DNA of 62,648 nt, the filler included, from Kipferlia bialata (lineage: Eukaryota), in the NCBI GenBank assembly GCA_003568945.1. It is 7 parts of 5 records of this genome, joined end to end, with 100 filler letters (N's around TTAATTAATTAA, not from the genome) between each part and the next. Parts side by side here need not be neighbours in the genome. Positions count along the whole stretch, not along the records: positions 10,120 to 25,588 come from BDIP01000698.1; positions 25,689 to 30,169 come from BDIP01000699.1; positions 30,270 to 35,291 come from BDIP01000699.1; positions 35,392 to 50,849 come from BDIP01000700.1; positions 50,950 to 54,939 come from BDIP01000705.1; 2 more parts are not named here. One strand, given 5' to 3'. A program made the position numbers and the translations under genes. Positions 1 through 62,648 of this stretch are shown piece after piece (the stretch's first letter is position 1; every line of letters starts with the position of its first letter). The notes under the pieces are model-generated. The model did not search any database. It saw only the letters and a list, made by a program, of their open reading frames with translations, and was not told the origin of the DNA.

Positions 1-48
1 TCCTTTTTTTTCTCTCTCTCCTGCCCCCCCCCCCCCCCCTTACCCTAG

Positions 49-2739
49 GTCCTCCTTTATCAGCACCAGGGTGGATCTTGATAGGTTCATAGAGGTATGC
101 GGTGGACTGTATACACTATCCGTCTGTCTTCTATATGCACACCCACCCCAGGTCCTCCGCTACCGGGGCCTCCTTCTCTTTGGCCCCCCTGGTGTGGGTA
201 AGACGACCTCTGCCAAGCTAGCCTCAGCTGAGGCAGGGCTGGCCACGGTGGAGCTCAATGCTAGTGACACAAGGTGGGTGTGCACATGTAGTCTGTTTGT
301 CTATATATCTATCCTATCCCTATATCCTCTTACTCCTCACCCCCAGGGCCAAGAGTGTTGTGGAGGAGGTTGTCAAGGTGACATGTGGGTCCAGACACAT
401 CGAGTCATTCTTCCAGACAAAGGCGCAGAAGGTATGGGGAGTGGATGCTCTCTCTCACTCTCTCATTATCTCTCTCTCTCTCCCCCCCCCCTCCCCCCAG
501 GCCGAGGTGTCAGACTCCACCCCCCAGCACAGAGTACTCATCATGGACGAGGTGGACGGAATGAGTGCGTCAGACAGGTGGGGCCATCGACGTACAATTG
601 TGCATGAATCTCTATCTATGTATAGTTCTCCCTCTGACCCTAGGGGTGGCCTTGTGGCTCTCAAGGCCATCATCGCTGAGTCCTCCACCCCCATCCTGTG
701 CATAGCAAACGATGACTACAAGGTGGGCAGATGCATATTTATAGATTAATTGGTATTGGATGGTATCTAGTGTCTGTCTGTGTCTTACCCCCCAGGTCAA
801 GGCCCTCCACAAGGGTAACACAGCAGTGTGCGGTGCGGTGCAGTTTAGGTGAGTGTATAGGTGTCTTATAGTCCTATTATTGATATATATTTGTGCTGTT
901 TGTGCGTCTCACCCAGGCGCCCCACCTCTTCGATGCTGCAGAAGAGGATAGAGCACATCTGCAGGGAGGAGAATGTGACACTCGCCAATGGTACGAAGTG
1001 TCGCAGCGTATATGTCTACCTATTGCTGTGTCTCTTTATAACAATATACAAGTATATAGCTTGTCAACTCCCCAAACCCCCCAGGTGTGCTTGACAAGTT
1101 GAACAAGGGTACCCACGGAGACATTAGGCAGATCATATACGCTCTGCAGGTTAGTTTGGGTTATTGGTAAGAGTCGTCTCAAGACCTCTGTGTTCCCTTA
1201 TGCCTCTCTTCCCTGAACCCCAGGTCGGCACCGCCCAGACCAGCTCTCTCTCCTTCGATGCCGCTGCCAAGGTTGGCTCATTGAAGTCCCTGACCAGAAC
1301 ACCCTTCGACATAGCCAACGACCTGTTCGGACCCAACCACTCAGAGGGTAGGGCATGGTGTGTATATACTACATTAGTTTATAGGGTGTATATTGAGTGT
1401 AACCCCTCACCCCAGGCATCCGAGGCATGGTCAACCTGCACTATGAGGAGTCCAGTCTCATGCCCCTGTTTGTGCAGCACAACTACCTGTACGGCAAGAC
1501 GAGCCTCAGAAACATAGCCGAGGTGGGTATGCGTTACAAAGTGGATAGTAGAGTGATCTGTCCTGTATCAGTTGACTTCTCTCTCTATAAACTCCATACC
1601 ATACACATATATTGATATTGTACACGCTGACCCAGGCCTCTGACCTCGTGTCGATGGGAGATGTGCTCTCTAATTCTATCATGAGGAAGGGCCTCTGGCA
1701 GCTCAGCAAGTGAGTATTCATTGTCTCTCTCTGTTTGTCTGTCTGAGTCTCTTCGCCCGTATGTAGTATATTACACTTTACTCGTATGTAGTATACACCA
1801 CCGACTACCCCCCTCACACCCCAGGTACCATGCCCTCTGTGCCTCTGCCCTCCCTGCCAGGTGCATAGCTGGGTCCCTGGGCATGGGCATGATGCAGTTC
1901 CCAACAGGGCACTCTAGGGTGGGTGGAGTGGTGTGACACTCATGCATACGCGTCTAGACATGTGTGTGTCTATATATCCATCATTCTAACCCAGGCCATG
2001 GGCATCCGTAACAAGGCCCTCATAGCCAGTCAGTTTGGGGCAAAGTCACTCACACACGGGCTCAGGTGCAGTAGTAGAACTCTTGGTACTGTTCATAGTA
2101 TGGAAGCCTTTGCCTGTATATTCCCACACCTCTCTGTCTCCCCCTCCCACCCCAGGATGTCCACTATGGAGTGCAGTGTGCTTAGGAGTGTCATGCAGAG
2201 TACAAGCACCCAGGACCCAGAGGTGAGGATGGGTAGAGTCCTATTACTACAGTCACACTCTCTACCCTTAACATCAGACGTGCAGTGAGCTCATATCGCA
2301 CTATGGTATCGACAAGGAGCTGTGGACGTGGCTGCTAGAGACAACCGAGAACTACAGGCTGACCAAGGTGGGACTCATCACTCTATTGGCATTGTCACAC
2401 TTATCCGAGCCCCTACTCTACTTCACCCACACTGCATCTATCCACATACTCCGTTTCCTGACCTTAGGACAAGAAGAAGAGGCCCTCTGCCGGAGTTGTG
2501 TCTGACCTGAGGCCTGATGAGACACACACCAGAAGGGGGGTGTGGGATCTGTCAATCAAGTGAGTGGGGGTATACACACACATTGTAGGACTTCATCTCT
2601 TCATATATGTGGTATCTCACCCCCCAGGCTGACCCCCGGGGAGAAGAGGAAGCTCACAGCCCTATGCTCAGTGGTCAGCAAGGCCAACGTGACTGAGATC
2701 ACAGGCAAGGGCAAGAAGCTCAAGAGAAAGGGACTCTGA
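49..2739 (+). CDS. RFC1: Replication factor C large subunit (multi-exon, 5' partial)
   Basis: Spliced exons give Walker A GPPGVGKTT, ELNASDTR, Walker B VLIMDEVDGMSASDRGG, TPILCIAND, GDIRQII and RFC1 C-terminal motifs TPFDIA, LMPLFVQHNYL, SMGDV...WQL. Stop TGA at 2737-2739. Confidence 0.9.
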
Positions 2740-2862
2740 GGGGGTGTATCGTGTTAATAGATACATTTTGTAGTGACGATGTGAGAATGTGACTCGACAC
2801 CATTATGGAGTCCAATACTGCCTTTGCCATTCCGTTGTATTGGGCAAGTATATGTTACGAAT

Positions 2863-5416
2863 CTATTCAGTCTCCTCCGGTTGTCTCTTGCTCTCTGGGG
2901 GAGTCACGTCTGTGACAGGAGCAGCGACAGGCTGGAGGGACTCCCTGTAGCGCTGCAGCTGGGAGTCAGACATACATGCACACCCTGTCACATACATATG
3001 CTACATGTAACAGTGCATGCGCATACCTTGTCCGTGTTATCCTCTCTCATCTTGAACTCAGTGCAGTTGTGCACAAAGCCTGGGGTGAGACAGAGAGAGA
3101 GGAGAGGGACACTCATAGTGTATATGCAGTACTCACCCTTGCACCACCCCATGTATAGGGTGCTCTTGATGGCCTTGACTGACAGGACATAGTCCACTGG
3201 CCCCCTCTCCCTACCCACACACAGAGTGACGCAGGAGGAGTAGGGGGGCTGGCAGAATGCAGGCTTGGCCTCTGCCTCTGTCTCCTTTGCTGCATCTCCC
3301 TTCTCTCCCTCCTCTCCCTCAACATCCTCCACTGGCTCACTGGCAGCCACAACGGGAGCAACGTATCCTGAGGTGAACGTGTAATAGTATATTACACTGA
3401 AAATATCACATACATCCACATACTCCTCTCGCCACCTGGGTTGTCCTCAAGGACAGCAGTCTCTATGACCCTGATCCACTCCTTCTTGTCCTTCACCCTG
3501 CCGCAGTTGGAGGCCTGGGGTGGGTGGATAGATGGACTGCAGCAAGGAGCAAGGATATGCAGACAAGCAATGGCGTAAGAGGCGGGGTGATACTACGTCA
3601 TATACCTTAAATTGCACGTGGAAGGAGAGGGAGAGAGGCCCCGAGGCTCCTGGGGAGGCAGCCTCCCTCTCCTGTAGTGCCCTGGTGCGGATGTCCCTGG
3701 GGGTTGGATGGGTACATATATATACGGGTGTCACTTGGGGTGATGAGAAGCGGATACAGGTATGATACATGCATACAACATATCATACAGTGCCTGCACC
3801 TGCCCATTCTCTTGGCCCAGTGCTGTGCCTTGAACTCAGTGCACTCACTGGTGTGCTGCACAGGGTACAGCCTGAGGGGTCAGACGGTGATACATATTCT
3901 GATACAGTACCATGTGACACCCCATGTACCTAGCGACCACCCCCCCTGTCACACCATCCTCAGTCATCTTCTCAAGGGCCCTGCCTGGGGGTCAGTGCAG
4001 TGAATGTAATCGTCAATCTCTACCATATAGTAGTAGTGACCACACTGCCCCACCTGGGTCTGTGGCCTCCCTCGCCTCTCTCTCTGCCTCCAGGGTATCC
4101 TCATCCACATCCTCAGTCTCGGCACCCTTCCTAGGCGTGAGGGGTCAGTGGGGGCAGTGGGTGTATACGAATAACAACTATAGTCTGTATGTACCACTCC
4201 CAATACATCCCCTGTAAATACCTGACAGCTATCCTGGGCCACCCAACAAACATGGCTCCCTTCACCTGGCGTGAGACGGCAGTGACGCAAAGTGACAGGA
4301 TAGTGGACGAGACACTTATTGAGTGCGTACCCCCGGCTTCAGCTCGTAGAGTATCCTCTTCTCCTTGGCCTCCTTGGCATGGCTGCTGACCTGGGCCAGC
4401 TCTGCTGCAAGCTGGGCCTGGGGGGAGGGGAGTCGGAAAACTTGATTTGCATTGGTGGTGTTTCCGACTTCCCTATCAACACATTCATACCTGCAGACTG
4501 AGCTTCTTGGGCTTGGCCACTGGTGCACTCTCTCCCTCTTCCTTTCCAAGAACAACCCCCTCTCCCTCTCCCTCTGCCCCTGCCTCTCTCTGTCTGGCCA
4601 GGTATGCAGCCCGTCTGGCAGCCTTCTTCTCAAGCGCCTTGGTCTCCTGGGGTATGGTATGGGTATAGAAATGTCACACATATAGATGTTTCACTGGGAA
4701 GCAAACCTGCACATGCAATCCAAACACATACACACACACCTTCTCGCTGACCCTCGTGTCCTCTATGGAGGCCAGGGTGGAGTGGATCTCGGTGTGGTCC
4801 TGAGGGGTAGGTAGGGGCAATGGGGCCTGGACTCTAGAGGAGACAGAGTATCTACGATCTATGTCACACCTTGATCAAGTGGAATGTCTTTGTGGCAATC
4901 TTAAAGGGATCATTGACACTGGCAGTCACGAAGAACCCTATCAGGTTGTCCTTGGGGTTCTTGACATTGCGCTGGGGTGGGGGAGGCAGGGGGTGGGATG
5001 TCAGATAGTAGTATGAATGGGGTAGGCTTGGGTGCGGGAGAGAGTGTATGTGGGTGCACTATAAACATATACGGGTGAGTATATATAGGTAAGAATAGCA
5101 GAGAAGGGTACAGATGGGAGAGAGGTATGGAATGAACCACGGTTGTTCAGCTACTGCGTATGTAGGGGGGGGGGGGAGGTGGAGGTAGAGAGAGACAGTG
5201 GTTGATAACTGGGTGTTACATTAGTATTTCAATTGGAAAGCGTTGCGAATAGCTGTCTTGTCCCCCATCCGATATGATACATATGATATATATGTGTAAG
5301 TGAGATGGCCTCTGGATAGTAGATACTCCGTCCCCCTACCAACGAGATTCAGCGATCCATACCTTAGCCAGCATGCAATACCGACCCTTGTTGGGCCTTG
5401 GCTTGCTCTCAGACAT
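2863..5416 (-). CDS. THUMPD1: THUMP domain protein, THUMPD1/Tan1-like (tRNA acetylation adaptor), multi-exon
   Basis: Splices to MSESKPRPNKGRYCMLAK-RNVKNPKDNLIGFFVTASVN...QLAAELAQV...LYPVQHT...SFHVQFKASN...KKEWIRVIE...VDYVLSVKAIKSTLYMGW. This is collinear with THUMPD1/Tan1 motifs as recalled. Stop TAG at 2863-2865. Confidence 0.7.
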
Positions 5417-5542
5417 ATGTACGGGCTCTCTCTCACAGCGTACCGGAAAGAGCACTGGCAGTGCTGCACTGCACCGTTTTTGTTGTGGCACAATAGTCAA
5501 AAGGGTGTTGCTGGTCTCTACCTCGCTACGTTCTCTAGAGAA

Positions 5543-8500
5543 ATGTCCTCGTCTGGACCCCCAGCACTCGATGCGAGTCAATTCCTCACCCTGGGTATGT
5601 GTTAGTGGTTTTTAGAACCCATAAAGATAGTTTTTTTGGTCTTAGGAGTAGTATTGACGACGTCTCGGCAGGTCTGAGTCTATTATATAACCATACTCTC
5701 TCTCTCTCTCTCTCCCCTGACCGCTAGGTGTGAGGGATGTGAAGCCCCCTCAGCCCGTGGGGACAGAGATCATGATGGAGGCCTTCCTGAAGGGTATCGA
5801 CATTCCCCAGGTGTGTACACTCTCCCTACTTGTCAGAATCTATATGTCTATGCGTCCTTGCCCTTTACCACCCTCACCCCAGCACCACTATGCTGTGTTC
5901 CAGTTCAGTGTGAGTCAGAGCCGGAGGGCAGGTGGGTGTGCTTGTAGATGGACGTATCTTCATGCATATGAGAGTACCACAAGTAATACAGTAATACAGT
6001 GTATCGAGTGATAACCCCCCACCCCTAGGCACATTCCGTGTCATCCAGCGCTACTCAGAGCGCCCCACATGCACCTTTGTGCCCATGGTAGAGGGTATCT
6101 GGTACATGAGGCTGGACGCAAAGGTATGAGGGACAGTATATGATAGGGTAGTGTGTAATTGGTGTATGCCCATCACCCCTCTCACCCTCCAGCTGCGTCT
6201 GCGTCGTCTGCCCCACCAGCCTGTGTTGACTGCCCAGCTCCACATAGACTGCCTGACTATCCAGGTGTGTACACACTGTGTAAACAATGTATACTTCCAG
6301 TACCATATAATCCGTACATCATACTCTCTCCTACCACTCCCTATCCTACCACTCTTCTCTGAAGTAATCCCAACAGCACTACTGAGTGGATTTGTACTGG
6401 AACCCTATTAGTAACCACTCTCTCTCGTCCACTGTCCCACCCCAGTATGAGATCTCCCCCATCGTCAAGAAGAAGACCCCCAAGCCCATGATATCCACAA
6501 CGGACAACGCACTGGTCGCCATGTGAGTGTTACTGGTGTCTCTATATGCCTCTCTTCCATTCTCCAGTCTCCGAATTGCTATATGTACCCATGTTGACTC
6601 TCTTCCTCCCCTCTCTCTCTATATACCTGACCCTAGGTACACTGTGCCCCCCAGTCCAGAGGAGAACAGGGCTAGCCAGGTGTGTCTGTGTCTGTGTTTG
6701 TATTCTTTTATATTCATATCTCTCTTCTTCCTATGACTTGCCACCTATGTTCTTTTGACGTCTTGTAGTTACATATAACCCTAACCCCAGGTCCGCATTG
6801 CCTACCGCAAGAAGATGAAGGGGAAGGGCCCCGAGAGAGCAGACACCAAGGCGAGCAAGAAGAGCAGGGAGAAGGTGGGGCTACTGGTTGTAGACTATAT
6901 CTATATTCATAGTGATGGTCACCTCTAACCCAGTCCGTTGAGCCTGAGCTGACGGGGTCTGTCATCAGATCCATGCAGTCCAGACTGGACCTCAGGAGCC
7001 CTCTCACGGTGGAGTCCACAGCAGGTATGGGGTGTGTCAGGATATGCAATATATATCTCAGTACTTGATTTATCCCTATGTCCCCCCTTACCCTGCAGGC
7101 AGTGGCGTAGACTGGTCCCACACCGTGCAGGACCAGGTGGCTGAGAGGGTGGAGGCAAAGAACAGGTGTGTGTGTACTTGTGCACTACTCCACTCACTGT
7201 TAATGATGTCCTATACCCTCTGTCTCACCTCCCAGGTGGAGATACACTGCCTTTGTCCCCGTCATGCCTGGCAAGACCACCAGTCTGCTGGTGGGAGGCC
7301 TGGAGGCACAGGTGGGGTGACAGTGGTAGTCATACTATTCATTCCCATCACCACTCAAGAACTGTCCCACCCTCTGCCTCACCCCAGACTGTCTATGAGT
7401 TCAAGCACCAGTTCCTGTCGTCAATGGGCGGCATGGGAGGTGGGGGATATTGTGTATTACTGTAGCTCCATTGTTGTCACTGTTTTTATTACTACTTCCG
7501 CCTCACCCCAGCCGAGCCCGAGAACAGCCCTGGGACCCCAGACTGGATGAGTGCCGCAAACAGTGGCACAGGTGGGGATGATGAGTGTGTCTTATTACTT
7601 AGACACCCTCTGAAGACTGGCTCTCTCAGTGTTTATAACACCCTGTATATAGACCCTTTCGTGTACTCGTACCCTCACCCCCCAGAGGCCATGGCGCAGA
7701 GTGTACTCACTGAGCTGGCCAGGCCCATAGAGTTCCAGACCGACAAGCTCGACAAGGTGGGAGTGTGTGTGGGTGTGTTGGATATGAGTTGACATGTGTT
7801 CGTAAAAGCGTTGTTGGAATATATCGTATTTCTGGTCTCTCTCTCTAACCAGCCAGATCCTACCTGAGTTCAGTATCAGCACAGCCTGTGAGGACCCCAA
7901 GAGCAGGTGGGTGCATGTAGGGTATACTATGTATACTACATATACATATACTAATCCTTACCCCCCCCCCCCTCCCTCACCCCCAGGAGTGTCAAGGACT
8001 TCCTGATCCTATCCACCACCACATCCCAGCCCAGACACTTTGCTTGCCCATCCGTGCACTACCTCTCGGGGAAGCCAGTCTGGTTCCTGCCAGGTATGGA
8101 CACATTGACAGACCCACTGGGTCATATATGTACACTCTGCGACGTATGTGTCAAAGTATCCCCTCTTCCTCACCCTCAGGATGGAAGGACAAGGCCTATG
8201 TTGGATCATTCGTCACCAGGGCACTAAGGTATGGTGTTACTCCAACAGTTTCTCAACATTCATTCTTCCAATCTATGGAGTGTCATCACCCCCTCTCACC
8301 CCCAGGGGAGGAACCTTCCTCACCATCAGACCTGGTCCCTGTGAGTGGTTCCCAGCCAAGGATAAGGAGGTGGGGGGTCATGTGTAGATACGTCTCTGTC
8401 TAATTCTGTTGACACAAATTGCCGATACAGGATATTATACTACCTATACACCATCCCCCATCCCGTCTGACCCCCAGGAGCCCAAGCTGTACCTGAACCA

Positions 8501-9929
8501 GGAGCTGGTGGAGATTGATCTGCTGGGTGAGTGGGCCACTTGTACATTATATGTATCCTATGGTACTCCTGGTATTGTCACCAACCCCCTACCCCCAGGC
8601 AAGGCCCTCCGCAGAGTGAGTGTGTCCTCTGTCAACGATGACCTCAAGACTATCATGGGGTCGCCTCTAGGTGGGTGTTGTGTACACACATGTGTTCAAT
8701 CTATCTATATTCATGTACACCCTCTTATATGCACACACCCTCACCCCAGTCTGTTTCTCCCAGGACGCCGACAGGCTTCCCGACGGATCCACAGTGGTCC
8801 TCGGTCAGAGCGAGACGGTGCGTATTATATATATATATATATATATAATCATAACTATATACATATATTTGTATGTATCAATAATCCGTGTGTGATATAT
8901 ACAACATTAGTATACCTCTATGCATATCCTCACCCCAGGCCCTTCCCATGGCTGTGCAGATGGCCACCCAGAGGGCCCTCAACACTGGCAAGAAGAGCAG
9001 GAAGATGAGGATCACCCTGCTCAGTGACGTCATAGTGGTGCTGGACACACGGCTAAGGTGGGTGTTGTACGTGTGTTGTACACTCACCCATATATATTCC
9101 TTCGACAGTTTAGTGGACTTGTAGCTATTTGATCATACTCCTCACTCCTAGGGTGTGCTGGACCTGGAGGGCAGCAGACCACATCCCAGCCACATACTTC
9201 AGAGAGCCATTCCAGGTGGATATATATGAATACAATTGTGTATGGGTCCAGATAATGGGTACTCTGTTTGTGGAACACGTCTCTCTCTCTCTCTCTCTCA
9301 CTTTCTCTCCCCCTCTAACGCCAGTATGTCCCCCACCCCAAGCGCCTGTTTGACATGCCCCTGTGGGAGGGCGACACTGCCTTCGACCACACCCATGCCA
9401 CCCAGGTCTCCTACCTGCCTGGGGGTGACTTCCTCGTGTCCCTGAGGTCCCAGGACTGGCTGGTCAGGGTGGACTACAGGTACAGAGGGTGGAGTGGGTA
9501 TAACAGTGTAGTAGTATGTGATATTAGTGTGATTACTGCATTCCTCTCACCCCTCAGAGACGGTGCCGGAGACGGTGACATTCTGTGGAAGCTCGGACCA
9601 GGTGGAGACTTCAAGGTGAGGACATGCTATGACAAAGCAGAATGAGAAGACTTGCACTGGGTAGTGGACTGTATTTTTACCCCTCACTGTCAGATCAAGA
9701 CTGGCGAGCAGGCTGCTCTCCTCGATGCCGCAGGGACAGGGGTCTGGTGGAGCCACCAGTTTGCATTCAGTGCCAGTACACTCCCAGACGGAAGGTGGGG
9801 ATATATATATTAGTATAGAGTAGCATATGCCAATATTTCTTTTATTTTTAAGTCTTCCCCCCTCACCCCTAGGCTTGAGCTTGTTCTGTTTGACAACGGA
9901 TGCCGCATCAACCAGCTGCCAGAGGCCAG
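5543..9929 (+). CDS. Bacterial-type arylsulfotransferase (ASST) family protein, >20 exons, 3' partial
   Basis: Exons give PQPVGT, ALVAMYTVPP, LLVGGLEAQTVYEF, ELVEIDLLG, DADRLPDGSTVVLG, DVIVVLD..LRVCWTW, DHTHAT, DFLVSLRSQDWLVRVDYR, GDGDILWKLGPGGDF, WWSHQ and LVLFDNG. The first exon assignment is uncertain. Confidence 0.8.
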
Positions 9930-9974
9930 GTCGGTGTCGTAACATGACATGTCTGCACACCTACTGTATATGTA

Positions 9975-10019
<45 letters not shown>

Positions 10020-10119
10020 NNNNNNNNNNNNNNNNNNNNNNNNNNNNNNNNNNNNNNNNNNNNTTAATTAATTAANNNNNNNNNNNNNNNNNNNNNNNNN
10101 NNNNNNNNNNNNNNNNNNN
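10020..10119. other. Artificial contig spacer
   Basis: 100 nt of N with a central TTAATTAATTAA (stops in all six frames). Confidence 0.97.
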
Positions 10120-10169
10120 CGACCCCCTGCTCCGTAGGCAGACGCTCTATCCAACTGAGCTACGCGTGT
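10120..10169 (-). tRNA. tRNA-Arg(ACG), 3' part truncated by contig end
   Basis: Reverse complement ACACGCG TAGCTCAGTTGGATAGAGC G TCTGC CTACGGA GCAGG GGGTCG shows the acceptor 5' strand, D-arm and anticodon arm with ACG. Confidence 0.85.
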
Positions 10170-10565
10170 ACATAATAGGTGGATATACGTACCTGTAGTA
10201 TACTACCGGAGTAGTATACTTATCATATACCTGTGAGGGATAGACTGACAATTACTGGACTATCCCACAAATTTCAATATTTTACCCTAGTGTATCACAT
10301 GAATCTCCGTGATACACGTGTAGTAAACAGTCAGATGGTGCTGATTTCCTTGAGTATGGGTTACGTACTGAATAGAAAATTGCTATTAATGAGAAGAGTC
10401 TCTCATCCACGAGTCATGGATTCCATGACCCCTACACTCATGCTGAAAGAACACCAATCTATTATGGTGGACTACTACTAACACTTGACAAACACACAAT
10501 AAATGAAAACGCAACAACACAATAACACCCCTCCTCTCTCTCTCTCTATCTCTCTCTCTACCTGA

Positions 10566-13142
10566 CTACTGTGGGTTCCTAGTCCGTACACTGGCCATGG
10601 TGTAGGTACCCCCCTTGGCCTTGCCCCTCTGACCTGGTACTAGGACACCGCCTGATATTAGTATAGTCCTGGGTTCGATTCCAAGCGGGTACAAAATGAA
10701 CATCATCTTACCTACTATGGATATCCCTCCACCGACCCTTCTGGTGTATATCCTATGTGGTGCTGATACACACGTGGGTGTGGAGGTATCCCCAGAGGCC
10801 TCCTCTCCCTCTCCCTCTCCCTCTCTCTCTCTCTCATCTTGAGGGGGAGAGAGAGTGCCACTGGGAGAGAGAGTGTGTGTACTGGGTATGAGGCACCAGG
10901 ACTCGATGGCCTGGACAGGGACACTGAGGGTAAGTACGGTATATATATATAATAATATATATACTGTGCAACTAAGGTGTATATATATATATATATATAC
11001 ATATATGCACCAGGACTCGATGGCTTGGACAGGGACACTGGGGGTAAGTACGTATATAATATATCCTATATAACTTATATAGGCTATATAAGTATACTAT
11101 ATCCAGGGACACTGAGGTAAGATTCTATCAAGAGACTGATACATTACGTGTATGTGTATCATATAGACACTACTGCAATTGATGTCGTCAGTTCCTATTC
11201 TTCTGAGTGTGTACCACCTTGTCCCAGAAGAAGTTTAAAATCCAATATACATATAAAATGTTTAAGAATATGTAGAATATATAGAACATACGATTGGTAG
11301 TACCTGTTCACATTTGTCACCATCTTGTCTCTGAACAGATTGAGCACCCTCTCTCTCCCTCTATCATACGCCATACATGTATATATACTGTTATACCTAT
11401 TCTGACTTGTCACCATCTTGTCTCTGAACAGGTTCAGCACTCTCTCGTTCAGATGGGTCGGGACATAGCAGGGGGCCTGGGGTTGAAGGTATATTGACTA
11501 TATATATATATATATATTTATGGTATATACTATTTTGCAGTGTATATATATAGGGCATCTTTCACCTGTAAGAACTCCTCCACCAGAAATACTTAGTATA
11601 TAAAGTATATATAGTGTACATATACTATATATATGTATATATATATCACCTGTAAGAACTCCTCTACGAGGTTATTATATATATGTAAATATATATCACC
11701 TGCAAGAACTCCTCCACCAGGTTACTGGACTGTGCACCTAGGGCCGCCCTGAGACTGCCACCTGGATATTAAGGGTGTAGCAGGAGAGAAGTATTAATTA
11801 AGGTGTAGAGAGGGGACAATATATATAGTACTTGTAGATGGAATGTGTATCAGAAAAGGGACAGGATATCACTCTAGCTATGTAGTATGGGAGAGAAACC
11901 GGTACCTAGTACAAGGTCCCTCTCTATCCTCTCGCACCCAGCCACGCACTGGAGGCATAGAGAGACAGTATCCCTAGCATAAGGAAGATTGATAGTAGCA
12001 CAATAGACTGAAGTAGCGATAAACATCCTTCTCTCACTGCTGTCGAACAACGTATGCTATTATATATGTGAAAATCATGAGAGTATCTTGATAGTACACT
12101 GAGTACTCACTTTGGCACATCTGCCCCCTGGTACAGAGTGGGTGTCTCAACAATGGCTGCAGCAAGGCGGTCGAGAAGCTGAGGAGTGAGAATGATGACT
12201 CAAAACTACACGAGGTCAAAGATAGAGGTATATATACTAAACGAGTATCAGTGATGAGCGTAGTGGTACCTTGTCCCCTGCCCTGACTGCTATTCTGGCC
12301 AGTCGGCGCCTGGTGTTATACAATAAGTGTCTACATGCATTGTATACTTCTACGATTGTCTGCGAATACATATAATACCTAGGGTCTGTCTGGACTGTCT
12401 GTCTGAACCCTTCCAGTCCAGATACCTACATGTATACATACTATATGAGAATCAATATATCACCTATCAATATGCATATATATACCCATACCTTGGGTCT
12501 GTCTGTACAATCTGTCTGAACCCCTCCAGTCCAGACACCAGCAGCATGGCCAGGAAGGCAGAGAGGCTCAGCTCGTCCTCGAACCAACGCACAGCCTCGT
12601 CTCCCTATGGTGAGGGGTAGAGTAGAACCATATTCACTATATCTTTGATATACAATTAGACTACATATCTACAACAACGTATGTATATATATAGATAGAG
12701 AAGCTCGACTTATCCTCGAACCAACGGATAGCCTCATCTCCCTACGGTGAGATATAGAAGTATAAAAGAAAAGAAATGTATATATACTATGCACATATAT
12801 GCGTACGAATAATTACATCTCACAACAGTAATGAACAGCGCATATGAATGTATGTATTATAGTTACCTCTCCCTCTGCCTGGAACAGTGGCATAAAGTGT
12901 ACAGTAATACCCAAATATATGTATAAAAATACATCGATACATCTATATATCCATCAATACATCGTATGTATACCTCTGCCTCTGCCTGGAACAGTGGCTC
13001 CTGGGTGCCAATATATACGATTATGATAGCCAGATATATATATATATATATATATATATGGATACTGTTTCATACCTCTGCCTCTGCCTGGAACAGTGGC
13101 TCCTGGGTGCTGATGGGCTGGGGCTCAGCTCTGGGATAAGTG

Positions 13143-13177
<35 letters not shown>

Positions 13178-16100
13178 GCATAGATTCATAATATGGGGCT
13201 GATGGGCTGGGGCTCAGCTCTGGGATAAGTGTAAGAAGAACAATTCAACAGACGCAAACACACATACACACATATATATATACAAATATATCTACATATT
13301 CCCGAGATGTGGTGCTGATAGGATGGGGCTCAGCTCTAATGGTGAGGTAACACTATCAATCCGGGACCAGGAACTGCATATATGACATATGTAGACACTT
13401 CAACACATACCTCTCCCATGTTAACTGCCATGTGTTCATGCCACCGTGGGGGTCAGGCTCAGTCATCCTGGGGTCAGATATATAGAGACGATATACATAG
13501 AAAACAGTATATAACAGTATATATATAGTAGCCAGTAGTTTAGAATATATAGTATGTGAATGCGTCCATGGGGGTCTGGCTCAGTCATCCTGGGGGTCAG
13601 AGATCTGACCTATATATGTATGTATACAATATGTCATGTGTTACAATGTATATTATGTGTCATACAACTATTAAGTCACAATTGTAACTCTTAGCAGATA
13701 TTTATCACATCATTTGGACCGAATCGCGATATTGGGATATAAGTGTAAGTGTTCACGCTACACAAGTAAGGATAGTAATGACACTTTCGTACCTTGAGGA
13801 CAGGACTCCGTTACGAGGTGTCACCCTGGCCAGCTGGCCCTGAGAGTGAGATTAATACACTGTCCATTCACGTTTGTATATAGTATAGTAGTGAGAGGAA
13901 GGAGCCAAAGACAATTCGTGGGTAAAGTGGGAGAGTGAAAATGCACTAAAGGGCTAGAGCCAAATACATATTTATGTGTTTAGTGTATATGCGCTAGATG
14001 CGTTGCATACCCTAGTGAGTCCAGTGCTAATAGGTATCTCTGGCACATTGAGCACAGGGGGAGCCAGTGTATACTATATACATATAGAGTATACATCCAG
14101 TATATACATAGTATATATACTAACTCTCGTTAACCCTGTACTGATAGGTATCTCTGGCATATTGAGCACAGGTGCAGCAAGGCCATAATATACTATACTA
14201 TATATACTTTATACTATATACTATATAAAAGTGTATACCCGCGTTAACCCTGTACTGATAGGTATCTCTGGCACATTTAGCACAGGGGCAGCAAGGCCAT
14301 AATATACTATACAATATATACTCTATACTATATACTATATACATAGTACATACCCTTGTCAGTCCTGTGCTTATGGGTATCTCTGGCACATTGAGCACAG
14401 GTGCAGCAAGGGGCACAATGTAGTCAGCGGGGGAGTACCATCTGGGAATGAGTGTGTACACAAATCTATATATACGTATACATATATCATTGTAAGATAC
14501 TTCATTCATTGTGCTATTATAAGAATATGAAGAAAACTAATGTATGCACCAAAATAGAACACTACATGTGGTATTGAGCTAACCAAAGGTGGTATGTGGT
14601 CAGCTAGGCTACTTGTTCATACATATATCCTCGTGACAGTTGAAGTACAGTAGTATCTGCCGCAATTACAATAACACATACGAATATATAGAGTGACAAT
14701 AGCCATTACCTTACAAAGTCTATCAGCTTCGCCCGGGGGTTCGCAGCCTGAGGTTAGATTCTCTCGTACAGACTCATTCCAGATTCGCATTCGTTGTCGT
14801 ATCTGATACATACCCAATAATGCAAAAATAGTATGTTGAGAGAACTATAGCAACGTAATCCATACAACTCGATCTACTCATCTTCACGGTATCTCTGTAC
14901 CTTGAATGCCGACATGTCACTCTGCAACTGCCTGCCAAAATGGGTGTGCAGCCTAGGTGTCAAAATGTACACAACATTTACATACATATTCATACATGCA
15001 TAGGATCACAGAACGACGTGATGTTACACTGCTAAAGCGGGTATGTAACCTGGGGTTATAGAGGTAAGAAACAGCGACGGAGGGATAGAGAGTATTACCA
15101 GCATCCTAGTACCTTGCGTCCTGCAAGTCAAGCAGGTGATTCTCCCCAAGGCTACTCTCGCTCTCTGCCTCTCTACCCACACCTTGGTACTCATCTACCC
15201 CCTCTATACCATCTCCACCCTCTATCCCTGTCGTTGTATCTGAGTAGTCTCTGGGGTCTAGTGATGCATAGGGAGAGGCCATGGACGAGGGTACACTCTC
15301 CATATCTCGAGGATCAATGGAGGCGTAGGGGGAGGCCAGAGAGGATGAAATTCTTTCAGCCTCTCCAGTGGGGGCCATACTGGTACCAGTGACCTAAGAT
15401 AAGCCATATGATAAGAATAAGTCTTATTATGCTATCTAGCACAGGTAACAACATACTATGTGAGAGAGAGAGAGAGAGAGGGGACAAGTACCTCAGTCTT
15501 GCTCCTTCCTATCCCCACTCCCCCCTCTGGCCTCAGTGTCTCCCAGGGTACCACCCCACACGACTCCCTGGCACCTGGAGACACCACACTGTCCCCTACA
15601 CTCCTACCACCCCTACTGCGCATGCTCTCCCCTTTGGCGGACCAGCTTCTGATGCTGCTCTCTCTCTCTCTCTCTCCCTTGCTGGTACTGCCGTGCCTAC
15701 TTGCCCTGTCTCTCTGTGAATCCACTAGGTTCTGGATCTCTCTGATCCTGGGGGTGAGTGTCAACACTATGATATGTATACAAATATATGCTCTAACTGA
15801 GCATTAATATCTTTTCAATCTGTACCCTTATACTCACTTCAGCAGGGATGACTCGACTTGGTCCTCGGTGGTGTTGGGTGCTGTGAAGCAGTACGGCACA
15901 CATATGGGCTCATTACAATCCACACACAGCAAGGGTAGTACCATCCTGACACCCCTGGGCTGTCTCACAACCACACTATCTCTTTCCCTGTCCCTCTCAG
16001 GTGTCTGCAGTGGGTGGTTATTCACGTACTCACCCCCACCGACACTGGGGGAGAGTATAGAGTGCAGCGAGTAGTCCTCACTGCTCCGTGTAGCTGGTAT

Positions 16101-18038
16101 CTCGAACCGCGTAGTATGGACAGCAGGGCTAGCGGCAGTGGAAACGGCTGGAGAGGCCGCGTAGGCCCCCAAGCTCCCACTCATTCCCTCTATGCTCTCT
16201 AAGGGGCAGGGTGTAGGGACACCAGGGGAGAGAGTAGCGGCGCTATAGGGGGAGAGAGAGGCTCCGTTGTAGGAGGAGTCTGGGGATACACTCTGTCCAT
16301 AAACTAGGTCGGTCATGGATATGCCACCTCCTCTACCCATGGTTGATAGTTCTCTCTCCCTCTCTCGCTGTCTCTCTCTCTCCCTCTCCTCTCCGTACCG
16401 CTCTGCAGCACTCTCTCTGGCTATGCGCTCTCTCTCCTCCTTGCCTCTCTCAGCCGTGAAGAAAGTGTCTGGGGTTAAGGGTGTAGGAAGAGAGAGAGAG
16501 AGAGTGAAGACCGTGTCTGGGGTTAAGGGTGGAGAGAGAGAGAGAGAGACAGTGAGTGAAGAACGAGTCTGGGTATATGCGTGGAGAGAGAGAGAGAGAG
16601 ACGAAGAGGGAGAGAGAGTACCTGTGTATTGCTCTACGGGCATGACCAGGTCCGCACTCTCACTGGACTCACTCTGCTCCAGGATGTCGGACAGCACAGA
16701 GTTGGAGGCTGGTATGAGGATAGGTAAGTACGGGGTAAGGATAACACAGAGGGTAAGCTATAATGTGTACTCTATTAATATTAACTCACTCTGCTCCAGG
16801 ATATCAGAGAGGACACAGAAGCTTTGGTTACGGTCTAATAGGAGAAGACCGAGTATCTTCAACGACGTTACCTGTAGCCCTGCTGCCGACACTCTCCCTC
16901 CTAAACGAGGACGCACTGCTACGTCTGATGGTAAGTGCAGATGCATACCACATACTATATACTCATCTGTGCTCACTCGACCACAGTATGTACTCTAACA
17001 CTGTCTATGTATAAGTAGCAGTCTCACACTCATTAATGATACATACTGTATACTCATATGTGTTATCGTGTATTTCTATACCTTGTTACTCTAGCACTCT
17101 CCGTGTGGTCTGGCACCGGTAGGGAGTGTGCCTCATACAGGGAAAGAGACCCTCTTCTATACACAGACACATCCCTGTTGTTAAGATATTATCTCATAAG
17201 GTATAGTAGGAACAGTGGACATCTAATAGTATCTGATGGAGTGACAGACTGCCCCTTCTATACACAGACACATCCCTGGAATCATCTATGGAATCAATCT
17301 TTCAATCAATTAGGAAATTACGTCATATACACAGACACGTCCCTGTTGTTAAGAGAAAACTAGGAAGTACAAGACTAATAGTCCACATCGCCTCTGTTGC
17401 TACCAGCACTCATTTCTAAAGCACACATATTCTGTGAGTCCCGTGACCTGTCCCATCTGGACTCACTATACACACATATGTATANNNNNNNNNNNNNNNN
17501 NNNNNNNNNNNNNNNNNNNNNNNNNNNNNNNNNNNNNNNNNNNNNNNNNNNNNNNNNNNNNNNNATGTATATGTATATATATACCTGTTCTGGGAGTCCC
17601 GTGACCTGTCCCATCTGGATGCCTCACTTCTGCGTCTGCCCCGGGTGACATCCTTCTGTCTGGTTCTGTAGGGTGAGAAATTCGTACTGATATATAAGTA
17701 TATGTATGCATACTTTGTAGGAAGAGTGATTGAGATCTGGTCCCATAGGGTGAGAAACGGAACAATATACATATATATGCATATGTATGTATGCATACTC
17801 TGTAGGAAGACTGAGAGAGAGAGAGAAACTTCTCTCTGGTCCTGAAGGGTGAGATGAAAGTACACTAATCATACACTACTATGGATATATAGAGAAGTAT
17901 ATACGGGTTATGGGTGTATACATGCGTGTATACGTACCTCCCACTCCACGGACATGGGAAGTGTCATACTGATATAAATACGCATATATATGTGTATTAC
18001 TATGTATATATGCGTATATATATGTATATTTATATATG

Positions 18039-18069
<31 letters not shown>

Positions 18070-18559
18070 ATTACTATGTACCTACCACTCCACGGGCACG
18101 GCTCACCGGCCTCCAGCATTGCCTGAGTGTTAGTATACACAAACAGAAATTTATACCTATAAGTACATGTATATGCGAAGTATAGGGTGAGGTAAGGCCT
18201 CAAGTAGGGGCCTAGAAGCTGTGATGTCTCTTTGTATTTGTAACGAGAGTATGAAATTGAATGTATACAAAGGCTCAATACGTCAATATACCATTTACAT
18301 ATGGAGAGTAGAGTAAAGTGGAATATACCTGCACCCCTGGTGGCACACTGGCCATGGGCTGGTCCTTCTTGTTGACTTGACTAGAACCCTGGTATTAGAA
18401 GAATGCGCCTCTAACACAGATGTCTTGACTATATTAGTATGCGTATATGTATACTATTATATATTGTAATATATGCATACCTGAGCCGGTGTCCCCACCA
18501 TGCAGTCTGTGTCGGCAGAGGGGACATAGAGAAGGGCCTGGAGTAAGCAACATATATCG

Positions 18560-18592
<33 letters not shown>

Positions 18593-19469
18593 TACATAGA
18601 GGAGGGCCTGGGGTTACCACAAGCAACACACGAGAGAATGAGAGGGAGAGACACTTCATGAGAGATGTATTCATCATCTGCTTCTCTTTGTCTCTCCCTG
18701 ACTACATTGAACAACAGTGGACTTCTGTTAACAGTATAGTACAATACATACCTGGTTAAGCACCGCCAGCTTCTGGTACAGCAGGTGCTGGTGGGGGCCA
18801 AAGGTAGTGCCTGAGAGGTAAGACATGGAAGAGGTACAATTTGTAGGTATTCTACCCGAAGTAGTGCAAATAGTGAATCCATTACCTATGTATATATGTA
18901 CATATATATGTATATATGGATCCATTACCTATGTATGGAATGAGTCGCCTCTTCTGCCAGTAGAGAGAAATAACAATCCAAGCAAGGATAGAGAGGAAGA
19001 ATGATGATACTTCAGGGTACACTATAGTGCAATGAATCCAGTGCAGCGCCTGGTACCTATATATGGAATGAGTCGCCTCTTCTGCCAGTACGTATGTACA
19101 TATATAGAACTATATATATATAATCAATATAATTATATATGTACATATATAATACCCAGGTCCAAAGGAAGTGCCTATGTATGGAATGAGGCGCCTCTTC
19201 TGCCAGTACAAGTATATGTGAAGTATATATGTAAATATATAGAAACAGAGACGTTACAGAAATGAATCATTATATGGAATGAAAAGAAATGACGTCTGTA
19301 TAGTTGATTGAGACTGTTACCTACGTATGGAATGAGTCGCCTCTTCTGCCAGTACTAGGAAGAATGATAATAATAATAATAATACTTCAGGATACACTAT
19401 AGTGCAATGAATCCAGTGCAGCGCCTAGTACCTATATATGGAATGAGTCGCCTCTTCTGCCAGTACGAC

Positions 19470-19520
<51 letters not shown>

Positions 19521-22500
19521 TACATATATGTGTGTATTACTAGTATTGCAAAGCGTGCATCCACTACCTATGTATGGAATGAGTCGCCTCTTCTGCCAGT
19601 ACTCAGCTATCCTCATGGTGAAGAGAGAGAAGAGACCTGGGGTTAGATGTGAAAGACTCGGCTATCCTCATGGTGAAGAGGGAGAAGAGACCTGGTGTGA
19701 GCATTGGAGACAACAACACTTCTGCTACTGTGAGGCGATTGCACATACCCTTAACCTACTGGCCGGAGTCCCTGACACCCCTTGACCAGTCTGCATACAT
19801 TCAAATGCACATAAATATATACTTACATCTCTCCAGTAGTTATAGGGTAACATTCTAGTATATTGCCTGTTCTCACCTTTTACTTCTGCCGGTCTGAGTC
19901 CCTGACACACCTTGACCAATCTGCATATATATATATATGCACACAATACAAATACTTCATATTATCCGTATGTATATACAGTGTTGCATACCCTTGACTT
20001 CTGCCGGTCTGAGTCCCTGACACCCCTTGACCAGTCTGCACACCAGGCACTGCCTGGGACAGGACTTGAGCCTACAGTCAAGTTGCTTCCAAACATGAAT
20101 ATATGCGTGGATATTACTACATGCATGTATTGATGTATATGAAATATCTCACCTCATGCTCTCCTGTTCTGCCCCCTTCCTGCCCCTCTCCTTCTCCCAG
20201 GCTGGGATGTCACTCTCGGACATGACTGAGGGTGAGAATGGTATAATATATACAACAGATAATGATCAATTCAGTATCTTCGGAAGAACAGTATTCTTAG
20301 AACATCGTCCTCACATACCTGTCTCTATGGCCTGTCTGACATTGGGTGTGATGTCACTATCAATCTATATCCCTAGTCTATTATACATTAGAATACATGA
20401 ACCATATGTATATATATATATATATACACTCAATATACCTGTCTCTATGGCCTGTCTGACATTGGATGTGATGTCACTATCACTCTATATCCTTCGTGTA
20501 TAATACATTAGTATACATGAACTATATTTATATATAAATATCCACTCAATATACCTGTCTCTATGGCCTGTCTGACACTGGGTGTGATGTCACTATCACT
20601 ACATATACTACGTATACACTGGGTGTGAACTACTCCATATATACTCTATACCTGTCTCTATGGCCTGTCTGACATTGGGTGTGATGTCACTATCACCAGG
20701 AGGGGTGTGCATACAGGTCACAATGGTTCGTAACACCTACAATTAGATGTAGTGTAGTATACTAAGTATAGAAAGAGACATAGAAATGCCTCAACAATAC
20801 AATAACACAGATAAGAAATGCATATATATGCCCAGGTGGATACAACAAGTGACATGGTACGCAGAACCTATGGGTGGTGTAGAGAGATATACTCACAAAC
20901 AAGTATATATGTAGACACTGTAGATACTCTTGTGTATATATACCTGTGACACCCTGTACACAGTGGGCTGGGGCACATACTAATGTATAAATATACATAT
21001 ATAACATGTACTATTACTGTACAATATATACAATTACATACAAATACATATATAAATACATATATACATACACATACCTGTGACACCCTGTACACTGTGG
21101 GCTGGGGCACATACCAGATGCGCCAGTCCTGAGATAAGAAAGGTAGAGTCAGAAGATAAGAAAGGAAGGAGAGGAGGTATGACGAGAGTTATTGACGAAG
21201 CAGTCCACATATATATAGGAGATACTTCTGCTGGTACATACCGGCGCCTCATGGACGTTCAGACCCTCCGTAAGGGTGCCTTGAAGTAAGACTGCTGAGA
21301 GAGAGAATGAAAGAGAGAGCGTACCAAATATGGACATCTTCCAGCAGACACTGCATCCAGCCCTTAGAGGTGACTATTGTGGATATTTACACATGTGTGT
21401 ACACTATACAACACACCTGACGGGCACAGTGGGAACACTTTAGTATATATAAACTGATGGAACTGATGGGCACGGTAAGAAGTGTAATATATACATATAA
21501 ATATATATATAATTTACACCTGACGGGCATGGTGGGAATGCCACTGCCAGACAGAGTGATCCAGCTGGAGACACAGAGGCACCCAGGGGGCATAGAGGGG
21601 AGGGTGGCTAGGTATGAGAACACTAACTACTTGGAGACTGACAGACACTACCTATGTGTCTCGAATGGTATATATAGACACAAGCATACATATATACATG
21701 GATACCTGCTGCATTGGGAAAGGTGTCTCAAAGAGCATTGAGCATGCCTCCACAACCCCACCTGTAAGGGCACCAGCCCTGGAGTTAGTATACANNNCAT
21801 GCCTCCACAACCCCACCTGTAAGGGCACCAGCCCTGGAGTTAGTATACATTCACTATACATATATACATATACATTGAGAGAGATAGAAATTGATATATA
21901 GTATACGAATATGTATATATATATATGCACAGAGCATGCCTCCACAACACCCCCAGTCAGGGCACCAGCACTGGAGTTAGTACAGAGTCCATACTCGCAA
22001 TATACATATATGAAACTACCGTCCAATAATCACCCTAGATGCGGCACCTACCTGGGAATGTATACATACCACTAATAATATTAATAGTTCTAATGTATTC
22101 ACATATACAACTTATACCATACCCTAAGTGTGGCATGACCCTGGGTATGTCCCTCCTGACCAAGGGGACAGACAGGGTGGGGTGGGTGTCTATCACCTAG
22201 TGTGAGGAACCAGATATATATACACAAATTTATAGATATACACACAGTTGAGCACTCAACGAGAAAGAGACTCTAAGGGTATTGAGTAGTACTCTGTACC
22301 TTGTGTCTGTAAGATGCCGCGTAGGACTGGCCATAGAGCAGCTGGGTGCCTGGGGGTAGAGCTATACACGTAAACATATGCGTGTGTGTCAATACCGCTA
22401 TAGACAATGTAGAGTAGATGGGGCAATTGCATACACATATACTACACTTATACCTATGAATCTATAGAAATGTGAACATGCAATTTCTAAATACACTACG

Positions 22501-23306
22501 TTACATAAACCTTTGAACTCTACCCCTGCTGGTCCACCACCCCTGCCACAGACCATGAGGTAAATGTATATTGTATAATGCATATATATATACACAATGC
22601 AATATCCTATATATATAGGTATTTGGTATACATACCTTTGAACTCCACCCCTACTGGTCCCCCTCCCCTCCCACAGACTATGAGGGGCAAAGAGAGTGGG
22701 GCAACGACCTGACGTTAGAAAATGAAAAGTGCATGTCGAGTCACACATCTATACATATTGTGAATTACTATACGAGAATCCACCGGAGGGTAGATGTGTA
22801 CCTTCACACTATTGCTGTCTCCAGGTGTACCAGTGACTGATATCCCAGGGCTCTTCACTGGTGTCCCCCACTCCCTCTGCCACCCACCGCCACCTCTCTC
22901 CCTCGCATCAACCTCTCTGCCTGCACCCTCGGCAGACCTGGGAGATTAGGGTATATACATATATATGAATATTAGTATATATATATATATATACACTATA
23001 TATTAATTCACACACACATATATGGGCTTGGGATATCTCTACCTCTACCTGCACCCACAGCAGACCTGGAGGTAAGACACTATATATATGTATAGGGGCT
23101 TGACACACAATACGACTCATGGAGTCCTGTTGAATGTATAAGAAAGGAATCTTACCTCTCCATCAATGTGGCCAGGGACAGTGACTCTGGGTGTGACAGG
23201 GAGTGGCTCAACAACCTATGCAGAGAGACAGCTGCTTCGGAGAGGGCTGGGGTTAGAGAGGGTATATATATTCATACAGTTAGAGAGACAGAGAGAGAGA
23301 GACAGA

Positions 23307-23355
<49 letters not shown>

Positions 23356-23605
23356 TGATCCAACAGTCTGTGCAAGGAGACAGCTGCCTCAGATAGGGCT
23401 GGAGTGAGGACAGAGAGATGTGCGTATTGACTACACTAACTGCCGACAGGGACAGTAAACATTCATACATTACAAACATATACATATATTACCATCTATA
23501 TATATATGATTATCTATAATACATAGAATATCATATTGTATCTATATAACCATTTGTATATACCTGCCAGCAGTGATGGTAGCAGTGCTGACCCTGGCAT
23601 AGTGG

Positions 23606-23643
<38 letters not shown>

Positions 23644-24563
23644 TATATACAATATATAGATCTATAATTATACAATATAATTATACATAGTGATGTTACT
23701 TGTGCATACCTGCCAGCAGTGATGGTAGCAGTGCTGACCCCGGCATAGTGGTTGGTATCTGGGTGTGCGTGTACTCCCATGGAAGGGTGTCAGCCTGTGG
23801 TATAAGAGAGAGAGAGAGAGAGAGAGGCAGGGGGAGAGAGAGAGAGAGAGAGAGAGATAGAGCGTGTACTCCCATGGTAGGGTGTCAGCCTGAGAATTAG
23901 GTAGATGGTGAGAGATATCTAAGAATAATGGTAGGGTGTCAGCCTATGACATCAGTGAGAGAGAGTGAGAGAGAGTGAGAGAGAGAGAGAGAACCAACAC
24001 TCATCACCCGTGTCAGAACGACAGCCAATGACTAAATAATGAGAGAAAGAAGACATATAATAGAAATACTACAGATGGAGATTAGGAATGGAGGGGGGGT
24101 GAAAGTGTGTGTGATATATTCAGAGAGAGATACGTACCGCAGATGGGGAGGGAGCGCCACCGGCTAGCACTCTTGTGTCGGGGACCAATAGAAGTGCGCC
24201 TGGGGTTAATGATCACGGGGGATCTAGTGAGAGTGGAACTGTACCTGTAATGCCCAATAGCAACAGAGGCATGACTGCACCCTATGTCGTATGCAAAAAT
24301 GTAAGTATATACATGTATATGTATATATATATATACTCTACCTGTGATACTTAGCAGTAGCAGTGGCATGACTGCTGGGACTGCACCATCAGACGTATGC
24401 ATATATATATTATTACAGATATATATATACACATATGCATGTATATATACTATATAAACCTGTGATACTTAGCAGTAGCAGTGGCATGACTGCTGGGACT
24501 GCACCCTCCGTGAGTACAGGGGAGTGGGGGAAGCGCATCTGGAGTTAGTTAATAATGTATACA

Positions 24564-24602
<39 letters not shown>

Positions 24603-25400
24603 GTATATATGAAGAGAGAGTGAGAGGGATACCCTCTGTCAGCACAGGGGAGTGGGGGAAGCGCATCTAGAGTTAGATTCAAATAGGAGAGAGGTCTCAA
24701 TTGTTTCGGAACGAGAGAGAGAAGTACAGGGGAGAGGGGGAAGCGCATCTGGAGGGTTACAGTTGGAGAGACATGGAACGGAATATAGGGATCCATACAC
24801 TAATATATATCCCCTGGTCCCTCTCTCTGCCCCTATCTATATGTGTGTATGTGAGTATATTGTACTCACCTGTCCACTTGACAGTGCTGCTGTAGGCGAC
24901 AGTGGGTACTGGACGACAGAGAGAGATGGGGGCACAATCACTCTCTCCCCCTCACTATCTAGATCATGTCCCTCATGTGCTGCAGACACAGAGGATATGG
25001 AGTGACATATACCCAACCCCCCGTGGGAGAGAGAGGAGTCATCCTCAGAGACTGACGGCAGCACATGCACAGAGTCTCTCTCTCCCTCCTCACCCTCCTC
25101 CTCTCTCTCTACATCTACGGATACAAGAGTGTCAGCAAGTGACCCCCCATCTCCCTCCCCCTCTCCCTCCCTATAGAATGCATCGTCAGTAGATGATGAT
25201 ATCTCACCGGCCTCCTGCCGCTGTCTCTCTCTCTCCCTCTCCCTATACAAATCCTGACGTAAGCAAAGGGAATGACCATCAAATAGTATATCTTGCGCCA
25301 TCATATGTCAGAAAACAGACAATGGATAGTACCTGGTATGTGCTCTGCAATGAACACCGCCTCACATCAGTCCCAGGGGGGAGGGCGGCAGTCTTGCCAG
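10566..25400 (-). CDS. RAB3GAP1: Rab3 GTPase-activating protein catalytic subunit (multi-exon, 5' partial)
   Basis: Spliced motifs MRIAEYWQKRRLIP, HLLYQKLAVLNQ, EPICVP...TTEDQVE, LQSDMSAFK-AANPRAKLIDFVR-WYSPADY, GVLSSRM...NTWQLTWERAEPQPISTQEPLF and PHRIY match the Rab3GAP1 signature SDMxxFKAANP...DFVRWYSPxD. Stop TAG at 10566-10568. Confidence 0.85.
14008..14441 (-). repeat. Functional exon (14354-14441) plus three downstream exon-3'/donor echoes
   Basis: The segment coding LAAPVLNVPEIPISTGLTR, followed by GT, recurs at about 14239-14295, 14125-14181 and 14011-14067. Confidence 0.9.
18882..19693 (-). repeat. Array of exon-end echoes around the exon SLFTMRIAEYWQKRRLIPYIG
   Basis: tacctatgtatggaatgagtcgcctcttctgccagta (or close variants) occurs at about 18926, 19053, 19173, 19318, 19428 and 19565 (real exon). 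An acceptor-side copy lies at about 19656-19693. Confidence 0.9.
20317..20737 (-). repeat. Three donor-side echoes of the exon ending DSDITPNVRQAIET
   Basis: tacctgtctctatggcctgtctgacattgggtgtgatgtcactatca occurs at about 20317, 20436, 20552 and 20649 (real exon). Confidence 0.9.
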
Positions 25401-25588
25401 CTAGTATTAGTATACCTTAGTATGCCTTGAATGACATATATCTATAATACAATATACATGTAGTATATACATTCAGTCCCAGTGGGGAGGGCAGCAGTCT
25501 TACCGGCTGGGATAAGTACCTTGTATCTTGTATATATGACAACCAGTCTTACCCCCCCCCCCCCCCCCCCCCCCCACACACCCACCCC

Positions 25589-25688
25589 NNNNNNNNNNNN
25601 NNNNNNNNNNNNNNNNNNNNNNNNNNNNNNNNTTAATTAATTAANNNNNNNNNNNNNNNNNNNNNNNNNNNNNNNNNNNNNNNNNNNN
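25589..25688. other. Artificial contig spacer
   Basis: N-run with TTAATTAATTAA. Confidence 0.97.
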
Positions 25689-25742
<54 letters not shown>

Positions 25743-26037
25743 CAATACCTGCCACTTGTAGAGGTTGACCCGGGAGTACGGGGATATATACATGTATATA
25801 GGTATATATACATGTATGTATATGTAAATGCGTACATATGTATATACACCTAATTACCTGCCAGTTGTAGAGGTTAAGCTGGGGTACGAGGATATATACT
25901 TGTGTATAAGTAGATCTATGCATATGTATATGCGTACATACGTATATATGCCGTATAACCTGCCAGTTGTTGAGGTCAGATAGATATATATATCTATATA
26001 TGTGTGTGGGTGTCTATATATGAATATACCCCAATAC

Positions 26038-26122
26038 CTGCCAGTTGTAGAGGTTGATCCGGGAGTAAGGAGAGTAGCCGCACTTTTGCATGCAGTCCAT
26101 AGCCACCCAGTCGCCATCTGGG

Positions 26123-26156
<34 letters not shown>

Positions 26157-27098
26157 AGTCATAAGGAAACCAGTAGCCAATGAACGGCAGAGAGAGGGAG
26201 AGCGACGTATCAGCTATAGAGTGATACATCAGACTGATAGAGACTCCATCAGCGGGGAAGAGGAAAGAATATCTTTAAGATATGCTACTACATTCGGGTG
26301 AGACAGAGAGAGAGAGAGAGACGTACCGATGGCAGCTGTGTGGCCAAAGCGGTATGTGCTGGTGTCCGATATGTCGAGGTCAGAGTGGTAGTCGAACTGA
26401 CATGAGGGGGGGGGGAGGGGAGAGAGAGAGTGAGAGAGAGAGAGTTATTGGGAACGAGATACATAGAGAGACACATCAACCGATACCTCAAACTCGCGAC
26501 GGTCTGCCCTTTGGTACATGTACCCAGCTCCTAGGGTAAGAGTAAGAGAGAGAGAGTGGTCATGCATATATATATTTCCACATATACACATGTATGTTCT
26601 GCCCTTTGGTACCCAGTAGGGTAAAGAGAGGTCAGAGAGTGGCCATATTCAGGCCACATATATACACATACATATCCACATATGCATGTCATACATGCAC
26701 CCAGCTCATAACGTGGGGAGGGAGTGTAGTGGAGGACGCTGAATGCAAGTATAGGAGACAGAGGCAGGGTGTACGGAGCGAGAGAGGGAGAACCCATACC
26801 ATTGACGTATCAGTATCAGTATCAGTATACTGATACACATACCGTTGACGTTATTGGCATACGGGGCCGTGATGACTGCCCAGTCTCCACTGACACCCAC
26901 AACATACCCAAAGGCAGAGTCAGAGACTGCAGTGAGAGGGAGACGGTAGCTGAGTGCCAAAATGAGAGAGAGAAACCGATAATCCAAATTGTATATCACT
27001 TGGCCCTCACCATTCTCCGGGTGGGTGATGTTGTAGGACCATGTGCTACACAAGGCCAGGGACACACAGCACAGCACAATAAGGGCGGGATGCATCAC
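26038..27098 (-). CDS. Secreted FG-GAP/integrin-alpha-like repeat protein (3' partial)
   Basis: Signal peptide MMHPALIVLCCVSLALCS. Repeats are DSAFGYVVGVSGDWAVITAPYANNVNG-AGYMYQR and YRFGHTAAI-DGDWVAM. Confidence 0.7.
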
Positions 27099-41479: not shown

Positions 41480-42685
41480 TCAGTCTGCATCTTTGAACCT
41501 CTCAAACAGCTCTGGATCTAGCTCCACCACCAGTGTCCTCTCCATCTGTTCCACTAGCATGGTGGTGGGGTTGAGCATGCATGCACATAGAACCTTATCA
41601 GGGAAAGGTAGGGGCTCACAGAGAGTAAAGTCACCAGACACTATGTCATACATGCAAACACAGCGTGTCCCATCTTCCTCTTCACCTAGAGACTCTTGTC
41701 TTACCCTTCCAAACATACATATGAAGTGACCGGTGTTGACAGCTACGTGCCAGTTTCTTGAAAGCGGCAGCCGGATACTTGTATCAGTCACTACCCCCAA
41801 TGTGGCGGCACCTTGGCCACTTAGCGACATAGACACAGATATGGGCCCAAGAAAAGCGACGACTGAGTCTCGAATGCTGCACATTGCAGTGGTGAAACCA
41901 AAGACCTTATGACACGGCACTTTTTCAATTGACACGTTAGTCCAGGGATCTGTGTTGTCCATGTTGTTTAGATTCAAGCACCACATGTCTTGAAAGAAAG
42001 TTGGGGGTCTAGGCACTGCAGTGGTGTTCGACGCGAGGCGGCATCCGCCTGTAACCACAAGTGTCTCGTCGACAATCACAGCTTTGAAACCAAGCATTGG
42101 CCGGGGCCAGTAACAGTCTCCTGTGCACTGTACATACATAGTCTCTCCTGTGTCTGGGTGAAAAACGCAGACTGCCAGTCGTGATGGTATGATGTCTTCC
42201 GCAGCAGCTCGAACTCCACCTGCCAATAACGAAGAGGTCACTAGTACTGTCTGGTTGGGCCCACTGACTAGTACAGGATATACAGCAGCGTGGGGTCCTT
42301 CTGTCTGTGGCGGCACCAGTTGTAACACATCAGTGAGTGCTAGAGTGGTGGGGTCTACAGTGTACCTGGATGAGAAAATTCTAGTATATCTCACGCAAGA
42401 TCATAAGCTTAGTACCACACAGAAGAGTTGTATCGGACGCAAACGATCCATAACGACAACCCTTGCTACCCAATTGAATAGCCTAAAACATACAGAATAG
42501 GTAACCACATTGATATCAAGTGTTTTGCGCTATCACAAACATAGGTATCAATCATACCTGTCAACCTGCCCGTTATCGGCCGCTGCTAGAATGGTGTTGT
42601 GGAATAGTTTTGCCACAGACAGATAGTGCACTCCACTGCCAAGCTGTATCTCTCTACAGCTGAGGTACCACCTCTTGGGTGCCAT
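41480..42685 (-). CDS. Divergent kelch-like beta-propeller protein, 2 exons
   Basis: Exon 1 MAPKRWYLSCREIQ...GQVDR splices in frame to the long ORF containing LVVTGG, DMWCLNL...W, WHVAVNTGHFICMFG and MYDIVSGDF. Confidence 0.7.
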
Positions 42686-43318
42686 AGTCTAGAGGGGAGA
42701 CTAGACGCACAGGGGTTGCCCTAGGTCACTGGGTATGTGTGTGTTGTATACAGTGGATGATCCACTGTGGATCAGACTCAGCTGCAAGTGGTGTCTGTCA
42801 ATCGAAGAGATGGAAGGGAGAGTCCACTTCCCAGAACGCATCGTAACTGTTGACGCCATAACACTGAGACCTTCTTTCATCGCATTGGAGGGTTTCCTAT
42901 GACATAACTGATATGACACTGTAAAGATTTACCATGGATACAGTATTTATACACACGTATCTATATACATATCTGTTAACGTATAGTAATCAGACTAGGC
43001 AGCACGGAGGGAGAGGCATAGGAAGACAACATGGAGGTTGAGATAGACGCAGGGGGAGAGAGAGGCAGTAGGAGATGCCATAGAGTGGGAGAGAGAGCAC
43101 CAGGCGTACTCTGCCTCCACAACCCAGAGGGAGAGGCAGGGGTAGACGCCATGATGGTTAAGATAGACGCTAATGAGTCTGACTAATACACTCTGTTCCT
43201 CTCCTAACCACCCGTATCTCCCCCCAAGAACACCACTCTAACAGACACTGTGGGTGGTATAGAAGTTGTGGGTGGGTCCCCCTCTCCCCTCCCCTCTGAT
43301 ACATCCATAGCCCCACCA

Positions 43319-44315
43319 CTATCCACACCCACTGCCATAGAGACCGGGTGTGTGTGTGCAGGGGAGGGAGGGGATGGGGGTGTGGCGGATGTGGAGAAGA
43401 CAATCGTTGATACTGGTGGGCAGGTGGGAGGGGGGCGGTAGATTCGTCCTTCCAGATGACACCCCATACTTAGACTCTGACATATGGGTACAAACTAGGC
43501 CTGAGTATGAGAGAGATAGGCAGAGACACAGAGAGACTCTTGTGTACCTGTAAGGACTCCTACTGGGGCGCAAGTGCCTCCTACTCTGTGTGTGGGGTGT
43601 GGGCATACGACCCATACCTGAGTGTGCTGCCCCTTTGCCCGGCTTCTCCATCTTCTGTTGCTTCTCTCGCACCTTCTCGTTCTCTGTGCTACAGGCCACA
43701 TACCTTTGGACATTAACATCCATCATATGTTCATACGATGCTTCCTCGCGCCTAATAGACTTAATCTTTCTGCTGTGGGAGCGTAGGTCTTCGGTAGGAG
43801 TCTCTGTGCACTCCATCATAACCTAAATGAGCTAAAGACGTTGCTTATAAGACTTATAAGACAGTAAGAAATAGATGGTTTGATCTTGTATACCTTCTGT
43901 TCTCTGGCCAGCCGGATCCACTCATTCATTAGTCTGAGCCGGTGCTGAACGAGACAGACTCTGCGAGTTAAAGTAGACAGAGTGGTATCTCTGGTGTATT
44001 GGTACCAACATTTAACGCCAGAACCTCTCATGCAGGATCGGGTTCATATACATATAGACATGTATATATATGTGTAAGATTATGAGTATACTACATATAG
44101 TATATGTATATGATACACACATGTGTCCCTACCTCTCATGCAGGTACAGGTCCATCTGTAACACACGTATGCTGTTACACTCTGCAGTAGGGTCAGGGTG
44201 GTGATGGAGGAAACTGGTATTAGCATTCACACCCACCATTCTAGACACTGTGGAAATATAGGTAGACAGTGTATGGTGCAGAGAGAGAGAGGGGGGGGGG
44301 GGGTAGAATCTGGCA
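43319..44315 (-). CDS. Possible hypothetical multi-exon protein
   Basis: Exon-like segments with GT/AG ends (QMDLYLHER, VCLVQHRLRLMNEWIRLAREQK, VMMECTETPTEDLRSHSRK...). Boundaries are uncertain. Confidence 0.3.
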
Positions 44316-45160
44316 TTATCTCAGGAGATTATATTGATACATTTGAGGCTCTCTCTCTCCCTAGCCCTCGGCCATGTATGTAGTAGTAATATGGTTATGT
44401 AAATGGTGTGTATATGCGGAAGGCAGACAGTGAGGCAATATATATAGTAGATACTAAGAGCGTATGGAAGAGAGAGAAATGCAGAAAGACAGAGGGAGTC
44501 AAGGAGAGACATGGAGAGAGAGAGAGAGAGAGAGAGATGGGGTGTCCGGATGCAATGATAAGGGATCATATGAGGCCACATACATTTTGAGCAGGGACAG
44601 AGACTTCTCCTCACAAAGCCGCAGCTCTGCTTGGTGGCGCAAGAGTTGCCGGATACTGGGCATTCCCAAGTTCGAGTTCAATGACCCAAGGGTGGCCAAA
44701 TATTGGGCAAAAGAAGATTCGAAAGAGCTGGGAGCCACGTACTTTTCGAAATTCAAAAACTTTCCGGAAAATCCTGTTTCCGCCTCTGGACCTGAAAACA
44801 CCTCTAATTCTTGAAGCAGTATCCTCGAAGGGGTCATGCTAATGAGGGAGCGACTCTGAAGGCAGCGACTCGGGACGCTGCACCCTATCTTATCCGCTTT
44901 TACGACTATTTGGCCGGAAAGCTTCGGACTTTCCCTGGACCCTTTAATCCCACAAGTACGGGCTCCCAGACCTATTCAAATAGGTCTGCCCTCTCCACTG
45001 TCTTTAGAATTGAACATCCCACCCATCGTTCATTGGTTATCCCTCTATTATCACATTTTACTTCTTGCCCTTCTTCTTGCCCTGCCCTGCTATTATTCAT
45101 CGAGTATAGAACCTTAAATTCAACACATTTTGCAATAATAATCTATTCTCTGTTACTCAG

Positions 45161-47371
45161 TTACTTCTTGCCCTTCTTCTTGCCCTGGCCTGCCTTGAAG
45201 AACATGATGTCTCCGTCCTGAACGACGTAGTTCCTGCCCTCCATGGTGACCTGTGATCGGTGTTAGTATCATATATATGTATATATTATTACTGATACTC
45301 AGTATCAGTATGAGCGTTAGATCTAGACTAGACCTAATTAACACTACGATCAGTATATGTATCATGTGTGTAGATGATACTGACAAGTGACCTTGCCAGC
45401 TGCATCTCCCCCATACTTTTGCGTCAGTATCAGAATTATTATCTCATTATCACATGGTATTTCATATTCTGACCTTGCCGGCAGCCTTTGCCTCTGCCTC
45501 TCCACCATACTCAACTAGGTCATCGTATCTGGTCACCTCAGCACAGATGAAGTTGTCCCTGGGGTGTGAGAGGGAGAGAGACAGAGAGAGAGCCACTGGC
45601 TGGCAAATAGTCAGTTGCCCCTTGTATGAGTATTATTCTTGAGGAACAGAGAGGGAGAGAGAGAGGGAGATAGAGAGAGAGAGATGTACCTGAAGTCTGA
45701 GTGGATGACGCCAGCGGCATCGGGTGCCTTGCATCCCTCTCTGATGGTCAGTGTCAGTATCAGTATCAGTATACTGATACCTGATGGTCCAGCACCTGAC
45801 CTCCCTAACACTACATCCACCCTCCCACACTCTCTCTCTATACTAATACATATATACATATATATACATATATCCATACACACATACCTGATGGTCCAGC
45901 ACCTGACCTCCCTCACACCAACGGTGAAGAAGTGGATAAGGTGCAGGGCGCGGTAACCTTAGGTAAGGCGCACAAATATATAAGTAATGAGAGGTACATA
46001 CATGATATATGTATACAAATATAATTCTATACTATAAACACACATGCTGAAAGAAATAGTATATAATGGGATGATATATATTCACAACATACCTGTGGCA
46101 ATGATCTTCTTGAGGGCGGTTCCCTTGCCCTCTGCCTCCAGAGCAGCCTGCTCCTCGGGGGTCATGTAGTGCAGCTCCTGCTCGTACTAGGGTGAGAGAC
46201 ATAGAGACAGACAGGCAGAGAGAGAGAGAGAGAGAGATACAATGAGTGTCCTCGGGGGTCTTGTAGTGCAGCTCCTGCTCGTACTAGAGTGAGAGAGGAG
46301 AAGAGAAGAAGAAAGAGAGAGAGACTAGCATACTAGACTTATCGGGGGTCATGTAGTGCAGCTCCTGCTCGTACTGATGTAAGTGATATAGAGACTAATA
46401 GACAGATGGAGAGAGTAAGGTACTATTAGTGTCCTCGGGGGTCATGTAGTGCAGCTCCTGCTCGTACTGGGGTGAGTGGTGTATATAAACCGATAGAAAG
46501 AGATATATGGTGGGAGAGAGAGAGAGTAGTGCAGCTCCTGCTCGTACTGGGGTGAGTGATAAGCCTATCAGATATAAGAGAATGGCAGAAAGAGAGAGAG
46601 AGAGGCAGAGAAGGTACCTATAGACTGAATGTGATTAAGAGAGAAAGAGACAGAGAGATAGATGCATATATACTACCTGAGCACTGAATGGGATGATGGG
46701 ATCATGTGTATTGAGACAGTACGAGACAGATAGAGAGAGAGTGCAAGCCAGTACCTGTGCGCTGAATGGGATGATGGGGTCGGTCTTGGAGGACTCCTTG
46801 ATCCAGGCTACGACCTAGATTGTGAGGAGAAGTGTGATTACACGATGTCTCAGTTCTATATATATAGTATATATACCTTCTTGAGCCACTTGTTCTTCTT
46901 CCTGAGGTAGTCCTTGGCAGACATCTCTCTCTCTCTCTCTCTCTCTAATATATATATATGTACACACAATGCACAAATACCTTCTTGAGCCACTTGTTCT
47001 TCTTCCTCAGGTAGTCCTTGGCAGACATGTTGATGAGGTAGATGACAGGCTTGGAGGTCAGGAGGAAGAGGTCCCTGAGGTGAAATGTATATATATACAC
47101 ACAGACACATTAACACATATGTATTCATTAATGAGAGAGACACTTAGATGACAGGCTTGGAGGTCAGGAGGAAGAGGCCCCTAGTATACGATATAGGTGG
47201 TAAATATAAATATAACAATACAGAGCATATGAGAGATATAGTTGTAATAGTCAGATAGCAGGTATAGAGGTCAGGAGGAAGAGGTCCCTGAAGTGAGAAT
47301 TGTTTTATACATGAAGAAGAAAGATAAAGAGAGAGAGAGTATACCTGATGATGAGTATCTCAGAACTTGGT

Positions 47372-47406
<35 letters not shown>

Positions 47407-48751
47407 AAGAGAAAGAGACATACATGTATAGAGAGAGAATGGTACCTGATGATGGGGATCTCAGCAGACTTCCAGTCGACGTTACGGGCATCGACGTTGT
47501 TCCTGGGGTAAATGGAGACCAAACACACAATCTTATGTATATATGTGTACGGTGTATGTATATAATATACTTACTTCAGGTTCTCGAGGCACTTGTGGAG
47601 GACAGGCAGCATATATATGTGTATGTGTGTATATATAGTATCAGTATCAGTGTCAAGTACTGTAGATATACACTTACTTCAGGTTCTCCAGGCACTTGTG
47701 CAGGACTGGGAGCATGTCCTTGGCATCCTTGTTGGAGGACATGCCCTGGGGGGAGAATACAAGTGAACAATGTGAATAGAATTCTAAAGACTTTGTATAT
47801 GGTAATGCTGAGTACAGTATAGCCGGTGTACCTTGTTGATTGCGTTCTGGCACTCTGCAATCTTCCTCTCAAGGGTGGCAATGTCCTTGAAGACAAGCTC
47901 ATCGTGGATGATGGAGAGGTCCCTGAGAGTAAGTATATATAAACACACACACCTATATATATGTATATATATAGAGAGATAGAGAGAGAGAGTGGCAATG
48001 TCCTTAAACACAAGCTCATCGTGGATGATGGAGAGATCCCTAAGAGTAAGGGATGTCATATATGAAGAGATAGAGAGAGACAGGGTGGCAATGTCCTTGA
48101 ACACAAGCTCATCGTGGATGATGCTAAGGTCCCTGGGGTTAATAGATGTATATAGGGAGAGAGAGAGGGGGAGAGAGAGAGAGAGAGAGAGGCAATGTCC
48201 TTGAACACAAGCTCATCGTGGATGATGGAGAGATCTCTGAGAGTAAGAATATTGATATATATATATACACACACACACACATATATATATATATAGAGAG
48301 AGAGAAGGGGCAATGTCCTTGAAAACACGCTCATCGTGGATGATGGAGAGATCCCTGAGGGTAAGGCTTGTATAGGAGAGGGAAGGGGGGGGAGAGACAG
48401 AGAAAGACGATATAACTGGGTCACGAGCTCTCCTTCAACGCATGTGTCTCAACACACGAGATGTATATATAGACACTAAACATATTGGATAGGCACACAC
48501 ACACATATATGTAAATATATATCATTATTACATACCTGACAGGGTCCACCTCTCCCTCGACGTGTGTCACCATGTCGTCATCAAAGAGACGCACAAGGTG
48601 GTAGATGCCGTCAACGGCCCTGGAAGTCAGTGACGACAGAGAATACACAATAATATATGTACTGAGAGAGAGAGAGAGAAGGTGATAGATGCCGGCCATG
48701 GGAGTCGGTGAGAGCAATACATAGTTGACAAGGAAATATTAACAAATACAT

Positions 48752-48785
<34 letters not shown>

Positions 48786-49908
48786 GAGTAATGGTGTTGA
48801 ATGTACATATGCACAATATAGATACACACCTGATGTTGGAGAGGAAGGCATTGCCAAGTCCCTTTCCCTCGTGAGCTCCACGCACAAGTCTGGGGTGAGG
48901 AAGGGGGGGGGGGGGTTAGGGAGAGATTGAATTATTGGGAGGGAGAGTGTGTGTGGGAATGGCTTATATAGTAGCCCAAGTACACCCACCCTTCGATGTC
49001 GATACCCCCGTGTACTTAAATATATGCTAGAGAGACAGAGTATGATAGAGTGTCAGTACATATATAGACCCACCCTGCGATGTCGATGACCTCCAGGTGG
49101 GCAACAGATACACAAATATATAGAGATTGAGGTAGAGATGATGATATAGTAAGAGTGCAGATATATACCCACCCTGCGATGTCGATGACCTCGAGGTGGG
49201 CAGGCACCTCAGAGGCAGGTCTGATGTTCTTGCGGAGCCACTCGAACCTCTCATCAGGCACAGCAACACGGGCCTGGAGTAAGAGAGGTACTGAGTTGTA
49301 ATATAGAGACAGGGGGAGAGAGAGAAAGTGAAGAGCATTGGGCTCCGCAATTTATATACATAGATCGTGAGAGAGAGAAATACTGGAAGTTACATACGTC
49401 AGCTAGCATTGAGTAAACTAGTTAGGAGAGGAAGGGATCATGTACATTGGTATACCAACGGGGGGATATGATACGAAGCTCATTAAGGTAGAGGTACACT
49501 AATATACATATAAGAGAGAGAGAGACACACACACACATAAAAGCTTGGTACCTTGTTGGGGTCGATGGTGTATGGGATAATGGGAATATACATACAAGAC
49601 GCACTATATATGTTCACCTTGTTTGGGTCGATTGTGCAGAATGGGAAGTTCTCAGATGGCACCTCCTGGTTGCTCATCATGTTGAACATCAGGGACTTGC
49701 CGACATTGGGGAGGCCAACGATACCTGGGGTGAGCTGGGAGTCACCCCAGCAGCATATTAGCGGAGAGTGTACATAAAGATATGGTATGATAACTCGCAA
49801 TATTGAGTAATTCTTCCTCCACTCACCGCAAGAGAGGGTGTTCTTGGAGCGTCCCAGCAGCTGGATCTCAGTTGTTGGCTCGTCGTCACCCTTGGTCTTC
49901 TTTGCCAT
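45161..49908 (-). CDS. OLA1: Obg-like ATPase 1 / YchF, complete multi-exon gene
   Basis: Motifs [98 protein letters not shown] and [16 protein letters not shown]. Stop TAA at 45161-45163. Confidence 0.95.
46155..46558 (-). repeat. Four acceptor-side echoes of the OLA1 exon starting [11 protein letters not shown]
   Basis: gtagtgcagctcctgctcgtact occurs in the real exon (about 46166) and again at about 46263, 46353, 46446 and 46526. Confidence 0.9.
47832..48356 (-). repeat. OLA1 exon (47832-47922) plus four upstream acceptor-side echoes
   Basis: The segment coding [15 protein letters not shown], each time preceded by its own YAG, recurs at about 47992, 48082, 48191 and 48309. Confidence 0.9.
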
Positions 49909-50135
49909 CTTGAGAGGTCGAGATCAAAGAGACACTGGCGCTGTGTCTATAGCTCAGGTCGCACCTACACCCTCAAGTTGTTTTTGCATAGTAATATTGC
50001 ACCCTTATTGCCCAGAATTTTTGTTTTGCCAAACTGACCCTCACTGGAAATCTCGCTGGGGCGGACCGTGCCTGCTCTCTCTCATCATATATACACAAGT
50101 AGTGGACCTTCCCTTTGACCCGGCTCTTACAGCCA

Positions 50136-50663
50136 ATGCGGTCCTCTAGCAGCGGGACCGGGGCGGCCCCCTTTCGGCCCCTCCCCCTTCTGCTCTTTGT
50201 GATTATCGCCCTGTTCCAAGTTGCATCGGTCTGGGCCACCGACCCCCAGGTCTCCTACGACGGGGGCGCCCCCCTGGTGAGCGGCTCTGTGGAGTCCTAT
50301 GACCCTGACTACGACATTGATATATCCGTGTCCTACACAGATGCCAATAGTGACCCAATCACCGATGCGGAGCTGACCCTCGTCTTCTATGACTCCACCC
50401 CCTCTGCTGTGTACACACTCCCCCTGGAGTACGACCCTGCCGAACTGAAGTATGCAGGCACACTACTGAAGGGCAACGTGCGTGTGAGCGGCTCCTACGA
50501 GGTGTACGTGACTGTGAATGGGGTTGAGAGTGCTGAGTCCAGCCTCACCCTGAATGTGGGGTATGGTGCAGTGAGTGCAGCCAACACTGGCTTTGACACT
50601 GAGGCTCTGGCACAGCACGTGGCCAAGGAGGACCTGGTACTGAGCCTCACAGTCAAGGATCAG
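50136..50663 (+). CDS. Secreted/surface Ig- or filamin-like repeat protein, first exon only
   Basis: Hydrophobic signal LLLFVIIALFQVASVWA, then beta-rich segments SGSYEVYVTVNG...SSLTLNV and LSLTVKDQ ending at a GT donor. Confidence 0.65.
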
Positions 50664-50800
50664 GTCAGTATATCAGTTTATACGGTGGTATATATATTTA
50701 TAGATATGTGTGGCACTGAATGGGACTCATCGACTGTAGGGTCAGTATCACTTGTCAAGGGAATGTATGTGTGTCCGACAGTGTGTATACATGACTGCAT

Positions 50801-50833
<33 letters not shown>

Positions 50834-50849
50834 TTCCCCCCCCTCTCCT

Positions 50850-50949
50850 NNNNNNNNNNNNNNNNNNNNNNNNNNNNNNNNNNNNNNNNNNNNTTAATTA
50901 ATTAANNNNNNNNNNNNNNNNNNNNNNNNNNNNNNNNNNNNNNNNNNNN
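50850..50949. other. Artificial contig spacer
   Basis: N-run with TTAATTAATTAA. Confidence 0.97.
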
Positions 50950-51580
50950 GGGGAGGGTGTGGGGGGGTGGGGGGGGGGGGGGGGGGGGGGGGCTCATATC
51001 ATCAGTAACTAGCCAGGGTTAAATGAGGCACTATTGCATACACAGAGTGACATGTACCGGCACTTACCAATGATACGTGAGCCAATTGAAGACGCGAGAC
51101 CTAAAAGAGTAGAACAAAGGACCCAAGTAGAGGCTGGAAAAAACGTGCCTACACCCTTGTCGTTACTCTTGCAATAGGCCAGTTCACTCTCGGTCATAAC
51201 ACATAAGGGGCTAGGCTTGATAGCCGCCAAAAACATAGATTCCTCTCGGTCTCTGGGCCAAAATATCCATTAGTTTTTCTTATCAGATTCTCCAGTTACA
51301 TAATATCAATCCATATCACCAGCAAAGTCGTTTATGACAAATTTGTCTTGTGGTCAAGATCGACCCGATTCATTGGTGCAACGTCATCGCCAACCATCAA
51401 TAGTACTAAGGTTGAGCAAGACACTCTTAGACCTCTCCAGTGTCTGTACCTATGTATATATACTATATACTACATACTATGGTACTTGAGAGGCAGAGGG
51501 GCCAGTGGTACTAACTCTAGAGAGACGTTATCGCGTAGAAAGTGCAGGTTTACATGTTTGCCCGCTATAACTGTTGTAGC

Positions 51581-54387
51581 CTATAACACCAGAGCTATGT
51601 CAGGTCCTAGGAAACGGGGATCGATATCCACCATCAACATTGCCTCTCTTGCCACTAGCAACAGAGTATAGGGGTTCATCATCACACTCCTACAGTCCTT
51701 TAGCTCCTTGTACAGAGCAACACTCTCGGGTAGGAGGGCAAGTCGGACCTTGTCAAGGGTTACATTGTCTCTTAGTACCGGTTGGTGTACGGTCCTATTT
51801 GTGACTCCCTTAATACTTAGCCGTGCCCTGCTTGCTCTCAGATGACGCTCGCCATAAAGAGGTACGGCATAGAGACTCTCACTAGTGCTGGCAGTTGAAG
51901 TAGTCTCTTCCCACCACTCCCTGTTGCTGTACACTACATGGTACCAGATGGTGTACAGGTGGTGGCAGGACCCACTAGTGACACCTACGCATTAGAGTAT
52001 ATATACATATATATATATACTTATATATATGGTAGCACACAGTGTACATGTGGGGGCAGGCCTCACTAGTGACACCTAGGCATAAGAGTATATCTATGAA
52101 TATATGTGTTAATAGTACGTAATAATAATTCATACTATGACGAAGTCAGACAGTCTGACCTGCAGTGACAGCACAGGGTGGTAAGAGAATACAACGGTCA
52201 CATAGAGTATATAATCAATACAGTAAGATAATAGTACCGTAAGCAAGAAACTATAAATACAATCTGACCTGTAGTGACAGCACAGGGTGGTCTTTCAGCG
52301 CACTGGGTCCACACCCTAGTCTCCAGAGACCACTCCCACGTCAGCTGAGAGATTAGTAATTGACACACACACAGAGAGAGGGAGGGCGGGGAGAGAGAGA
52401 GGGACTTAGTCTCCAGAGACCACTCCCACGTCAACTAGTGATAAGTAGCTGTATAATTGATGATTAATTCACATATGTACTATATATATATAGATAACCA
52501 GTGTGAGAGAGAGAGGTTTCTAGTCTCCAGAGACCACTCCCACGTAATCTGGGAGGTTAAAACACATGGTTACTCCTCTGTAACCACCATTGCACTCTTG
52601 ATCGCAAAGCGAAATACCACGTATCTAAAAAGATGTACATGTATCTACGTGTACAATATATGGAATATATAAGTATACACATATATACATCTGTGTCCTC
52701 GTCTGTGACCACCAGTGTGTCACCCACAGCAAAGACATGTACTATTTACCAATGTATACACTATCTATATATATGTATATATATACTGTATATGGTACCT
52801 CCGTGTCCTCGTCTGTGACCACCAGTGTGTCATCAACAGCAAAGACAAGTATGTACTTGTTCGGTGTTGGACCCATCCCTTCTCCAGACGATAAAGGGTC
52901 CAGAGGAGCAATAGATTTCTTCCCTTCCCCACAAGACGGGACATCCTCCCATTGTGCTGTGTCAATGGAGTATACAGACATGACCCATACGTGCTCGTAC
53001 CTCCCGTCAGTATCGGTGTCAGTATCAGTGTCACTGTCAGGCTCAGGTTTGGCTACTAGACGGACCCCCCCCATATGCTACCACCACCTCCCCTACCCTG
53101 GTAAGGGTCATCTTAACGACACCTTGGGGGTTGGGAGGGCCTGGTGTTAGACATATATATATAGAGAGAGAGAGAGAATAGGAAAGAGACCAGATAGGGG
53201 AAGTAGCAAAAGTGCAAGGGAGACCAAGAGAGAGAGAAGAGCAGAGAGAGACACCGCGAGGGATAGATAGGTAATCAGAGAGATAGGAGTAAGGAAACCT
53301 GCGATGTCCTCTGTCCGTATGGTATAATCATCAATAATATAATATACTATATACTATAACAATACTATATATATGTGTGTCCCCACATATATGTCTATAT
53401 ATACCTGCGATGTCCTCTGTCCCTATGGTATAGTCATCAATAATATAATATACTATATATACTGCTGTGGTGCGGTATATATAACATATATATAACAACA
53501 TTTAATATACATATGTCCCCACATATATGAATGTCTATATATACCTGCGATGTCCTCTGTCCCAATGGTATCGTCATCATTGAGAGTGAGTATACACCAC
53601 TTCTGTTCATGATCACCATCCCTTGACAGATGGTATGTCAGCATGGCAGAGTTATGACCTGCATTGAGAATTATACACATATATACATATATACTAAATA
53701 CTATACATATATAGTGTCATCTTCTGATAGATGGTATGTCAGCATGGCAGAGTTATGACCTAATGTGAGAATAACATTAGAAGTGTACATCATGATAGTA
53801 ATGATAATGATTTCTATGTCTATATATAGTCACCTCCTCTTAGATGGTATGTCAGCATGGCAGTGTTATGACCTACGACGTGAGTGGTATTTATTGTTAT
53901 ATGTGTATACACATATCCATACATATATACATATGTGTAGCAGTGTTATGGCCAATATATGCGATGACAGTACAACCACTACTCTAATAGTTTAGTCTAG
54001 ACACTTCTATATGATGATGGCATGTGGAATAGAGGTCGTAGACATCACCATTAACAATCATAGAGCACACGCTCCTATGAAAAACAGCATCCCATTCGAC
54101 ATATCTATATGACTAAATGTATATATGAATATATATACAGTATTGTTACACCATTACTCGATACTCATATATATATATATGAATTAATGTATATATGAAT
54201 ATATATACAGTATTGTTACACCAATATTTGATACCCACCTATGTTGACCACAGATATGGCATCAGCACTCCGTTCCATATACCTTCATGGAATAATAATG
54301 AATGTTTCGAACTATATCAATACTATTACCCACCTATGTTGACCACAGATATGGCATCAGCACTATGTTCATGACCTGAACCTATGC
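51581..54387 (-). CDS. Divergent kelch-like protein, multi-exon, 5' partial
   Basis: Exons VGEVVVAYGG, VYSIDTAQW and TWEWSLETRVWTQC. The C-terminus MMNPYTLLLV...MVDIDP resembles MLNPTTMLV...VVELDP of the gene at 41480. Confidence 0.65.
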
Positions 54388-54889
54388 CTGGGGGTCAATA
54401 TATATAATGTATCATCTATATATATTCAATACTGATAATCATGACAGTATCAGTATCTCTAAGCATACTTATACTGATAACTGAAGTCTATGCCCTGGGG
54501 GTAAGTAATTAGTAATGTTCACCAAGTGAGGGTGGAGTATGTGCTGTAAATACTTCCTCTTCTGTCAAAAGAATTATCACTGGGGCTAGTACTTGGTGTG
54601 ACATAATAGTATATATCAATAGGTACCAGAAGGGTGAAGCGTACTTGTCATGGGTTATAATGACACGATACTCATATAAGCTTATACACTTGTAACAAAT
54701 TCTATAATTATGAACATGTGCATACCAATATATAATTACATATACCTGGGAGCTTAGTACACATAGTGTACCAAGGAACACCGTCCATCTCTCTCTCTCT
54801 CTCTCTTGATCTGTCTCTCTCTGTATACACCCTCTCTCTTACGTGTATCCCACTGCTGTGTCAGTTAGTGGGATGGAGGTGTGTGATGT

Positions 54890-54928
<39 letters not shown>

Positions 54929-54939
54929 GGGGGGGAAAA

Positions 54940-55039
54940 NNNNNNNNNNNNNNNNNNNNNNNNNNNNNNNNNNNNNNNNNNNNTTAATTAATTAANNNNN
55001 NNNNNNNNNNNNNNNNNNNNNNNNNNNNNNNNNNNNNNN
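54940..55039. other. Artificial contig spacer
   Basis: N-run with TTAATTAATTAA. Confidence 0.97.
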
Positions 55040-55194
55040 TCCTACCCCTTCCCCCCCCCCCCCCCCCCCCCCATGTATATATATATATATAAGTATATAA
55101 CTGTCTCCCTTACACTGCTGTCATATGTGAGGGTGTATATAGTTATATACTCTCCCCCCCTCCCCCCCTCTCCCATATCCATGCCTCACCCCCA

Positions 55195-55721
55195 GCTGAC
55201 TACTCTGTCATCCCCATCCTGGACACACTCACGGTGGAGAGAATAGGTACATCCTATTAATAGTTGACTTGGAGTAAGGATAACTGACCAATCCCACACC
55301 CTTCAGGTCAGTCTCTACCCCTGTTTCTCGTGTTTATGGTATCGATATGTATTACTATTTATATTCATATGTCTTGCGCCCTTCTGACCCCCAGCCTCCC
55401 TGATTGTGCCTGACTCCTTCTCGGCCATGAGGTGCAGGGAGATATCAAGGTACATTGATATATGTACCCAACATATCTAGTATAAATATGTATATATTGG
55501 TACCAGTACCTGACTCCTTCTCGGCCATGAGGTGCAGAGAGATATCAAGGTATACTACTTTTTACCCATGCCTTCGGACACCCTTCCCCACCCCAATACT
55601 CTATTCCCTCTATCCTGCCCCCTCTGTTAGGATAGTCAGTTGCGTGATTTTCTCTCTATGGGTGTGAATATAAGTATAATAATTTGTATATCTCCTACCA
55701 GAGTATGATAGTACCTCGTGA

Positions 55722-55753
<32 letters not shown>

Positions 55754-58700
55754 ACCGGTCTTACCTCTTAGCATGCTTGACATCCTTCTCCTCCTGTCTG
55801 GTGAGTCCGTCCAACACAGACTGGCACTGGTGGGCAGTGAGATACCAAGGTATATGTGCATTAGCATATATATATAATACATTATATATATATATCATTA
55901 TGTATATATCAGTCCAGCACAGACTGGCACTGGTGGGCAGTGAGATACCAAGGTGGGAGCACTCACTCCAATACATGCAATCATATATGTATATTTCTTT
56001 CACAGTACTTCAATCTTCTCACCCCCAGAATCACCCTGGCCAATGCCGCCCCTGCCACTGACATTACACCTATATATCTGTCTTTCACTGTAGCCCCATT
56101 CCCCATTCCCACTCCCCTCTCACTTTAAGGATCACCCTGGCCAATGCCGCGTCTGCCACTGACCTCGGCACCCGTCTCCCAGCCATCCAGCTGCTCAACA
56201 ACCTACTGGTGGACAAGGCCAACATCACTCCACTGGTGGATATAGGGATAGGTACAATGCCGTATAGTACTACTGTATAGTATATATCAATAATATCTGG
56301 TATGGATTCCTACTGGTGAATAAGGACAACATCAATTGGTGGATATAGGGGTAGGTATTCTTTCTAATCATCATCTTCCCATGTTATCTTCTTTACTACT
56401 CTACCAATCGTCTCTCACGCCAGTCCCTGTGCTCATTGCTGCAGCCGACACAGGATACGAGTCGGTACGTCCTATAGCATCTTCATACACTGGATTCAAG
56501 TGACTCGATATTCTATATATTCTCGCGTAGCTCTAGGTCTCTATCTTAATGATGTGCTGACCCCAGGTGTCCAGATGGGCCCTCAATGCCCTGTGGAAGG
56601 TGGCATTTACACACAGGTACTGTATCTCCAGATATTCTATACAATTATCTACTACTCTCCCCCAGCCCCTCCCTCATATAGTCAGTGTATCATTATACAA
56701 CCTCACTTTCTAATCCCAGTCCCTCTCTCATCCGTCTTGGTGCCCTCTCTGTTGGCATTGAGGCCCTGAAGCGTAGCAAGGAGCTGGAGACGCTGGTCTG
56801 TGCCGCTGGGTTACTCAGTGTGCTACTGGGAAGGCAGAGCAGGTTGGTATATACGAGTGTATATTAATATATACATACATGCTTGGAAATACCAACTCAC
56901 CCCTTAGACCTGAGCGAGTTGTCTTTGCCCAGAAGGGCATATCGGCAGTGCTCATAGCATCCACTAGGTATGTATGTATGTATATATAGTAATGAATGTA
57001 TCCCTTATACTATGTATACGCTCACTTACTAGGTACCCAGACTCCCCCCAGCTGGCCAGATACCTGCTCATCATACTCTGGAGGGTGTCGGCAGAGGGTA
57101 CGTATGTCACTAGCACTGAATGGCTATATACGAACGCGTAGTGGTCTAACGACATTCGGCACCTCTCCCTCACGATATATATCTGTGTACCCTCTCACCC
57201 CAGTTGAGGCCAAGACCAAGCTGTTTGAGCAGGGGGTGCTGGCAGTGGCACTGGACCTGATGGCAAGGTATAACGAACTATCACACACTCATATGAAATG
57301 CTGTATGTTATTGCAGTCCTCTGGCTGACCCCCTCACCCTCCCAGGTTTGGAATGCACTCGGCACTCATATCGAGGCCCGCACTAGGTACGATCTTCTTC
57401 ACTTTCATATGAGTACACATTATATGCAGTGTATCACCACTGACCTCACTCCAGGTGTGCTGTGCAACCTATTATGTACTATTTCTGTCAATATGGCAGT
57501 TCTCACGTATATCACTAATCCCACCCCAGGTGTGCTGTGCAACCTGTCTGTCCGTAGTCAGTCTCTGCTGAGACAGGACATCACGGAGTACGGGGCCATA
57601 CCACTCATTGTTAGGTGTGAATATGTCCTTGTCTGTCTCTCTGAATCTCTATCGGAGTCTCTCTCTCTCTCTTTCTATGACAGTCTGTCTACATACCGTC
57701 TGAACTCAGGGTGATGGTGGCCCAGCAGCAGGACAGGTCCTCAGTCTTCTATGGGTACGTGTATATATATGCTAAGGATATATGAGTATGCATACTACTT
57801 ATATATACTCAATCCCCCCACCCCAGCTCCCGTCTGCTGTGGCACCTGTCCCTCCACCCCGTCGGTGTCATATACATGACCACCCTGGAGGGAGAGATAC
57901 ACGAGATGGGGGTTGGGTATGGAGAGAGGGTGGGCATGCGGGGTCTGAGGCCCATGCTAGCTGAGCCAGGGGTCACAGTCATGAAGAGAGCAATCGAGGT
58001 GCTAACTAGGTACGGTATAGTGCAACACAGTATGTATAGTGTATATCTATAATAGATGTGTGTATATGAAGGGTCATGAAGAGAAGAATCGAGGTGCTGA
58101 CAAGGTATGGCACCTATTAGTATTGTATGAATGTATGGTTGTGGCCCTAACCCCCCAGATACCACACCGACCCAGCCATAGCATACCATGGCCTGCAGAT
58201 ACTGCACAACGTGACAACAAGTCCACCGTGCAGAGTAGCATTCTTTGAGGTCGGATGCAGTAAATCAATGATACTACCTCTCTCTTCACACTCTCAGGAT
58301 AGCCTGCCGGAGTATGTACTGTATATATTCTGATCCTAGGTTGCAGCCCCCTTCCTCGGGTCCATCCTCGAGATAGCAGGGCAGGAGCTGCCAGACGAAC
58401 TAGTCATGTGGGCCCTGCAGGTACACCCGTGTAGTATCCGTCATACAGTATCGTGTTGTCGATATGTTCATATTATGAGACTCCTGATCTCACCCCAGGA
58501 CCTCATCCACCTGTCTCTGTCCCCCTTGCTCAAGACACCATTGGTGCAGGTATGTTGTTATACTATATCAACACTGGAACTGCACTAATTACACCCACTT
58601 ACCAGACCATAGTATATTCATTTGTACTCTATGTTTTAGTGTTCCGCCCTTGAAGTCATCTATCTATATATTAATATGTGTGTGTGTATTTGATTCCGCA

Positions 58701-60333
58701 CTGACCTATTCAGATCGGTGCCCATAGATGGGCGATTGCGGCACTGACAAGGGACATACCCGCTGTACTGGTGAAGGTATAGTGGTATACATATATAGTG
58801 GTAATATCTCGTGGCTACTACCATTATGTGTACTGATGAAAGGCCTGCACTCTGCTGAACACTTAAATGGAGACTTTATCTCAATGGATCATCTTACATA
58901 ACTGATTATATACCCTACAACACTACTGACCCCCAGGCCTGCACCCTGCTGAACAACACATGCACCTGTTGCACTAGGGCCAGGCCCTGTGGGTCAGGGG
59001 AGAGAGAGGGGGAGAGGGAGGGGGAGAGGGGGTCTGTGGTGTCTATCACCAGAGAGGGTGAGGTGGAGAGTCCAACCGGAACAGACAGAGTCCCTACCCG
59101 TATGCAAGAGGGGGATAGGGAGAGGGAGAGGAAGAGACAGGGCATGACCCTTGAGGAGGCAGAGGAGGCGGAGAGACTCGCCGACAAACAGGTAGCTTAT
59201 AACGCTGCCCAGTGTATATAACTGTATTGTATATTATGAGTGTCTCTCGCTACCCCCAGGCCAACAGAGATGCCTTGGTCGAGGCCGGCGCCATCAACAG
59301 TCTGCTCACAGTGCTCAAGGTAACAGATCCCTCGCATCCAAGGTCATACCTTGTATCCTATCTGACCCCCAGAAGGCTGGCACCTTTGCGGGTGTTGCCC
59401 AGTGGGCCCTGAGGGCACTGTCTCTCATATCAGACTGCCCAAGTGGCAAGGTATATCCATATACTATTCTATACTGCTAAGAGAAATCCAGGTGTGTCTC
59501 TACTTTTCTGAGGCAAGGTAGGAGTATGCTTTATGCCCATCTAGTCTATGGCTCTGTCTCTTCTACATCTCACCCCCCAGCAGTTCATGTGGGCCGAGAG
59601 GGGCATGCTCCTGGGTATAGCCGACATACACAGCGAGGACACAGTGATACGCAACAGGTATAGACACACACACATACATATACATAATAGTATAGTCCCT
59701 GTTCAACCGTTGACCGTTCCAGGGTAGAGTACCTCCTCAAGCTGGGTGTGGAGCACGAGACTGCCCATGCAGAGAGTATCAGGATAGCACGGGTCAAGAG
59801 AGAGAGAGAGGCAGAGAGAGAGCGGGCCCGGGTGCGTGCTGTGAGACACGAGGTGAGGAGTGGTACTATGCCTCTGTATATATGTGGGTAATGCCCTGTC
59901 TAACCTGCAGGGTGTGAGACTGGCCCAGCCGAGCATCCCCTGGGTGCCCTCGCCCTGGGAGAGCCAGCGACTGCCCCTACCTGAGAGCCCAGGGAGGGAG
60001 AGAGAGGAGGGGGTGACATTCACCTTTGCTGGGATGGATATTGAGGGTGTAGAGGGTGTAGAAGGGGTGGAGGGCCCAGAGGCTAGGGAGGGTGTGGAGG
60101 GGTCTGATGAGACTGGGGAGGAGGAGAGAGAGATGGCACACAGTGTGAGAGAGACCACCGTGTTCTCATACGCCATCGAGGGTGACTATTCACCATTGCC
60201 CACCCCTGTCAGGACACCCGTTCGCATGGGTGGGTCAGACAGAGGTATGAGGGGGGAGGGAGAGAGAGGGAAGTCCCTCGGGGTGGGGGACGAGGAGGAG
60301 GCTGGTGGGGTGGGGAGGCACCTTGACCTATAA
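55195..60333 (+). CDS. Armadillo-repeat protein, multi-exon, 5' partial
   Basis: ARM-like segments AIQLLNNL...PLVDIGI, GVLCNLS...ITEYGAIPLIV, KLFEQGVLAVAL, ANRDALVEAGAINSLLTVL and WALRALSLIS. Stop TAA at 60331-60333. Confidence 0.75.
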
Positions 60334-60566
60334 GCTTAGTTACCACAGAGTATATGTTTCTACATATGGATATGGGTGATAATGAGTCGATAGACACCTC
60401 TATGTTGCTACCGCGTCAGAGGTCATTTACAGCCACATGAATGGCCAGGAAATGAGTTGTTGCACTAAAAGTGAACAAATAGTAACATTTCTACAAAGGG
60501 TCTAGCGAGGATTTTCATTGATGTGTCAATCTCAGATCTAGGACCGCTCTTTCTTCAGAATTCAAA

Positions 60567-61635
60567 ATGGGTTGTGGACGTTGCTGCAGTATCCTGTGCC
60601 TGATTATCGCCGCTTTCCTCCTTGTTGATGTCTTCGTCGTGTCTGGAATCCTCTTTGGGGTCTACATGCTCGAGGGAACCTATGTGAGTATTTTTACATT
60701 CTTGCACCGTGTTTTATGTTTCATTTCAACCCACTGCTCTCTTTGCTGTGTAGCATGTGTTTGTGTGTCACCTTTGTGCCTTGCTTCACCTGTTATTATG
60801 CATTGACATCTAGGTCACCGCCGCTGAGGACGGAACTCTCGTGACTGCCACCGTCACAGGTATGCCATATCTCTAATGCACATATCAGACATTTAGCATA
60901 TATACGGTGATTGCTCGGTGATAGAGGTCATCAGTTTAAGTGTATTATGCGGATAGTGGGTGATTTTGAGAGACTCTTCGTTCAACTGGCCTCGTTTGGT
61001 AACGTACATGATTACATGTTACATCTTGTAAAGAGGTTGTTCTCTACGCCACTGTTTATAGCTCTTATCTAGTTTACTATATCTAGTATACTATATCTCT
61101 TTCTTTTATGATGTATGTCAGCCACACCCACACTTGTTGTTCTATTTATATATTAGATTTACCGAATAACCACTGTATGGATTCCATACTTCCTAATGCC
61201 CCTATATCCCAGATGAATTCAGTATTATCCCCATACTATATTACATTGTCCCTCTCACCCCCAGGTATAGACCTGGCAAGTATCAGGATCAGTCTCTCCC
61301 TATCTTCCCATGTTTTCTGATGCCTCTCACCCCCCAGAGATTGACCTGGCCAATGACGGCTCCCCCATGCAGACCCTGAGTGACGAGCAGTCCTGGAGGT
61401 GCATGGTTACCACTGAGTACGCTGGCCAGGTGGGTGTCATTCTAGTAGTCCCCCAATATGCACATGTTTTGGTACAGTATATATGAAATGTATCACTGAT
61501 GCCTCAGGAGTACTACACCTGCGAGCCCATCACCTGCATGGCCTTCACTGCCACAGAGGCCAAGGCCGCGTACGTGTCATTGTATATGTACTCTTGTGAA
61601 GTCGTGTGTACACTATTCTCTGTTCCAGTCATACG

Positions 61636-61670
<35 letters not shown>

Positions 61671-61736
61671 ATAATATACAGGCCCCTACCTGACCCCAGT
61701 GATTTCTACATCACCATGTCCTCTCTCTCTCTCTCT

Positions 61737-61772
<36 letters not shown>

Positions 61773-62561
61773 TGCCTGCCCCTGACCCCAGTGCCTTCTG
61801 CAACGAGTTCACCGTCGATGCTACCACCCAGATCACCATCGCCACCGACACCGAGATGTACGTCCTACGCTATCACATCCACTCTGCCCCAACTAATTAT
61901 TTATAGTGTATTAGTAATGGTGTATCATTGATCATTCCCTAACTGTCCAGGTGTGAGAACGACCTGTTTGGAGATGTCCAGTGCTCCTGGACCACCAGCC
62001 AGGTATATACATGTATATTTCTTAGTTATCCCCCCCCCCCCCCGCCCCCCACCCCCCCCCCCTTTTTGCCGAACCCCCCCCCCCCCCCCTCCCCCCGGAC
62101 CTCCCTCTTACATTTTGTCGCCATCCCCCATATGCCCTCTATTCTCTTTCCTCACCCCAGGTCAGGCTCAACCCTGCCTTCCGTGGCCTTGACCACACTG
62201 CAGCTGCCGACCCCCAGTCCTACATGCTCAAGAGGCATCTGCTGCAGGTATCCCTCTGTCTAGTATTCCTATATGGGAATCCTCTGCAACGTGTCCTTCT
62301 ATGAGATCAGTATATATACTTACCCCCAGACCCTTATCGACAACCCCGATGGAGACAAGTTCCTGTTCGACGGCATCCCAACCCTGGGTACGCGTACACA
62401 CTCTCTCTTCATATTTTAATTGAGGTTGTTCTTCCACTGACACTCTTCTATGTCTGGTCTGTGTGTGTGTGTATAGTGTACCATCTGACTCTAGCTGACA
62501 AGCCCTTCTGCTTCCTGTGGGAGGCCGAGTACGATGTGGCCAGGAGGATGATGGTGCTGAG
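60567..62561 (+). CDS. Hypothetical membrane-anchored protein, multi-exon, 3' partial
   Basis: MGCGRCCSILCLIIAAFLLVDVFVVSGILFGVYML (Cys-rich N-terminus plus TM helix), followed by exon-like segments with canonical splice sites. Confidence 0.55.
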
Positions 62562-62603
62562 GTATATGTGGGTATACCTGTATACATTGGTAATTTCTCT
62601 CTC

Positions 62604-62648
<45 letters not shown>

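What the first reader, a model, noticed from the sequence alone, without database searches (positions are those of the whole stretch)
10895..54500. Window-wide 'exon echoes': truncated, polarised exon copies in introns that carry a protein-coding signature
Seen in sequence: introns of RAB3GAP1, the FG-GAP, Smr, tRNase Z, membrane, OLA1 and kelch genes hold dozens of 20-60 nt copies of the adjacent exon's end; the ARM gene beyond 55000 does too. Polarity was consistent in the clusters I traced. Acceptor-plus-5' copies lie upstream of the real exon, and 3'-plus-donor copies lie downstream. Each copy stops mid-exon and usually has its own diverged intron flank. Lacking a second splice site, they should be dead, yet differences are mostly synonymous (e.g. 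11647 CTG/CTC, GTG/GTA, TTG/TTA; 16783 GTG/GTC, CTG/CTC, TCC/TCT, GAC/GAT). Established knowledge: a duplicate dead from birth should gain mostly non-synonymous changes. Inference, three models: (a) each echo is a formerly functional exon half displaced by one-ended repair from a highly divergent homologous allele, which would renew exons and inflate introns; (b) echoes are live donors for gene conversion or programmed deletion between direct repeats; (c) non-canonical RNA-level use.
Basis: partly seen in the sequence, partly recalled or inferred. Interest (0 to 1): 0.92.

Follow-up and report, generated by a model that had tools for sequence, protein, structure and literature searches.

The report
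Retired exon ends stacked in introns
In this stretch of a free-living protist's genome about a third of exon ends have short copies stacked in the neighbouring intron, a layout already known as 'mirage' repeats in lancelets, but here the copies differ mostly by silent changes and keep their splice signals, so they are likely once-working exon ends left behind by recombination with very different versions of the same gene.

Summary
Confirmed. 110 partial exon copies (median 35 nt, unit about 105 nt) sit at 73 of 218 exon ends in genes whose proteins match Kipferlia bialata; 0 at 57 exons of 1-9,945. DNA contigs bridge two of them. Polarity is perfect, but any tandem duplication over one boundary gives it. 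The layout is the known 'mirage' repeat (lancelets, human F7), which this scan has met before in other genomes. What is new is the signature: dN/dS 0.17 (95% CI 0.12-0.26); 166 of 270 changes silent, above the 44-47% ceiling for copies dead from birth; GT/AG kept in 99 of 106; intron flanks only 61% alike (56% by chance). Copies also occur at a start and a stop codon. Break points are shared within arrays, so independent one-ended repair per copy is rejected. Best model: a rare seed duplication, then misaligned recombination with divergent homologues inside the exon-like tract, which retires working exon ends into introns. The donor alleles were not seen; the OLA1 paralogue is excluded. No support for RNA-level use or programmed deletion, though neither was properly testable.

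The parts
10566..25506 (-). RAB3GAP1 gene (42-exon model) with 43 echoes in 28 arrays; pN/pS 0.13
   Evidence: identical to P0123 (PF13890)
18929..19636 (-). Donor-type array: exon 19568-19636 plus five 34-36 nt echoes with one shared break point; units 19057 and 19432 share a 95% identical flank but end at different places
14011..14441 (-). Donor-type array: exon 14354-14441 plus three 57-58 nt echoes, 27 changes of which 24 silent
20319..20736 (-). Donor-type array: exon 20652-20736 plus three 44-45 nt echoes
16784..16834 (-).
25749..27095 (-). FG-GAP gene 5' part with 4 echoes; pN/pS 0.86 (no coding signature)
29033..30051 (-). Smr-domain gene; one donor echo (29319-29348) and a tandem whole-intron duplication at 29537-29660
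35120..35145 (-). Echo of the start codon and first 26 coding bases, upstream of the gene, no splice site involved
   Evidence: P0122 starts at the parent ATG
36385..41111 (+). Membrane-protein gene region, partial models, 7 echoes analysed
45058..45090 (-). Echo of the last 33 coding bases of OLA1 including the stop codon, downstream of the gene
45161..49908 (-). OLA1/YchF gene (15 exons, 397 aa) with 19 echoes in 12 arrays; pN/pS 0.12
46093..46546 (-). Acceptor-type array: exon 46093-46186 plus four echoes (35, 32, 35, 21 nt), spacers 58-62 nt
47253..47287 (-). Echo bridged on both sides by one DNA contig of run X1 with no differences
   Evidence: record 7
47832..48354 (-). Acceptor-type array: exon 47832-47922 plus four echoes (51, 51, 46, 46 nt), 13 of 14 changes silent
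51688..54387 (-).
55196..59319 (+).
49..9942 (.). Three echo-free control genes (57 exons, introns median 78 nt)

Best explanation
The echoes are tandem copies of exon edges that likely were once working exon ends, displaced into the intron by recombination with highly divergent versions of the same gene (probably alleles), and now slowly decaying. Step 1 (inferred): a rare duplication of about 105 nt covers one boundary between conserved coding DNA and fast-changing non-coding DNA; it survives because it carries only one splice site and leaves the full exon intact, which fixes the polarity (shown by geometry). Step 2 (inferred): homologues can pair only in exon-like DNA, since their introns are nearly unalignable; a break in the exon end repaired on a homologue that carries an echo can re-anneal out of register, adding one unit next to the exon, inheriting the old break point, installing the homologue's exon end and splice site as the working one and retiring the former one. 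Step 3 (shown as a pattern): retired ends differ from the exon by a large silent component (dS 0.24) and a small decay component (dN 0.042; GT/AG changes 0.038 per site), the decay rising away from the exon. The result is intron inflation and a record of several past alleles in one chromosome.
For: dS 0.244, dN 0.042, ratio 0.17 (CI 0.12-0.26 over 73 arrays; 0.13 in the three genes checked against public proteins). 166 of 270 unique changes silent against 76 +/- 7 (base-matched) or 82 +/- 7 (trinucleotide-matched); above the dead-from-birth ceiling of 0.44-0.47, p 5e-9 to 9e-5. Frame-free test: 75 of 164 mismatch spacings are multiples of 3, p 6.5e-4; 2 indels in 3,800 nt; 2 stops against 9 expected. 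Changes private to one echo are still 31 of 69 silent (p 0.002-0.008). GT kept in 54 of 56 and AG in 45 of 50 although not used for detection; neutral decay with the same number of flank differences would keep 26 and 14. Branch-like CTNAY motif in 36 of 49 echo acceptors (5 of 49 further upstream), differing in sequence from the parent's in 18 of 33 pairs. Flanks 0.61-0.62 identical against 0.56 background and uncorrelated with exon-part identity; only 4 of 159 unit pairs reach 0.8; spacers within arrays are homologous (0.58 vs 0.49, p 2e-8). Shared break points (29 of 53 vs 7.4). Nearest echoes have fewer amino-acid changes than farthest (17/849 vs 29/759 nt, p 0.02) with silent changes flat (p 0.41). 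Echoes at a start and a stop codon. A second OLA1 copy in run X1 shows the same contrast, exons about 90% alike with intron flanks that stop aligning within about 12 nt. Fornicates lack NHEJ and Rad51A and have two Dmc1 paralogues (PMC8516963 section 8).
Against: No donor allele was seen: the model needs about 0.16-0.20 silent divergence between homologues (my arithmetic from dS, dN), which is extreme and unmeasured. The one divergent copy found (paralogue P0002, 89.6% identical) is not the donor: echoes carry the parent's residue at 10 of 10 diagnostic echo-codons. Amino-acid changes do not rise towards the break end (0.033, 0.030, 0.028, 0.036 per nt), as random crossovers would predict, though alignment trimming can hide this. 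The narrow unit size (IQR 95-118 nt) and the echo-free 10 kb are unexplained. Two genes show near-neutral ratios. One window only; arrays are not independent samples of the genome; run X1 may be the window's own source.
Confidence: 0.55

Rival explanations
1. Standby copies: arrays are old, flanks have drifted apart in place, and the exon part and splice site of each echo are kept by second-order selection because cis pop-out or conversion often makes an echo the working exon end.
For: Explains shared break points, homologous but deeply diverged spacers, kept splice signals and lower dN in the nearest echo without needing extreme allelic diversity; single-strand annealing is reported as available to metamonads (PMC8516963).
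Against: Cis exchange copies the neighbour's flank, yet only 3 of 106 parent-echo pairs reach 0.8 flank identity and none exceeds 0.87; silent divergence does not rise with distance; silent changes lean GC to AT in echoes (79 vs 41), as in decay; GT/AG loss equals dN.
Confidence: 0.2
2. Ordinary mirages, dead from birth: cis tandem duplicates whose silent bias comes only from the working exon's branch, with flanks scrambled by microsatellite slippage.
For: Polarity and layout match the known mirage; at three OLA1 sites the echo shares the paralogue's codon while the exon differs, so part of the silent signal lies on the exon's branch; two genes are near neutral.
Against: Silent share 0.58-0.61 exceeds the 0.44-0.47 ceiling; private changes are still silent-rich; splice signals kept far above decay expectation and reworded; where units are recent copies the flank is not hypermutable (19057/19432 flank 0.95; 14135/14249 spacers 0.89 with 5 exon-part differences).
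Confidence: 0.1
3. RNA-level use: echoes act as alternative, recursive or non-canonically spliced exons, or as decoys for splicing factors.
For: Splice signals are nearly as strong as the parents' (PWM 4.6 vs 5.5 donors, 3.7 vs 5.7 acceptors) and frames are nearly free of indels and stops.
Against: Second splice site near the break in 3 of 56 and 10 of 50, chance 7.6% and 21%; echo and unit lengths show no multiple-of-3 preference; echoes at a start and a stop codon; three public proteins use only parent exons; in lancelets and human F7 such sites are reported silent.
Confidence: 0.07
4. Each echo is an independent one-ended repair from a homologue, with a strong break hotspot in each exon, or donors are dispersed near-identical gene copies rather than alleles.
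For: 48 of 72 arrays have one echo and show the same signature (ratio 0.19, CI 0.11-0.29); units 19057 and 19432 share a flank but end at different points; three loci encode an identical tRNase Z-like protein.
Against: No hotspot motif is visible at the breaks; OLA1 and RAB3GAP1 have no protein-identical second copy in the collection yet carry the strongest signature.
Confidence: 0.06
5. Assembly artefact: haplotypes or strains chained together.
For: Short-read-type scaffold with many gaps; two exact duplicates sit at gap edges.
Against: Run X1 holds 0.89 of sampled 31-mers; separate contigs at even depth (450-515) with no differences bridge echo 47253-47287 and hold echo 47575 together with its parent exon; mid-exon junctions exist in no single allele.
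Confidence: 0.02

Closest known systems
Amphioxus 'mirages' (Adh3, globins BflGb6/BflGb9, troponin C, PGBD5); passages read in PMC3087553 and PMC3902484
   Same: Tandem duplication of an exon-intron boundary into the intron, at 5' or 3' boundaries, many units keeping AG/GT, units of 60-160 bp, unequal crossing-over proposed.
   Different: Described BflGb6 units are 81-100% identical with concerted evolution, in a few genes; here a third of exon ends are affected, flanks are near saturation, exon parts carry dN/dS 0.17 and reworded splice signals, and start/stop codon ends are copied too. The word 'synonymous' does not occur in PMC3087553's main text.
Human boundary-spanning minisatellites (F7 IVS7 37 bp; CBS, LMNB2 100 bp, PDGF 81 bp); passages read in PMC1557585
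   Same: Repeated donor sites downstream of the true one; the most upstream site is used, which would explain why donor echoes are tolerated.
   Different: F7 pseudo-sites are identical in sequence; no coding signature described in the passages seen; isolated loci.
Tandem mutually exclusive exons and internal gene duplications (recalled; the PNAS 2009 paper was not held)
   Same: Local duplication of exon sequence; low dN/dS between copies.
   Different: Those copies have both splice sites and are used; echoes have one.
One-sided invasion and misaligned synthesis-dependent annealing in double-strand-break repair (recalled; one search gave one unrelated listing)
   Same: A break repaired on a homologue at one end can leave a tandem duplication made of two alleles.
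   Different: Independent one-sided events would give scattered break points; here they are shared within arrays.

Membership tests
mirage minisatellite | Tandem duplication spanning an exon-intron boundary, lying in the adjacent intron | tested here: met
mirage minisatellite | Both 5' and 3' boundaries duplicated; many units keep AG/GT | tested here: met
   54/56 GT, 45/50 AG
mirage minisatellite | Minisatellite-like homogeneous units (81-100% identity, concerted evolution) | tested here: not met
   exon parts 92% but flanks 61%; 4 of 159 pairs reach 0.8 flank identity
mirage minisatellite | Normal splicing unaffected | tested here: inconclusive
   public proteins use parent exons only; no RNA record of this gene copy was laid
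mirage minisatellite | Length instability between haplotypes or cells | not testable with these tools
   no second haplotype or long reads
mutually exclusive tandem exons | Both splice sites on each copy | tested here: not met
   second site at chance level
independent one-sided-invasion duplications | Independent break point for each copy | tested here: not met
   29 of 53 within-array pairs within 2 nt, permutation mean 7.4, max 19
programmed deletion between direct repeats (ciliate pointer-like) | Joined, echo-free form present in DNA | tested here: inconclusive
   no such joint listed over 1.5 kb, but contigs drop rare forms and rows at repeats were skipped
paralogue-templated conversion | Echo carries the paralogue's diagnostic residues | tested here: not met
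   0 of 10 echo-codons match P0002

The most novel reading that the evidence does not exclude
A genome-wide exon-renewal ratchet: in a protist that repairs breaks without NHEJ or Rad51, recombination among hyperdiverse alleles is confined to exons, keeps swapping in new exon ends, and files the old working ends in order in the introns, where they may still serve as back-ups. One genome would then hold a time-ordered sample of many extinct alleles, show cryptic sex and record-level diversity in a free-living fornicate, and explain much of its intron length.
Probability: 0.35. Interest if true: 0.85.

Novelty: new variant of a known kind. Interest (0 to 1): 0.62.

Why it matters
Mirage repeats were an oddity of a few animal genes with no clear origin. 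Here they make up roughly 10 of 23 kb of intron DNA in the affected genes (the two sums cover slightly different gene sets) and carry a measurable signature that separates origins. If the allele model holds, introns grow by recombination between divergent homologues, sex and allelic diversity can be read from a single genome, and the splicing machinery of a short-intron protist must ignore thousands of strong decoy sites, which makes splice-site choice directly testable. Practically, echoes mislead gene prediction and read mapping (my first gene finder used them as exons).

Tried and rejected
No whole genome was held, so nothing here is genome-wide. No RNA holder on record was listed. The one contig laid from X2 (RNA by guess) is spliced but belongs to the paralogue: it shares 7 listed variants with X1's second copy and the H191Q change of P0002; its 40-nt piece fell on echo 46877 only because the paralogue shares that echo's silent variant, so it is not echo use. 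That no X2 contig matched the window's OLA1 copy, and that X1 listed no second allele of it, proves nothing (contigs drop variants). X1 records 3, 4 and 6 reach only 30 nt past an echo junction and were not counted as bridges. Read evidence covers only 46085-47600. Two metagenome scans for relatives found nothing (120 and 196 pattern matches, none confirmed). Pfam on single exons was mostly blank. A gradient of decay along echoes was sought and not found. A reading-frame preference of unit lengths was not found. An apparent intron-less echo at 58830-58870 was set aside: it is equally read as an ordinary acceptor flank. My tRNase Z-like model ran three exons too far; they hold no echoes. Literature searches found no description of such repeats in Kipferlia and no mirage study with dN/dS; in PMC5874029 'tandem', 'duplicat' and 'allel' occur 0 times in the main text (part 1 of 6 and passages read). 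Supplements were not read, and the original Adh3 mirage paper was not seen.
Full report
Setting. The window is a gapped scaffold of an intron-rich eukaryote. Spliced models built from the sequence alone match public proteins named Kipferlia bialata: OLA1 397/397, RAB3GAP1 1473/1473 aligned residues with two short in-frame gaps, tRNase Z-like 243/243. Frames used below therefore do not depend on the echoes. No whole genome was held.

Observation. An annotation-free scan gave 169 local direct-repeat pairs, mostly 85-140 nt apart, none starting before 10,893. Aligning 169 exons to their adjacent non-exon DNA gave 114 hits: 54 3' ends downstream, 50 5' ends upstream, 10 internal, none on the wrong side; 4 hits in 1,670 control pairs. 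Four were dropped (two gap-edge duplicates, two weak unanchored hits). The 110 left cover 3,800 nt, median 35 nt, at 73 of 218 exon ends, against 0 at 57 control exons in 1-9,945. 53 of 102 introns in the affected genes carry echoes. Units (echo plus spacer) have median 107 nt, IQR 95-118; 48 of 72 anchored arrays have one echo, the largest five.

Not an assembly artefact, as far as tested. Run X1 holds 0.89 of the sampled words of 45000-50700. Over 46085-47600 its contigs match at depth 450-515 with no differences; record 7 bridges echo 47253-47287 and record 8 holds echo 47575 with its parent exon. X1 may be the window's own source and these are contigs, not long reads.

Polarity is automatic. 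Duplicating [exon end + intron start] head to tail leaves the whole exon first and the partial copy downstream; the mirror holds for acceptors. Duplications holding both splice sites or shifting the frame would be purged (inference). The layout is the 'mirage' of lancelets (PMC3087553, passages; PMC3902484, one passage) and the F7-type minisatellite (PMC1557585, passages); earlier notes of this scan gave me both leads. Echoes of the tRNase Z-like start codon (35120) and the OLA1 stop codon (45058) show that the rule is 'edge of conserved DNA', not 'splice site'.

The coding signature is real and exceeds what dead copies give. dS 0.244, dN 0.042, ratio 0.17, bootstrap over 73 arrays 0.12-0.26; 0.13 in the three verified genes, 0.38 in the others, near neutral in the FG-GAP and 51.7-54.4 kb genes. 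166 of 270 unique changes are silent (157 at whole-codon level) against 76 or 82 expected. A copy dead from birth beside a perfectly conserved exon can reach at most 0.44-0.47 silent; the observed share is higher (p 5e-9 to 9e-5). Changes private to one echo are 31 of 69 silent (p 0.002-0.008). A frame-free test agrees (75 of 164 spacings divisible by 3, p 6.5e-4).

Splice signals were kept while flanks diverged. GT 54 of 56, AG 45 of 50; random decay with the same number of differences would keep 26 of 56 and 14 of 49. GT/AG bases changed at 8 of 212 sites, 0.038, the same as dN. A branch-like motif stands in 36 of 49 echo acceptors and is reworded relative to the parent in 18 of 33. Flanks are 0.61-0.62 identical to the parent's, against 0.56 for unrelated introns, whatever the exon-part identity. 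Flanks are not simply hypermutable: recent unit pairs keep 0.89-0.95. So each echo with its flank looks like a separately evolved working boundary plus about 2-4% later decay; solving dS and dN for that gives 0.16-0.20 silent divergence before retirement (my arithmetic).

How arrays grew. Break points are shared within arrays (29 of 53 pairs within 2 nt; permutation mean 7.4, max 19) and spacers are homologous (0.58 vs 0.49). This rejects one independent one-ended repair per copy and points to misaligned homologous exchange inside the exon-like tract. Exchange in cis would copy the parent's flank, which is almost never seen (3 of 106 pairs at 0.8 or more), so the partner was likely a divergent homologue. 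Nearest echoes have fewer amino-acid changes than farthest ones (p 0.02) with silent changes flat, as expected if fresh units enter next to the exon. Fornicates lack NHEJ and Rad51A and keep two Dmc1 paralogues (PMC8516963, section 8 and passages), a fitting but untested background.

Who is the donor? Not seen. X1 holds a second OLA1 copy (depth 367, same exon ends where seen, other intron flanks), which is paralogue P0002. It shows that in this genome exons 90% alike go with unalignable introns, but echoes carry the parent's residue at 10 of 10 diagnostic echo-codons, so it is not the donor. Three loci encode an identical tRNase Z-like protein, a possible donor pool for that gene only. Alleles in past outcrossing are the remaining candidate (inference).

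Function. Second splice sites at the break are at chance level (3 of 56, 10 of 50; chance 7.6%, 21%) and lengths ignore the reading frame. Nothing supports use as exons; RNA of this gene copy was not available. Weak selection on echoes as standby ends cannot be excluded.

Verdict. A new variant of the mirage kind: works like a mirage, fails the homogeneity feature, and carries an allele-like signature that my ten literature searches did not find described. Interest 0.62.

Noticed in passing
window 29537-29660: A whole ~57-nt intron of the Smr gene is duplicated in tandem with a 5-nt chimeric piece between the copies; both copies keep GT and AG. The open frame requires skipping the 5-nt piece; a possible intron-gain intermediate.
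   Followed up: partly
window 1-9945 versus 10120-56400: Sharp regional contrast: echo-free genes have higher intron GC (0.45-0.48) than most echo-rich genes (0.33-0.42; FG-GAP 0.47 is an exception); echoes thin out along the ARM gene and none was seen in the 60.5-62.6 kb gene.
   Followed up: partly
window 45161-49908 and P0002: The organism has two OLA1 paralogues 89.6% identical; the other copy's intron between exons matching 46755-46814 and 46093-46186 is about 146 nt by my reading of one 376-nt contig, against 568 nt here.
   Followed up: partly
window 31145-35074, P0121, P0122: Three annotated loci encode an identical tRNase Z-like protein over 221-244 residues.
   Followed up: partly
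window ~53060: A run of eight G on the minus strand breaks the frame of the 51.7-54.4 kb gene; homopolymer error or a decaying gene, which would fit its near-neutral echoes.
   Followed up: no
window 15113-15393 and 43040-43150: Internal near-repeats inside or near coding sequence (a 19-codon in-frame repeat in a RAB3GAP1 exon), perhaps the same duplication process surviving in frame.
   Followed up: no
window 54101-54235: The one clear purely intronic tandem duplicate (64 nt, 91%, 70 nt apart).
   Followed up: no
window 10120-10155: A fragment at a gap edge that resembles a tRNA 5' part on the minus strand (recalled pattern, not scanned).
   Followed up: no
all long gaps, e.g. 10020-10119: Gaps of fixed size with a palindromic 12-nt spacer in the middle; true contiguity of the segments is unknown.
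   Followed up: no
window 41483-42397: A 305-codon open stretch with Pfam kelch matches (E 1e-6), the tail of a minus-strand gene not modelled here; one diverged donor-side echo near 44020 was seen by eye only.
   Followed up: no

What the first reader, a model, noticed from the sequence alone, without database searches (positions are those of the whole stretch)
14008..14441. Ten of ten substitutions synonymous in an intronic exon-half copy
Over 19 codons (LAAPVLNVPEIPISTGLTR) the echo at 14239-14295 differs from the real exon at GCA/GCC, CTC/CTA, CCC/CCT, ATA/ATC, AGC/AGT, GGA/GGG, CTG/TTA (2 nt), ACA/ACG and AGG/CGG. All are silent, including first-position Leu and Arg changes. Two further echoes each show one amino-acid change (V>M, A>P) and several silent ones. 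All keep GT, but none has the conserved WYSPADY 5' part or a typical CTNAC-CCC-AG acceptor. This is the clearest evidence that echoes were or are under coding selection.
Basis: seen in the sequence. Interest (0 to 1): 0.82.

Follow-up and report, generated by a model that had tools for sequence, protein, structure and literature searches.

The report
Intronic exon echoes keeping the code
In the free-living protist Kipferlia bialata, many introns hold short copies of the neighbouring exon's edge that differ from the working exon mostly by silent changes even though the main mRNA skips them, likely because recombination keeps re-copying them from working versions of the exon on other chromosomes, which would make them a record of hidden genetic diversity.

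Summary
Confirmed. The copy at 14239-14295 (minus strand) matches the last 19 codons of exon 32 of a Rab3GAP catalytic-subunit gene (database name: Kipferlia bialata) with 10 of 10 changes silent. It is one of 97 such 'echoes' in six genes of the window: 165 silent versus 84 amino-acid changes, dN/dS about 0.10-0.16, where dead duplicates give 0.5 or more. DNA contigs support the assembly; the one RNA-type contig splices the true exon and skips the echoes. The amino-acid changes that exist look random (2 stops, 6 frameshifts), do not track silent divergence, and flanking intron DNA is mostly unrelated. Best reading: the echoes are non-coding tandem duplicates whose exon part is likely refreshed by recombination from diverged working alleles, so the selection was imported. 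One result resists this: silent changes run GC-to-AT towards the echo 56:26, which keeps rare real use of echoes open. No second isolate was found, so the key test is not done. The scan noted similar copies in a sea urchin gene, where exon-only selection explained the bias; here it does not.

The parts
14354..14441 (-). True exon 32 of 43 of the Rab3GAP catalytic-subunit gene; the only copy with both acceptor and donor
   Evidence: Exact spliced match to P0001; its own letters appear in RNA-type contig 9 of run X2 (tables 5c and 7)
14239..14296 (-). Echo 1: copy of the exon's last 19 codons plus GT, 115 nt downstream; 10 silent, 0 amino-acid changes
   Evidence: presence in DNA contig 8 of run X1 inferred from its 3 other letters when placed on echo 2
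14125..14182 (-). Echo 2: sister of echo 1 (shared junction, 6 shared derived codons); V>M plus 8 silent nt; GT kept
14011..14067 (-). Echo 3: separate lineage (8, 11 and 12 nt from exon, echo 1, echo 2); A>P plus 6 silent nt; GT kept
   Evidence: inside DNA contig 7 of run X1 with 0 other letters
13840..14353 (-). 514-nt intron holding the three echoes and their AT-rich spacers; spliced from the first donor to the acceptor before 13839
13793..13839 (-). Exon 33, joined to the true exon 32 in the RNA-type contig
10569..25398 (-). Rab3GAP catalytic-subunit gene (5' partial), 43 exons; 44 echoes, in 22 of 42 introns, both downstream (exon 3' part + GT) and upstream (branch + AG + exon 5' part)
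45161..49908 (-). OLA1 (YchF/Obg-like ATPase) gene, 15 exons; 19 echoes, 9 of 14 introns, plus one echo of the stop-codon region at 45058-45090
31146..35074 (-). Ten-exon gene (my own model) with 19 echoes, two with stop codons

Best explanation
The echoes are tandem duplicates of about 100 bases that straddle an exon edge and are spliced out of the main mRNA, and their exon-like part is likely re-copied again and again by out-of-register recombination from working versions of the same exon on other haplotypes, so the silent differences would be imported allelic divergence rather than selection on the echo itself. Steps: (1) shown: unit of median 106 nt = about 35 nt of exon edge with its splice signal plus about 69 nt of AT-rich spacer, in arrays of 1-5; (2) shown for one gene: only the copy with both acceptor and donor enters the main mRNA; (3) shown: differences carry a protein-level filter that a dead duplicate cannot have; (4) inferred: two clocks, about 0.2 silent divergence gained in working exons and about 0.035 random decay since the last refresh; (5) inferred: exons are the only alignable islands between diverged chromosomes, so breaks in microsatellite-rich introns are repaired by exon-to-echo pairing; (6) untested: mismatch-tolerant Dmc1-only recombination without end-joining, reported for fornicates, would permit this; (7) untested prediction: wild isolates differ at roughly 10-20% of silent sites.
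For: dN/dS 0.105 (63 echoes, 2 annotated genes) and 0.155 (97 echoes), P 3e-17 and 6e-16 against exon-only selection; 4e-13 and 4e-12 on unique events. The same detection on simulated dead duplicates gives 0.49-0.57. Amino-acid changes look unfiltered (mean BLOSUM -0.67 versus -0.61 expected, 2 stops in 54) and do not rise with silent divergence (rho -0.16, p 0.16), while silent counts are overdispersed (chi2 151 on 96 df). Silent divergence does not grow with distance from the exon (0.215, 0.198, 0.175). Intron flanks are near background (12 of 88, 14%, above the 95th percentile), also beside 9 echoes with no codon difference, and array members share breakpoints: old duplicates with a young exon part. 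Forward simulation: same-chromatid exchange gives 0.53-0.74; exchange between haplotypes with theta 0.1-0.2 gives pS 0.18-0.21, pN 0.04, ratio 0.19-0.22, close to observed 0.20, 0.036, 0.18. Echoes also occur at a stop codon and a start codon, away from splice sites. Fornicates lack NHEJ and Rad51A and have two Dmc1 (PMC8516963 section 8); Dmc1 residues aid repair at 20% or more divergence (PMC6719624 section 17).
Against: Silent changes are polarised: 56 GC>AT versus 26 AT>GC from exon to nearest echo, 46.5 versus 22 after removing the decay share (p 0.004), 23 versus 7 families (p 0.005); my simulation of this model gives only 1.1-1.15:1. Sister echo units differ by 10 silent and 9 amino-acid changes, between neutral (p 0.012) and the window-wide bias (p 0.08). 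Echo 1 itself has a spacer close to the exon's own (30.5 of 40) yet 60% silent divergence. No diverged second haplotype is visible in DNA run X1 over 10200-14187 (no other letters; contigs drop variants). No second isolate was found. The four genes with my own models are weaker (0.26-0.42; only one reaches p 0.03 alone).
Confidence: 0.58

Rival explanations
1. Echoes are used: a small share of transcripts or cells builds the exon from an echo half (RNA-level joining at the repeat, or DNA-level cassette conversion), so amino-acid changes are purged while the copy sits in the intron, and codon preference is relaxed.
For: GC>AT polarity fits silent changes arising on the echo side (equal per-opportunity rates 0.101 and 0.097); sister echoes 1 and 2 differ by 4 silent and 1 amino-acid change; splice dinucleotides kept in 49 of 52 and 38 of 41; echo 1 has a young-looking spacer but old silent divergence.
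Against: RNA-type contig has the true exon at the focal junction and skips echoes at the other 9 joints listed; offsets random modulo 3; no excess of in-frame GT/AG; random amino-acid spectrum, stops and frameshifts; no known route to protein.
Confidence: 0.2
2. The donor was a second subgenome or lineage (hybrid, introgression or long-diverged homologues of an asexual diploid) with somewhat lower GC3; exon-edge pieces were stranded in introns while heterozygosity was lost.
For: Would explain the GC polarity (echo GC3 0.653 versus exon 0.69) and near-saturated echoes (pS 0.6-0.7 with no amino-acid change); the species is reported as likely diploid from two k-mer peaks (PMC5874029 passage).
Against: The focal family holds three deep lineages (8-12 nt apart) and silent divergence is a continuum from 0 to 0.7, so one event does not suffice; OLA1 echoes match their own gene, not the 89%-identical paralogue, at 10 of 10 informative codons.
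Confidence: 0.15
3. Assembly or mixed-strain artefact: haplotype versions of an exon placed in tandem.
For: The DNA run may be the source of the window, so it is not an independent sample; no contig spans the whole array; exon and echo 1 were outside the laid stretch.
Against: Independent contigs cover the unique parts at even depth 425-467 with no other letters; one 960-nt contig links echo 3 and part of echo 2 to the next two exons; another carries echo-1 letters together with exon-like sequence.
Confidence: 0.04
4. Plain dead duplicates: only the exon is selected, and 10 of 10 is the tail of many comparisons.
For: This explained a similar case in a sea urchin gene (scan note e1-9861148, unchecked); four small gene models here are individually compatible or nearly so.
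Against: Predicts dN/dS 0.49-0.57 through the same pipeline; observed 0.105-0.155, P below 1e-11 in every pooled count at kappa 2; predicts similar flanks and a positive silent/amino-acid correlation, neither seen.
Confidence: 0.03

Closest known systems
Human F7 intron 7 37-bp repeats with duplicated 5' splice sites (PMC4238797, passages seen; lead from scan note e1-9861148)
   Same: Head-to-tail repeats next to an exon that carry spare donor sites; the first donor is the normal one.
   Different: One locus with highly conserved units; here 97 copies in six genes, on both sides of exons, with diverged spacers and a strong silent-site bias.
Gene-pseudogene concerted evolution by gene conversion (review PMC3924837, passages seen)
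   Same: Non-functional copies kept alive by conversion with a working copy.
   Different: Units are 15-58 nt exon edges about 100 nt from the donor, in housekeeping genes, with amino acids conserved rather than diversified; same-chromatid conversion does not give the ratio.
SmPoMuc exon-intron tandem repeats of Schistosoma mansoni (PMC2576457, passages seen)
   Same: Exon-intron units separated by microsatellites, shaped by conversion and unequal exchange.
   Different: Those are whole, expressed exons with homogenised introns; here partial exons are skipped and the intron part is the diverged one.
Mutually exclusive duplicated exons (Dscam type; recalled, no call)
   Same: Tandem exon-like copies with silent-biased differences.
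   Different: Echoes have only one splice site, do not keep frame and are absent from the main mRNA.
Intron gain by tandem genomic duplication (Rogers model; recalled, also named in scan note e1-7522326)
   Same: Short local duplication involving coding sequence and splice signals.
   Different: Echoes enlarge existing introns (median 325 versus 103 nt); no new intron position was shown.

Membership tests
Junction-spanning tandem repeat (F7 intron 7 type) | Unit contains exon edge plus splice signal, head to tail | tested here: met
   93 anchored echoes in 59 families; GT 49 of 52, AG 38 of 41; median period 106 nt
Junction-spanning tandem repeat (F7 intron 7 type) | Normal splicing uses the outermost (true) site | tested here: met
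   RNA-type contig 9, joints over 10200-14187; one contig of one run, RNA status a guess
Junction-spanning tandem repeat (F7 intron 7 type) | Units highly similar over their whole length | tested here: not met
   Spacers near background; 2 of 88 near-identical
Mutually exclusive alternative exons | Each copy has its own acceptor and donor | tested here: not met
   One site per echo; cryptic in-frame pairs at chance level
Mutually exclusive alternative exons | Copies appear in mature mRNA | tested here: inconclusive
   Absent from the dominant contig; contigs drop rare variants
Gene-pseudogene concerted evolution | Dead copy younger in sequence than its flanks (conversion tracts) | tested here: met
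   9 echoes with no codon difference have flank scores -3.5 to 13.5 of 40; shared breakpoints within arrays
Gene-pseudogene concerted evolution | Shared polymorphism between working and dead copy across individuals | not testable with these tools
   No second isolate found
Silent-cassette diversification (VSG, immunoglobulin pseudogenes; recalled) | Donors supply amino-acid diversity to the expressed copy | tested here: not met
   47 of 97 echoes have no amino-acid change; changes are random
Introner-like elements (recalled) | Same element recurs in unrelated introns | tested here: inconclusive
   Within the window the exon-like repeats pair with the adjacent exon and the dispersed families listed are simple repeats; the rest of the genome was not available
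Rab3GAP catalytic subunit (host gene) | Pfam PF13890 and similarity to homologues | tested here: met
   P0001 precomputed PF13890; three homologues at 29-34%; echoed stretch lies in a variable insertion after the conserved motif

The most novel reading that the evidence does not exclude
The echoes are a genome-wide set of spare half-exons that stay under amino-acid selection while sitting in introns, because cells occasionally build the working exon from them (by Dmc1-driven cassette repair in DNA or by repeat-guided joining in RNA) - a backup coding layer in housekeeping genes with no described counterpart.
Probability: 0.2. Interest if true: 0.9.

Novelty: new variant of a known kind. Interest (0 to 1): 0.68.

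Why it matters
If the best reading holds, one genome stores samples of other haplotypes beside its exons: a readable record of very high silent diversity and of inter-haplotype exchange in a free-living fornicate, a group in which sex and diversity are poorly known (recalled), and a natural footprint of Dmc1-only recombination. It also shows that a reduced spliceosome (87 of 174 proteins found, PMC6679479 passages) picks true exons among near-perfect decoy donors and acceptors 100 nt away, which points to exon definition in short-intron genes. It warns that low dN/dS in an intronic copy need not mean the copy is translated. If the bolder reading holds, it is a new way of keeping backup coding sequence.

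Tried and rejected
No whole genome was available, so all counts are from the 62.6-kb window. No RNA holder was on record; one run is only guessed to be RNA. Metagenome scans found no close relative: none for Rab3GAP among 120 pattern hits; best-segment identity at most 58% among the 80 OLA1 loci kept. No second Rab3GAP copy of this species among the candidates scored (weak evidence). Paralogue as donor: rejected for OLA1 (10 of 10 codons match own gene). Read-through to an echo donor: rejected (offsets 115, 229, 343 all shift frame; 29 of 97 multiples of three). Cryptic in-frame exon swap: chance level. Third-position hypermutability: rejected. Frozen snapshots of an evolving exon: rejected (no rise with distance, no silent/amino-acid correlation). 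Same-chromatid conversion: ratio 0.53-0.74. Gradient of constraint towards the splice site: none (0.12-0.21 in five bins). Five of 102 candidate echoes were dropped before counting (one simple repeat, three weak matches without the splice dinucleotide, one start-codon echo); they would add 4 changed amino acids and 2 silent changes. Echo families at 36400-36970, 40720-41040 and 29320-29480 were left out because their frame is uncertain. No tRNA genes. A Pfam scan of single exons was not obtained (searches had frame errors).

Full report
Setting. The window is a set of eukaryotic contigs joined by N spacers. A 210-residue exon matched one database protein at 100%, named Rab3 GTPase-activating protein catalytic subunit of Kipferlia bialata (P0001); a second gene matched OLA1 of the same species (P0002). 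Exact spliced mapping gave 43 exons for P0001 and 15 for P0002. The finding lies in the 514-nt intron after exon 32 (14441-14354, minus strand).

Observation. Three copies of the exon's last 19 codons follow at offsets 115, 229 and 343, each ending in GT. Echo 1 has the ten silent changes listed; echo 2 has V>M and eight silent changes; echo 3 has A>P and six. Ten of ten silent has P 4e-4 if only the exon is selected. Echo 1 extends about 10 nt upstream with a V>M change and a 1-nt gap. The echoed stretch is a variable insertion after the conserved motif in three homologues.

Reality of the DNA. Two coded runs hold the region. Laid on 10200-14187, DNA run X1 covers the unique parts at depth 425-467 with no other letters listed; a 960-nt contig joins echo 3 and part of echo 2 to exons 33-34; a 2261-nt contig placed on echo 2 shows 3 other letters, the number by which echo 1 differs there (inference). 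X1 may be the source of the window, no contig spans the array, and exon 32 and echo 1 lay outside the laid stretch. In run X2 (RNA is the tool's guess) one 4701-nt contig is spliced at ten listed joints; the letters at the focal junction and its loose end are those of the true exon. Contigs drop rare variants, so minor use of echoes is not excluded.

Extent. Self-comparison showed 154 local repeat pairs. A nucleotide-only search around the exons of six genes (two annotated, four my own models) found 102 candidates; I dropped 5 and kept 97. There are two mirror kinds: exon 3' part plus donor downstream (GT kept in 49 of 52 anchored), and branch plus AG plus exon 5' part upstream (38 of 41). Median echo 35 nt, period 106 nt, arrays of 1-5 in 59 families. 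They occupy 22 of 42 Rab3GAP introns and 9 of 14 OLA1 introns, but none was found around 48 predicted exons of contig 1-10019, whose introns are richer in GC (0.46-0.48) and poorer in TA repeats (28-42 per kb) than five of the six echo-bearing genes (0.30-0.40; 75-130). Echoes also copy the OLA1 stop-codon region and another gene's start.

Coding imprint. Over 1054 codons: 165 silent and 84 amino-acid changes, dN/dS 0.155; over the two annotated genes 120.5 and 41.5, 0.105 (kappa 2; P 6e-16 and 3e-17 against exon-only selection; 4e-12 and 4e-13 counting each variant once per family). The four self-modelled genes are weaker (0.26-0.42). Shifted frames give 2.5 and 2.1; 169 of 249 mismatches are at third positions. 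Third-position transversions occur at 54 of 465 four-fold and 6 of 392 two-fold codons (p 1e-9). Simulated dead duplicates give 0.49-0.57 through the same detection. The sequence in echoes has therefore passed a protein-level filter.

But not as living exons. The 54 single-base amino-acid changes have the random spectrum (BLOSUM -0.67 versus -0.61; 2 stops); 6 of 7 indels shift frame; offsets are even modulo three; in-frame cryptic GT/AG pairs match shuffles. Amino-acid changes per codon stay at 0.07-0.08 in three silent-divergence bins and 0.04 in the highest. Intron flanks fall to background within about 15 nt and stay there even beside 9 echoes with no codon difference, while array members share breakpoints.

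Mechanism. These facts fit two clocks: silent divergence of about 0.2 gained in working exons, and about 0.035 random decay since the echo was last written. A haplotype has one working copy, so the donor must be another haplotype (inference). A small forward simulation (200 haploids, 300 sites, 5000 generations, possibly short of equilibrium) gave ratios 0.53-0.74 for same-chromatid exchange and 0.19-0.22, with pS 0.18-0.21 and pN 0.04, for exchange between haplotypes at theta 0.1-0.2; a coalescent version reproduced the overdispersion, but the observed rho of -0.16 lies just below its range (lower bounds -0.08 to -0.14), and two near-saturated clean echoes arose in 5-28% of runs. Fornicates lack NHEJ and Rad51A and carry two Dmc1, with mismatch repair present (PMC8516963, section 8 and passages read, supplements not opened; per-species detail there may bear on this). 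Dmc1-type residues help repair at 20% or more divergence (PMC6719624, abstract and section 17). Very high silent diversity is known in Paramecium (PMC11334263, passages). The link of these to echoes is untested.

What resists. From exon to nearest echo, silent changes run 56 GC>AT to 26 AT>GC, with equal per-opportunity rates, as if they arose on the echo side (p 0.004 after removing decay; 23 versus 7 families); the simulation gives 1.1-1.15:1. Echoed exon parts are not richer in GC3 than other short-exon codons (p 0.72). Sister echo units differ by 10 silent and 9 amino-acid changes. Echo 1 has a spacer close to the exon's own. No diverged haplotype shows in X1, and no second isolate was found. 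These leave room for rare real use (0.2) or a donor lineage of lower GC3 (0.15).

Known comparisons. Closest are the F7 intron 7 repeats (PMC4238797, passages), gene-pseudogene conversion (PMC3924837, passages) and SmPoMuc repeats (PMC2576457, passages). The species' genome paper reports 124,912 introns and likely diploidy; a term search of its main text found 0 occurrences of 'duplicat' and no passage on such copies (PMC5874029, passages only, supplements not opened). Six literature searches aimed at the phenomenon (listings and abstract starts seen) showed no description of it; the library lacks most subscription papers. The scan's notes hold a sea urchin case of the same layout whose bias (43 of 107 silent) was explained by exon-only selection (unchecked); none for this genome.

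Verdict. A real, window-wide feature; a new variant of junction-spanning tandem repeats with a coding imprint far beyond what dead duplicates give. Best explanation: refresh from diverged working alleles (0.58). Interest 0.68.

Noticed in passing
window 13076-13589 (minus strand), Rab3GAP introns 34-35 and many others: Introns hold spare donors after the true donor and spare branch+AG acceptors before the true acceptor; the RNA-type contig uses the outermost pair. This suggests exon definition or nested splicing in a short-intron genome with a reduced spliceosome.
   Followed up: partly
window 1-10019: Three predicted genes (48 exons examined) have no echoes and GC-richer introns, so echo density is regional. 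The first looks like replication factor C subunit 1 (recalled motif, not tested).
   Followed up: partly
window 45058-45090 and 35120-35145 (minus strand): Echoes of a stop-codon region (103 nt downstream) and of a start-codon region (71 nt upstream), with no splice site involved.
   Followed up: partly
window 48082-48132 (minus strand): An OLA1 echo has a serine codon-set switch (TCC versus AGC), which suggests a long history in a working exon.
   Followed up: no
window 52570-52625 (minus strand): A very diverged exon-like copy after the exon ending at 52799 keeps a similar amino-acid pattern; it may come from a paralogue of this gene. The exon at 53140-52799 seems to change frame near a G run.
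   Followed up: no
P0003 (not in window): A second OLA1 of the same species, 89% identical over 250 residues, on a 2717-nt contig; paralogue or homeologue.
   Followed up: partly
window 21743-21849: An identical 52-nt echo abuts a 3-N gap and may be an assembly duplicate.
   Followed up: no
window 36400-36970, 40720-41040 (plus strand), 29320-29480 (minus strand), 37649-37814: Further echo families whose reading frame I could not fix; left out of the counts.
   Followed up: no
window-wide: Echo period (median 106 nt) is close to the length of echo-free introns (median 103 nt); unexplained.
   Followed up: no

What the first reader, a model, noticed from the sequence alone, without database searches (positions are those of the whole stretch)
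47832..48356. OLA1 intron contains four intact decoy acceptors with synonymous exon starts
Four upstream copies of [15 protein letters not shown] each keep a normal-looking 3' splice site (cttactcttag, ttaaccccag, cttactctcag, cttaccctcag) and then run into (CT)n with no matching donor. Changes are nearly all silent, including TCC>AGC Ser, a two-nucleotide switch. One L>R change occurs in the most distal copy. To make OLA1, the spliceosome must skip four acceptors in a genome of otherwise very short introns. Inference: strong exon definition, stepwise re-splicing, or DNA-level removal.
Basis: partly seen in the sequence, partly recalled or inferred. Interest (0 to 1): 0.75.

Follow-up and report, generated by a model that had tools for sequence, protein, structure and literature searches.

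The report
Protein-preserving exon echoes in protist introns
In a free-living relative of Giardia, most introns of three genes carry short spare copies of the neighbouring exon's edge and splice signal whose changes mostly keep the amino acids, likely because the copies are refreshed by DNA exchange with other working alleles while splicing is predicted to ignore them.

Summary
Confirmed, and much wider than one intron. The gene encodes Kipferlia bialata OLA1 exactly (397 of 397 residues); intron 5 (48535-47923) holds four acceptor-plus-exon-start copies with 9 silent and 1 replacing base changes. In three genes modelled on named K. bialata proteins, 39 of 65 introns carry such copies (80 segments): donor copies after the real donor, acceptor copies before the real acceptor. 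In the two genes scored, 57 of 60 keep GT/AG. Differences from the real exon: pS 0.20, pN 0.027 (ratio 0.08, 0.12, 0.22), while the spacers barely align. Decay or exchange within one clonal lineage predicts about 0.5; two genes reject that, the third does not (p=0.23). Architecture: amphioxus 'mirage' and human F7-type splice-junction repeats, which this scan found before in several marine invertebrates. New here: a short-intron protist, this density, and protein-level conservation of apparently untranslated copies. Best reading (0.55): old tandem duplicates refreshed by unequal exchange with diverged working alleles, tolerated by exon-centred splice-site choice. No reads could be examined, so both steps are inferred.

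The parts
45161..49908 (-). OLA1/YchF gene, 15 exons and 14 GT-AG introns; product identical to K. bialata protein P0001 (397 aa)
   Evidence: exact spliced parse; Pfam MMR_HSR1 and YchF-GTPase_C; name
47923..48535 (-). OLA1 intron 5, 613 nt, longest intron of the gene
   Evidence: same in all 6 exact parses
47832..47922 (-). real exon 6 (91 nt)
47989..48051 (-). copy 1 (nearest): branch point, TAG and 51 nt of exon start, 4 synonymous changes
48082..48144 (-). copy 2: acceptor and 51 nt, changes CTC>CTT, TCC>AGC, GTC>GTG, all synonymous
48191..48248 (-). copy 3: acceptor and 46 nt, 3 synonymous changes (one in the split Arg codon)
48309..48366 (-). copy 4 (most distal): acceptor and 46 nt, 2 synonymous changes and L>R
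48415..48448 (-). decayed, gapped copy of the exon 5 end in the same intron, without its GT
   Evidence: score 27 against a best of 22 for 55 other exon edges; weak
46249..46558 (-). second OLA1 acceptor array (intron 10): four copies, 0 synonymous and 1 non-synonymous change
45058..45090 (-). copy of the last 33 coding bases including the stop codon, about 100 nt downstream of the gene; no splice site involved
10569..25398 (-). Rab3GAP catalytic-subunit gene (P0121, 43 exons); 43 copies in 22 of 42 introns
31148..35074 (-). hypothetical-protein gene (P0127, 10 exons); 18 copy segments in 8 of 9 introns

Best explanation
The copies are tandem duplicates of exon edges (about 35 coding bases plus the splice signal, spaced about 105 bases apart) that are likely untranslated but likely kept fresh by unequal recombination or gene conversion with the working exon of other, strongly diverged alleles. 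Step 1 (shown): each intron carries copies of its own flanking exon ends, donor copies downstream of the real donor and acceptor copies upstream of the real acceptor. Step 2 (inferred): the spliceosome pairs sites across the exon, so the first donor and the last acceptor win, which makes such duplications survivable. Step 3 (inferred): between alleles whose microsatellite-rich introns no longer align, exon edges are the only islands of homology, so a copy often pairs with the real exon of another allele and takes over its sequence and splice signal. A copy then differs from its neighbour mainly by the silent differences between working alleles (about 0.18 per silent site) plus a little decay (about 0.02). 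This needs a very diverse, recombining (sexual or parasexual) species and exchange some 40-50 times faster than mutation.
For: Silent bias: OLA1 21 of 29 unique changes (12.3 expected if the real exon also drifts, p=1.5e-4); Rab3GAP 66 of 94 (41.4 expected, 0 of 200,000 draws). It survives matching on base and neighbours, transversions only (43 of 59 against 18.6), removal of CpG changes, and both sides separately; bootstrap pN/pS 0.11, 95% range 0.06-0.19, 62 copies in 39 families. pS is 0.19-0.20 in all three genes. Splice signals differ in sequence yet score like real ones: 30 of 31 donors and 27 of 29 acceptors keep GT/AG. Spacers are far more diverged than 20% point change would give (gapped score 11.7; unrelated 3.4; simulated 48.8). 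No gradient of divergence with distance. Copies of one array end at the same place within a few bases and two sites show three synonymous states. Copy-against-copy pN/pS is 0.20. Replacing changes are no milder than random, as for decay after copying. Toy simulation: exchange within one chromosome gives 0.50-0.65; exchange between alleles with theta 0.25-0.3 and rate 40-50 mu gives 0.08-0.12, pN 0.015-0.025. In the amphioxus BflGb6 mirage, by eye, copies of haplotype 1 carry at least two silent variants of the real exon of haplotype 2.
Against: The third gene is not significant (21 of 41 unique changes silent, 18.3 expected, p=0.23; ratio 0.22; two nonsense changes). OLA1's other array has no silent change at all. 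The frame-free test outside OLA1 is weak on adjacent mismatches (59 of 148 in phase, p=0.056). Frames come from predicted proteins. The simulation is a toy with whole-tract conversion and tuned parameters; with theta 0.05 it gives 0.25, and several settings give 0.35-0.65 even with exchange between alleles. The first contig has no copies in 10 kb with 58 acceptor motifs, which the model does not explain.
Confidence: 0.55

Rival explanations
1. Same exchange, but the donors lie inside one cell: diverged homologues of a polyploid or hybrid, or segmental paralogues, with no need for outcrossing.
For: The third gene has three K. bialata accessions in one 90% cluster, and one of them is predicted with a first exon that matches a decayed donor copy here. 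Most variable sites have two states.
Against: OLA1 and Rab3GAP, which show the strongest bias, have one cluster member on one contig each. The published draft reports one eukaryotic coverage peak. Two sites have three synonymous states.
Confidence: 0.13
2. The copies are held constant at the nucleotide level because they act on the RNA (decoy sites that tune splicing or feed decay), and the silent differences arose in the real exon afterwards.
For: Splice signals are intact in 57 of 60 copies. A frozen copy against a drifting exon gives silent-only differences.
Against: Variants do not form a series along the array: copy 2 alone has CTT AGC, and GAC/GAT alternates. Splice signals and spacers of the copies differ among themselves. 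No frame bias (17 of 57 in frame). A stop-codon copy lies outside any intron.
Confidence: 0.1
3. Ordinary neutral mirage minisatellites in one lineage; the silent bias is a by-product of mutation spectrum, detection or conversion with the neighbouring exon.
For: The architecture is known; decayed copies exist (6 of 112 tests against about 2 by chance); the third gene fits.
Against: Predicted pN/pS is about 0.5 or more; observed 0.06-0.19 in two genes after spectrum, neighbour, CpG and transversion controls.
Confidence: 0.09
4. The copies reach the protein: stepwise re-splicing, or DNA-level loss of the spacer joining a copy to the real exon.
For: It would explain protein-level conservation directly. 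Two donor copies allow alternative exact parses through an exonic AG|GT.
Against: No AG|GT at the four copies; 24 of 27 acceptor copies have no real-grade donor before the next acceptor and 27 of 30 donor copies no acceptor motif before them; 24 of 31 introns are one-sided. The arrays are present in the assembled DNA. Nonsense changes occur in copies.
Confidence: 0.07
5. Assembly artefact: diverged haplotypes of a mixed culture strung together by a short-read assembler.
For: Spacing (median 106 nt) is close to a short-read length; the window is seven short contigs joined by linkers; functional alleles would give silent differences; no reads were checked.
Against: Each copy-to-spacer joint is unique sequence that no working allele would contain. 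Copies with stops, indels and lost splice sites exist. Some copies share spacer and variants with each other and not with the real exon. The pattern occurs on 6 of 7 contigs with strict polarity.
Confidence: 0.06

Closest known systems
Amphioxus 'mirages' (Adh3, globins BflGb6/BflGb9, troponin C, PGBD5). Seen: passages and supplementary file 4 of PMC3087553, passages of PMC3902484; Canestro 2002 (PMC117041) not held.
   Same: Tandem copies of an intron-exon boundary, at either end, many with AG/GT, reported not to disturb splicing; concerted turnover proposed.
   Different: There a handful of loci in an animal, whole units 81-100% alike with alignable intronic parts. Here 39 of 65 introns in a unicellular fornicate, spacers mostly unalignable, only coding part and splice signal kept, and a counted silent bias; the passages seen report no such count.
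Human splice-junction minisatellites (F7 intron 7, 6-16, CBS, lamin B2, PDGF). Seen: abstract and passages of PMC1557585.
   Same: Reiterated donors, of which the most upstream is used.
   Different: Homogeneous VNTR units with few exonic bases (4 in F7), donor side, in long-intron genes.
Exon-centric proximity rule of exon definition. Seen: passages of PMC9225289.
   Same: Sites closest across the exon are chosen, which is what the named proteins require here.
   Different: That paper ties it to introns above about 250 nt and expects the intron-centric rule for short introns; here copy-free introns have a median of 113 nt, and K. bialata has 87 of 174 spliceosomal proteins with no snRNA candidates found (passages of PMC6679479).
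Silent donor cassettes kept in shape by gene conversion (avian immunoglobulin pseudogenes, antigenic-variation cassettes); recalled, from no call.
   Same: Untranslated copies that look protein-conserved because they exchange with a working gene.
   Different: Those diversify one gene family on purpose; here 15-57 nt pieces beside housekeeping exons with no sign of diversification.

Membership tests
Mirage / splice-junction minisatellite | Tandem copies spanning an exon-intron boundary next to the real one | tested here: met
   spacing median 106 nt
Mirage / splice-junction minisatellite | Both 5' and 3' boundaries duplicated, many copies keeping GT/AG | tested here: met
   30 of 31 donors, 27 of 29 acceptors
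Mirage / splice-junction minisatellite | Whole unit, intronic part included, alike between copies (81-100% in BflGb6) | tested here: not met
   flank score 11.7 of 80; only 12 of 57 flanks beat 95% of unrelated introns; a few young copy pairs do align
Mirage / splice-junction minisatellite | mRNA uses only the authentic site | tested here: inconclusive
   required by the predicted proteins and by colinearity with homologues; no RNA reads seen
Mirage / splice-junction minisatellite | Copy-number variation between alleles or cells | not testable with these tools
   no second allele or reads
Recursive splicing (definition recalled) | AG|GT at the internal site regenerates a donor | tested here: not met
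   the four copies read AG|GG or AG|AG
Mutually exclusive duplicated exons (definition recalled) | Each copy is a whole exon with its own acceptor and donor | tested here: not met
   copies are 15-57 nt exon edges; 3 of 27 acceptor copies have a real-grade donor, 3 of 30 donor copies an acceptor motif
Nested (inside-out) intron removal (definition recalled) | Matched inner donor-acceptor pairs | tested here: not met
   24 of 31 copy-bearing introns are one-sided
Programmed DNA elimination between direct repeats (definition recalled) | DNA molecules lacking the spacer | not testable with these tools
   no reads available

The most novel reading that the evidence does not exclude
Kipferlia introns are built from, and store, pieces of other working alleles: most introns in large parts of the genome are a rolling archive of exon edges captured by recombination in a hyperdiverse, recombining free-living fornicate, so a single genome records population diversity (about 18% at silent sites) and sex, and its reduced spliceosome must define exons although the basic intron is only about 100 nt.
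Probability: 0.4. Interest if true: 0.82.

Novelty: new variant of a known kind. Interest (0 to 1): 0.62.

Why it matters
If true, (1) it is a rare case of protein-level conservation in sequence that is not translated, readable as evidence for recombination between very diverged alleles in a free-living fornicate, where sex is argued mainly from gene inventories (passages of PMC8516963 on Carpediemonas); (2) it gives dozens of natural splice-site competition tests per 60 kb in an organism with short introns and a reduced spliceosome, where the intron-centric rule predicts the wrong site; public transcriptome reads could test this at once; (3) it explains intron length in these genes (about 137 + 103 nt per copy) and warns that gene predictors can pick copies as exons; (4) it suggests a testable link between mirages and high allelic diversity, since amphioxus copies seem to carry the other haplotype's variants.

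Tried and rejected
No whole genome was held and no sequencing runs could be listed, so presence in reads and splice usage stay open. A metagenome scan with OLA1 gave 117 relatives, 80 kept, none above 58% identity; not used further. A first hand-made exon list was off by a base at several borders and was replaced by exact parsing. A homologue search for the third gene found nothing; the representative search did; the first parse failed on a 9-nt first exon and was redone. The automatic donor/acceptor call on 75 families left 8 unclassified and put at least two OLA1 families on the wrong strand, so its 61 of 67 polarity figure is approximate. Forcing the decayed intron-4 copy up to the splice site adds 5 misaligned replacing changes (25 of 38 silent, still p=3e-4); the main counts use the unforced alignments. 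Rejected: age gradient along arrays (none); frame preservation (none); conservative amino-acid changes (none); CpG or transition bias as cause; recursive, nested and mutually exclusive splicing. Literature: Kipferlia with introner gave 0 papers; Kipferlia with intron gave 33, 29 listed, none on such copies by title or start of abstract; searches for silent bias in such repeats gave 1 unrelated paper and 0 papers; searches gave nothing closer. Two key papers were not held, so 'not in print' is limited to these searches.

Full report
Identity. A search with the first coding stretch returned a Kipferlia bialata OLA1 protein as best hit. An exact spliced parse of the minus strand gives all 397 residues with 14 GT-AG introns; 6 parses exist, all with the same intron 5, 48535-47923. 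The protein aligns without insertion to 7 homologues across the exon 5/6 junction. Two more genes parse exactly to named K. bialata proteins: Rab3GAP catalytic subunit, 1473 residues, 43 exons, and a 244-residue hypothetical protein, 10 exons. These proteins are predictions; the genome paper states that over 97% of its models had transcript support (PMC5874029, sections 7 and 12 and passages read). The window is seven contigs joined by linkers.

The observation. The four copies, their acceptors, TCC>AGC and the single L>R are as described. Nine unique base changes are silent, one is not. A decayed copy of the exon 5 end also lies in this intron. Introns are not very short (median 212 nt, 56 introns).

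It is general. The window has 165 local repeat pairs (0 in 3 shuffles) in 75 families with 189 members; 67 of 75 were given a splice site, and in 61 of these 67 the first donor or last acceptor is the member that continues into exon-like sequence (approximate). In the three modelled genes 9 of 14, 22 of 42 and 8 of 9 introns hold copies; one copy duplicates the stop-codon end of OLA1. Copies are 15-57 nt, spaced at a median of 106 nt. Intron length is about 137 + 103 nt per copy. Six of seven contigs have them; the first 10 kb has none.

What is conserved. Against the real exon, copies show 125 silent and 56 replacing differences: pS 0.198, pN 0.027; per gene the ratio is 0.08, 0.12 and 0.22. 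A copy decaying beside an exon that drifts at silent sites should give about 0.5, also with conversion inside one chromosome (argument). On unique changes OLA1 (21 of 29) and Rab3GAP (66 of 94) reject this; the third gene (21 of 41, p=0.23) does not. For the first two genes the excess holds under base, neighbour, CpG and transversion controls; 93 of 123 unique changes are at third positions. A frame-free test outside OLA1 gives 222 of 483 mismatch pairs in phase, but only 59 of 148 adjacent pairs (p=0.056). The branch A lies 7-9 nt from the intron end in 51 of 56 introns, and copies keep working-grade signals of different sequence. Spacers are close to unrelated. So the copies keep exactly what selection keeps in a working allele: amino acids and splice signal.

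How it likely works, splicing (inferred). The copies are as strong as the real sites (18 of 31 donors and 15 of 29 acceptors score at least as high), mostly lack a partner site, and 24 of 31 introns are one-sided. Using a copy would stretch the exon from a median of 85 to 207 nt; 49 of 54 internal exons are 136 nt or shorter, but five are 212-631 nt, so there is no hard limit. Choice of the nearest pair across the exon fits; PMC9225289 (passages) describes this rule for long introns and the opposite for introns under about 250 nt. K. bialata keeps 87 of 174 spliceosomal proteins (PMC6679479, passages). No RNA read was seen.

How it likely works, DNA (inferred). A duplication of about 105 nt hardly fits inside a 100-nt intron, so survivors span an exon edge. 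Shared end points within an array point to one founding event; unalignable spacers point to age; near-identical coding parts point to continued exchange. Silent differences between copies, private variants without positional order and two three-state silent sites point to several working source alleles. A toy population model reproduces pS, pN and their ratio only with high diversity and fast exchange between alleles (other settings do not). Fornicates lack NHEJ and Rad51A and have two Dmc1 paralogues (PMC8516963, passages), which makes homologous repair central but does not test the model. Donors inside the same cell remain possible: the third gene has three near-identical accessions, OLA1 and Rab3GAP one each.

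Comparison. The architecture is that of amphioxus mirages (PMC3087553, passages and supplementary file 4; PMC3902484, passages) and human splice-junction minisatellites (PMC1557585, abstract and passages). I reached the mirage papers through earlier notes of this scan, which record the same kind of repeat in sea urchins, annelids, molluscs and fish (unchecked); nothing was noted for this genome. It works like a mirage and meets the positional tests, but fails whole-unit homogeneity. In the BflGb6 alignment, by eye, haplotype 1 copies carry silent variants of the haplotype 2 exon, so the silent bias may not be unique to Kipferlia. The founding paper and the internal-duplication paper were not held, and supplements of the other papers were not read; they may bear on novelty.

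Verdict. Real (an artefact is put at 0.06), general, a new variant of a known kind. The surprising part is protein-level conservation of copies that seem untranslated, in a short-intron protist. Interest 0.62; mechanism 0.55; both inferred steps can be tested with reads and a few isolates.

Noticed in passing
window 1-10019: First contig: intron-rich (58 acceptor motifs), GC 0.52, few AT microsatellites and no repeat family, against up to 31 families on other contigs. Suggests two genome compartments.
   Followed up: partly
window 31148-35074 (-): The 244-aa hypothetical protein has three K. bialata accessions in one 90% cluster, no Pfam match for the 222-aa form; by eye it resembles short RNase Z (recalled, untested). 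The 222-aa model starts with a 9-nt exon that matches a decayed donor copy at 34693.
   Followed up: partly
window 49189-49091 and 45907-45796 (-): Donor copies duplicate an exonic AG|GT, allowing alternative parses that give the same protein with one more intron: raw material for intron gain by duplication, though the new acceptors lack a clear branch motif.
   Followed up: partly
all 56 modelled introns of OLA1 and Rab3GAP: Branch motif directly before the acceptor (A 7-9 nt from the end in 51 of 56) and AG before the donor in most, recalling the tight branch spacing of Giardia and Trichomonas introns (recalled).
   Followed up: partly
window 36385-36750: Whole-exon-sized duplication interrupted by an 88-N gap, and a 55-nt exact repeat with NNN at 21743-21849: places where the assembly may misstate copy number.
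   Followed up: no
window 41480-42400 (-): Intron-free 306-codon frame with a weak Kelch match below Pfam's cut-off.
   Followed up: no
window 10120-10170: A tRNA-like stretch at the start of the second contig, seen by eye; not scanned.
   Followed up: no
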